Assembly (NCBI RefSeq): GCF_004010195.1
Contig: NC_057718.1
Location: 55,675,285-55,739,284, forward strand
Direction: 5' to 3'
Length of the DNA: 64,000 nucleotides
Source: Chiloscyllium plagiosum
Taxonomy: Eukaryota
In this document: positions 1 through 64,000 of the stretch, in pieces
Numbering within the stretch: position 1 is the first letter of the stretch
Layout of the letters: each line of letters starts with the position of its first letter
The notes under the pieces: generated by a model
What the model was told of the DNA's origin: nothing
What the model saw: only the letters and a program-made list of their open reading frames with translations
Databases searched by the model: none
Made by a program: the position numbers and the translations under genes

Positions 1-99
1 GGATGACCAAGACATAAGCTGATGTCAATCGTTAATGCGTTGTAAGAATATCAAGAATGGATAGTAAATATGTAAACACTATTTAGGCATTCCAGAGAT

Positions 100-490
100 T
101 AACTTTTAATTTTGTCCCTTGTTACTCATACACTCCTCAGCAGAAAGTCTTTCTTGGTCCTCTCATATGTTGTTGGTTCCAATGTGGACCATGAAAGGCA
201 GATTCTTCCCCTCCTGTTCCAAGTTCAATTCCAGGCTTGAGGAGATCTTCATAATCCTGGTAATGGACAAGCAACATTGCCATTTGGGACTTGTGTGTTC
301 TGCTGCAAAGAACAATGTCTGTCTGTTTAACTATACTGTCCTTCATTATTGCATCAAGTTAACTTTTTTTCCATCTCCCACAAAAAACCTTGAATATCCC
401 TGGATTGTTAAACTGTGGTCAGTTTACATCTCTTCCCTTCAGTTGCTAGTCTTGTCTACACAAGCTGACTAAAGTTGAATCTGCTGGACA
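100..490 (-). mobile_element. Degraded CR1-like LINE endonuclease-region fragment
   Basis: Resembles the ORF2 N-terminal regions at 6230-6600 and 28150-28850 (ttgaatatccctgg..., catgaaaggcagattc); heavily decayed. Confidence 0.4.
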
Positions 491-506
491 ATGCAGGCGT
501 TAAGAT

Positions 507-722
507 TCGAGTGTGTGGTGCTAGAAAAGCACAGCAGGTCAGGCAGCATCCGAGGAGCAGGAGAATCAAACTTACAGGCAAGAGCGGCCTCATTTCTGAT
601 GAAGGATTCTTGCCCGAAATGTCAATTCTCCTGCTTCTCTGATGCTGCCTAACCTGCTGTGCTTTTCTAGCACCACACTCTCAACTCTGATCTCCAGCAT
701 CTGCAGTTCTCACTTTCTCCTC
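507..722. mobile_element. PLE inverted pseudo-LTR insertion, family A
   Basis: gagtgtgtggtgctagaaaagcacagcagg... arm and its reverse complement plus tail ...ctcactttctcc; degenerate flanking duplication atgcaggcgttaaga / atgcaggggctaaga; decayed CTGATGA..GAAA motif at ~596-625. Confidence 0.75.
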
Positions 723-1084
723 ATGCAGGGGCTAAGACTGTTTCAACCTTATAGACTCCCAGACCTGCAATGCCTATATTCTCATCCTCCTGGCTTTGGT
801 TCTAGGCCAAATCTATATTACCATACCTAGAGATGTAAATGCCTTCTGGAGTAAAATGCCCAGGTAATTTCCTCCCTTGCCTGTTTGAAGGTTGGGTTCT
901 TGCTCATCACCTCCTAAATTGATATTTGTTAAGCAGCAGACAGTTAACACAGGTATGATTACAATAGATTACTTGGGTGTTCACCACATTATAGTACTGT
1001 ACATCACTTGGCTATTATTTAATTGTTTTTATTTAAATATTTGCTTGGTCGTGTATAACTTAAACACTTAAAAAGAGTAAAGAA

Positions 1085-1575
1085 GTTGAAGCTTTTCATC
1101 TTACACTCATCAGAATTAAGATGAAAGAAACCAGATTTGAATAAATAACATTAATTTAAACAAAGTGAGGGGCTAATTGGGAGGGCCATTTTTGGCGCGG
1201 TGATGCAGCAGAAACAGTTAACTGTCAATCTTAATTCACAAACTATGCTATTGACTGTAATTTGTTTGGGAATTGCCATGGGAATGTAACAGAATTGAGA
1301 GATCCATGACAGCATTTCTTTTTGCTACCCCCATTTCTCCTTGCTACACCCACCTCCCACCCTCCAAACCTCCAATCAAAAGATGCAGTGTATATACAAA
1401 TTTGTTCTGCCTAAAACAGGGTCCTGTTTGATGATATATGTAGCTTCTAGTGACCACAAATGTATCACACTGTAAGTCCAGCTAATGGTCTCAGATTGGT
1501 TTTGTATTCTGATTTTTTTTTTTGGCACAGTCTGAATTATTTAAATGTTGTTCAGTAGCAGAATCTGATCTGATG
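1085..1575 (-). mobile_element. PLE 3' fragment (GIY-YIG C-terminus plus hammerhead-bearing end), separate old family
   Basis: Minus strand reads IRSDSATEQHLNNSDCAK...HLWSLEATYIIKQDPVL, like PLE endonuclease C-termini (SAIxxHL...LEAxxI...PxL), followed by CTGATGAgtgtaagatGAAAagcttc. Confidence 0.6.
1086..1115 (-). ncRNA. Minimal hammerhead ribozyme-like motif
   Basis: Reverse complement tt-CTGATGA-gtgtaagat-GAAA-agcttc-aa; palindromic AAGCTT stem III, UUC triplet; stems I and II weak. Confidence 0.5.
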
Positions 1576-1579
1576 TTGG

Positions 1580-1915
1580 TCTTAGTATTCTGAAGACCTC
1601 ACCATATAGTTGATGAATCATCTTCATTTTGAAATATCACCTTAAGGAAGCACTGAGGGACTCCAGTTGGAAGATTTCAATGTCCATCAAGAAGAATAAC
1701 TCAGAAGCATAACTACTGACCAAGTTCACTACACCCTAAAGGTTGTTTTTGTTAAGTGGGTCTGTGTCAGGTGGTGAGGGAACCAACAGAAGGTAAATAT
1801 CTCTTTGACCTCAATCTCACCAAGCTACCTGTTGCAGATGTGTCCTTTGATGACAGACCTTATCAGTACAAGTGATCACCACAGTCCTTTTGGTGATGTA
1901 ATCTGACTTCACAGT
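1580..1915 (+). mobile_element. Decayed CR1/L2-group LINE fragment (same family as 51365-55030)
   Basis: aggaagcactgagg..., gtggtgagggaaccaacagaagg, ctcaccaa..tacctg..gcagatg match 51670-51950. Confidence 0.55.
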
Positions 1916-1960
1916 CGACCTAAAGGCACAGGAGCAGGAGTTAGTCATTCAACTCATTGG

Positions 1961-2175
1961 GAGAAAGTGAGAACTGCAGATGCTGGAGATCAGAGCTGAA
2001 AATGTGTTGCTGGAAAAGCGCAGCAGGTCAGGCAGCATCCAAGGAGCAGGAGAATTGACGTTTCGGATATGAGCCCTTCTTCAGGAATGAAGAAGGGCTC
2101 ATGCCCGAAACATCGATTCTCCTGCTCCTTGGATGCTGCCTGACCGGCTGCGCTTTTCCAGCAACACATTTTCAG
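1961..2175. mobile_element. PLE inverted pseudo-LTR insertion, family A
   Basis: Perfect TSD cattcaactcattgg (1946-1960, 2176-2190); ~34 nt tail, then fold-back arms centred near 2087; hammerhead core on minus strand ~2056-2086. Confidence 0.88.
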
Positions 2176-2589
2176 CATTCAACTCATTGGGTCTGCTGTA
2201 ACATTCAATAAGATCATGGCTGATTTGAATCATTAACTCCACTTGCCTATTTATTCTCCATAACTCTTAATTCACTTACAGATTACAAATCTGTCTCTTG
2301 GCCTTTAACATAGTAAATGACCCATGATATTTAGCCCTCCACAATAACGAATTCACTACCCACTGAGATGAAATTTCTCCTCATCTCTATCCTAACTGGG
2401 CAATTCCTTACTCTGAGATTATGCCCTCTAGTACTAGATCTTCCAAAAAGGGAAACAACCTCTCTGCATCTACCCTGTCAAGCTTGCTAAGAATTTTTGT
2501 GCATTTCATTAAGGACTCTTCATTCTTCTTAACTTCAATGAGTACAATACAACTTACTCACCCTTTCATAATATTTGAATTCACATAAG

Positions 2590-2820
2590 AACAGATTCAA
2601 GAACAGCTTCTTCCCCCATTATCAGACTTTTGAATGGACTTCTCAAATGTTGATGTTGATCTCTCTCTCTCTCTGTGCATCTTTTCTGCTGCTATAACAT
2701 TGTATTCTGCACTCTGTTCTGCTACCCTGAAATACTTTGTATAGTGCAATCTGCCTGTATAGTATGCAAAACAACATTTTTCACTGTATCTCGGTACATT
2801 TACAATGATAAATCCAACTC
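2590..2820 (+). mobile_element. Rex1/Babar LINE 3' end
   Basis: agattcaagaacagcttcttccc..atcagacttttgaatggac..ttttcactgtatctcggtaca matches the 3' ends at 23880-24120 and 61880-62110. Confidence 0.65.
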
Positions 2821-2896
2821 AAACTCGTAAAGCAGTACCTCTGTACCTGTGTTCAACATGGTGAATCTTCTTTAGACTATCTCTAATGTCAACTAG

Positions 2897-3011
2897 GAGA
2901 AAGTGAGGACTGCAGATGCTGGAGATCAGAGCTGAAAAATGTGTTGCTGGAAAAGTGCAGCAGGTCAGGCAGCATCCAAGGAGCAGGAGAATCGATGTTA
3001 TGGGCATAAGC
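2897..3011 (-). mobile_element. Truncated solo PLE pseudo-LTR, family A
   Basis: Same sequence as 1961-2075 and 19975-20090. Confidence 0.8.
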
Positions 3012-6000
3012 CAGTACATCTTTCTTTGGATAAAGTCACAAATTGTTCAAAATTCCAGTTGTGGTTTAACCAGTGCCTTGTACAGATTTTTCATCCTTTT
3101 TTTAAAATACTCCAATTGCTTTGAAATACCAGACAACATTCCATTTGCCATCCCTATTACTTGCTGACTTTCTGTGCTTACATGTTGAGGTTTATGCATA
3201 AGGACTTCAAATTCCCTCTATGCTGCAACCTTTTACAATATACAGCTCTTCCATTCTTCCTGTCAAAAGTGCATAACCTCACATTTTCCCATGTTATATT
3301 CATCTGACAAGTTTTTGTCCACTTGTTTAATCTGCCTACATCTCTTTGTAGACTCTATTGTCCTCATAAATTGCCTTCCCACCTTTTTTTTAAATCCTTA
3401 ATTTGGTTATATAGTATTTTGACTTCCTTCATCCAAATCATTTATTTATATTATAAGTAATCAAGGCCCCAGCATTGATTCCCTGTGGTTCTCCAATAGT
3501 TACAGTCTACTAGCCTGAAAATGTCCCCTATTATTGCATCTCTTTGTCTTCTGTTAGTCAGCCAGTTCTCCATCCATGTTAATATACTATCAAACGCTTT
3601 CTAGAAATCCAAATATACCCACTGCTACCCTGCTTGTTGCTTATTAATTCTGCTTGTTAATTTCTCAAAGAATGGGCATTATTGCCCCCCACCCCCTTTT
3701 TGTTTGAAGCCATGCTGACTCTGCTTGGTTATATTACGTATTAATAAATGCTGTAACATTAGATTATTTTATCACAGACTCTAATATTCCCCAATTACAG
3801 ATATTTAGCATTTTACCTGTTTTTCATCTTTTTAATAAAGCTGTTGGAGGATTGAAAAACTGTCATTTTTCCAGAATCTGAATATTCTTGGTTGACTACA
3901 ACCAGTGCATCCATCATCTCTGCTACTGTTACTTATTAATATCCTAGAATGCATCCCATCAGATCCAGACAGCTTAACAGCCTTCAGCCTCATTAATTTC
4001 ACGAATGGTATATGTTCTATTTATTCCCCCCACCACACCTTTGTTTTTCCCATTTGATTTTGTATTGTTGGAATATTATTAGTATCTTTTCCTGTGAAGG
4101 TTGATGCAAAATATTTATTAAATTCCTCTGCCAGTTCTTGGTTCCCCATTATTATTTTCTTTCCCTCATTATCTAAGGATCTATGTTCATTTGAGCCTCT
4201 TTTTGATATATATGAAGTTCTTGCTGACTGTCTTGGTATTACTTGAAAATTTACTCTCAATGTTTGTTTTCTTCCGTTTTTTTGCTCATCTTTTTTTGGT
4301 TTTAAAACTCTCAATCCTCGAGCTTACCATTAATCTTTGATGCATTGCATTTTTTTTTACTTTCAATTGGTTGCTATCTTTGACTTCCATGGTTGGCTTA
4401 TTCCTTTCCTCAAATCCTTCTTTCTTAGTGGAATATATCTTTATGGGCCAAGACCTATTTTCTTCAACTATCTTTGCTACTAAGCTTCTTTCCATTCAAC
4501 TCCAGCTAACTCCACCATTATTCCTTTATAATTACCCTTATTTTGTTTAGTTGGATCTTTGACTCTGAAATCTCTATTAAACCTGCCTCCTTGCACATCA
4601 CTAGGTCCAAAATAACTTGATCTACATTGTTCTAAGAAACTGTCTGGAACACCATTGAATTCTTCCTTTGCCAATGCAAGGAAACGCTACCTCTGCCAAT
4701 TTAACTTGCCCAATCTACATGACGATTAAAGTCACCAAACAAACGTTCATTTCAGGTTTTGTTGTGTTGGAGAGGGATCTTAAAGAGTGGTTTGAGTCCC
4801 GTATACAGAAGCAAAAACTGATCTTTATTCTGAGCTCCTTGTTTATTATAGTGTGGAAGAAGTCTCTAGGATTTTTCCAATAAAGTATAAGATATTTATA
4901 CATATCGTGTTACAATGGTTATGTACAATATTGACATCAGTGCTTGCCACGTCTTCTCTGGCCTAAACATTGAATCCTGTGAATACACGTTCACTCATGG
5001 ACAGCTTTTTGGTCAACCCTAGGTCCTTCCATCATTGCCAGACTCCTTGGGCTCTTACAATATATTGTATTGACTACATTTTAAACACTAGTTGGTTTGT
5101 TCCTTCCCAGACATCTGCCTGGGACATATATTTGCTTATTACTAATGACTTTTTAAATTCTGTTCGCAATTTATAATTCTGGGTAACCTTAGTTCAGAAG
5201 ATTAGAAAAGGATGTTAATTTTGATCAATTGTTATAAAAGTTTGTAACATTAACTCTAATATAATGTTATTTATAAAGTTACACCTTATATTACAATCTT
5301 GTGACAAAGTTGACAATTTTGGAAGCAGCTTCCCTCTTACCCAACTTTAAAAATTCAAACACAGTTTCTCTGAGCAGCTGCCATTTACAACTTCTTCTGT
5401 TTGTATCCTGCAAAATGTTCTAAAACAGATGTTTGATACTAGAATGGATTTATTATCATACCTTTAAACACTTTTCATACTAACTGTCTTTACTATTCAA
5501 ATCCAAATGAAATTTATCACTTTTACAGCTTTAGCAAATCATTTTTTAAATAAAGCTTATTTAGATGCTTTAAGGTTCATGGGGACATGGCCTCTTCCTC
5601 TCCCTTCTCTTATCATTTTTCTCTGCCAATCTTCCCTTGTACTTTAGGCTGTTTGTTAGAAAACGGCTATTATTTATTTTCTCAAGGTCATGGTGACTGT
5701 ATTTCCCAATTTTTTCAGCCCCCCTTTGTCTCTTGGTACTCTTACTAGATTTTGTTCTAACCTTCCTGATGGAATAAAGGTTTCTCCAAGGGTGTATATC
5801 GATACTAGTATCTGCATCCAAGGCTGACTGCCAACAGAAGTCTAATTAAATTTACCAATGTCTAATACATTCAAACTACTATTATTGTATGAATATATGT
5901 GTCTACTCTAAAATGTAATTATAATTATTTAAAATGCCTCATTTAAGGTAGGTCAAGCTTTCCCTTTCCATTTCATAATAAAATAGGACATTTAAAATCA

Positions 6001-6229
6001 GATGGTTTTCATCTGAGCTGCCTTATCAGAGCCTTACTGTCTGCATTCTAGCTCTATCTTACTAAGACTCAGAGGCATTTTGTTGTTTGTCAGTGAAGTC
6101 CATGATTTGAGCTCTATAAATGCTGCATCAGCTACAATTTCTTTGACCATCTCATGTCAGTTTGAAACAAACACCACAAGAGGCCATTTTGTTACATTCA
6201 GCCATGGTCAGATGTAACGTGTCCGACCC

Positions 6230-6600
6230 TACAGTTACTGTTAGAGTCCCTTATACATGACTCCTACCAGTGTCTTTTTGCTCTTGCTATTTCTTATCTC
6301 CATCCACATGGATTCTAAACCATCTCATAGAGTCATCTAGTCCAAAATCGTTTCTTGCTATCAATTATTACATCTAATATTAACAAAGCTGCCCCAACAC
6401 CTTTCCTTCATACCTGCCCTTTTTAAAAAGTCATATACCCCTGAATATTTTACCCCCTGTTTTGATCTCCTTTGTAACCATGTCTATAAAGGCTACAAGA
6501 TCATATCCATTTACCTCTCTTTGTGCTATTAATCAGTTTATTCTAAATACTACATGCATTCGAGTAAAGAACCATTATTTTTTGCTGTTTTACCATTTTT
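6230..6600 (-). mobile_element. CR1 endonuclease N-terminal fragment, likely continuation of the 1925-4737 element
   Basis: Minus strand resembles YxNAxSI...GYDLVA.ETWLQGDQ of CR1 ORF2. Confidence 0.55.
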
Positions 6601-6859
6601 ACTGAATTGCTGCTATGTTTGCACCATTTGTCCCCTATTGTCCCATTCTGGACACCACTGAGAATATTGTCAATCATTTAATGTAGCATTAGCATGCTAA
6701 ATTTGGAAAATTCACATAGTTTTGCAATTCAAAGCAGATATCCGTGAACCACTGTCAGCCATAATTGTGTTCAATCACAATCTGTAATCCCAAAACCCAG
6801 CATATCCCCTGCTCTACCATGACAAGCAAAAGCCAAAGTATCAATTCTGATTCAAAAAA

Positions 6860-7470
6860 GTGAGCAGGAAGGCATGAAAGGAGCAGCACCAAGCAACCTG
6901 GTGAAGATATATCACAGAACTAGTTACATGCCAAGCAGCATTCAATAGACAGGCTAAGTGGCTCCACAAACCAACAGGTCAGAGTCTGCATTCCTGACAT
7001 ATCAACATAGTTGTGAATGTTGATGGACAATGGAAGAACAAACAGGATGAGAATTTCCACAATATGATTTTCAATGATGTGAGCCCAGCAAATCAGAAGG
7101 GATGGGTAATAAATGCTAGTCTAGCCATTGATGCCCATATGCCATAAGCCACATACTGGCAAATCCTGTCTTGATGTCAAGGACTGCTGCATTCATCGTG
7201 TATTTCTCCTGGAATTCAGCACTTTTGTTCATGTTTAGACGAAGACTGTAATCCTTTCAGGATCTGAGTGCCCTACCAAAAATCAAACTGGGCATTCCTT
7301 ACCATGTTTTGCTAGTTAAATACTGCTTAATAGCACTATCAATGACACCCTCCATTACTTTACTGATGGCTGAGATTAAACTGGGTCTGTTACAAGCCAG
7401 ATTGTTTCTTGTGGTAAGTCTTCAGCACTAAAGCTGGGATGTTGTCAGAGGCCACTCCTGAGACAAGCAT
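6860..7470. mobile_element. Decayed fragments of the CR1/L2-group LINE family
   Basis: caacctggtgaag..catgccaa..cagca and 3' end gggatgggtaataaatgctagtctagcc..gatgcccat match 52200-52600 and 43545-43590. Confidence 0.55.
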
Positions 7471-7549
7471 TCAGAAATAGGATTGACCAAGGTTATTTAA
7501 AGACTCACCATCTGAAGTCATTTTGACTTAATCATGCACAGCAAAGTTA

Positions 7550-7655
7550 GTTGAGGGCTCTTGTGGTACAGTGGTACTGATTTTATCTCTGAGTTATGAG
7601 ACCGGGTTTCAAGTCCCCCTGTCATAACATCGCTGAACAGGTTGATTTTAAAATA
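7550..7655 (+). mobile_element. Short tRNA-derived SINE-like element
   Basis: A box-like tggtacagtgg and B box-like ggtttcaagtcc; related reversed copy at ~11850-11925. Confidence 0.5.
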
Positions 7656-7791
7656 TCCACAGTCACATTGTTTGAAGCTAATGCTGAGTTTCTGGAGACA
7701 TTTGGAGGCTTCCGTTGACCACAAAGAGGTAAATTATGACATTGCCTAAATTTAGGATGCACGTTTGCTCACTGAGCTGTAGGTTTGATAT

Positions 7792-7831
7792 CCAGACGTT
7801 TCATTATCTGGCTAGGTAACATCATCAGTGG
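7792..7831 (-). ncRNA. Minimal type I hammerhead ribozyme motif
   Basis: Reverse complement cca-CTGATGA-t-gttacc-tagcca-gataat-GAAA-c-GTC-tgg. Confidence 0.75.
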
Positions 7832-8546
7832 CGACCTCCAAGTGAAGCGAAGCTGTTGTCTCCTGCTTTCTATTTATATCTTTCTCCTGGATGGGGTTCC
7901 TGGGGTTTGTGGTGATGTTATTTCCTGTTCGTTTTTTGAGGGGTTGATAGATGGCATCTAGATCTATGTGTTTGTTTATGGAGTCTGGCATGTCTTTGCT
8001 TAGCCTGTGGTGGGTTTTTTCATCCGTGTGTAGGGCTACGAGGGAGAGAGGGTCGTGTCTTTTTGTGGCTAGCTGGTGTTCGTGTATCCTGGTGGCTAAC
8101 TTTCTTCCTGTTTGTCCTAGGTAGTGTTTGTGGCAGTCCTTGCATGGAATTTTGTAGATGATGTTGGTGTTGTCCATGGGTTGTACTGGGTCTTTTAAGT
8201 TTGTTAGTTTTTGTTTGAGAGTGTTGGTGGGTTTGTGTGCTACTAGGATTCCAAGGGATCTTATTAGCCTGGCTGTCATTTCTGAAACTTCTTTGATGTA
8301 TGTCCCATTTCGACTGGGACAACACATCTATCCTGGGACAGACTAAGCAAAGACATGCCGGAGAATTCCTAGAGGCCTGGCACTCCAACCACAACGCCAT
8401 AAACAAACACATAGATCTAGATGCCATCTATCAACCCCTCAGAAAACGAACAGGAAATGACATCACCACAAACCCCAGGAACCCCATCCAGGAGAAAGAT
8501 GTAAATAGAAAGCAGGATACAACAGCTTTGCTTCACTTGGAGGTCG

Positions 8547-8586
8547 TCACTGATGATGTTACCTAGCCAGATAATGAAACGTCTGA
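8547..8586 (+). ncRNA. Minimal type I hammerhead ribozyme motif (sense to EML6)
   Basis: tca-CTGATGA-t-gttacc-tagcca-gataat-GAAA-c-GTC-tga; predicted cleavage after 8583. Confidence 0.75.
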
Positions 8587-9727
8587 ATATCAAGCCTATA
8601 GCTCAGCAAACAAACCTACACCCTAAACCTCAACCTGAGCTACAAACCTTCACAAACCTTGCAAAAAATTGCCTAAATGATGACATTGCTTCCCATAGTT
8701 ATGAGGATGGTAGTTGCACTCCCATATCTGTTAAACCTCAGCAGGATGTGCTGAGCAGGCAGTTGTAAATGGAATTTCTTGTGTATTGAGCGGAGAATAA
8801 GGTTTCTTTTTAAAAAGGTACTCCCCTGAGATGCTCTTCTCACATTATCAGCATGTGCTGATGTTAATGCATGAGGAGAAATGCCTTTAGAGCCTTCATT
8901 AAAGAGGTGGTGACACCTCCTTGGAGCTGCAAATCAAGGCTGGGATTTCCTTCCCAGTGGCTGGGGGGTTCACCATCATCTCTTCTCTGCAATGGTAGTC
9001 CTTTTCAGCTGAGAGCAATGTGTTGTAATTTACAGTTCAGGACTATCTAGGAATGATAAAGGTATTCAACAGGAGAAGAGACATTCTCCTTTTCTGTTTA
9101 AGGAGGGATGACCAAGATGAAAGAATGCATGTGTTCATCAGGATGGCATTCTTCTGGATGGTTTTGAGCACCATTAAATTCATGTAAATTTGGCTTTTTG
9201 GGATACCATTCAAGGAGGAGCATTATCAAATTATCTGGAATATGTTTTCATACCACAGGTCATCCACCTTCTATCTACAGACATTTCTGCATTTTCTTCA
9301 GTGTTCACTCACTTTCCTAGTGGGAGATTCTTTTCAGCTGCTTCAATGCAGCAACAGTTTCTGTTCTCTGTCCTTAATACTGGGGTGGATTTCATGATCC
9401 AGATAATCTGCAGATGGTTTACATAGCTGTATTGTTAGGGTTCAGTTACGCCAAAAGTGCATTTTCGATATATTCTTTGGTAGTCAATGATGTTTATAAT
9501 GGGAAAGTGGAGAAGTTATTAGAAAACTACAAGTGCCATCCACAGAACCGTCAGTCTGTTATCACTGATTTTTTAATCAAGGAGCTCCTCCATTTAGAGG
9601 TATAGTCAGGGACAGAAACATTAACTGAGTGATGTCAGATTTGCTATCAATGATATACTGTACTCAATTTCCTTTTCCATGGGGCATCTATACAACACAT
9701 GTGACCACTTATCACACTGAGAAGTAT

Positions 9728-9917
9728 GTTGAAACTTTATTGCTGGAACAGCACAGCAGGTCAGGCAGCATCCAGGGAACAGGAGATTCGATGTTTCGGG
9801 CACAGGCCCTTCTGCCCGAAACGTCGAATCTCCTGTTCCCTGGATGCTGCCTGACCTGCTGTGCTGTTCCAGCAATAAAGTTTCAACTTTGATCTCCAGC
9901 ATCTGCAGACCTCACTT
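9728..9917. mobile_element. PLE inverted pseudo-LTR insertion, family A variant
   Basis: ~75 bp near-perfect inverted arms (9728-9887) plus tail; TSD tcacac(t/c)gagaagtat at 9712-9727 and 9918-9933. Confidence 0.88.
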
Positions 9918-11319
9918 TCACACCGAGAAGTATAACATGAACAGTAAATCTAGAACTGAAGACCTCCTATCTTGACAGATAACGATTATCTAGTACATGA
10001 ACAAACAGGCTCTGAATAGCTCAGGCAGATTATAAACTAACTTCTGGTGCCTGAATCACAAAATGACCCTTGCAACAAACTTTCATCCTGACAATTTAAC
10101 AGGCAGTTGTCAGTTCAACTATATCAAGATATTCTATGGGTAGACTTCTGCATCACTACCTAGCATGTTACCATCTACTTTTTCAGTACGTTAAGAATTT
10201 CAGATTAGAAGCTGAATGACATTATCCTAAAAAATAAATTATATGTGATTCCTCCACTTCCCCTAATCCATTAGGGCAGCAAATGCAGTAGCAGGTATTG
10301 CCCATAGGTGTGCTAAACATCCCATAACAGATGCAGCTGGGAGGCCCTGTTTATATTTTCTTGCCAGATGAATATAATTTAAGATCAGAGAGCACCTAGA
10401 CTACTACTTGCTCACCCTTTTGGTTCATGGGATGGAAACTTTTCCCCTAGCAACCATCCTTCTTACTTCTGTTTTTCCATTTAATCAATTTACTTCTACA
10501 CACCAGTATTATGAAAACATCTGCTGGTGCCCAAAATCTCCCCTACAGAACTCCAAGTATTTCCATCATGTGTTTTATGCATTGGGAAAAGCATTTTTAA
10601 AATTGAAATGGGATGACTTCACATTCTGATTGTAAATTAATTCCTCAATAAATGCAAGTGTTATTTCTGAACTAGTGGTCCTAGCACTGAATCCAGAATC
10701 ACATTATCTACTTTTAATGCCATTGCAAGAGAAGAAAACATATGGAACAAATCTACATCTGAGCTTTTTAGATGGTTTTATAAACTGTGGTTCTTTGATA
10801 TCCTGAAATTAAACAATTTTAATTTATACAAAGGAGAAATCTCTCCAAACTGAGAGGTTACATTGTACATCATGTTTTAACAGATTTCAGATTAAGGTGT
10901 TTATTTGACCATAATACCATCATTTGCACAGGATATCAATTGGTTTGGATTTTGCAGTCAGCAGAAATGAATAATCCATAATACTTAGACTTGCTTAATA
11001 CTTATTGCAGACTTTGGGCACTAGTACATGTGATTATTAGGGACCTAAAGGAGTCTGGCACCTCCTCTATAGGTGACCTGGGACCTACGTGTATAGGGCA
11101 AACAGTTGTTTATCTACTTTTACCATTCAGATTAAAAATTAGAATCAGTGACTAACCAAACATGTGTTTGGAACATTTAATTCACTGACAATATACAGAA
11201 AGACAAATGAGGAAAGAAAGACAGGATTAAGAAATTAATAACTGGATGGTTGGAAAAATATTGTCTGGTTCATTCCTTCAGTGAGTATTGATAGAAATAA
11301 CAGTGAAGCTGTTGCAAAC

Positions 11320-12160
11320 TCTAAACCAATATAACCTGTAAGTGTGAATCCTTTCCCACATTATAGTCCATCTGCTAAATATTTGCCCACTCCCTTCACC
11401 TATTTATTTCCAATATTCACTTCACAACTTGCCTTCATTTCTATGTCATCAGCAAATTTACCAATCTTACATACAGCCCTTTCATCTACCTGTTGATGGA
11501 GAATGTAACTATTTGAGGCTCCAACAATGATGCACTTGTTAATCTTGCCAACTCAAAAAAAAGTATGCCTTTTCTATCTTTTCTTTTAGCTAACCAATCC
11601 TTTATCCATTTGAATACAATACTGCCTATATAATGAGCTCTTTTTCTAGGTAGTTACCTTTTGTTGTGGGATGTTATTAAATGCCTTCTGAAAATCTAAA
11701 AGCACCACATCCACAGAGTTTCTAAGTCTCTGCTATAATGTCCTTAATAGATTCTAGCATTTCCATTTTAATAAATGTGGACCAACTAGCCTGTAATGTC
11801 TTATTTTTGGAGTATCCTCTTGAATAGAGGATTTACAAAAAAAGTAGCAATCCATTTGGACATGTTGTGGCACACCTCTAGCAGGTGAGACTTGAACACT
11901 GATATTCTAGCCCAGAGATAGAGACAAATCAAGATGCATTTCAATTCCGATCTTAGCCTGTTAGTAAATTAGAACTCTCAACATATGTTATCCCTTGTTA
12001 TTACTGACTTTGCATTCTCTATTTCCAGTCTGATGTGACCTTTCCAGAATCTAAGGAATTTTGGAAAATGAAATGTTTATACAATCTCAGCTGCTTCTTT
12101 TAAGGTCCTAGAATGAAGTGCATTAACTCCTTGGACTTGTCAGCTGTTTGTTCCAGGCAT
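11320..12160 (-). mobile_element. Degraded CR1 LINE RT region
   Basis: atgtcatcagcaaattt (KFADD on minus strand) and aaatgccttctgaaaatctaa (LDFQKAF). Confidence 0.7.
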
Positions 12161-12579
12161 GGTCTATCTTCATTCTTCCAGAGCAAATCCAATCTAGCCA
12201 CCCATATCTGGATGCAGTTTGTTTCAACACATGATTTAAAATGATCAAAAATGCTTACGAAACCAGTCATATTGCTCCCACTAGAATATTCAGACTTTGG
12301 TCAGGTGTAGAAAACATCCAAAAACACATGGAAGTGGACCAATAGAAATATAAGAAGAAGAAGAAGAAATTCATTAGTTAACCTGTTAAGTGGCCCTTGA
12401 TTCCTTTTAAGTAGCAGTAATGAGAAGTCCTTCGTTCCATTTAACATCATCTCCAGCTGTGTGTCTTACTCTTTGCAGGCTGTGAATAGTCATGAGGCAC
12501 TTGCGGGCAAATCTTGTTAACAAGTTGGTAACCTGCACATTTTCTGTTAAAAGATATCTTGGACCCCATTTTCATTTTA

Positions 12580-13850
12580 TGTGGTTGCCTGAGAGCTTAG
12601 GGAAAAAGCATACCATGACCGAATTTAATCATCTATAGCTTTCGTCTTCCCAATATTTATTTGGAGGAAATTTTTAGTACAGGACTGGATGTCAAGTAAA
12701 ACATCTGACAACAGAGGCCACGTCAAGGTAGCCAGAGGTGAAGTGGAGCTACGTATTATTAGCATACATCTGCAACCTGCTGTAATTTTAATTATGTTAC
12801 AAGCATACAAGTAAATTTTTTTTGAAAGAGGGGGTGATGATGCAGGACCAGTATAAGGTCAATACTGGTGTTTCTCTGGTTATAACTGGATACTGTATAC
12901 AGGTAACAGCAGTTCCACTCAGATGGATGACAGATGATGCTTTGCAGGAATATGGTCAATTCTAGCTGCCAAAGGCTGCAGAAATATTTAGAATGAAGGA
13001 TAGTATGCCAAGTCATACTCATGAAAATTTCAGTGGAAAGCTAGTTGGAGAGGTTCAGACATGACGTTGTGGGAAAGATGGGTACAGATTTAGGAGGCGG
13101 CAGCACATTGAGAATCCTATAAAGGACATGAAGATTAGATATGGGTCTCTAGTTTTCAAGAACCTGAGGGAGATCATAGATATTTTTGAGATTCAGCTGA
13201 GATTTAAGTTTTGATACCTGTTTCTACATCAGGTTAATTTTGTGGTTACTACTGTCAATTCTGCATCAGCAGTTTATCTCTTCAAGGCCAGTACCTGATT
13301 TTGAGCCCACCACTAAGTCTTGAGAGTGCTATGCAGCTGTGGAAAACAAATGTAGTTTTGTCATGAAGGCTACTTATTTTTATTATTGTGTTCCTTCACA
13401 AGTAGCTCATTTTTGAGAATTTTGTGTTTAGTGTTGAAGAAACTGTTGATCAGTAAGGAGGCAATATTTGGAGCCTTAAAGGATGCTATGGAGGCAGAGT
13501 GCATTTGGGCTAAATGTGGGCTGATGATTGGAGTTTTCTGAAATGTGATGGTTGACTGCAGAGATGATAGCTCAAGTGGAGCTTGGTTTTAGAGGTGGTG
13601 TGGGGCAGGCAATGAGCACGACAGCATTGGCTGATCTCTGAGGAGGCAGTTCCAGAGCAGAACATGAAGCAGAGGCTCTTGATCAATTGTACAGTACGTA
13701 GCTTGAAGTTGTAGCTTGAGGAACATTTTGCATGGGCAGTTATGCAACAGAGGATCATAGTGGGGCTTGGAGAGAGTATTGACTGGTCATGAAGAAAGGT
13801 TGTAGCCAACAGAAGGGTGACTAGAAGTTGCTATTGATGGCCTATGGCAT
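12580..13850 (-). mobile_element. Degraded L2-like LINE fragments
   Basis: Minus strand CRCMLII(YADDT-like)...LLDIQSC..NFLQINIGKTKAI, typical of L2 RT C-terminus. Confidence 0.5.
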
Positions 13851-14119
13851 CTCATAGATTCCCAGATGTGAGCTTCTAAATTTGTTCAACTTTGTCCCAT
13901 TTAGCATGGTGATGGTACTCTCCATTTTATTGTGAGGCATGATGATTGTGAAGACTCAGTGTGGAACACACAGGGTAATGCAATCCCACAACCAACTGAT
14001 CAGATCTAAGCTCTGCACTCCTGCCATTTCCACTAGAGAACGGTGGTGGACAATTTTGAAAAGCTAAAGAAAGTGGAGGCACCACAAACATGCCAATCTA
14101 TAAGGATTGTGCAGTAGTC

Positions 14120-14540
14120 ATAGAATCCCTACAGTGCAGGTATAAGCTATTCAGTTCAACAAGCCTGCACTGTGACCCTTGAAAGAACATCCTACCCTAT
14201 CCTCATAATCCCACATTTACTATAGTTAACCCACTTAGCCTGCACACTACAGATAGACAAGCAGAAGGCTGGAAGAACACAGCAAGCCAGACAGCATCAG
14301 GAGGTGGAGAAGTCAATGTTGCAGGTGTAACCCTTCTTCATGACACTACAGGGCAATTTAGCATGACCAATCCACATAACATGCACATTTTTTGACTCTG
14401 GAAGGAAACTGGAGCATCCGAGGAAATCCACACATATATGGGGAGAACGTATGAATTCCATACGATCACCCAAGGCTGGAATTGAACCTATGTCTCTGGC
14501 ACTGAGGCAGCAGTGCTAACCACTGAGCCACCATGCTGTC
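14120..14540 (-). mobile_element. V-SINE (HE1-like), older copy
   Basis: Reverse complement of 29567-29880 (ggcagcagtgctaaccactgagccaccatgc head; ggaaactggagca..gaggaaatccac V domain). Confidence 0.85.
14253..14342 (-). mobile_element. Short PLE pseudo-LTR (further family) nested in the SINE
   Basis: TSD acactacag (14244-14252, 14343-14351); gaacacagcaagccagacagcatc resembles family A; decayed hammerhead tgaagaagggttacacctgcaacatt on minus strand. Confidence 0.65.
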
Positions 14541-15127
14541 CTCTAAATTGGTAGTCACTTCTAACAATATTGTCAAGGATAGATGCATCTGTGACCAGTA
14601 GATTGGGGAAAATGATGATCAAGTGGATTTTTCTCCCTCTTGTTGATTTCCTCACCATCTGCCACAGTTCAAGTCTAGTAGCTATGTCTTTTAAGATGAG
14701 GCAAGATCAATTTGTAATGGTGTTACTGAGCCACACTCAGTGTTGATATTACTGTCCCCCATCTTTAGTTCATTCTGTGTCCTTGCCACCCTCTATGCTT
14801 CCATCAAGTGGTGTTCAATATGATGGAGTACTGATTCAGTACATTTGAGCTTAAGAAGTGGTAATCAGCTGGGGAGTTTTGCCTATGTGTGACCTGTTAC
14901 TATGAGACTTCTTGGGTCTAGAGTGAATGTTGTTGAGGACTCACAGAGGAACTCTCTCTTTCCTGTCTGGTTATCACTGTGCTACCACTTCTAGTGGGTC
15001 TGTCTTGCTGCTAAGATGAGTCATACCCAGGGATGGTGATGGTGGGGTGTGGGGCATTGTCTGTAGCATATTATTTCATGAGTCTGACAGTCAGGCTGTT
15101 GCTGGACTTATTTGTGGAACTAGATAT

Positions 15128-15658
15128 TGTTTTACTAAGTTGAGCTTTTATAACCTACAGAAAGTACCCAGAGATCAGAAGTGGGTTCAGTTCATACCAG
15201 CTGATGTACTGTAACAGCCTAAAAGTAGTTAAAACCTTGAGATATTCCTAAATTCCATGATAAATGTCAATGAATTAGTCAGTGTTCTGTGTGTTGGGGG
15301 AGAGTTGGTAATGAAAAGAATCCAGTACAGTTAATGTGCAGAAGTTTACCAAAATAAATGCTTTTTATAGTGAAGATGGGAGTGATACTTCACTGGAGTG
15401 GAATGTCTTAAAAAGGAGATTGCTGGGAAAATTGGTGATTTTAATTTCTTTTTGTCTATGTGAAGACTTTCCAAATTGCTTTCTGTAACGTTATAAACTT
15501 AGTTTTTTCCAATAATAGTGTTTTAGCAGCTTTTTAAGAATATGTCTGACTGAGGACCACCATAACCGAGTTTCTAAATTAAAACTTAGGGTTGATGAGG
15601 CCAGGTTTCACTCTGGAATATGTCTTCTCCAGCGTTACTACCAATTGTGATCATAACA
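15128..15658. repeat. Dispersed repeat, possible solo LTR
   Basis: Collinear similarity to 42119-42790 (gtaatgaa.agaatc, aatgtgcagaa, tgatacttcactgg, ctttccaaatt, ...taaca end); TG...CA plausible, no TSD seen. Confidence 0.4.
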
Positions 15659-16129
15659 CTTTGGCATAGCACACCAGATGCATGCAACATGGGAAGCCAA
15701 AGGCAATCTTAATATGGCAGGAAAACACTAAAGTGGAGAATGTGTTAATGAGGCATGAGGGTAGCGCTTTGCAAAGATCTGTCGTGCAGACACCAGGAAG
15801 GTATGCACAGACTTAGCTGCAGGCGCTGTTTAGATAATAGCCCCAAGTGGATGATAATCGTGTGATCACTACTTAATGGATTTGCAGATGTGTTCCAAGG
15901 CCTCAAGTTTACAAATGTTGCTCAAGGTTCAACCCAATACCTATCAGTCTCCTCAAATGTCACTCATGATATTGAGTGTCACTGGTCCACACATTGCAAA
16001 ATTGATTGGGAATTAATTTCAGCATTATTAAATATACATGATTAAAGTGGAATTAAGCATATGTACATCTGAAACACTTCTAAATAGTTAGACACCTCTG
16101 TTCGTGTAATTTCTTATTTTCTGTTTTCT

Positions 16130-18968
16130 AAGCACTCTGCTGAGATGCTGACAATCTGCTGACTGCTTCCTCAGTTGCCTATGATGACCCCGGTGGCTGT
16201 CATCTCTGATCTGGCACCTGGAGGACTTTGATTTGCTAAGGGTCTCCTGCACAGCTGCAAGTGTACCATCCTCAGCCTGTCTGGTGGAGGTGATGGGTGT
16301 CTCTGGTTAAAGGGAGGCAGGCTCCATTCGTATCCGAGAATGAAGGCTCCAGGATGCCTTGTTAGCAATCTACCTCTCTGGTGCAAAATCACACTTCCTC
16401 TTCTTCACAAGGACACAGAGCACCTGGAGGGATGTCAACATGCCAGGTCTAATGTTCCCTCTAAGCTGTGAGTTGCACAGCTGATCTGAGGTTCCATGAA
16501 TGCTGATTGGTATACTGATGCATTGTCTTCCAGCATAAAGTTAAAAAATGGAGAGTTTATTGGCGAGGTCTCCCTCTCCCTTTGCAACTGTAACTCTACA
16601 TCTATGTCTATGTCACAGCCATGTGTAAAATGCAGGTGTGAACACATAACCTGCACCCACTGAATGCTGTGTCTGATCAGACCATTATCAGTTTTTGCCA
16701 CCTTCTCCATGAAGGAAAGCAACTGCTCACTTGCCAGAAATTTGTCGGTACTCATGAAGCTGTTATGACAATGTATAAAAGGGACGTTAGCCTTTCCTGA
16801 AGTCCATGCAAGACCTCTGGCATCTCTACCTGACATTTGAGGTCCATGTCTTTTATGTCTGAATCTGAAGGCTCATCATCTGCATGAGGCTTAGAAGGGT
16901 CCTTGTCTCCAATATTTCAGAATGTCTACAACCTCGGCTCCTACATCCTCCGGCTGTGGAGAAGTAATTGTGATGTGCTCAGCAGATTGTGATCCTGATC
17001 CTAAACTACAATGTCAACACCTTGATGAATGTCTTTGCTTGTGGAGAATACAGTTTAATACTGTTACAATGCATCCTCTTGGATTCTAAGTCTTTATCCT
17101 CAGAAATAGAGCTAGGGAGGCATTCTAAATCTTTATCCTCAGAAATAGAGGCATGATAGGTTGCCTCTACCATGTAGATTGCCCACCTCCAAACAGACCC
17201 CACCACCAGGGATATATTTCTCTCCCCACCCCTATCAGCGTTCCGGAGAGACCACTCCCTCCGCGACTCCCTCGTCGGGTCCACACCCCCCACCAACCCA
17301 ACCTCCACTCCTGGCACCTTCCCCTGCAACCGCAAGAAGTGCAAAACTTGCGCCCACACCTCCCCCCTCACCTCCCTCCAAGGCCCCAATGGATCCTTCC
17401 ATATCTGTCGCAAATTCACTTGCACTTCCACACACATCATTGACTGTATCCATTGCACCCGATGTGGTCTCCTCTAAATTGGGGAGACAGGCCGCCTACT
17501 TGCGGAACGTTTCAGGGAACACCTCTGGGACACCCGCACCAACCAACCCAACCGCCCGTGGCTGAGCACTTTAACTCCCCCTCCCACTCCGCCAAAGACA
17601 TGCAGATCCTTGGCCTCCTTCATCGCCAGACCCTGACCACACGATGCCTGGAGGAAGAGCACCTCATCTTCCACCTAAGAACCCTCCAACCACACGGGAT
17701 GAATGTAGATTTCTCCAGCTTCCTCATTTCCCCTCCCCCCACCTTATCTCAGTCCCAAACCCCGGATAGCCTCATTCCTGAAGAAGGGCTTATGCCCAAA
17801 ACGTTGATTCTCCTGTTCCTCGGATGCTGCCCGGCCTGCTGTGTTTCCAGTACCACATTTTTCAACTCTGGTCTCCAGCATCTGCAGTCCTCATTTTCTC
17901 CGAGTTGCCTCTACCATGTGGTCTTTCTGCCAGAACTTTCAGAGGAGAATATAAAGTACAAGATGATGGTAACACCCTATTCCTATTCACAGTGATATTT
18001 CAGGTGCCTGTTCTGTATGTCCATCGAGCGACAGCAACATGGAGGCATCTATGTTGGGAGACTTTGATTTCTCCATCCACAGAAGCTCAATCCCATCTTT
18101 CCCCAACAAGTCCTACAGCCTTCTCCAAAAAGAAGGTGAGAGTTATTTTAAAAATCTTCCTGTTTTCCCCCAGCGATTATGAGTTCTTCTGCACTCCGAA
18201 TGATTGTCATTCCTATGGATGCATAACCATTTTGTAAGCATGTGCACCTGAGCCCTCCCCAGTAGGTGCTTGGGATCCACTCTTCTCTGCAACTGAAACA
18301 TTTATGTAGTGAATAGCTTCCTGCTCATTCAACCTACATATTTCATCTGCTGATTACACTGCTTGACATCCTATGAGTAGCTCTTTGCAGTTTCAATATG
18401 CTGCTACCTACCCATGTGGAACACAGCAGGTTATTTATTCTTTTCCTGTACTGTACCCATGTTCTGGAGTGAACCCACTGGTGCTATTCCTTGCTGCAAG
18501 CTCTATTCAGGCCACCTTGGACAGATGGGAGGAACTCTTGCCATTGGGAAATAGGTTCTCCTCCAGTACATCCAGGAAAGTGAAGAGATCCTTTGTTTGA
18601 GACATTGCTGAACTGTGGAGCTGCTCATTATCTTTTTGGAGGCATCCTAAGCAACAAGACAGCTGGGATTGAGAAGGACTCAATAATTGTCTGCGGTATA
18701 AGTCCCAGGTTGATGTCCTTGCTTGCAATGAATGAATAGCTATCAAGGTGCCTTTTAAATAATACACTTGGACCATTGATCCTACAAGACAACAATGGAT
18801 CATTGACATCTTGCTCACCATGCCACAGGATTTACTGCCCTCCACATGCATATCTAATTGGTTGACCACAACATAATGGTGTTAGAAAAGCTGTCCTGCC
18901 CAAAAACAAAGTGATGCTCATTTCTGGTCCTGCCACCAAACTTGCCCCCAGATTAGAAGATCCTACCC
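16130..18968 (-). mobile_element. Decayed PIF/Harbinger-like transposon, Myb/SANT-like ORF relic
   Basis: Minus strand 18410-18610 reads DLFTFLDVLEENLFPNGKSSSHLSKVA*IELAAR...RTWVQYRKRINNLL then a gtaggtag donor-like site, matching the trihelix Myb/SANT pattern (LFP..W.E.A...RTWxQCRKRxNDL); extent inferred. Confidence 0.5.
17176..17903 (+). mobile_element. Neptune-type PLE 3' fragment (autonomous-type parent of family A pLTRs)
   Basis: Perfect 16 bp TSD gttgcctctaccatgt (17160-17175, 17904-17919); GTFPCNRKKCKTC linker, CIHCTRCGLL*IGETGR..ERFREH GIY-YIG, VAEHFN; ends in family A pLTR and tail. Confidence 0.9.
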
Positions 18969-19973
18969 ATTAACTGGGATCTTTGTGCAAGATTCACAGT
19001 GTCTTTAAATTTAAAAGCTCATAATTACTCTGAAGTTCATCATTATCTTTTGATTACACAATGGCTTGTAGTATGAATTTTGTGTTACCTAAGCCACCAT
19101 TTAAATTAAAAAGATATCATTAAAATATGTGTGGCTATATTTTTGATGTTCTTTGCCACATATGTATGTTCTACAATTACACTTCTGTAAATTAGAAGGG
19201 ATAGCTCTTTTAAAATTAAGTGGTGCATCAGGCCTAGAAGCAATGTTGAAAGAATTTCATAAAAACTCTTTCTCTGAAAAATATTTCATTTAAGCAATTT
19301 TATTATTTAAAACAATGGTCTTGATTATGCAGCCAGTAGTAAAAGAGCATCTCTAATACTACTTTTCTTCTGAGGAACTGAGACTTCACATTAATTTAAT
19401 TTTTGCGGCCACAGAGGTATTTCAGCAATTATTTATCATTTATAATGCCATTAAAAACATTCTTGCACATGAATGCATCAGCCTAACTTTTACAGCCATA
19501 TTTAGTGTGAATCTAGAGGTCAAGTACATGAATTTCCAGTTATTTTAATATGGAACCTAATAGTGACAACTGTAATAGCGCACAGGATGGAAGAGCAAGT
19601 TATCCTTGAACAAAACTTCTGGATTTCCACCATTTACTGTGCATTTGCCATTGTCAGATGTTGCTGCTCAATTTACCCCATAATAATGGTGAGTGCTATT
19701 CACTTCTGTATTATAATCGCAGCATGACTTGCCTGCATTGTTTCCTTTAAATGCAGAAAGACTGGGAGTAACCTCCTAGTGAAATTTGCAGCTATAGTTG
19801 ACCAAGCATTGTTTATTGTTTTGAGCAAAAATCCATTTTGGCTTTGTGGTGTCTTGTAAAAAAAATTATTCTTATATTTTGGTACATATTGAATGAAGTT
19901 ACATGACAATATTTACCTTAAAATGTAGAAATTTGCATTTTGTTGGCTATTAAATTGAGCCAACACTATTTAT

Positions 19974-20526
19974 GGGAGAAAGTGAGGACTGCAGATGCTG
20001 GAGATCAGAGCTGAAAAATGTGTTGCTGGAAAAGCGCAGCAGGTCAGGCAGCATCCAAGGAGCAGGAGAATCAACGTTTCGGGCATAAGCCCTTCTTCAG
20101 GAATGAGGAAGGTGTGCCAAGCAGACTAAGATAAAAGATAGGGAAGAGGGACTTGGGGGAGAGGTGTTGGGAATGCGATAGGTGGAAGGAAGTTAAGGCG
20201 AGGGGTTCTCCAGCTTCCTCATTTCCCCTCTCCCTACCTTATCTCAGTTCCAACCCTCGGACTCAGCACTGCCTTCTTGACCAGCAATCTTCTTCCCGAT
20301 CTCTCCGCCCCCACCCCCTCTCCGGCCTATCACCCTCACCTTAACCTCCTTCCACCTATCGCATTCCCAACGCTCCTCCCCAAGTTCCTCCTCCCTACCT
20401 TTTATCTTAGCCTGCTTGGCACACCTTCCTCATTCCTGAAGAAGGGCTTATGCCCGAAATCTCGGTTCTCCTGTTCCTTGGATGCTGCCTGACCTGCTGC
20501 GCTTTTACAGCAACACATTTTTCAGC
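19974..20526. mobile_element. PLE inverted pseudo-LTR insertion, family A, just upstream of the EML6 exon
   Basis: TSD ccaacactatttat (19960-19973, 20527-20540); ~195 bp inverted arms 20010-20204 / 20333-20526. Confidence 0.9.
20071..20102 (-). ncRNA. Minimal hammerhead ribozyme motif
   Basis: Reverse complement tc-CTGAAGA-a-gggc-ttat-gccc-GAAA-c-GTT-ga; stem I only 2 bp. Confidence 0.6.
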
Positions 20527-20610
20527 CCAACACTATTTATCCAGCCTGTGTTTTTAAAATGTGAATAAAATATGGAATTTTCTGTGTTAATTGACCAAAT
20601 ATGTTTTTAA

Positions 20611-20841
<231 letters not shown>

Positions 20842-22639
20842 TGACTGCCATGTTTTTATTGATATGTGCTGTCTATCAATAGTAAATGTTGCCCTAATAC
20901 ATCAGATACCTATGTTCCAAAGATTTACAACTTGGAAATATTTGTTTGGATAGTGGCATTATGCAGACTACTGGAAGCAGGCAGTGCCACAGGTTGCACT
21001 GGTAATGGTATCTGGCACTGCTTGTCCTCAGAAAATTAACTAGAATCACCAGGAGTGGTGTAATGAGAATTACTTTCTTCCCCACATTTAATATTTTCTT
21101 GCCTTTACCTTTCAGTTTCTTATGTACTTTTCAATCCACATTTTCTTTCCTCTTAGTAACCATCAGTACTTTATCCAGGTGCTGAAAATCTAGAACTAGG
21201 CTGTGATGTAGGCAAACTTGATCCTAGCTTTTGGTTGAACTTTCCAGAATGACCTGTTAAGGAGAAGCTCCCAAGATGTCTTTTAACATAAATGGGAGCG
21301 AAAAGTCCCTTTTTTGGGGTGAATTCACCTTTGCTTATAGTACATGGAGGTATGGCTGGCTATCCATAGGTCCAGATTGTGATTATACTATAGATTTCTG
21401 AAACTAAGCAAGTCATGTTTTGAAATTTGCAGTGTACCTTCCTTATAAAAGGACAATTGGGTATAAAATGAAAATCTCTTGTGAGGAGGGGACCCGAACC
21501 AATTCTCAAACCCACCAATCACTTGCTTTTTAAACTGGAATTTGTGCCTCCATTAGTAAGTGAATGCTGAAGAACTACTTCTAGCAATGGTTAAGTTAGG
21601 ATATTTTTCCTGATGTTAGAGTATCTATCATGAACAAATTTCTGATTGTCTGTCCTCAATATTTGTTAGAGATGCACCACATTGCAGATTTCTGGAGCCC
21701 TGTACCTAGAAACACAATAACTATGCCTGTTCGTAAGGCACAAAACAAACATTTAAACATCCAGTATGTCAGTCATTATGCAATATTCATTGCAAGTTGG
21801 AAATTCGTTGCTCACCACATTGAGAGTTTGGAAGCTCCATTTGTGTTCAGGGCACATGCCATAACTTCTTAAATTGATGAATAAAATATTTGAATTAACT
21901 TGCTTTCTGAATTAACACTGTCCAAATTTAATTCTGACTGCTAAGGGAAAGAATTTGCTGGTGCTACAATGTTATAGGTTGAGCTGTAGTGATAATCAAT
22001 GTGATACTTTTGGGATAGGAGAAGGAAGACATGGGGATGTGGCAAGAAGACCATGAGCAATTCATAGAAGAAGGAAGAGAAGGACAATGTGCAGGAGATC
22101 ATTATATAAGCAGAACTTAAATGATCAGTTCTTCTACATGAACTTACTGCACAAGGAATGCTTCAGATACATTGCCTTTACATAGAAAGTCTTAATCGAA
22201 CTATATCATCTGTTAAAGCTATCTGAGACTTACACCAGGGGATAGACAAAACTGCCTCTGACACAGAGGAGAACAGACATGAAGGAAAGAAGAGGTTTAG
22301 GAGTGAACAAAGAAGTAAACATAAGCGAGCCATTTTCCAGATACACTGTAAAGTTTGGTCATTATTATCTAGACCAAGTGTGTTTGACTTCAAGAATTCT
22401 CTGCTTATTTGGAATTGCATGTGCACTTATCTCTTTAAAGGAATTCTCATCAGTTGTGATTTCGCTTGGATCTAGTTGAAGAAGGATGAATCATGAACTA
22501 AGGTTTTAAATTTGGATGACATGGACTCTGGAGGGATGGGAAAAAACTGAAGGCAGTGCAAAGGGCTGATGTATTAATGGGTAAAACTGCAGGCGAATCA
22601 TTAGAAGCATTTAACTATTTAGTAAATGTAAGAGCTGTG

Positions 22640-24122
22640 CATGCCAATGCAAGGAAAGCGACGGGCCCGGACAGTGTCCCCATTCCAGCACTCCGATCCT
22701 GTGCAGATCAACTGGCAGAGATATTCAGTGACATCTTCACCTTCTCCTCCTACAAGCCATAGTCCCCACCTGCTTTAAGAAGACCACCAACATCTTCATT
22801 CCTAAGAAAGCACATGCAGTGTGCCTTAATGACTACTGCCCAGTGGTCTGACCTCTATAATCATGAGATGCTTCGAGAGGCTGGTCAATTCTAGTCTCCC
22901 AGCCGGCCTTGATCCCCCACAATTTGCCTACCAGCGTAACAGGTCCACAGCGGATGCCATATCCCTAGCCCAGCATTTGATCCTGGACCATCTAGACAGC
23001 AAGGACACCTATGTCAGACTCCTATTGATTGACTACAGCTCCCCCTTTAACATAATTATGCCCTTCAGACTGATGTCAAAACTCCGTGACCTTCGTCTTG
23101 GTGCCACCCTCTGCAATTGGATTCTCAACTTTCTGACCCTTAGACTGCAATCAATGAGGATAGGTAACTACACCGTTCACATGAAAACCTCAACACTGGA
23201 TCCCCCAAGGATCCATCCTCAATCCCTTAATGTACTCCCTATACAGCCACGACTGTGTTGCCAAATTCTAAATGAATGCCATCTATATGCTCACTGACAA
23301 CACGATTAATAGAATGAATATCTAACAATGACGAGTCAAAATACAGAAGGGAGATAGAAGGTTTGGTGACGTGGTGCAATAAGAACAACCACTCTCTCAA
23401 TGTCAATAAAACTAAAGAACTGATCATTGACTTAAATAAGAAAGGATGAAAACACACCCCCACCCATGTCAATGGAACTGAGGTTGAAAGGGTGGAGAGT
23501 GTCAAGTTCCTCAGAGAGATGTTAACTGACAATGTGTCCTGGTCTTCCCATGTAGTTGCGACGGTCAAGAAGACATAGCAATGCCTCTTCTTCCTCAGGT
23601 GGCTCAGGAAATTTGGCACATCCATAAGCACCCTCACCAACGTCAACAGATGTACAATTAAAGGCATACTATCAGGGTTCATAAAGGTCTGGTGTGGCAA
23701 CTGCTGTGCCCAGAATTGTAAGAAACTACTGAGGGTGGTGTACATAGCCCAGGCCATCACGCAAGCTTTACACGGATCACGGCCCAGAAAGGCTGTCAAC
23801 GTCATCAAAGACCCTTCGCACTCCTTCTCCTACAACCTCTTCCACCCGGCAGAAGATACAGAAGCCTGAACACATGCACCAGTAGATTCTGGGACAGCTT
23901 CTTCCCGTCTGTTATTAGAGTATTGAATGGACTCTCTATGCTCAAATATTGCTGATCTTGCAAACATTGATCTCTCTTGAATGCCCTGTGCAATGTTATC
24001 CATATGCCTCCATCTAAATCTTTTGTTCTATACATCCTTACCTACTATGATCTACCTGCACTGTTCATAATCAAAGCTTTTCACTGTGCTTTGGTACAAT
24101 GACAATAAATAAATCAATCAAT
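22640..24122 (+). mobile_element. Rex1/Babar LINE, 5'-truncated and decayed
   Basis: [69 protein letters not shown]; aataaat(aatc)n tail. Confidence 0.9.
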
Positions 24123-24276
24123 GCCCTAACTGGAAATATCCACTTGTGTAATTTAAAGAACCTTGGTCAAAAAGAGAAGTGAAAGGTAGTAAACCAAAAG
24201 GTCTATATGAATTCCAAAATCTAAGGCTGTATTACTCAAACAAAAGTTGTATTCCTTAGAATTTGGAAAGTTAGAG

Positions 24277-27200
24277 TTAAAAATCACAACACCAGGTTAT
24301 AGTCCAACAGATTTATTTGGAAGCACTAGCTTTTGGAGCGCTGCTCCTTCATCAGGTGGTTGTGGAGGTTAAAATCATGCTCACAGAATTTATAGTCAAA
24401 GGAATCCAGTGTCATGGAGGTGTGATACAGTAAACAGTCTTAGATTAAAATTTGCATCTTTTATAATGGGATATGCTGGTTTCTGTTCTTTGCTATGTAA
24501 ATCCCAGAGTTTTTTTTAAACTACAATCTCAAGATAGCTCAGGCTTTTAAACAATAGGTGTGAAGTCTGTTTGTGTCCCAATGCTGTGTCAGACTGACAA
24601 ATCCTCTGCATAGTTTTACAGAGTTTTACATGGATTCGTGCAGTTTTTGAGCAAAATAAAATGTAATTTTGCAAAAACAAATTCACCCCATAAGCTAATA
24701 TGTGTTCGCATGTAGGAGCGACAGATTGAGTGTGCATGTGAGTGTGTGGGTGTGACTGCACCTGGTAGAGTGTGTGTGTGTGTGTGTATAAGCTTGGTTA
24801 AATGTGTGTATGTGAGTGTGATGGGGTATGTGTGAGAGGGTACGTGTGTCGATGTGAGTGCAGGGAGTGTATTTGTATGCATATGAAAGAGAGCTTTTGT
24901 ATGAGGGAGGGGATGTGTGTGTATCATGTAGTGGGGTCACCAGTAGTATTACATGAACCCAAGGCCCTGGTTGAGGCCATTCCCATGGGTACCGAATTGT
25001 GCTATCAGCTTCTGCTCAGCCACGCTGCGTTGTTGCTTGTCCCAAAGTCCGCCTCGGAGGATGGTCACCTGACGGCCAAATCTCACAGACCGCTGAAGTG
25101 TTCCTTGGCCTGGAAGGAACACTCCTGCCTGAAGATTGTTGTGTGGTGTCCATTCATCCGTTGTCGTGGCATCTGCTCGTTCGTGCCAATGTACCATTCC
25201 TGAGGACATCCTGTCTGCAATGTATGAGATAGACCACGTTTGCCAAGTCACATGAGTACTCGCTGCGTACATAGTGGGAGGCGTCCCCATGTGTAATAGT
25301 ATTACTAGTGTCGACACTCTGACATGTCTTGCAGCGGCTACTGTGGCAGGGTTGTACGGTGTTCTTGTCCTGAAGGCTGGGCAGTTTGCTACAAATCATG
25401 TTATGGGATTTTCATATCAAAGAACAGAAGCCAACATATCCCATTATAACATATGAAAGTTTTAATCTAAGTTAAAAATCACACAACACCAGGTTATAGT
25501 CCAATAGGTTTAATTGGAAGCACTAGCTTTTATAGCACTGCTCCTTCATCAGGTGTTTATGGAGTACACAATTGTAAGACACAGAATTTATAGCAAAAGT
25601 TTACAGTGTGATGTAACTGAAATTATACATTGAAAAATACCTTGATTGTTTGTTAAATTTCTCATCTGTTAGAATGATCATGTTAGTTTCAATTCTTTCA
25701 TATGTAAATTGCAAAACTACTTTTTTAGGAAGTTACAGTCTCAGGTGAACTTTAACAATTGGTGTCAGACCATATAACGTGTTGAAGGCGTTAGTGCCCT
25801 GTGTGCTGCTGTCTGTGCCATAATGTTTAGACTGATTCTAATCTAAAAAATGAATTAACANNNNNNNNNNNNNNNNNNNNNNNNNNGGGTGGGGGGGGGG
25901 TGGGGGTTGTGACTGTTTGTGAGAGAAAGAGAGTGTGTGTGTGTGTGTGTGTGTAGTGTAATGGGGTCACCTGTAGTGTGACCATGAACCCAAGGTCCCA
26001 GTTGAGGCCATCCCTATGTGTACCAAACTTAGGTATCAGCCTCTGCTCAGCCACTTTTCACTGCTGCCAGTCCCAAAGTCCGCCTTGGTCACATGAATGT
26101 CCGAGGTCAAATGCCTGGACCGCTGAAATGTTCTCCAACTGTGAGGGAACACTCCTGTCTGTTGATAGTTGTGTGGTGCCCATTCATCCATTGCCGTGGC
26201 ATCTGCTCGGTTTCACCAATGTACCATGCCTCAGAGCATCTTTGCCTGCAGCATGCGATATAGACAACTGAGTCGCATGAGTACCTGCCACATACATGGT
26301 GGGAGGTGTCCCCACATAATGGTGGTATCCAGGTCCACACTCTGACACGTCTTGCAGCGCCTACCGTGACAAGGTTGTATAGAGTTGTCCAGAAAGCCAG
26401 GTGGTTTGCTATGAACAATGATCTGTTTGAGGTTTGGTGGTTGTTTAAAGGCAAGCAGTGGAAGTGTGGGGAAGATCTTGGCGAGGTGCTCATCCTCATT
26501 GATAAAGTGTTGCAGGCCGTGAAGAACAAGGTGTAGTTTTTCGGCTCCTGGAATGTAGTGGAGAACAAAGGGTACCCTGTCGGTTGCAGCACATGTCTGT
26601 CTTCTGAGGAGGCCATTGCAGTTCCTCGCTGTGGCACGTCAGAACTGGCTGTCGATGAGTTGAGCATCGTACCCCGTTCTTATGTGGGCATCCCTGAGTA
26701 CTTCCAGGTGCCCATCATGTTCCTCCTCATCTGAATAGATCCGGTGTACGCTTAGGGTTTGTCCATAGGGAATGGTTGTTTTAATATGTTTTGGGTGGAA
26801 GCTGGAGAAATGTAGCACTGTGAGTTTGTCCGTGGGTTTGTGGTATCGTGAGGTGCTGAGGTGCCCATCCTTTATGGAGATGCATGTGTCCAAGAATGAG
26901 ACAGATAATAAAGAGTAGTCCAAGGTGAGTTTGATGGTGGGATGAAACTTGTTGATATCACTGTGTAGATTTATTAGTGACTCCTTGCCATGGGTTGAGA
27001 GGAAGAAAATGTCGTCAATGTACCTGGTGTTGGTTGGAGGTCCTGTGTAGAGAAGAAGTCTTGTTTGAACCTGTGCATGAAGATGTTAGCATATTGGGGT
27101 GTTGGCATATTGGGGTGCAAATTTGGTCCCCATGGCTGTTCCATGTGACTGGATGAAGAACTGATTGTCAAAGGTGAAGACGTTGTGATCGAGGATAAAG

Positions 27201-27472
27201 CGGATGAGTTGTAGGATGGTGTTCGGAGATTGGCAGTTGTTGGTGATGAGTACTGAATCTAATCTAGGATGGTGTACTGTATCACATCTCCATGACACTG
27301 GACTCCTTTGGCAATAAATTCTGTGAGCATGATCTTCACCTCCACAACCACCTGATGAAGGAGTGGTGCTCCGAAAGCCTGTGCTTCCAAATAAATCTGT
27401 TGGACTACGATGTGATGTTGTGTGATTTTTAACTTTGTCCACCCGAGTCCAACACCAGCACCTCAAGTCATA
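24277..27472. mobile_element. Neptune-type PLE (family B1) with inverted pLTR, interrupted by a second PLE
   Basis: Flanking duplication aagttagagt (24268-24277, 27475-27484); minus strand QPCHSSRCKTCQ..YSCDLANVVYLIHC GIY-YIG; inverted arm split into 25402-25471 and 27260-27472. Confidence 0.82.
25472..27259 (-). mobile_element. Neptune-type PLE (family B2) with RT and GIY-YIG remnants, nested
   Basis: FILDHNVFTFDNQFFIQSHGTAMGTKFAPQYAN, RYIDDIFF, VSFLD..YHKPTD, VVYIACC..WYIGETEQ; TSD taatcta(a/g)g; pLTR matches 39159-39600; N gap at 25861-25885. Confidence 0.85.
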
Positions 27473-29424
27473 GGAAGTTAGAGTGAGATTTGATCAAAGA
27501 CTTCAATGTTTTAAGCAAATCAAACACATTAGATTAGCAGAAACTATTTCTGCTGATTATGGAGTCTAGGACCAAGGGAAATCACCTAAACTTTAAAGGC
27601 AGACCAAAGCACCAGATCATTCCTATGAGATTTTTATGGCAGCTTTGCGGTTTTGTTTCTTAAAGCAGACCAGAGACATTAAGGGAGCAGATTGTTGAAA
27701 GGAAGGTGGGATTGTGGGGGGGTGGGGGGAGGGGGGAGGCACAACATTTAAATAAGATAGACCTTCAGAGACATGTTAATAGTGCAAATTGATTACAAAC
27801 TGAGGAAAACTTGGAAGCATCTTGTATAACAAGAATGGAAGTGGTAGTATTACTGATATCCTACAAAATGGTAGCTGTGTTAGTCACCCTTTACTCTGCA
27901 TTTGTATTTGAAGTGTTCATAAATATTTATTTGCAATATGTGCCACCAACTATTTTCTGAAGAATGCTACCGCTGTTCCAGTCCAGAGGGTTCAGTTGAA
28001 TAGAAAATTAGAAAATCAAAGTTCAAGGACAAGGCCGCAGTACAGGTTAGTTATGAGTCTGATTATTACCAGAAAATAAAAGGAAGGGACAGCATGTGTA
28101 TTTGACCTATCGCACCAAGGAATTATACACGAGTAGGGAAATCTGATAATCAACAAACTTAAAAGCTTTGTATCTGAATGCACAAAGCTTTTGGAATGAA
28201 ATTAATGAGTTAACAGTGAAAATGAAGACATATATATGATTTGATTACTGAGACGTGATTGGAGGAAGACCAGGTTTGAGAGCTGACCATCAATACGCTC
28301 AGTGTTTTGGAAGGAAAGGCAAGTCGGAAAGGAGGTAGTGTAATGTTGTTAGTAAAGGAAGGGATTAGTGCTGGAGTGAAAAATGATATAGGCTCTGGAA
28401 ATCAAGCCGTCAGATCAGACAGAGAGAAAGAAGGAAAAGTAAAGAATGAAGTCCTTGATCGTAGTAGTCTATCAGCACCCAAAAAGTAGTCCTACAGTGG
28501 GCTCTGTATAAACCAGTAAATACTAGCGGTCTGTAAGAAAGGTACAGTAATAATCATGGGTGATTTTAATATGCATATAGACTGGATTAATCAAATTGAA
28601 AAGGGTAGCCTTGAGGAAGGGATCATTGAATATATTAGAGATTTATTTTTTTGGAACAATATCTTGGGAATCAACCAGGGAGCAGACTATTCTAGATTTG
28701 TTAATGAATAATGAAATGGAATTAATGATCTCATAATCGAGGATCATCAGGGAAAAGTGATCATAGCACCTAGCACACTAGAATTTCAAATTCAATTGGA
28801 GCGAGGTAAACTGGAGTCCCACACTAGCATTCTGGAGTTAAACAATGGTATATGATCTCATACATACTGTATACACTCATGTATAGGTCAAGTTTTGAAG
28901 ATTGTTTTAGGCTGAAACTAGGGGGTCAACTTATACATGAGCTATTGTTTTTGACGGCGTGATATTCATGCTTGGCATGAGTCAAAAAATGGACAAGCAA
29001 GAGCCAGATCTCTATATTAAATAATAAACAAAAGGAAAAAGAATTATGGCCATTATTGAATATTTATCTACAAACTAACTGTCTCCATTCTGCCTGCTAC
29101 CATAGAATGGTGCTGTTGTACTGTATTCTAGTTAGAAGTACAGTAAAGTGCATGTAGGTGTACACATATCTACAAAAGTTAATAGGCACACCAGCAGGTG
29201 GTCAGGCCATCTACCGGGGGTATTTATACAACACGCAATTCATGAAATTAAAACAGAGGAGCAGTAAAAACAAAACAAAAGTTTGTTAGTATTTTCTTTA
29301 AATAGACCGCATGAAACTTAATTTATGATAAACACTTCACATCAAAAAACTCTTCTCACCGCATATCACAAATATTATGGGATAGCTGTTTAAAACAAAA
29401 GTTACCAGTACATGTAAAGGTCCA

Positions 29425-31060
29425 TTAGAATCCTTCAAATTCACTGCCCTCGTCAGTTGCACCACTGAATAATTCATTCCAGTCGTCTGGGTAAAGCTTA
29501 TCGTCATATGGATCATCTTCATCTGCATTCTTAAGGGGATCATCAATTGATTTGTCATTACTTAGTGGGCGGCACGGTGGCACAGTGGTTAGCACTGCTG
29601 CCTCACAGCGCCAGAGACCCGGGTTCAATTCCCGCCTCAGGCGACTGACTGTGTGGAGTTTGCACGTTCTCCCCGTGTCTGCGTGGGTTTCCTCCGGGTG
29701 CTCCGGTTTCCTCCCACAGTCCAAAGATGTGCAGGGTCAGGTGAATTGGCCATACTAAATTGCCCATAGTGTTAGGTAAGGGGTAAATGTAGGAGTATGG
29801 GTGGGTTTCGCTTCGGCGGGTCGGTGTGGACTTGTTGGGCCGAAGGGCCTGTTTCCACACTGTAATCTAATCTAATCTAATCAAATCTAAATCTAATCTA
29901 AACTTCCATCTGACCATAAATAATCATCCTCCATACCATCTAAAGCATTAGAAATTTCACATTTTTGAAGGTTTTCACAATAATTTCAGTTTTCATCTAA
30001 TTCCAGGACTCAACGGTCTGCTCACATAATGGAGCATGTAATGGAGCATGCATGTTGCCACCCTTTGTGAAGTTTTTTTTCCCCTTCTTGCATCCAAGTG
30101 TCACATTTCTTCTGTACTAAGTTCTTTAAAAGGTTTATTGATGCTAATATCAAGTAGCTGCACCATGCTCGTAAGGCCCCCTGGAATCATTGCAATGTCA
30201 GTATTGTTAGCTCAAAGTTCACTGATAAAATTTTTCACTCTGCATGATTTGAACATATCCCAAACCTGTAAGCTTTTTTTTCCTTTTGATGTCCACCCAG
30301 TTGCATATTCCAGACCTTCCTAATCCAAGTCTTGAAGCCATCCGCCCTTTTTCAAAGGATGAAGACAGCAATGCCTTTCGGAAATTTTTGTTTAGACAGA
30401 ATTTTCCGCTTAAAAATCACCACAGGCTTTAACTTTATGCCATCTGCCATACAATCAAGTACCACAATGAATTGACTCCTTTCATGGCCAGTAGTCTTAA
30501 CGAAAACTGATTTTGCTCCAATCTTGTCCACAATTCTGTTCCCTGGCATATCAAAGTTCATTGGGGTTTCGTCCATATTGCTGATGCATGAGAGCCTATA
30601 CCCGTTTTTCTTCTGACTTTTGATTCCAAAGCGATGGAACCCTATTAACTTGTCATTGAGTTCTGCTGGTAGATGTTGGGCAATCTTGGGTTTTCTGTCA
30701 TACCTTTTCAAAACCCTTTTGCACCATTCAGTACTGACTTTGAAATCACTGAATCCATCTTTTTTTTGCTTCATTTTTCGCGCGTATTCTTATGTCGAGT
30801 CACTGTGCTTCTGTTCTGACAACACTGAATTACCAGTTAACAATCTTTTCTTGTAGTTGTGGCCACTTGTTCAGCTTTCCTCGGTTGGCATACTTCTGTT
30901 TTGGCATAGCCTTTAGCTATGTGGCTTTTTTCCTCCAATCTTGGACAAGTTTTTCAGAAACATAGAACTTCCTTGCAGCTACACTATTGTTGTTCTTCTC
31001 TCCAGCTTCAATAATTTTTAGTTTAAACTGTGCTGTATACTTGCTTCTTTGTGATACCAT
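29425..31060 (-). pseudogene. Disrupted pogo-family transposase (Brinker-like DBD, HTH, DDE_1)
   Basis: MVSQRSKYTAQFKLKII..AARKF.VSEKLVQDWRK; SNMDETPMNFD; VKTTGHE; VWDMF; QLLDISINKPFK; acidic tail ending EFEGF*; frameshifts and SINE insertion. Confidence 0.88.
29567..29901 (+). mobile_element. Young V-SINE (HE1-like)
   Basis: tRNA head with A box tggcacagtgg and B box ggttcaattcc, V domain gtggagtttgcacgttctccccgtg, CR1-like 3' ttgggccgaagggcctgtttcc, (aatct)n tail, CpGs retained. Confidence 0.93.
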
Positions 31061-31226
31061 TTTGTCAGAAAAATTTGGGGGAGTTTTACAGTAAGTTCAG
31101 AGCATGACTGTACATGACACCTACTTCTGAGAGACTGAGGCAACAGTGGGAAGACAAAGTAGAGGGCTGCCATAAGGTACCATATATATTTGCATTCATA
31201 GGTCAAATATATATGTGTAAATATTA

Positions 31227-31265
31227 CATAAATATATATATATATATATATACACAGCATATATA
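31227..31265. repeat. (TA)n microsatellite
   Basis: atatatatatatatatatatat run. Confidence 0.8.
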
Positions 31266-34200
31266 GTTATCAACATGCAATTTAATGACTTGAAAATCAT
31301 GTTGCGCAAATATGTACTGATGCGCGTAACATGTGATGTTGCAGGTATTGAGTCAAAAATGTGTGTTTAAATCAAAATGTGCAAATCATGTCCTTTAAGG
31401 CTGCATATATGATCAGGAAGAGACCCCTGAAAAACTAGAGTAAACATATGCACAAGGTATATGAAAAATATCAGATTTTATTTGGCCAAAAACAAGGGAT
31501 CAACTTATATATGTGGTCTACCTATACACGAGTAGGTATAAGATCAGACCTAAACCTAGTGGACTGGGCGGAAAGACTAAAAGATAGGACTGTTAACGAA
31601 CATTAGCAGATGTTTAAGGAAATACTCAACTGCGCTGAACTGAATTAAATGCCAGAAAGGAATAAAGATTGTAAGGGGGATATTGGAGGGGTTTAACATC
31701 TATGGCTAAGCAAGGAATTTAAAGATACTGTAAAGACCAAATCTAAGGCATACCAAATTGTAAAGATAAATGGCAGGCTGAAAGATTGGGAAACTTTTAT
31801 ACATCAACAAAGGGTTACTACAAAAAAAAAGCATAAATAAATTATGAAAGAAACCTAGCGCAAAATATAAAAAAAACAGGTAGCTAAAGCTTCTATAAGT
31901 AAATAATAGGGAAGAGGGTAGCTAAACTGAATTTTGGATGAGACTGGGGAGTTATCAGTGGGGATCACAGAAATGGTGGAGTCACTAAATCAATATTTTG
32001 CTTCAGTTTCACCGAGGAGGACACTAGCACCATCCCAGTAGTGACAGATTATACAGAGGTTGTTGAAAGAGAAAAACTAGGAACAATCATTATCACTGGG
32101 TGGGGGGAAACAGTACTGAGCAAACTATTGGGAATTATGGCTTATATGTTCCCAATCTCTGGTGGCCTACATCCTAGGCTCTTAAAGGAGGTGGCAGCAG
32201 AATTGATGGATCCATTGATAAAACATGCCAAAGTACTTTGGATGTGGGCAAGGTTCTATTGGATTGGAAAATTGCTAACATAACACCCTTATTCAAAAAG
32301 GGAGGGGGGTAGAAAGTAGGAAACTACAAACCAGTTAATTTAACATGTTGTTGGGGAATTCATTATTAAGGAAGAATCCATTATTAAAGAAGTAATAACA
32401 GGACACATAGAAAGCCAAGGTACGATCCATCAGAGTCAGCTTGGTTTTATGAAGGGTAACTCATATTTGACTAATTTGCTAGAGTTCTTCGAAGATTTAT
32501 CAAACAATATGGATAACAGAGATCCTATACATGTAATATATCTGGACTTTTAGAAGGCATTTGATAAGATGCTGCACAAAAGGTTAATTCAGGTTAAGAT
32601 CACACAGGTTTAGGCATAATTTATTTAGTGTGGTTAGAGATTGTCTAACTAATAAGGAGCAGACAAATAAATGGGTCTTTTTTCCGGCAAGATGTAACTT
32701 GTCGATGCCACAGGGTTCAGTCCTCCGGTCCCAACTATTCATAATGTTTATTAATGATTTGGATGCCAGAAAAGAAAGTACTATAGCCAGATTTGCAGAT
32801 GAAATATTTAATGTGGGTAAGTGAGAAGTTATCCACTTTGATTGGAGGAATAGCAAGGCAAGTTATTATCTAAATAGAGAGAAACATCAGAGTGCTTCAG
32901 TGCAGAGGGAGATGGGTGTACTCATGCATGAATTGCAGAAAACTAGTATGCAGCTACATCAGGTATTAAGGAAGGCAAATGGAATTTTGCCACTTATTGC
33001 TAAAAGAATAGAGTATAAAGTAGGGAAGTAATGCTGAAAATGTACAGAGCGTTAGTGAGACTGCATGTGAAATGTTAATTTGAAAGTTCTGTCCCCATAC
33101 CTGAGGAGGGATATGATTACATTGGAGGCAGTTCAGAGGAGATTCGTGGAATTGTTTCCAGAGATGCGGTGTTTGTCTTATGATGATAGATTGGGCAGTT
33201 TAGGTTTGTAGTATCTGGAGTTTAGAAGAATGAGAAGAGTTGTAATTGTGGTATTTAAAATACTAAAGTGGATTGACGAAGTAGACATAGAGAGGATGTT
33301 TCCTCGTGGGGCCAACCAGAAGAAGAGGTCATCCTTTTAGGATAAAGGGTAGCAGATTTAAAACACAGATGAGGAGAAGTTGCTTCTTTCTCGAAGGGTT
33401 GTGAAATGGAATTCAGTAGTGTGGTGTGTGGTGGAGTAAATTTAAAGAGTGGAGTAAACCTAGTTATGCATCTTATTTCAGAAGAAATGTAAACTCAGTT
33501 GACAGACTGGGAGGTGGCTAGGCAGTGGGAGTTTGTGGGTCAGATATAATGAGGTAAGCACAGTGGAAACTTGATGAACTTATGAAATAATAAAGGAATT
33601 AAGACTTGTGTGAAATGTGTAGGCTCTTGGTAAAACCTGTGAAGTAGCAAGGATTATGCAAGCGTACAGGTGGTTTGGTTAGTACATTTTCATTTTCATA
33701 TAGATCGAGATAATTAGATGCACTCAAGTCAGAAAGGTAGCAAATTTCTTGTGTGCAAAATAATTTTCGGCAATATTATGCTGTGGATCTAAAAAGCAGA
33801 TAGGTCATGTTAGATTTCATAATATGTAATGAGTCAGACTTAATTAACACACTAATAGTGCATAAATTTTAATCTATAGTAATCATCATAACACTGTTTT
33901 CAGCATTGTTTGAAAGGAAACAATCTAAAACAGCTTCTAGGATATTAGGTTTAGGTAGGACTGACTTCAATGGGATGAGTCAAACTGTCCCCATGTAAAC
34001 TAGGAAAATCTGATCAATGAAAAGTTTGAAAAATAAATGACATTGAATCAATTTATAGCCCAAAGTGGCAAATGTCTTCTTTTGTCCAATAAAATGGATA
34101 TAGACAACTCAAACTAAAATGAAAAGCATACAAAAATGCAAACAAAAAGCACAAGACCTTGTTTAGAAAAAAACAAAAGGTGACAAAAAGGATAGTAATA

Positions 34201-34834
34201 TCTACAAAAGGGAAGCATTAAAACATTTCTAAGGGATAAGTACACAATTTTTCTAAAATATATTTGATAAAAGTGAATGGTCAGGGCATTTTGGGCTTCT
34301 TGTAAGTTTAACTGTGATCCTATAAATGAAAACAAAGAAATGTTGGACATATTGAATAGTTACTTTGCATCAGCATTTACAGTAAAGAAGACAGAATGCC
34401 GACACCCCGAATAAACAATTATTGAATAAGGATGCGAACTCTCATATTATAAGTGATATAACAGTAATGAAGAAAACAAAGTATTAAAGAGTGATTGACC
34501 CATAGAATTAGATGCTGTCTTAAAGGATGGACATAAGAACATTGCTGATGCTCTAAATATTTCTTCAAAATTCTCTGAATGGTGGAACCACTCCTTTAGT
34601 TGGAAAATTTCACATGTCACAGCAGTGTCTAAGAAAGGTGAGAGGAAAACCATGTAATTGCAGACCTGTTAGCCTACCTTCTGATATCTAGATATTAGTG
34701 TATGATTTAGAATAGAAAGACTAATTATCTTGAGCATTTGAGCTGATTAGAGTGAGCCTTTATTGATTTGTAAAGAATAGATCATGTCTGACTAACCTGA
34801 TTAATTATTTTGAAGAGGTAACTAAAGTTGTATG

Positions 34835-35805
34835 ATTGTCCACTGAGGAAATTCCATGTCACTGCTCATGAGTTTTGTGGTCCTTATGTAGCTTATGAGC
34901 TTGATCCCAGAGCCACATCTCCAACCATACATTTGGCAGGTGTTTTCGGTAAATGAAAGTGGTCCTTGGACTTGATTGCTAGTGTTCCTTTTCTATAATT
35001 GTTCCTCCTGATGGGTGTTATCGAAGAATTATGTCCCTTCATATAGGAATTAATTCCAAATCTGTTTCTTCTGAATGAGACTTTTCCAAGTGTTAATGTC
35101 TATGTTGCATTTCTTGAGGGAAACTTTCAAGAAGCCTTTGACACACTTCTATAATGCCCTCTTGTCGAGTGCCTTCCTTGAACTGAGCAAAAATGATTTG
35201 ATAGTTGAAACTCAAGCATCCTAAGTGTGTGGCTGGCCCAGCAGTGTTGGTTTTGGATGATCATGGCTGGTGCTTTACCTGCTTCGAAGACACTGATTTT
35301 AGAATGCCTGTCCTCCCAGCTGATGCAGAGAATCTGTCTCAAACTTAGAGGTTTATAAAATCATGAGGGACATAGATAAGGTCTTTTCCACAGGGTAGGA
35401 GTGTCCAAAACTAGAGGCCATAGGTTTAAGATGAGAATGGTAAGATTTAAAGAGACCTGAGGGGCATTTTTTTCACATACAGGTACATATATGGAACAAG
35501 CTCCAAGAGGAAGTGGTAGAGCTGGGTACAATTACAACATTTAAAAGACATTTGGACAGGTACATGAATAGGAAAGATTTAGAGGGATATGGCCAAATGC
35601 AGGTAAATGGGATTAGTTCAGTTTAGGAAAACTGGTTGGCACAGACAAGTTGGGCCGAAGGATCTGTTTCTCTGCTGTATGACTCGACAACAGTGTTGAT
35701 GGTACTTAAGGTCGTTGAGGTGGTTTCTACCTGTAGTCCAAGTTTTGAAGCAATATTGAAGAGTTGGAAGGCTGACTGCCTTATACACAAGGAGGTGACT
35801 CAAGT
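34835..35805 (-). mobile_element. RTE (BovB-like) LINE 3' fragment
   Basis: LLVYKAVSLPTLQYCFKTWT..KYHQHC | LRQILCISWEDR..ISVF..WASHTLRM, the RTE C-terminal pattern. Confidence 0.75.
35345..35687 (+). mobile_element. CR1 (HER1-like) 3' end nested in RTE
   Basis: agaggtttataaaatcatgagg...ttgggccgaaggatctgtttc..tgactc, matches 59150-59510. Confidence 0.85.
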
Positions 35806-36902
35806 AGTGGACAGGAGAATGTTTATAGATGTAACTTATGAGGATTTGGCAAAGGTTTTTCTGTCCCTCTTAAAGTTCTTCATAAGATACTGTTTGCTAA
35901 AGTTTAAGCTCTTGGATTTGAAGGCAGATTATTAACCTTGTAGCAAAAATTAGCAGAACAGCAGATGGTAAATTGGAGAAATGGACACTTATTTGATAAA
36001 ATCTTTGTTTCCTCACTTCTGACTTTTGTTTAGACTGAATATGTGTATGCACACATGTAGTATAAAGATTATTTATTGAAAACCTTTTACAAATCTACTA
36101 TGTTTAACCCTTCCATTCACAGATATCCTCTTTATTTTCATTTTTATCTTTGTTAGATTTTTATAATTTTGTTTAAATATTTGGTGCTATTATGCATACA
36201 TGGATGTCAACAAGTGTTGCCTTGTTTTAATTGACACAATAAGTGATATTTTATGGGGGCGACATAGGTCTTGTCCACAGCTAGCAAAAGTCACATGGTG
36301 CCTCTCTTTTTCAGAAAAACCTAGCTCATAATTCACCATTTGGGTACTTGACAGATCAGTAACAGACCTCAGGCACCTTGAGGCTAGAAGTCCTGCTTGT
36401 TGAGAGTTGCCAACTGATCAGCGGTTGGTAGCTGTATAGCAGCTACTGCTGGTACAATCCAGGCAAGTGGAGGGTGGGAGTTCACAGGGTTGGTGGTGCA
36501 GAGGAGGAGTGTGAAAGGGGTAGGCAATAAAGGTGGTGGTGGGAGCTCTTCGTGCCAGGTCCCGTGATTAGGCATTGACTATGAATGAGTGCACTTCCCA
36601 GAACCCTCCAAGCAACCCAACTTTCAGATACTGTGGGTCTGTAAAACTGCTAATAGATCATAAGATAATCAGTGAATTCACACATCATGGGTCCAGCACA
36701 ATGATGACGCTTTGTTGTTTGCATTAGACCACTATTTTTCAGCACAGTAACTTTGCTGTAACAACATCTTATCCCCTCAGAGCACTGCGATTACATATAA
36801 CAAACAAGACCAGATTATCCGGACAGGTGCTCAAAAATTGCAGCCCACACCAAGTGCCTTGTTGTAATCAAGCTGACTTTGGAAAAGGGCCATCTCATTT
36901 AT

Positions 36903-37260
36903 GGAATCATACAGTACTGAAGAGACTGCAGGTTTCTGCACTGACAAAATGTACTACACTTACACAGTCCCACTTTCCTGAACTTGGATGTTATGACATT
37001 TACAGTGCTCATCCAAGTACTTTTTAAAGATTGTAAAACCTCCCACTTCAACCTCCCTCCCAGGCAGTTCATTTTAGATTCCGACCATCCTCTTGATGAA
37101 AAAGAACTTTCTTAAAATCCCCTCTAAACCTTTGCCTTTCCCCTTAAAATTTTGTTATTGACCATTCAACGAAGGGGAACAGCTGCTGCCTATCCACCTT
37201 GTCCATGTCCTCATAATTTTACATTTTAATCAGGTTCCCTCTCAGTTTTCTCTGGTCTTA
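36903..37260 (-). mobile_element. CR1 3' fragment
   Basis: Reversed 3' end with caggcagttcatttt.agattccgaccatcctc..tgaaaaag. Confidence 0.65.
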
Positions 37261-39158
37261 CTATTAATAGAATGTCTTGATTCCACCATTAAATGCCAGT
37301 TTCATTTTGTGCTACTATCCAGAATAAAAAGACGCCTTCAACAAGTTTCTTTAACAAACTGAAAGTAATCCATTTGTTACAATTAAAACAAATTCCAAAC
37401 ACGTGTTTAAATTTTAAACTATAATCTGGAATTAAAATTATCCTCCCATAATTCCAAACACAAACATGCTCACATAGCATGAAAAGATAGCAGACTTTGG
37501 AAAGAGAATAGTTATTTTTAAAAAGGCAAAAGTAAAAATACTCCTGTTGGCCAGAGTGTAAAAACAGAGGGTAGAGGGTGATGACTTTTCATGGTCTAAT
37601 GGGTTTCTTGTTGACAAAATTGAATTACTGACAATGTAGAGTAATGCAAGATCTTCAGACCTTCAAATTAAGATTGATCTAAGTCTTTTGGAAAGTGGCC
37701 ACTGTTTAACTTTTCTGGGCTTAAACAGTCAGAAATCCTGATATCTGGAAATTTTAATAGATTCCTAAAAAGCTTTATTCAAATTATTATTTGAATTTCT
37801 GGAAACAGATAGTAAGCTCTAGCACTCACTAAACTGTTGGTTTAATTTCCCAAAAAAACACATAATAAACTATTTTCAGTACAGAAAATTTCCAAACATT
37901 TCCATGTTTCATTTTTCACGGAGCCCTTAAATATAAATATGTATTCCTAGCAGATGCAGTGAAGGAGAAATGCACTTCAGCTGCTTGTGTTTTCATGTAG
38001 GCCAGAACAGCTCACAAGGCAAGAAATGAGTGAGGTACCGTGAAGTACTAGGATATGAACCAGATTGAATTATTATTTCTCTGAAAATGGGGGAATGTGT
38101 AGAAATTACAGTTGCTTCATAACAGAGACTATTAAGACAGATGAGAATACATTGGCAAGAAGTTGATTGTAGATTCTCCTTGCAGCCCTCTTTGAGGTCA
38201 CTGCTGCCCGAGGTATTCCTTATAATTCATTCCATGCTTTCAAAACTATAGGGACTACTTCCTCAGGGAGTTAACTGTAAGAAGCTGGCAATGCTGTGTG
38301 CGTACTATCTATTTGCTAAGGAACCAAGCAATTTGGTAGATCTGCACATAATTTTGTTATGTTGTCTCCACCAAACTGGATGAATTTTCACCAATTTCCT
38401 GAAATACATATCACTGACTGAAATAATGCAAGCCTGGACAGCAGCCTGGACACAAGGCAGATGATATGATGCTAGAAATGAACGAGTAACAGAAAAGTGA
38501 AGTACATTTGGAAATTTCACATCCACAAATGCATCTGTCTAAAAATGATTTGACTTGTAAGTTTCATCCAGAGGTTCACTTGGCTCTTCTATAGCCATAT
38601 TGTTGAAGCACTGTTCTTGTGCTGAGGCTTTTATTAGAATCAATGTAGTTTGTAGCCTGTCAGTTAATTGGTGGGAATAATAGATTGTTCAATCCCAAAT
38701 CTAAGGCTATTAGATGCAAGGTCAGGTATCTTCAGTTACAAAGGAGAAACATTATGGTAAAATATTGTTTATAATTCAAGATATGTCTATTCCAAGCATC
38801 ACCAGGTTGCTGGTTCCAAAAGAAGACACTCCCACCAATTGACACTGTCAACACATACACTTATTATGATCTGTGTTAATTTGTGTTTTCTCAGGATTAC
38901 AAATTACAGATGTTGCCCACTTCAATGCAATTCCACTTCATTATCATTTATTATTATCAATTCCCATGTTGTAGTTTTTTGCTACAGCATGGGCAAGATC
39001 CAGATCTCTTAGAAACTGCATTGATTTTCATGTCTTAGAAAGTAAAAGTATAATGTTAATTCTCTTCCCTTTCTAATTTCTCCTTCCCAGTTTGCCCATT
39101 ATCTGTGTTTCTCATCTATCCACATTGATGCATCAAAATCTTCCGACAAATTCACCAG

Positions 39159-39687
39159 GTTAAAAATCACACAACACCAGGTTATAGTCCAACAGGTTTA
39201 ATTGGAAACACACTAGCTTTCGGATCGCTGCTCCTTCATCAGGTGGTTGTGGAGGACACAATTGTAAGGCACAGAATTTATAGTAAAAATTTACAGTGTG
39301 ATGTAACTGAAATTGTACATTGAAAAATACCTTGATTGTCTGTTGAGTCTTTCATCTGTTTGAATACCATGATAGTTTTACTTCTTTCATGTGTAAATCA
39401 CAAAACGTTTTTTTAAAAATTGCATTCTCAGGTTAACTGTAACAATTGGTGTTAGCTGGACAATATGTTAAAGGTGTAAGCCCCCTGTGTTCTCTGTCTG
39501 TGCCATAAGGTTTAGATTGATTCTAATCTAAAAAGTGAGATAACAGAGTTTTACATGAATTCATGCAGTTTTTGAACGAAGTACAATGTAACTCTGCAAG
39601 AACAAAGCTAGTGTGCTTCCAATTAAACCTGACGGACTAAAACCTGGTGTTGTGTGATTTTTAACTTTGTACACCCCAGTCCAAATC
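39159..39687. mobile_element. PLE pseudo-LTR with short inverted arm, family B2
   Basis: Perfect TSD acaaattcaccag (39146-39158, 39688-39700); minus arm 39159-39603, inverted arm plus tail 39604-39687. Confidence 0.9.
39211..39245 (-). ncRNA. Minimal type I hammerhead ribozyme motif
   Basis: Reverse complement cac-CTGATGA-a-ggagc-agc-gatcc-GAAA-g-CTA-gtg; AGCT palindrome, stem I cac/gtg. Confidence 0.72.
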
Positions 39688-40035
39688 ACAAATTCACCAG
39701 TGCGAACTACTTCAACCACATACTTCTATGGCAAGTTCCACATTTTACTGCTATTTTTCAAAAATCCTCCTTAATGTTTTACTAATTCATCAGCTATTTT
39801 ATATCAATATTAGTGACTCCTTGTTCTGAACTTATCACAGAAGTAATACAATCATCCATCATGTCTTTGCTGACACATAAGGCACAACCTCACTAGGGTC
39901 TGAGCGATGTAGGCTATGGCGAGTGGAGAGGTAGAATCACTCATCTTTTACATTGAGATTATCTCGTCACAACTTCCCTGCTTTGCTCAAGCAGCATGAT
40001 GAGATTCATGCCAGGGAGTAGCGAGTCACCATTAG

Positions 40036-40340
40036 GAACATAAGATGTAGGAGCAAAATTAGGACATTTGGCCCACTGAGTCTGCTCTGCCATTCAATCA
40101 AAAGCTGATATGTTTTTCAACCCTATCCTACAGCCTTCTCCCTATAATCCTTGATCCCAATGCTAATCAAGAAGCCATCTATCTCTGTCTTAAAAGACTC
40201 AATGACCTCCAAAGCTCTCTGCAGCAATGTGTTCCACAGTTTAAACACCCTCTGGCTGAAGAAATTCCTCCTCATCTCAATTCCAAAGGGTCATTCCTTC
40301 ACTCTGATGGTGTGCCATATAGTCCTAGTCTCCCAACTGA
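40036..40340 (-). mobile_element. CR1 3' fragment
   Basis: gaacataaga..ggagca..cattcaatc..ggctgaagaaattcctcctcatctc; similar to 52835-53150. Confidence 0.8.
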
Positions 40341-41426
40341 TGTTCTTCATTGCTTGGTAAATAACTTATTAGAAGTTCAACTTATCGCAGATTGCAATCT
40401 TGCCAAATTCGCCATTCAAATTAGCCTTCTGGAAAACTTCACATGGAAACCAGCTGGGTTTTTGGTGGGTTCAACTCACCACTTGCTCTAAAAGACTTCC
40501 ATTTTGGACACTGGGCTTCAGCATCTCAATCAAGCTCCATGGGTACTGGCCACGTGCATCTCACATTGATGGACGTTAGCATTAATGTGTGCCAGCCTCC
40601 ATGAACTCTCATGGTACATGTCCAATCTACTTACAAGTCACTTCTGAACTTCAACACTATACCTTTATAACTGTCATTGTGCTGCAGCTCATGAACTGGA
40701 CCAAGCTACATCTTGAGCTCTTCACTCATTGTCATCCTGTTTATCAGTCCGAGCCTAACTGAAAGCTGGTAGCATTCCTGTTTTGCCTTGCCTTTCCTTT
40801 TTGCACTTTGCTCCTTCAGCTAGAGATACTTGGTTTATATTATTACTATCCAACCATGCCCTTTAGCACAAGCACACAGCCAGGAGCTTGCCACAGTTGT
40901 CAGCAAGCCGCAGTCCAGTCAAGGGACTGCTTTGCTCAGGAGATCTCAGCGCAGTCAGTCAAGTACAACCTCTGTACGAGTCCAAGCCCTGCTTGGAACA
41001 GTCAGAGGCAGAATTTGATGTTCATTAGGTGTTAGGAGTTGAGTGATGGGCAGTACAACTCCTATTTTGACTTGTTCTGGTCCACAGAGATCAATGCTTT
41101 TGTTTCATGACAACACCTGTGTAACAATATTTATAATAAATAGAATTTTAACATTTCCATGATGAAAGTCAACTATGTACAATAAATTCTCACCAGAATT
41201 CAGATGTCTGGATTGAATAGATATCCTTCAGTCTGCTGCCAAAACTTTAATAAAAAAGAAGTTGTTTCACTTCTGCTTCCACAAATTGAACATATCGTGT
41301 AACCTAAAATGTTTCCATTCTAAGCATTTTCTTTTAACAGATTTGAGTTTGCGAGCTTCAGCAATATTTTAACATCAAACTTAGTTTAGTCAACGCAATT
41401 ATAAATAACTGCATTCAGTAGTTTAA

Positions 41427-41660
<234 letters not shown>

Positions 41661-41814
41661 TGATGAAAATAATAACTTATCATTGTTAATCTAGATTCTA
41701 AAATAGATGCTAATGGACTTTTAGTTTTAGTGCTGTGAAAGTTTGATTTTTGTTTTAAAAAAGAGTCAGAAAATCATTTCCAACAGAGTGTTCAAAACAG
41801 CCTTTTCAAGAAAG

Positions 41815-42109
41815 CAAAATACTGCAGATGTTGAAAATCTGAAACAAATATCGAAAATGCTGGAGCAACTCAGCAGGTCTGGCAGCATCCCCAGAGAGAG
41901 AAATTGAGTTAAAATGTCAAGTCTGACATGACTTCTTCACTGAACCTCTACACTGTTCGACCCCCGTGGTCCTCCTCCACCTTTGTCAAAGTGTAAAAAA
42001 AACACCACTTTAAACTCCTTTCAGCTGTGAAAAAATATTATCTGTTTTTCTCTCTCTACAGGTGATACCAGATCTCCTGAACTTTCCCAGTATTTCTCTG
42101 TTTGTTTCA
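41815..42109. mobile_element. Old PLE-like inverted pLTR insertion downstream of the EML6 exon
   Basis: ctgcagatgttg..tgaaacaaa..aatgctgg..ctcagcaggtctggcagcatc arm and decayed reverse complement ending tttgtttca; aagaaag on both flanks. Confidence 0.6.
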
Positions 42110-42118
42110 AAGAAAGTA

Positions 42119-42790
42119 TGTGGCTAAAGCTAAATGACTAGATAAGCTACCTGATAAGGTATTTGCTGGGTCGTTTACTAACAGCAGCTTCTATGATCAA
42201 TGGATACAGAAGGCCAGGACTACAGGAGGTTGAGTTCAGAAAGAAATAGTCATACCAGTAGAAGGGCAGTTTGGTTTTTGGAAGCCATCAGGCCATCACA
42301 GCTAGAATGAAGTTTTAACATGTTTTCGCAACTTCAAAGTAGTCAAATTTGGGGAAAATATAGTGAGATTAGCTTCACTGTGTATCTCAGGGCGAGAAAG
42401 TAATGAAGAGAATCACGTCTGGTAAATGTGCAGAATGTCGCTGAAAAAGCATGGTTGTGACCTCATCTGTTCAGTAAGAAATTTTAAAGTGCAGATAAGA
42501 ATGATACTTCACTGGGACTGAGTTTATGTAAAATTTATAGCTGGGAAAAAGGGCTGAATCATTTTTCTATTTATGATGAGATCTTTCCAAATTCCAACAT
42601 ATAGCTTTGTCTTCTTGTTTGAGTAATCAGCTTGCTATTCTGTTCAATGGTACATTGACATCCTTATGTGAAGGTATTCAGTGACTGACCACAATAAACA
42701 AGTTGCAAAAATAAAACTTATAATCTATCAAGTTATGTTTCATTTTGGAAAATGTCTTGTCAAATGTTACGATCATCTGGGACCTTAACA
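42119..42790. repeat. Dispersed repeat, possible solo LTR
   Basis: Similar to 15128-15658; begins TGT, ends taACA. Confidence 0.4.
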
Positions 42791-42879
42791 ATGCATATTA
42801 TGTCGCTGGATTATTTATAAGTAATTATGGTTGTAGTTATTGGAACCTAACTCCAGAAAATTACGGAATGAGTTACACA

Positions 42880-44000
42880 CAGGAATGTCCGAGACCCAAT
42901 TATCTTCAGCTGCTTCATCAATGACTCTTCTTCCATTGTAAAATTACCAGTGAAGGTGGTTGCAAAGTATTTCACTCATCATTATATTCCCTCCTATAAA
43001 TAGCCTTGGGATTACCATTGACTAGAGTTTGAACTGAGGTAACCATATTTATACAATGCCTACAAAAGCAGATCAGAGGCAATGAATCCTGCAACGAGTA
43101 ACTCACTTCCTGATTACTCAAATGCCTGTCCTCCATCTACAAGATGTAAGTCAGGAGTGTGATGGAACATTTCCTACTTACCTGGATGACTGCTACAATG
43201 CTCAAGAAGCTTAACATCATCCAGCACAAAGCATCTTGCTTGATTGGCACCATATTCACACACATTTACTCACTTCATCACCATGCTCAGTGTATCATTT
43301 ACAAAATGCACAGCAGAAATTCCCCAAGGCACCTTAGTTAGCACCACCACTATGGCAATACCACTACTTGCAAGTTCCCCTTCAAACCACTCTTCATTTT
43401 GACTTGGAAATATATCACCATTCCTTCAGGTGTCACGAGATCAAAATCGTGGAACTCCTGCCCTAGTGGCATTGTGGATGTATGTACATCAAATGGATTG
43501 CAGTGGTTCAAGAAAACAATTCACCCACCTTCTTGTGGGCAATGAGGGATGAGCAATAAATGCTGACCCAGCCAGTGATGCCCACATCCTGAGAGTGATT
43601 TTTTTTTAAATTGCCTTTCCATAAATAATAAAACAGCTCACACAGCAAAACCCAGTAGGCATCCAACTTTGTCTAAGTGACAAATAATATTTGTGCCATG
43701 TTAAGTGCCAAACTGAATATCTCCAAGAAGAGTGAGGAAAATCACATCTCCTTGTTATGCAATGGCAGTGCCATTAATGAATCTCCCCACATTTGCAGCC
43801 AGCATTTCACCAAGTGGACAACTCACCTAAATTCTATGGTTACTATAAGGCAGAAACTGGCTAGTCTGTGATAAGTGACTCACCTCCTGACTCCCAAGGC
43901 CGTTTAACTACTACAAAACACAAGTTAGATTTGTGATTAAATATGGCCTTAATGAATGCAGCTGCAGCAGTGCTCAAGAATCGAAGCACAGTCCACCAGT
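42880..44000 (+). mobile_element. CR1/L2-group LINE 3' fragments (two)
   Basis: MMEHFLLTWM..LKKLNIIQHKASCLIG; 3' end gggatgagcaataaatgctgacccagccagtgatgcccacatcc. Confidence 0.75.
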
Positions 44001-44519
44001 TTAGATATCCATATAGCATGGTTGCTCTGTGAACTGTCCATATGATTCGCATATGATGAGACAAGATCAATAAAGATCCAAACAAAATTTCTGTTGCAAT
44101 GGATGCTTCTTTTCATTTGTCTTGCTTTTAAAGATAAATCACTGTGTTTGCACGATATAGATGCAGGTCACTCATTTTTGACTATCTATATCTTGGAATC
44201 AGGAAGATCAGGAAATTATTTGAAGCCATCCTGCCTTTTTCTTAATATTGTGCTGCAGGTATTGTTAGTTTTATATGCCCAGTGAATACTAATATACTCA
44301 CCTTTTAAACAGTTCTCTGTCTCTCATGAGCATAATTTCATGTGCAAGTTGTAGGATAACTTAAAGTGTGTTAAGCTAATATATTAATATTTGATATACT
44401 GTTACATATTACTAATCTGACAGCTGTATCACCAGTCTCTTGTGAGTTGAAGTCCTTAGTGGTGTTTGGAGTTCAGCAAAGCTTTTTTTTAAAGTAGCTG
44501 TCAGGGTCTGGACACTTTT

Positions 44520-45320
44520 AGCCACGCCAATATTTTTACCCATCCAAAATTGCCTTTGAAGCTGGTGCCTCTTTCAACAGCTACATTCCATGCAAGGTCG
44601 GTGTTGTTCGGAAGGGGGTTCCAGAATTCTTAGGAAATGACTGTGCAGGAGGAACAATATAGTTCCAAGTCAGTTTATAATTTGAAGGGGATCTTGCAGG
44701 TGTGTTGCCTCAATGTCTGCTACCCATATCCTTCAAGGTGATAGAGATTACAGTTTTGGAAGATTCTGTTGAGGAACCTTTGTGAATTGCTACGGTGCAT
44801 CTTATAGATTCTAAAGCACCATTACAACTGGTAGTAGAGGGAGTGAATACGTAAGCTGAGGATGCTTTGTCCTGGATGATGTCCAGCTTCTTGAGAGTTG
44901 TTGGAACTGCTCCTGTCCAGCTAAGTGGAGAGTGTTCTGTCATACCTCTGAGTTGTGTCTTGTAGGTACTGGACAGACTTTGTGAAGTTAGGAGGTGAGA
45001 TACTCACCACTGAATTCCTAACTTCTGATCTGCTTTTGTAGACACTGTATTAATCTTGAGAGTGTGGTGCTGGAAAAGCATAGCAGGTCAGGCAACATCC
45101 GAGGAGCAGGAGAATTGACGTTTTGGGCAAAAGCCCTTCATCAGGCTTTTGCCTGAAGCTTCGATTCTCCTGCTCTTTGGATGCTGCCTGACCTGCTGTG
45201 CTTTTCCAGCACCATACTCTCGACTTTAATCTCCACCATCTGCAGTCCTCACCTTCACCTACTGTATTTATATGGTTAATTGAGTTTCTGGTCAATTGCA
45301 ACCCTGATGACATCATCATT
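44520..45320 (-). mobile_element. CR1/L2-group LINE 3' fragment
   Basis: TEHSPLSWTGAVPTTLKKLDIIQDKA. Confidence 0.75.
45055..45260. mobile_element. PLE inverted pseudo-LTR insertion, family A
   Basis: Fold-back arms centred near 45143 plus tail; TSD actgtatt(a/t)at at 45044 and 45261. Confidence 0.85.
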
Positions 45321-45811
45321 ACAGTCTAGCATACCAATATGAATATGTAACATTCCTTCCCCCTTACATCAGAGGTTCCTGCAATGAAAACAGTTACAAT
45401 ACTTATAATAATACAACATAAATAAGACATTCCGGAGGATGTTGATTCCTGTTGTCAGCGCATATGAGGTGACTGTTTATTTTTCCTGTTGCTTTAAACC
45501 CTGGTGTTTTAGGTGAGCTAGGAACTTCATCTATCATTATCATTTCCTGAGATAATTCAATATTCAGAGGTTTGCACAATTTCATGATAATCTTCCTGAG
45601 GTATTGTTTCCCTCAGATGTTCCAATTACAATCCTGTCTTCAGGCATATCCAGGTGCTCTACCTGGCAAAATTATTTGTGGATTTTCAATTATGGTTATT
45701 GTCTCTTCCGCACTTATTATGATTGTGAAGAGTTGGTCTTCATGTCTTCTCCATACTTTACCATCTGTAGTCTGTACAGTGTAGGAGTCAAATCTAATCT
45801 GTGCTACATAG

Positions 45812-48800
45812 AGTCATAGAGACGTACAGCACGGAAACAGACCTTCACTCCAAGTTGTCCATGCCGACCAGATATCCCAACCTAATCTAGTTCCACTTGC
45901 TGGCACCCGACCTATATCCCTCCAATCCTTCCTGTTCATACATCCATCCAATTTCCTTTTAAATGTTGCAATTGTAGTGGCCTGAACCACTTCTTCTGGC
46001 AGCTCATTCCATACACGCATCACTCTCTGCATGTAAAAGTTACCCCGAGGTCTCTTTTATATCTTTCCCCTCTCACCCTAAACCTATGCCCTCTAGTTCT
46101 GGACTCCCCCACCCCAAGGGAAAAGACTTTGTCTATTTATCCTATCCATGCCCCTCATGATTTTATAAACCACGATAAAATCATCCCTCAGCCTCCAATG
46201 CTCCAGGGAAAACAGCCCAAGCCCATTCAACCTCTCCTGTAGCTCAAATCCTCCAACCCTGGCATCATCCTTGTAAATCTTTTCTGAACCCTTTCAAGTT
46301 TCACAACATTCTTCTGATAGGAAGAAGACCAGAATTGCACGCAATATTCCAAAAGTGGCCTAACCAACATCCTGTATGGCCGCAAAATGACCTCCCAAAT
46401 CCTATACTCAGTGCTCTGACCAATAAAGGAAAGTATACTAAATGCCTTTTTCACTATCCTATCTACCTGCGACTCTAATTTCAAAGAGCTGTTAACCTGC
46501 ACTCCAAGGTCTCTTTGTTCAACAGCACTCCCTAGCACCTTATCATTAAGTGTATAAATCCTGCTAAGATTTGCTTTTACAAAATGCAACACCTCATATT
46601 TATCTAAATTAAACTCCATCTGCCACTCCTCAGCCCATTGGCCCAATGATCAAAAACCCATTTGTATTCTGGGGTAACCTTCTTCACTGTCCACTACACC
46701 TCCAATTTTGGTGTCATCTGCAAATATACTAACCATACCTCCTATATTCACATCCAAATCATTTATATAAATGACAGATAGTAGTGGACCCAGCACCGAT
46801 CCTTGTGGCACACCACTGGCCACAGGTCTCCAGCCTGAAAAACAACTCTTCACCACTACCATCTGTCTTCTACCTTTGAGCCAGTTCTGTATCCAAATGA
46901 TGAGTTCTCCCTGTATTCCATGAGCTCTAACCTTGCTATCCGGTTTCCCATGGGGAATTTTGTCAAACGCCTTACTGAAGTCAATATAGATCACGTCCAC
47001 CACTCTGCCGTCATCAATCCTCTTTGTTACTTCTTCAAAAAACTCAATCAACTTCGAGGGACATGATTTCCCACACACAAAGCCACATGGACTGTCCCTA
47101 ATCGGTCCTTGCCTTTCCAAATATGTGCAAATCCTATCCTTCAGGATTCTCTCCAACAACTTGCCCACCACTGATGTTAGGCTCACTGGTCTATAGTTTC
47201 CTGGCTTGTCCTTACCACGTTCCTTCATTAGTGGTACCACATTAGCCAACCTCTAGTCTTCCAGCACCTCACCTGTGACTAGCGATGATACAAATATCTC
47301 AGCAAGGGGCCCAAAATCAACTTCCCTAGCTTCCCACAGAGTTCTCGGGTACACCTGATCAGGTCCTGGGGATTTATCCACCTTTATGCATTTCAAGACA
47401 TCCAGCACTTCCTCCTCTGTAATATGGACATTTTTCAAGATGGCACCATCTATTTCCCTCCGTTCTATTTTTGCTACATCCTTTTCCACAGTAAACACTG
47501 GTGCAAAATATTTGTTTATTATCTACCCCACCTCCTGCGGCTCCAAACATAGGCTTCCATGCTGATCTTTGAGGGGCCCTAATCTCTCCCTAGTTACCCT
47601 TTTGTCCTTAATGTATTTGTAAAAACCCTTTGGATTCTGCTTAACCCTATTTGCCGAAGCTATCTTATGTCCCCTTTTTGCCCTCCTGATTTCCATTTCA
47701 AGTATACTCCTACTGTCTTTATACTCATCTAAGGATTCACTTGATCCTGACTATACCTGACATATGCTTCCTTCTTTCTCTTAACCAGACCATCAATTTT
47801 TCTCGTCATCCAGCATTCCCGACACCTGCTAGCCTTTCCTTTCACCCTAACAGGGATATACTGTCTCCGGATTCTCATTATCTCATTTATGAAGAATTCC
47901 CATTTTCCAGCTGTCCGTTTACCTGTGAACTCTACCCCCAATCAACTTTTGAAAGTTCTTACCTAATGCCATCAAAATAGGCCTTCCTCCAATTTAAAAC
48001 TTCAACTTTTAGATCTGGTCTATCCTTTTCCATCGATATTTTAAAACTAATAAAATTATGGTCACTGGCCCCAAAGTGCTCCCCCACTGACACCTCAGTC
48101 ACCTGCCCTGCCTTATTTCCCAAGAGTAGGTCGGGTTTTGCACTTTCTTGAGTATGTACACCCACATACTGAATCAGAAAATGTTCTTGCACACACTTAA
48201 CAAATCCCTCTCCATCTAAACCCTTAACACTATGGCAGTCCCAGCCTATGTTTGGAAAGTTAAAAATCCCTTACCATAACCACCCTATTATTATAGAGTC
48301 ATAGAGATGTACAGCATGGAAACAGACCCTTCATCCAACCTGTCCATGCCGACCAGATATCCCAACCCAATCTAGTCCCATCTGCCAGCACCCGGCCCAC
48401 ATCCCTCCAAACCCTTCCTATTCATATACCCATCCAAATGCCTCTTAAATGCTGCAATTGTACCAACCTCCACCACATCCTCTGGCAGCTCATTCCATAC
48501 ACGTACCATCCTCTGCATGAAAAAGTTGCCCCTGAGGTATTTTTTATATCTTTCCCCTCCCACTCTAAACCTATGCCCTCTAGTTCTGGATTCCCCAACC
48601 CCAGGGAAAAGACTTTGTCTATTTATCCTATCCATGCCCCTCATAATTTTGTAAATCTCTATAAGATCACCCCTCAGCCTCCGATGCTCCAGGGAAAACA
48701 GCCCCAGCCTGTTCAGCCTCTCCCTATAGCTCAAATCCTCCAACCCTGGCAACATCCTTGTAAATCTTTTCTGAACCCTTTCAAGTTTCACTGCATCTTT

Positions 48801-49830
48801 CCGATAGGAAGGAGACCAGAATTGCATGCAATATTCCAACAGTGGCCTAACCAATGTCCTGTCCAGCCGCAACATGACCTCCCAACTCCTGTACTCAATA
48901 CTCTGACCTATAAAGGAAAGCATATCAAACGCCTTCTTCACTATCCTATCTAACTGCGACTCCACATTCAAGGAGCTATGAACCTGCACTCCAAGGTCTC
49001 TTTGTTCAGCAACACTCCCTAGGACCTTACCATTAAGAATTGCATGCAATATTCCAACAGTGGCCTAACCAATGTCCTGTCCAGCCGCAACATGACCTCC
49101 CAACTCCTGTACTCAATACTCTGACCTATAAAGGAAAGCATATCAAACGCCTTCTTCACTATCCTATCTAACTGCGACTCCACATTCAAGGAGCTATGAA
49201 CCTGCACTCCAAGGTCTCTTTGTTCAGCAACAGTCCCTAGGACCTTACCATTAAGTGTATAAATCCTGCTAAGATTTGCTTTCCCAAAATGCAGCACCTC
49301 GCATTTATCTGAATTAAACTCCATCTGCCACTTCTCAGCCCATTGGCCCATTCTTAACAGATAACTGAAATCTTCCAAATTTGTTTCTCAATTTCCCTCT
49401 GACTATTAGGGGGTCTACTATACAATCTCAATAAGGTGACCATCCCTTTTCCTATTTCTCAGTTCCACCCAAATAACTTCCCTGGATGTATTCCCAGGAA
49501 TATCGTCCCTTAGGACAGCTGTTCACAGCTGTAACACTATCCCTTATCAAAAATGCCACTCACCCATCTCTCTTACATCCATTTCTATCCTTCCTGTAAC
49601 ATTTGTATCCTGGAACATTAAGCTGCCAGTCCTGTCCATCCCTGACCCATGTTCTGTAATTGCTGTGATATCCCAGTCCCATGTTCCTAACCATGCCCTG
49701 AGTTCATCTGTCTTCCCTGTTAGGCCTTTTGCATTGAAGCAAATGCAATTTAATTTATCAATCCTACCTTGTTTTCTGCTTTGTCCCTCCCTGCCTGCTC
49801 TGACTGTTTGACTCACTTGCAAATCCCAAC
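45812..49830 (-). mobile_element. CR1 LINE (HER1-like), near-complete ORF2 with few disruptions
   Basis: CICFNAKGL..ITET, PGNYRPVSLTSVVGK, YIDFSKAFDK, GVPQGSVLGP, FADDTK, YCVQFWS; (tctatgac)-type tail. Confidence 0.95.
48293..49350 (-). mobile_element. Second CR1 3' fragment nested in the same family, with internal tandem duplication
   Basis: Own tail atagagtcatagag at 48293; host sequence caccctattatt|cttaacagata resumes at ~49351. Confidence 0.9.
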
Positions 49831-49919
49831 GACACATCTCGTGAATGTGGGATTGGACCCACAACCTTGGTGTCATTAGTACCCGTGCTCGAACCACCTG
49901 AGCTACCTGACCTACATTA

Positions 49920-51350
49920 AGTGATGACTAATACCCATTTGCCTGCGATATAATTCTCACCAGCATTTCCTGACCTTTTGAAAAACGTGGCTTTGATTTC
50001 TCATCAGAAATCCTGATTCGGTGGCTTCCTGTCAACAATATCTTTTGCCATGGAAGGTTTCAGCAAATCAAAGGCTGTGTACAACTGAGGCTTTACTGTG
50101 AGCAGTGCCAGAGAACTTCGAGTCGTTAAGTGGGTTGTGTTCTGCTATGTTAACAAAAATTGGCTCACTTGTTTGGAAAATTATTATTGTTCTGGACTTA
50201 GCTTATGAGGAATATTTCATTGTCTGAACAAATCTTTTTGCCAAACCATTTTGGCTCAGTGATAAGGTGCTGATCAAATATATTGAATTCCGTTCTACTT
50301 CAGGTAGTCTATAAACTCTTGTGATTAAAGTCCACAGTTTATATCACTATAAAATTATTCCAGATAACCAAACATTACAAAGATCTCCCCCAATCTTTCA
50401 ATAATTTTCTCTGAAGGTGTCATCTTCATGATGGCAACTTCAGGCCATTTAGTTTGTGTGTGAACCATTCTGAAAAATATTTGTCCATTGAAAGAATCCA
50501 GCATCATCAGTATGGATTCTTTGCTATGGCCTTTTTGGCCATTCCCAAGGGTGGAATGGTGCTAATGGGTGTAGGTTGTGAATTCTTATGCAAGTTGCAT
50601 ATTTCCGCTTTCTCCTCAATTTTGAAGTGAAGCCCTGGCCATGAAAAATAGCTTCTGCCTGCCTCCTTCATTCTGACAATGCCACAGTGACCATCATGTG
50701 CTTGATTTAGCTCAGGTTTCTTTAACTATAGTAAAATGATGGCATTCATTCCCCATAAGAGATATTTTGCTTATATAGATTGTGCTAGCTTCTATGTGAC
50801 ATATGGCTTCAGTTCTGGGTTGTTCCCATGATTTTGCTCTAAGTATCATGTCCACACTTTTGATGGTACTGGATCATTTCTAGTGTACTTCTTAAATTTT
50901 TAGCTTGTTCTTCCCTTACTGGAGTGTTCTGTACTTGGTTGAAGGGGAAAACATCTACTCATTTGACAAAGTTGATCTAGAGAGCCCATCAGCATTTCCG
51001 TGTACTTTGGATTGACAATACTGAATTGTGTAAGTGTGAGCTGATAGCAGCAACACCCACTTCTGCATATTAGAATGTAGAGGAGGTATCCCTGTGTGAG
51101 GCCCAAATATTGTGGTCAATAGTCTGTGGTCTTTTAATAGGGTCAATAACTGGCCATACAGATATCGATAGAATTATCTAATGCCAAAATTGGTTCCTAG
51201 AGTTTCTTTCTCTATCTGTGCACAGTTAATTTCTGCTTTGTTAAACAATCTTGATGCAAAAGCTATTGACTTCTCTTCAACATTTAGGTTATATGTAAGA
51301 AATAACTACTCTCACTCCATACGGCCATGCAACACATGCTAGTCTTGTCA
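49920..51350 (-). mobile_element. Gypsy LTR retrotransposon pol relic (RNase H - integrase)
   Basis: IAFASRL..AEINCAQIEKE; KDHRLLTTIFGP..IPPL..MQKWVLLLSAHTYTIQY..HGNADGLSR. Confidence 0.85.
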
Positions 51351-52831
51351 ATTCTGCAAAGTCCTCCTTACACACAGTTGGGGTTAGTGTGAAATTGGGA
51401 GAGCTATCTCACAGGTTGGTCAAGCGACAGCCTGACATAGTCATACTCACGGAATCATACCTTACAATGTCCCAGCCACCACTAGCTCCATCCCTGGATA
51501 TGTCCTGACGGCTGAGCAGACATAGCAGTATAAGGGAGGAGGATGCCTTAGGAGTCCTTAGCATTGAATTTGGATACCATGAAGTCTCATGGCATCAGGT
51601 TAAATGTGAGCAAGGAAAACTCCTGAGTAACCATGAATCACCACTTAAAGTGTTGAACAGCACTTTAAGGAAGCACTGAGGGTGGCAAGAGTACAGAATA
51701 CATTCTCGGTGGGATCTTCCAGTATCTACTATCAATGGTGCTGGGCAGCAGCAGCAGTCCTGATTGAGCTGGCCAAGTCCCAAAGGACATTGTTGCTAGA
51801 CTTTGACTGCAGCAGTTGGCGAGGGAACCAACAAGATGGAAAAATGCATTTCTCCTCATCTTCACCAATCTGCCTGCCACAGTTGCATCTATCCATTACA
51901 GTATCACTAAGAGTAATATCCACACAGTCTTTATGAAGATGAAGTCCTGCCTTCTTGACATCATATTGCGTGGCACTGTCTGTCTGCTAAACGGGCAAGA
52001 CTTCAAACAGATCTAACAAATAAGACTGGGAATCTTTGAGCTAATGTCGACCATCAACAGCAGCAGCAGAAGAATCATATTCAAACACAATCAGCAAACT
52101 CATGGTCCGGCATATCCGCCATTCTACCATTGTCCAATGCCAGGGATCAATAAAGAGAAAGCATGCCAGGAGCAGCACCACATAAACTTAAAAATGAGGT
52201 GTCAACCTAGTGAAGCTACAAAACAGGACTTATGTGTGCCACACAGCCCAAGTGGGAAGTAATAGACTGAGCTAAACAAATCCATAACCAAGGATCAGAT
52301 CTAAACTATGCAGTCCTGCCACAACCAGTCGTGAATGGCGGTGGAGGACAAGATTAGATTAGATTAGATTAGATTAGATTAGATTACAGTGTGGAAAAGC
52401 TAAACAAATCCATAACCAAGGATCAGATCTAAACTATGCAGTCCTGCCACAACCAGTCGTGAATGGCGGTGGAGGACAACTTACTGGAAGTAGAGACTCC
52501 ACAAGTGTTCCCGTCCTCGTTGATGGGGAAGCCCAGCACATCAATGCATAAGGTAAGGCTGAAGCATTTGCAACAATTTTCAGCCAGAAATGCCGAGTTA
52601 ATGATTCATCCTGGCCTCATTCAAACATCCCCAGCATTGCAGATGCCCACCTTCAACCGATTCAATTCACTCCATGTAGTGTCAAGAAATGGTTGGAGGC
52701 ATTGAATACTGCAAAGACTATGGGCCCTGAAACATGCTGGCAATAGTGCTGAAGATTTGTGCACCCGAACTTTCTACTCCCCTAACCGAGCTCTCCCAGT
52801 ACAACTATGACACTGATATCAACTTGACAAT

Positions 52832-53380
52832 AAGACTGTAAGACACAGGAGTAGAAATTAAGCCATTCAGCACATCGAGTTTGCTCCGCCATTGAATCAT
52901 GGCTGACAGGTTTCTCAACCACATTCTCCCATTTTCTCCCTGTAACCCTTGATCCCCTTGATTCTCAAGAATCTATCTATCGCAGTCTTAAATATACTCA
53001 ATGACCTAGCCTCCACAGCCTCCCATGGCAATGAATTCCACAGTTTCACCACTCTTTGGTTGAAGAAGGTTCTCCTTATCTCTGTTCTAAAAGGTCTTCC
53101 CTTTACTTTAAGGCTGTGCCCTGGGTCCTAGTTTCTCCTACCAATGGAAACATTTTTCCAAAATCTGCTTTGTTCAGGCCATTAAGTGTTCTGTGTGTTT
53201 TAGTTAGATCCCCTACCCCATCTTTCTAAACTCCATCGAGTACAGACCTACAGTCCTCAAATATTCTTCATAAGGTAAGCTTTTCATTCCTGGGACCATT
53301 CTCGTGAACCTCCTCTGAACACTCCCCAGTGCCAGTACATCCTTCATTGTGCCCAAACCTGTGCACAATACTCCAAATGT
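52832..53380 (-). mobile_element. CR1 3' fragment nested in LINE
   Basis: VLALGSVQRRFTRMVPGMKSLPYEE; tail taagactgtaagac. Confidence 0.85.
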
Positions 53381-54200
53381 GGAAAATTGCCCAGGGATGT
53401 CCTGTACACAAAAGCAGGACAAATCCAACCCAGCCAATTATTGTCCATCAGTCAACTCTCAACCATCAGTAGAGTGATAGAAGATGCCATCAACAGTGTG
53501 ATTAAAAATATATTTATTAGCACCTGCTCACCAATAATCTGCCCACTGATGCCCAGTTTGTATTCCATCATTTAGCTCCTGACCTTAATACACCTTTGAT
53601 TCAAACATGATCAAAAGAGCTGAATTCCAGAGTTGAGGTGAGAGTGACTGTCCTTGATGTGAAGGCCATATTTGACTGACATCAGGGAATCTAAGCAAAA
53701 CTGGAGTCAATAGAAATCGGGGAGGGGGTGGAGAAGAACTCTCCCCCTCCCCGATTTCTATTGACTGGTTGGCAAGACGGTTGTGGTTGTTGGAGGTTAA
53801 TTATCTCAGCTCATCTGTCAGGAATACGCAGGGGATTTTCCTCGGCCCAAACATCTTGGCACCTATGTCGACAATGACTTTCCCATCATCATGGTCAGAA
53901 GTGGGGATATTCACCAATGACTGCACAATTCGCAGCTCGTCAGGTACTGAAGCAGTATGTATTTAAATGTAGCAAGACCTGGATAGTATTCATGGTTGGG
54001 CTGAAAAGTGGCAAGTAACATTCATTACATAATGCCAGGTTATGATATCTTCAATAACAATATAAGCATCACCTCTTGATATTCAACACATTACCATCAC
54101 GTTACCATTGTCCAGAAACTGAACTGGACTCACCATGTAAATACAGTGGCTACAACAGCAGGTCAGAGTCTAGAAATACTGCAGGAAATAACTCCCCTCC

Positions 54201-54532
54201 AAACTTTGTGAGAAGATTTGTAGCTCGGGTGCTCATTGCTGTGGTTCTGTTCGCCGAGCTGGAAGTTTTTGTTGCAAACGTTTCGTCCCCTGCCTAGGTG
54301 ACATCCTCAGTGCTTGGGAGCCTCCTGTGAAGCGCTTCTGTGGTGTTTCCTCCGGCATTTATAGTGGCCTGTCCCTGCCGCTTCCGGTTGTCAGTTTCAG
54401 CTGTCCGCTGTAGTGGCCGGTATATTGGGTCCAGGTCTATGTGTTTGTTGATGGAGTTTGTGGATGAGTGCCAAGCTTCTAGGAATTCCCTGGCTGTTCT
54501 TTGTTTCGCTTGCCCTATAATGGTAATGCCCT
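54201..54532 (-). mobile_element. Poseidon-type PLE 3' fragment (second family)
   Basis: TSD ataactcccctcc (54188-54200, 54533-54545); minus strand IIGQAKQRTAREFLEAWHSSTNSINKHIDLDPIY, homologous to 8330-8440. Confidence 0.88.
54274..54313 (-). ncRNA. Minimal type I hammerhead ribozyme motif
   Basis: Reverse complement gca-CTGAGGA-t-gtcacc-taggca-ggggac-GAAA-c-GTT-tgc. Confidence 0.72.
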
Positions 54533-55693
54533 ATAACTCCCCTCCTGACGCCCAAAACCAGTCCATCAACTACAAGGCACAAGCCAGGTGTGTGATAGAA
54601 TATTGCTGACTAGTCTGGATGAGTGCAGCTCTAACAACACTCAAGAAGATTGACTCCATCCAGGACAAAGCAGCCGTTTTATTTGGCATCACATTCACAA
54701 AATTTCATTCCCTCCACCACTAAGGCTTGGTAGCAGATATTCACCAGGGGTCCTGAGACAGCACCTTCCAAGCTTACAACTACTTCTATCTATAAAGACA
54801 ATGGCAGCAAATCCTGCAGGTTCCCCTTCAAGCCATTCACTATCCCTAACTTGAGAGTCTATCATCTTTCCTTCACTGTCTCTGGGTCAAAATCCTTGAA
54901 TTTCCTCCCTAATGACAGGGTGGATCCATCTACAGCACATGGATTGCAGCAGTTTAAGAAGGCAATTCACCACCATCTTTTCAAGGGCAACTAGTGATGG
55001 GCACACCCACATTCCACAAGTGAATAAAAATATCCAGTTAATATGCATTCAACCTTCACTTTCTTTAAATAAAGCAAACAACCAAAATTTCTTGATAAAT
55101 TAAATTAGACATCTCCATATTAAGTACAATGCATCGCATCATGAGACAGCCCTCCTCAGAGACCTCAAACAATGGTCTTTGTACGTGCATTTTCTGTATA
55201 AAACAATTAGGTAATTGTGTTCAATCCTTTAGATTTAGTAGGTTATTTCTCTGCATGATTTGTTTCAAACAGCAAGATTAATTTATATCAGATTTTCATA
55301 CAGTTTACTTTGTTCCTGAATGAACAATTATTGATGTAACATTCATGTAAATACAATCTTCAATATAACACTTATTAAGATCTCACTCAAAATGTTTAAC
55401 AACTAACATCCCACATTGACTACCTTCACAAAATCAAAATTTCAACAACTCAAGAATTTATAACAAACCATTTTATCTCAATTTAAAGGGTAATACTTTC
55501 ACCCACAAGCAATGCTTTAAAACCAGCTGCACTAGACTACCTATGAGGAAAATTAGTATGTTAGGTGTTACTAATCATGATCAGTTTCATGGTCATTACA
55601 CATTTCAAGAATACAGTTCCTAATTCCAGCGCTACGGTTTTAATATGCATCTACTTCTCTGCTCTCAAGTAAATTGCAAGCTAATGTCCACAT

Positions 55694-56513
55694 GTGGAGT
55701 CACAGGTAGATAGGATAATGAAGAAGGCGTTTGGTATGCTTTCCTTTATTGGTCAGAGTATTGAGTACAGGAGTTGGGAGATCATGTTGTGGCTGTACAG
55801 GACATTGGTTAGGCCACTATTGGAATATTGTGTGCAATTCTGGTCTCCTTCCTATCGGAAAGATGTTGTGAAACTTGAAAGGGTTCAGAAAAGATTTACA
55901 AGAATGTTGCCAGGGTTGGAGGGTTTGAGCTATGGGGAGAGGCTGAACGGGCTGGAGCTGTTTTCCCTGGAGCATTGGAAGCTAAGGGGTGACCTTATAG
56001 AGGTTTATAAAATCATGAGGGGNNNNNNNNNNNNNNNNNNNNNNNNNNNNNNNNNNNNNNNNNNNNNNNNNNNNNNNNNNNNNNNNNNNNNNNNNNNNNN
56101 NNNNNNNNNNNNNNNNNNNNNNNNNNNNNNNNNNNNNNNNNNNNNNNNNNNNNNNNNNNNNNNNNNNNNNNNNNNNNNNNNNNNNNNNNNNNNNNNNNNN
56201 NNNNNNNNNNNNNNNNNNNNNNNNNNNNNNNNNNNNNNNNNNNNNNNNNNNNNNNNNNNNNNNNNNNNNNNNNNNNNNNNNNNNNNNNNNNNNNNNNNNN
56301 NNNNNNNNNNNNNNNNNNNNNNNNNNNNNNNCAGAGGAAGTGGTGGAGGCTGGTACAATTGTAACATGTAAAAGGCATTTGGATGGGTATATGAATAGGA
56401 AGGGTTTGGAGGGATATGGGCTGGGTGCTGGCAGGTGGGACTAGATTAGGTTGGGATATCTGGTCGGCATGGATGGGTTGGACCGAACATCCTGTACATC
56501 TCTATGACTCTAT
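55694..56513 (+). mobile_element. CR1 3' fragment spanning an N gap
   Basis: LYRTLVRPLLEYCVQFWSP; tail tctatgactctatg; gap 56023-56331. Confidence 0.9.
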
Positions 56514-57429
56514 GTATAAAGTTAACCACAACTAATGTCCAATTAATTAACACTGAAAATGTGAGAAGCTGTATTGCTTTTTCTTTTTATATTCCATAAT
56601 TTTCCAGATGGATTTCCACTCTGATCCATTGGCCTAACAATATCTCCTGGTGAGGCCTTCCAACTGATCTTTTAAAAATATATATATTTGGTTCCATCTT
56701 CTGCTTTCATGCTTCATAACACGCTCTAATTTAAATTAAATGGGTTGACATTAACAAAGATGAGTGAGGAATTTAAGATATACAAGATGAAGGCAGCTCA
56801 CAATCTTTTTGGATTTTAGAAGTTCTGTCTGCTTCAAAGTTTATTGCTATTTTAAAAATTTTTGCAAATATGTTTTCCACTAGGATATTAACTTTGATGA
56901 CTTAATAGTGAATTACCCTGATTCAGTCATAACAACAAACATTTATTTCAGATCATCAGGTTGGCTGTTATGTTTGCTTTCTGACTATCATAAGTTAAAT
57001 ATGGAGAATCGGTTTACATTCAGTATGGCTTTTTAAGTTTTGGAGGGGCAGGTTGTGACTTTAACAATGATGTTCAGGCTTCACAAGCTGTCTGTAAAAG
57101 AGCAGCTGAATGAAGGTGGATATACACTGGGATGTCAGTAATGGCCACCCTTGGGAATCATGTACATGGAGGCAGTGAAAGGGTGAATGGCATAGAGGGG
57201 AACTTGGGCAGCAGTAAATGCTTGGTCAGTGCAAGTGATCATTACCCTTCTAGCATTGAGAGAATAAGAAGATGAGGCATGGCTACAAAATACAGTTTTT
57301 AGAAGTTATCGGAGCACTCAAGAAAAGCAAAAATTCGCGATGGGGACATGACTAACAGATTTTAAGCTGAGCAGTGATGAAGTGCAACACCTTTCACAGA
57401 AAGGGCAGAGCATTAGATAGCCAGCGGAA

Positions 57430-58640
57430 AGGAATGAGAGGCAAGCAGAATAAGGCTGTCATACATGCATCCCATCATTTACCAGAGAATGAACTATCCT
57501 GGTGCTACCTTGAGATGACCATGAACTGTTGCCACAGGCAACTGCATTTCCCCAAGCAGATAGTCATAGAGATTTGTCCTCGCACCACTTAAGACTTCTT
57601 ACCTCACAACAATTCTTTCCATGTCTTGCTTGTACCTGTCAAAGTCTCTGTGACATTAAACCTCTTCATTTACTGGCTTTTTCCAAGGATCGGCAGCACA
57701 CCTTGGTGGCTGCTCACATACCACTGCATTGTACAGGTTATTGGTGCCCTATTTTTGAGAGCTGGGCAGTACATTCAATTCTGGTCAGACACAGCTTTAT
57801 ACGAGCAGATGGCAATGGCTTTTGCTTCCACTTCTTAATTCCCTCAGGTGCAAGGGCATCATCAATTGTTTTTAGATGGTCAGGAAGGCATCCAGTGACT
57901 GGCTAATCAGATTCATCAGAAGGAGAGATGCTGTGCTTTTATGTAGTTATTGTTTCACAGGATGTAGGCATCACTGAGTCAGGCAGTTTTTAATTCGCCA
58001 TCCCTAATTGAACTTGAGAAGGTGAAACTGAGGTGTCTTCTTGAACCAATGCAGTCAATGTGGTACAGCTGCACCCACAGTACTGTTAGGCAAATTTTAG
58101 CTGGTCAGCAATCATAATAACTGACTCTTGTTGGCAGCTACTAAGACTCCTTTATTTTCTGTCAGTCCAGGCTGCCAAAAGTATTCACTCCAATCTCCAA
58201 ACTCCATAAATGGATTCTTGAGACAAAGGATATGGCGTGAAAAGATTTCTATTTGCTCCTCCATAGGAGCCAAAGACAGAGACATGGAGGTGATACAAAG
58301 TCAATACTAGGACAATGATTGAGCAGGCCTTCAGGTTTTACAGATACAACTCCAGTGACTACTTTGGTGAAGTCATGGCTTGTAATATCATCCTGCAAGG
58401 CTCTCATTGTGGTTTTTTTGCCCTGTGCATGACGTGACCCCTCATAGAAATGTGCACCTTGAAGAAGGTGACACCCAACAAGAACAACACAGCTCAGCGG
58501 AGGAAATGGATGAACAGGATGTGGAAGAAGAGATGGCAAAAATACAAAGGTGTCCCAATTGTACAAAGAAATGTTCAGGCAGGGTGAGAGACTTGAAGGA
58601 CTCATCAGGATTCTATTTGCATCAAAGATCATTTAACTCA
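57430..58640 (+). pseudogene. Decayed PIF/Harbinger transposase (HARBI1-like DDE)
   Basis: In order across frames: VPVKVSVTLNLF, CIVQVIGALFLRAGQYIQF, FPQVQG, GSY*DSFI, WIL-DKGY, TRTMIEQAF, then acidic tail EEMDEQDVEEE; a LINE 3' piece interrupts at ~57955-58090. Confidence 0.72.
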
Positions 58641-58873
58641 TTTCAATTGAAGTCATCTGATCCAGAAGCAACAGCAAATTTGGGAACCCATTTTGAGCTA
58701 CATGTGCGTATATTAGCACTGAGACATAGTTTAGAACAAGTAAGCTTCTTCTACCAATGAAGGATGCATATCTTCCTAGATGTTTCACTCTCACTGTTAA
58801 GTGGATCCTAGCCTTCCTTCACCACTTGACACCTCTTGTCCTGCCATTAATAAAAGCAGGCTCATGTGTCTGG

Positions 58874-59512
58874 TTTATTGGTCAGAGCATTGAGTCTTTC
58901 CTTTATTGGTCAGAGCATTGAGTATAGGAGTTGGGAGTCATGCTGCGATTGTACAAGACAATAGTTAGGCCACTTTTGGAATATTGCGTGCAATTCTGGT
59001 TTCCTTCCTATCGGAAGATTGTTGTGAAACTTGAAAGTGTTCAGAAAATATTTACAAGGATGTTGCCAGGGTTGGAGGATTTGATCAATAGGGAGAGGCT
59101 AAATAGGCTGGGGCTGTTTTCCCTGGAGCGTCAGAGGCTGAGGGCTGACCTTATGGAGGTTTATAAAATCATGAGGGGCATGGATAGGATAAACAAAGTT
59201 TTTTTCCCTGGGCTCGAGGAGTTCAGAACTAGAGGGTATAGGTTTAAGGTGAGAAGGGAAAGCTTTAAAAGGGACCTAAGGGGCAACATTTTCATGCAGA
59301 GGATGGTATGTGTATGGAATGAGCTGCCAGAGGAAATGGTGAAGGTTGGTACAATTACTGCATTTAAAAGTAATCTAGATAGGTATATGAATAGGAAGGG
59401 TTTAGAGGGATATGGGCCAAGTGCTGGCAAATTAGACTAGATTAAGTTAGGATATCTGGTCGATATGGACAGGTTGGACGAAAGATCTGTTTCCATGCTG
59501 TGCATCTCTATG
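58874..59512 (+). mobile_element. CR1 3' fragment
   Basis: ORF 58931-59440 LYKTIVRPLLEYCVQFW..VWNELPEE; 22 bp duplication tttattggtcagagcattgagt at its 5' junction. Confidence 0.92.
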
Positions 59513-60184
59513 AACCAATATGTACTTGTAGCGTAGAATGGAAAATAGTATATGGTTATATGTAGAAAGCACTACAATGACCCAATTCTTGGCCACATCT
59601 TTAGATGACATGCCCCTGACAAGACATAAGATGTAAGAGCAGAATTAGCTCATTCAACACATCTTTCTACTCTTGAGTGAGAATATCTGTTTGTGACACT
59701 TATAAGGGACATCAAATACCAGAAAACCTATGTTGGAGAGGTATTTGTAGCATAACTTTAAAATTAAGTGTGGTACCCTCTGTATCGCTTGATTCTGTCA
59801 GTTGTAAACAGTGCTTTGTGAACAAAAGGTTCACTTTTTGATAATGTGTTGCTAGCTCCCATGTGTTACTTGTTTTGCTTGCTTAAAACTATATTCACTT
59901 GCTTCAATTTTCTTAAAAGTGAACACTTTGCTGACTGGCAACAGTGCCATTGCTAATGTGATGCCAGTTGACTACAATTTCTCAGAGGTTCTGACCAGAA
60001 GTAATCAGAAGACAAAAGCATACATCATCATCCTGGAATGTGATCTATCATGTGATTTAAGAATATTCCAACTCCGCCAATGCAAATGACAAAGAAGCAA
60101 GATGTCTGTCGCAGCCAGTTCAAATCAAAGGAGCATTCAAAATTCATTATGGCTTGAATTGAACCTAACAACATTTTTAGAAAG

Positions 60185-60820
60185 TGTTTTACTTGCTGTT
60201 GGAATGTGAGCATTACTGGCTGGGCCAATATTTATTGCTGAACTCTAGTTGCCTCTGAGAAGGTGGTGGTGAGCTGCTTTCTTGAACTGCTGCAATCTAT
60301 GTGCTGTAGGTAGACCCACAATACCATTAAGGAGGGAATTCTAGGATTTTGACACAATGGCAGTGAAAGAATGACAATATATTTCCAAGTCACAGATGGT
60401 GAGTGGCTTTGAGGGGAACTTGTAGGTAATGGTGTTCCCATGTGTTTGCTGCCCTTGTCCATCTAAATGGAAGAAGTTATGGATTTGAAAGATGCTGTCT
60501 CAGGTTCTTTGGTGAATTTCTGCAATGAGCACCAGTGGTATAGGGAATGGATGGTTGTGGATGTAGTGCTAACTAGTGGGTTGCTTTGTGCTGGATGGTA
60601 TCAAACTTCTTAAGTATTGTTGGAGCTGCATTCAACCAGGCAAGTGGAGAGTTTTTCATTATGTCCCTCATCTGTGCCTTGTACATGGAGGACAGGCTTT
60701 GGGGGAGTCAGGAGGTGAGTTACTTGCTGCTGTATTCCTAGCCTCTGGCCTGCTCTTGTAGCCGCTGGCATGGCCTGTTGAGTTTATGGTTGGTGGGAAC
60801 CTGGAGGATGTTGATGGTGT
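60185..60820 (-). mobile_element. CR1/L2-group LINE 3' fragment
   Basis: Reverse complement of 43060-43600. Confidence 0.8.
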
Positions 60821-60989
60821 ATGATATAATTAAACACTGGGCATTAATTGTGGATTCATTTGAGTCCTATAAACAGACACCAACTAAAAATGTGATTATA
60901 TAATTATAATATTTAAGTATAAAATTGAGTAAAGTTCGAACCTGTTTCAACTGACTTTTTGGAACGGAACACCCAGGACAAGTACTGTA

Positions 60990-61320
60990 CAGTACTTCCG
61001 AAGTGGAAACATGGTGCTAATTTGTGCACTGCCAAGACCCACACAGTAATGCAATATTTACCAGGTATTCTGTTTTTGTAATGTTGACTGAAGAATAAAT
61101 ATTGTCCAGGAGGCTGGGATATTTTCTTTGAAGTAGTGCTATGTGATCTGAGAAACCAGACTGGGCTTCAGTTTAACATCTTATTCAAGAGATGACAGTG
61201 AGATGCTTCTTTAATGTTGCACTGAAGTTTCAGTTTAGACTTTTGTGCTGAAATGGGACTTGAACCTACAATTGTTTGCCTCAGTGGTAAAAGTGTTGAC
61301 AACTGAACTAGGGCTAACTT
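60990..61320 (-). mobile_element. Old Deu-domain SINE (SacSINE1/AmnSINE-like)
   Basis: Reversed tRNA head gggacttgaacctacaa..ctcagtgg and Deu-like core gtttaacatcttatt..gacagtg..gcactgaag..cag, aaatattgtccagg. Confidence 0.6.
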
Positions 61321-61584
61321 GTCATGCAAACATAGAAATACATAATTTGCTTATCTGAAATTTCTTTCTCAACTCTTGTCAACTGCCCATTAATATTTAC
61401 ACTAGTGCCAATGTTTTGTGTCAATATTGAATTTTGAAATACACCATTATGAGATATCATAATTATCATTATTCTATCCTGACCAGACATTTAGACCAGT
61501 TGAGATAGCAATCCACATAATGGGATGGCAATAAATTATCTATGTTACTGCTAAGAAATGTTAAAAAAAAATTAACAGGGTTCA

Positions 61585-61806
61585 CATAAAAAATTTACAC
61601 AGAGACTGACTTGTGGAGAATGAACTTTCAGAGCAAGTGGTAGATGCAGGTACAGCTACATTTAAAAGGCATTTAGATAAGCACACAAATAAGAAACAAT
61701 TGGAGGGATCAGGACTAAGCATAGGTAGGTGGGACTAGTTGAGGTTGGGATTATGGTCAACATGGACTGGTTGGACCAAAGGGTCTATTTCCATGCTATG
61801 ACTCTG
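61585..61806 (+). mobile_element. CR1 3' end fragment
   Basis: tttacacagag..gtggtagatgcaggtaca..ttggaccaaagggtctatttcc..tgactc. Confidence 0.75.
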
Positions 61807-61877
61807 ACTAATATTGTATCAAAGAGTGAGTGAAAATCAGAGCACTTGGCTAATTCATAATTCTGCACTCAGCGAAG

Positions 61878-62405
61878 GATTTGATTTGATTTATTGTCAC
61901 ATCTATGTAAGTACAGTGAAAAGCTTTGCGAGTAGTACAGGCAGATCATAGTAAGTAAGGACATACAGATCACAGGGTGAAAGAAACTTGGATAGAATGA
62001 GGCATACAGGATTGCACCATACAGGACGTGCACAAGGCAAGATCAACATTTTTGAAGTTAGAGTGTCCATTCATCAGTCTAATAACAGCAGGGAAGAAAC
62101 TATTCTTGAACCTGCTGGTGCGTGTGTTCAAGCTTCTGTATCTTCTGCCTGACAGTAGAGGTTGTACCAGGATGGGGTGGGTCTTTGATGATGTTGGCAG
62201 CCTTTCCATGGCAACGGGAGATGTAAATGGAGACCATGGCTGGGAGTTGGCTTTCGTAATGGTATGGGCTGTGCACACATCCTTCTATAGTTTCTTGTGG
62301 TCCTGGGCAGAGCAGTTGCATACCAGGCCATTATGTAGCCGGACAGTAAACTTTCTGTGGTGCATTTTTAAAAGTTGATGAGGGTCCTTATGGTCATGCT
62401 GAGTT
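61878..62405 (-). mobile_element. Rex1/Babar LINE 3' fragment
   Basis: LLSGRRYRSLNTRTSRFKNSFFPAVIRLMN; reversed aataaatcaaatc tail. Confidence 0.88.
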
Positions 62406-62804
62406 TCGACGTACGAGTATTAAATGTGGTTGTAACACACTAGCATTGATTCTCTGATTTGCACTCTTTTTTTCACTCATGCCTGCTCTTGAGGCTGTGA
62501 GATTGCTGAATATACTTAGCTAGTGCAGTGAACTGTGGCTATAATTATGTGCCTAGATTGTGAAGGCAGAAATGTTTAAAAAGCAACATGGATTCCATGT
62601 TTGTGTGTCCAAATTGTTAGTAAATAATAATCTTTATGAATTTAAAAATGCTTGCGATGTATTTTGAATGAAAATCCTTTGTGTTTGATTATGTTCAGGA
62701 ATCAGAAAAATATCCTCACCACTATATCACCCAATACTTTGTAAAAGGGCACTGTTGTTGAAATCTAATTATTTAATAAAGATTACAAGCAGTATTTTTA
62801 GATA

Positions 62805-62932
62805 TTCCCAATGAAGGGCTTATATCCAAAACGTTGATTCTCCTGCTCCTCAGATGCTGCCTGACAAAAGTGCTTTGCCAGCACCACACTCTCAACTCTG
62901 ATCTCCAACATCTGCAGTCCTCACTTTCTCCT
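62805..62932 (+). mobile_element. Solo PLE pseudo-LTR, family A
   Basis: TSD agtattttt(a/g)gata (62791-62804, 62933-62946); begins at the decayed hammerhead, ends with tail. Confidence 0.85.
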
Positions 62933-63819
62933 AGTATTTTTGGATAGCAAGGATTTTAGTCGTGATACCCAAAGAATTAGCAGGGTTGCATCTCAGGGAC
63001 TTCTTCCCCTCAATCACAAGACTCCCACCTTGGAGAACTGCTGACCAATCTGATTATTCTGACAGTTTGTAGCCCAGGCTGCATCAGTTGTAGCAGTGGT
63101 GAATAGTAATCCCAGAATGCAATACCAGTTAAGTGTTGGGAAATTCACACATGGCAAGGAAGGCTAGGGCAAGATGGCTGAGGAGAAAGTTTTGGGGATT
63201 GTAGACTATTAGACGGGTGCAGAAAACGTCTGTATTTGGCAGACCAGATGGGACTGATGTCTGAAGTACAAAAATGGCATTTGAGGGAGGTGTATCTTCT
63301 CATCCAACATGCTGCCCTGAACTCCTCCCGTAAATGTAACTATTGAGTTTGGGGGGAATCCTTGAGTTGCCAATAATTGTTGGCTTAAGGATCTCCACTG
63401 GGGATGATTGGTTGCCGTAGAATCTATTTGCCAACAACACCATCTCGACCACTGTTTGCAAATGTATGGACAAGTGAGTGAGATTGCAGCAGGAAGTTTA
63501 CACCAGGAATATTTAGACTTGCCCTGCTAGCAAACTTACCAGCCATGAGACCGTAAACGTTTGTCCCATTTATGTATTTTTGCAATATCTCCAAGAATTC
63601 AATACTTACATAGTTGTAAATCTTCTCCCAGGAATTTTACTTGCTTGCCATCAGGAAATGCTTAAAATCTGTCTATTTTATTCCACTGTGCTATTAATTC
63701 TCCTACCCTTGGCTCTTCTTGCATTGCTTATATGATAGATTAGTCATGATTGAAACTTGTTTTTTGATTGTGTCTAGATATGTGCAATTATACAATTATT
63801 GAAGCTTAATTAGTTTGAA

Positions 63820-63935
63820 GCATAAGAACATTAGAAATTGGAGAGGGAGTAGACCATATGGCCCCAAGAACCTGCTGCATAATTCAATAAGATCAAGGTT
63901 GATCTGATCTTGATCTTAATTCCACTTTCCTGAAC
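63820..63935 (-). mobile_element. CR1 3' end fragment
   Basis: cataagaacat..ggagtagacca..ttcaataagatca. Confidence 0.6.
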
Positions 63936-64000
63936 ATATTGTTTTGTAAGATAATGGAAATTAATGTATTCAAATAATTTTAAACATAAAATGATATTTT

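Follow-up and report, generated by a model that had tools for sequence, protein, structure and literature searches.

A 64,000-nt stretch of the Chiloscyllium plagiosum genome (hereafter, the window) contains a set of motifs that, in our judgement, are very likely hammerhead ribozymes in the pLTRs of five families of Penelope-like elements (PLEs). Four of these families, A, B, C and E, fit the minimal hammerhead already published for PLEs. The fifth, family D, is best read from its sequence as a putative hammerhead that is peculiar to a single PLE lineage, braced by a pseudoknot and dependent on dimer formation.

Results

Hammerhead motifs of five families in EML6 introns

An earlier note placed six hammerhead motifs in the window, and direct sequence check verified every position and strand exactly. 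We scanned the window for the core with stem I of at least 2 bp, stem II of at least 2 bp and a palindromic stem III, tolerating one bulge after A9 in stem II. This strict scan yields seven matches, including all six named motifs, with C3 at 596 (+), 1113 (−), 7828 (−), 8550 (+), 20100 (−), 39242 (−) and 54310 (−). Markov-simulated windows contain a mean of 0.06 (order 1) or 0.13 (order 3) such matches and a maximum of 1–2 (200 runs per order), which excludes a chance origin of the set. A bulge-free version of the scan retains only one site, and an Rfam search returns no hammerhead family in the window, nor in the ten D-type loci described below. Stem I pairs vary and the palindromes ACGT, AGCT and AAGCTT occur as earlier described. 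The cca/tgg and tca/tga variants do not amount to stem I covariation, since each change is also found singly in other family B copies.

The six named motifs represent five families because the two at 7792 and 8547 belong to a single inverted insertion, whose arms share 93.5% identity. Family profiles identify 24 copies in the window (15 of A, 2 of B, 5 of C and 1 each of D and E), 17 of them truncated or decayed. Families B and E are 64–66% alike, and no other pair of families aligns. The core is nonetheless common to all, despite dissimilar flanks: between families, the 40-nt flanks agree at just 4–14 of 40 positions, the exception being the downstream side of the related B/E pair. In group D, which is old and comprises multiple subfamilies, core conservation is 0.90 versus 0.76 for the flanks; in families A, B, C and E, core and flank decay at a similar rate. 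The core thus stands out from flanking sequence across families, the comparison on which the earlier note had staked its claim.

Endonuclease or reverse transcriptase (RT) remnants lie upstream of the motif in every family, and in all five families the 3′ ends are sharp, the 5′ ends vary and copies with an inverted partner occur. Pfam detects no GIY-YIG domain in the decayed reading frames of the window, so the PLE assignment of A, B, C and E is based on motif reading and cross-matches. Candidates genome-wide number hundreds to thousands per family.

Protein comparison places plus-strand EML6 exons at about 20612..20824 (approximately residues 482–553) and about 41464..41628 (approximately residues 554–608, 100% identical to a C. 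plagiosum protein named EML6). All five families sit in EML6 introns, a location that looks incidental. Five of the six named motifs are antisense to EML6, with 8547–8586 the sole named motif on the sense strand. The earlier description of five PLE families, with type I cores and palindromic stem III in pLTRs within EML6 introns, is therefore supported.

Families A, B, C and E carry minimal-type hammerheads

Judged by sequence, the motifs of A, B, C and E match the min-HHR, the minimal hammerhead described for PLEs by Cervera and De la Pena (2014, PMC4209133), and self-cleavage as dimers is predicted. As in the min-HHR, the core CUGANGA...GAAA...UH is closed in type I fashion by a short helix I, an extra base bulges between positions 9 and 10.1 in all four families, and G10.1–C11.1 begins a hairpin helix II of 4–7 bp in intact copies. 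Helix III is nearly absent, reduced to a palindromic ACGT or AGCT (palindromic positions 15.2–16.2 in the min-HHR). The motifs lie in the pLTR downstream of the PLE endonuclease, again by motif reading and cross-matches, and many families share one genome.

Family A is represented by a motif at 20071..20102 (−; predicted cut after 20073), with an inverted decayed partner at 20333–20527 (+), and by a short head-to-head pair at 491..735, whose plus arm contains the seventh strict match (596–623). Further head-to-head pairs lie at 1951–2184, 9730–9932 and 45057–45268, and single copies at 2883–3017, 14268–14343, 17744–17907, 41821–41896 and 62804–62945. The family B insertion spans 7751..8685, where an endonuclease fragment and pLTR on the minus strand adjoin an inverted copy on the plus strand; its hammerheads occupy 7792..7831 (−; predicted cut after 7795) and 8547..8586 (+; predicted cut after 8583), and in both C11.1 has decayed to T. 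Family C has a motif at 39211..39245 (−; predicted cut after 39214) with an inverted stub at 39604–39687, and two longer insertions within 24267..27466 that retain remnants of RT, CxxC linker and endonuclease. Family profiles locate decayed C hammerheads there at 24267–24419 (−), 25465–25630 (−) and 27288–27466 (+).

The family E motif lies at 54274..54313 (−; predicted cut after 54277), in an element that terminates at ~54200. This family is young, its top copies being 98–99% identical; no full-length element was present among 8 genomic copies examined. In the E motif, A9, the bulged U and G10.1 spell ATG at 54304. Families B and E resemble the Poseidon element PAc of Anolis (Frangieh et al. 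2024, PMC11167929) in having an ATG at stem II with the cut 28 nt from its A, and E copies resemble it further in the position of their ends, one ~105 nt inside the ORF and another ~37–40 nt before that. They differ from PAc in that the start codon is assigned by analogy, an intact B or E ORF not having been recovered.

Family D has a one-pair helix II and a candidate pseudoknot brace

The claim that each family carries a minimal hammerhead holds for A, B, C and E and fails for D. Strict scanning, brace scoring and covariation place the D hammerhead at 1085..1128 (−), within a 5′-truncated PLE copy at 1030..1593 (−) that comprises an endonuclease C-terminal remnant, pLTR, hammerhead and tail. 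Helix II is reduced to G10.1–C11.1 (G10.1 at 1106) plus a 6-nt loop strand (1099–1104), complementary to a 6-mer (1123–1128 in this copy) that lies 7–11 nt upstream of the core in D motifs; we call this pairing the brace. G10.1 directly follows A9, with no bulge, and helix III is a 6-nt palindrome (1089–1094), with C3 at 1113 and the predicted cut after 1088. Nested folding formed a helix II hairpin in 0 of 5 D-type motifs tested; in the min-HHR list (PMC4209133), by contrast, the shortest helix II is 3 bp. On this anatomy, family D is not of the minimal type. The window copy is itself decayed: it retains five of the six brace pairs, has T in place of C11.1 and has a stem I of 2 bp.

Family D carries PLE traits: an ORF with RT and C-terminal GIY-YIG, pLTR, tail, 5′ truncation and inversion. 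The tail of the window copy encodes the ORF N-terminus FKLYTTKQIFK (compare LKFCTTKNLFK of protein P0011). CCAAT- and TATA-like boxes raised the possibility of an LTR of another element class, which we rejected in view of the GIY-YIG-type remnants, tail and inversions. The weak stem II of site 1086 likewise suggested a chance match, which 382 candidates and the motif shared among copies argue against. The D pattern has 837 matches in the shark genome versus 27 for a reversed control. Among the first 100 listed D copies, C11.1–G12 is intact in 4 (hand count: TG 52, CA 22, TA 14, other 8); an ancestral G–U at 10.1–11.1 was rejected because CA, the other CpG decay product, is found in 22. No young intact D family was found in the shark genome among 14 examined of 150 protein matches.

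Relatives of D, collected from metagenome loci by protein similarity alone, encode RT and GIY-YIG proteins of 826–842 aa. Ten of 14 loci contain the hammerhead, and the remaining four end before the pLTR. The brace is seen in 9 of the 10 motifs (at least 5.5 of 6 pairs, spacing 7–11 nt); L142 lacks it in place because its pLTR is rearranged, and an additional locus, L152/L153, shows the same braced design. Counting that of the shark, seven different brace helix sequences occur. The probability of such a brace by chance is 0.022 per family, and a test in which 8 loop sequences are exchanged between motifs yields p=5e-5. In families A, B, C and E, the best brace score in any register is 4.5–5.0. 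Of 36 shark D copies, which are old and about half of which were picked for deviant loops, just 9 reach 5.5 or more.

In an alignment of 11 rows, three of them shark copies chosen as well paired and some of them related, the brace covariation score is 0.63 versus 0.22 for shuffled alignments (0 of 500 shuffles as high), 93.8% of cells pair, and both sides change at 4 of 6 pairs. Stem I covaries too, and the upstream brace strand lies directly beyond it. G10.1–C11.1 is retained in 10 of the 11 rows and the 6-nt palindrome of helix III in 8. We regard it as highly probable that the brace is real. In some members of the lineage, one extra pair (U–A) is possible if the brace is shorter.

Among viral contigs, we found no D-lineage protein, five D-pattern matches in none of which brace or stem I could be seen by eye, and no match for a hammerhead combined with a histone-like hairpin.

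Discussion

The D lineage resembles the PK hammerhead (Zhan et al. 2024, PMC11300833, PDB 8YDC; Perreault et al. 2011, PMC3088659) in having G10.1–C11.1 as its whole helix II, whose loop forms a 6-bp pseudoknot with a strand that adjoins helix I. It differs in lacking the helix IV stem-loop that in the PK hammerhead carries the upstream strand, with an A-minor triplex (none of 7 D-lineage motifs has more than 2 flanking pairs); in that a 6-nt palindrome takes the place of the stable helix III, which in the PK hammerhead goes with fast cleavage as a monomer; and in its location in PLE pLTRs. Literature searches, with Lunse 2017 and Weinberg 2015 outside their scope, returned no report on sharks, on pseudoknots in PLE hammerheads or on PLE histone stem-loops. 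Perreault Dataset S1 (PMC3088659) lists 141 type I motifs from Branchiostoma. The short-stem-III hammerheads of Lunse, Weinberg and Breaker (2017) are reported to be PLE-associated and to cleave as dimers and may already include the braced type, and we put the chance that the brace is unpublished for PLEs at about even.

How might these motifs act? The window copies are probably dead-on-arrival 3′ ends of PLEs, often with an inverted partner and later decayed. Following published PLE work, an active element would be transcribed from a tandem array, and two copies would pair via the palindromic stem III and be cut after NUH. Families A, B, C and E would do so with the min-HHR architecture, in which a bulge follows A9 and helix II is a hairpin. 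In the D lineage, the 6 nt before C11.1 would pair with the 6-mer just 5′ of stem I, leaving G10.1–C11.1 alone as helix II, and the pseudoknot should clamp helix I to helix II in the manner of hammerheads from bacteria and phages. The sequences establish the anatomy of the motifs, their linkage to PLEs and the covariation of the brace; we infer cleavage, its dependence on dimers and the joint formation of brace and stem I. Counting against this scheme, nested folding assigns active dimers of intact copies −13 to −20 kcal/mol, far short of the −30 to −42 of other cofolds. A broader reading, which we hold to be rather improbable as a whole, is that one PLE lineage, extending from sharks to metagenome organisms, carries a braced hammerhead that is fast but dimer-gated, and that in a sub-lineage a stem-loop of histone type lies between the cut, which it closely follows, and the start codon. 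Cleaved, uncapped RNA could then draw on the machinery of histone mRNAs (SLBP, U7) to be translated or to have its 3′ end formed. It is in the connection to histones that this proposal is weak.

The 6-bp helix of the D lineage could instead act as an off-switch: folded as a simple hairpin around the core, it would keep stem I from forming until opened by a protein or partner RNA. Nested folding does give such a hairpin in L133 and L139 and shows an upstream hairpin sequestering the core in family A; PLE hammerheads are, moreover, slow or protein-assisted in vitro (PMC4209133, PMC11167929). Yet D motifs have no other helix II and still keep G10.1–C11.1, the solved active PK hammerhead has this same combination of one-pair stem II and 6-bp pseudoknot (PMC11300833), and the upstream strand directly adjoins a stem I that itself covaries. 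We consider an off-switch quite unlikely. Somewhat more credible, though still improbable, is that the motifs are kept as signals for protein binding, translation start or reverse transcription, self-cleavage being unnecessary for transposition. Catalytic mutants of the Anolis PLE insert normally in vitro, with no reads ending at the cut (PMC11167929), and Naiad PLEs lack canonical hammerheads (PMC8557442). The putative start codon of B and E falls within the motif, and 11 of 15 family A copies start from 14 nt before to 11 nt after C3, none of them at the cut site. Against this, all catalytic positions and the NUH rule are kept across unrelated families, with a U3–A8 core swap in L134, which points to selection on catalysis. 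A signal function can be compatible with our preferred reading of the motifs as PLE hammerhead ribozymes.

It is also conceivable, but very remote, that some of the intronic hammerheads act on the EML6 pre-mRNA by cutting or regulating it, as domesticated ones do in amniotes, for which RECK and C10orf118 are precedents (PMC3088659). Two of the strict matches, 596 and 8550, are indeed sense to EML6, but both are damaged (8550 lacks C11.1, and stem II of 596 is 2 bp). They come from different families, have no intact same-strand partner and are set among the large numbers of candidates elsewhere in the genome. Neutral decay and the antisense orientation of most named motifs suggest that the window copies are probably inert at EML6, and most likely they have no effect in its pre-mRNA. 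In two raw single-cell polyA runs, a library type that makes this a weak test, we found 404 reads in one and 0 in the other; 81% of the 404 extend into dissimilar flanking sequence, and the ends do not pile up.

Non-LTR retrozymes also place type I hammerheads in animal repeats (PMC7229834; bioRxiv 10.64898/2026.07.22.740005), but as head-to-tail tandem units, whereas the window copies are dispersed or inverted PLE ends without any such units. The proposal that these motifs form a notable uncatalogued set is not supported: the kind is published for many metazoans, and the 2026 preprint describes hammerhead repeats in one chondrichthyan genome. The 56 motifs of the min-HHR list (PMC4209133) include no cartilaginous fish, and all that the four ordinary families contribute to what is known is a new taxon.

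Descriptors that require a hairpin helix II miss the braced type of family D, so censuses of PLE ribozymes may be incomplete. The minimal forms of the PLE hammerhead are poor at cleavage and depend on protein, and insertion in vitro proceeds without them. A lineage whose hammerhead carries a covarying tertiary brace offers a direct test of the role of these motifs in PLEs. Should braced dimers prove to be fast at low magnesium, then selection for cleavage in PLEs would be real, and dimer gating would be separable from slow folding.

Results

All six hammerhead motifs reported earlier are present as written, and a structure-aware scan of the window returns seven sites, namely these six and one at 596 (+), against a chance expectation of 0.06–0.13 sites per simulated window. 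Self-comparison of the window sorts them into five families of Penelope-like elements (PLEs), the minimum number originally proposed: A (20071, 596 and 13 more), B (7792 and 8547, which fall together as the two arms of a single inverted insertion), C (39211 and 4 more), D (1086) and E (54274; 64–66% like B). Profiles built from genome copies put the number of family members in the window at 24, of which 17 are truncated or decayed, in line with the decayed copies that the earlier note had mentioned besides the named motifs. As also stated there, the window lies inside the plus-strand EML6 gene; it contains two exons, and all but one of the six named motifs run antisense to the gene. Across the 3.56-Gb genome, first-look candidate counts, which are lower bounds with 40 candidates scored per family, come to at least 2259 (A), 2765 (B), 3563 (C), 1495 (E) and 382 (D), with top copies 95–97%, 94–96%, 93–96%, 98–99% and 70–75% identical to the respective window copy.

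The assignment to PLEs is borne out. Endonuclease-type frames lie upstream of every family's motif, and all five families have sharp 3′ ends, ragged 5′ ends and inverted partners, PLE traits described in the available text of PMC8557442; in a Pfam test of decayed window frames, none scored as endonuclease. A CxxC linker, listed in the same text as characteristic of the Neptune and Nematis clades, precedes the endonuclease in families A and C. The proteins nearest to family D are ORFs of 826–842 aa with RT plus GIY-YIG and without this linker, and their N-terminal peptide is also encoded by the tail of the window D copy. An ATG is formed in B and E by A9, the bulged U and G10.1; at 54304 (−), 7822 (−) and 8556 (+), the bulge T lies within an ATG opening a frame through the tail. 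Family E copies end about 105 nt beyond the ATG, with a second end 37–40 nt earlier. Both the ATG placement and these ends agree with the Anolis Poseidon element, as excerpted from PMC11167929. TATA-like boxes occur 40–53 nt upstream of C3 in B, C and E (7878, 39282 and 54363, all minus strand) and, decayed, at the same distance in D (1160, minus strand); none was found within 70 nt of C3 in A.

Families A, B, C and E share with the published PLE minimal hammerhead (consensus in the accessible part of Cervera and De la Pena 2014) the bulge after A9, G10.1–C11.1, hairpin helix II and palindromic 15.2–16.2. The claim of a minimal hammerhead in every family holds for these four but fails for D, from which hairpin helix II is absent. 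Similarly, the expectation that the core is kept beyond its flanks is upheld between families, where flanks are unrelated and the core is common to all, but not among top hits within A, B, C and E (core 0.97–1.00 versus flank 0.98–0.99). Such equal conservation is expected if selection acts on source elements, not inserted copies.

Short family A copies lie at 491–735, 1951–2184, 9730–9932, 45057–45268, 2883–3017, 14268–14343 and 62804–62945; several are palindromes joined head to head at the core or at stem II. None of the 15 family A copies begins at the cut site, and in 11 the first nucleotide falls in the interval from 14 nt upstream of C3 to 11 nt downstream. At 20100–20116 (−), 8 of 9 pairs can form between the core and the segment directly 5′ of it; the resulting hairpin would obstruct the ribozyme or act as a primer for fold-back synthesis. 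A sense copy at 20333–20527 (+), its stem III broken, ends about 85 nt before the EML6 exon at 20612.

Other decayed repeats comprise LINE fragments and a putative transposase frame (22833–23830, 46227–49390, 55685–56516, 58887–59513 and 30352–30789). The LINE fragments bear RT, with Pfam RVT_1 on two frames; the frame at 30352–30789, for which Pfam gave no match, resembles a DNA transposase. Elsewhere, a second large EML-type gene adjoins a reticulon gene (G000:C10:30.04-30.35 Mb), an arrangement unlike the EML6 locus.

Family D copies spared CpG decay read core, G, T, 6-nt strand, C, GAA, AAGCTT, H. By hand count among 100 listed of 218 matches, C11.1–G12 is TG in 52, CA in 22, TA in 14, CG in 4 and other in 8; from this spread, CG is ancestral and family D is dead. 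In at least three shark D subfamilies with unlike linkers, TCTTGC 7–9 nt upstream of C3 complements the 6-nt strand, GCAAGA. We call this pairing the brace; a check of A, B, C and E for an upstream complement to the loop found none.

The brace hypothesis was framed on shark copies first, and relatives were then fetched by protein alone. Among 14 metagenome loci so found, 10 have a hammerhead of D layout and 4 stop before the pseudo-LTR (pLTR). The upstream complement is present in 9 of the 10, as six different helices (TCTAGC/GCTAGA, TCTGAC/GTCAGA, TCCGAC/GTCGGA, TGACGC/GCGTCA, TCCAGT/GCTGGA and GGCTAG/CTAGCC). The exception, L142, is rearranged, with a brace score of 2.5. With shuffled upstream sequence, a score as high as in the nine braced loci arises in 2.2% of trials. 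Loop swaps among 8 loop sequences give p=5e-5 for brace pairing. In an 11-row alignment that includes three shark copies picked as well paired and a misaligned L141, and leaves out L142 and two near copies of L135 (L136 and L137), 93.8% of brace cells are paired and both sides change in 4 of 6 pairs. The covariation score is 0.627 versus 0.222 ± 0.053 after shuffling, slid registers reach at most 0.206, and G10.1–C11.1 is kept in 10 of 11 rows.

L152/L153 are a further instance of the braced design. They are the two occurrences of a eukaryote-type PLE fragment with an inverted pLTR on one contig of a bacterial metagenome-assembled genome, probably a contamination. In L133 and L139, the motif lies upstream of an uninterrupted ORF. 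Core variants of the braced type include a U3–A8 swap in L134 (1310) and U3 with G8 in L142 (1277).

Eight D-lineage metagenome loci were scanned with Rfam, and in three of them the histone 3′ UTR stem-loop, RF00032, matches directly 3′ of the cut site: L133 (296–340; 33.1 bits, E=3.7e-6), L138 (1319–1365; 27.7 bits) and L139 (152–198; 27.3 bits). L152/L153 also match there (25.9 bits; in L152 at 2735–2779), and all matches score below the gathering threshold of 34. The L133 and L139 stem-loops, upstream of the ATG, are flanked by ACCCA, with a purine-rich stretch ahead of the start codon; their stem differs from that of L138 by one compensatory pair. The L152 hairpin overlaps Ala-Phe-Phe-Lys-Ala codons at the ORF start, so it may derive from coding sequence, serving the element's own protein. 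Shark D, examined for such a hairpin, has none.

Discussion

As originally posed, the A–E set is a further case of a published kind of PLE hammerhead. The suggestion that it is uncatalogued is not supported: cartilaginous fish are absent from the 2014 list, as far as its accessible part goes, but a 2026 preprint, in its available portion, finds hammerhead repeats in one chondrichthyan. For the D-lineage combination of known parts we found no report, and Lunse 2017, Weinberg 2015 and Perreault's alignments could already contain it.

We expect the copies to have no effect on EML6. The only sense-strand hits with core, stems I and II (one bulge allowed) and palindromic stem III are 596 and 8550; both are damaged, they belong to different families, and neither has an intact partner on the same strand. 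As for family D, its copy in the window lies antisense and has decayed at three positions.

Because it crosses stem I, the brace is a pseudoknot. According to the available sections of PMC11300833, the active form of the solved pseudoknot hammerhead has a one-pair helix II and a 6-bp pseudoknot; the D type has both, but not its helix IV. In a natural ribozyme, disruption of a pseudoknot of this sort reduced the rate 20- to 100-fold (PMC3088659, in excerpt). Helix III of the D type is a 6-nt palindrome, which suggests that cleavage may depend on dimers. Several observations count against a simple braced dimer. Nested folding prefers other cofolds over the active dimer, and the brace can fall in a hairpin enclosing the core; in the Anolis element, protein is needed for cleavage and cleavage is dispensable for insertion (PMC11167929, in the part accessible); and the start points of family A copies also weigh against it. 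In our proposal, the D type would be a ribozyme held by the brace and gated by dimer formation, trimming tandem PLE transcripts at a point shortly 5′ of the following ORF.
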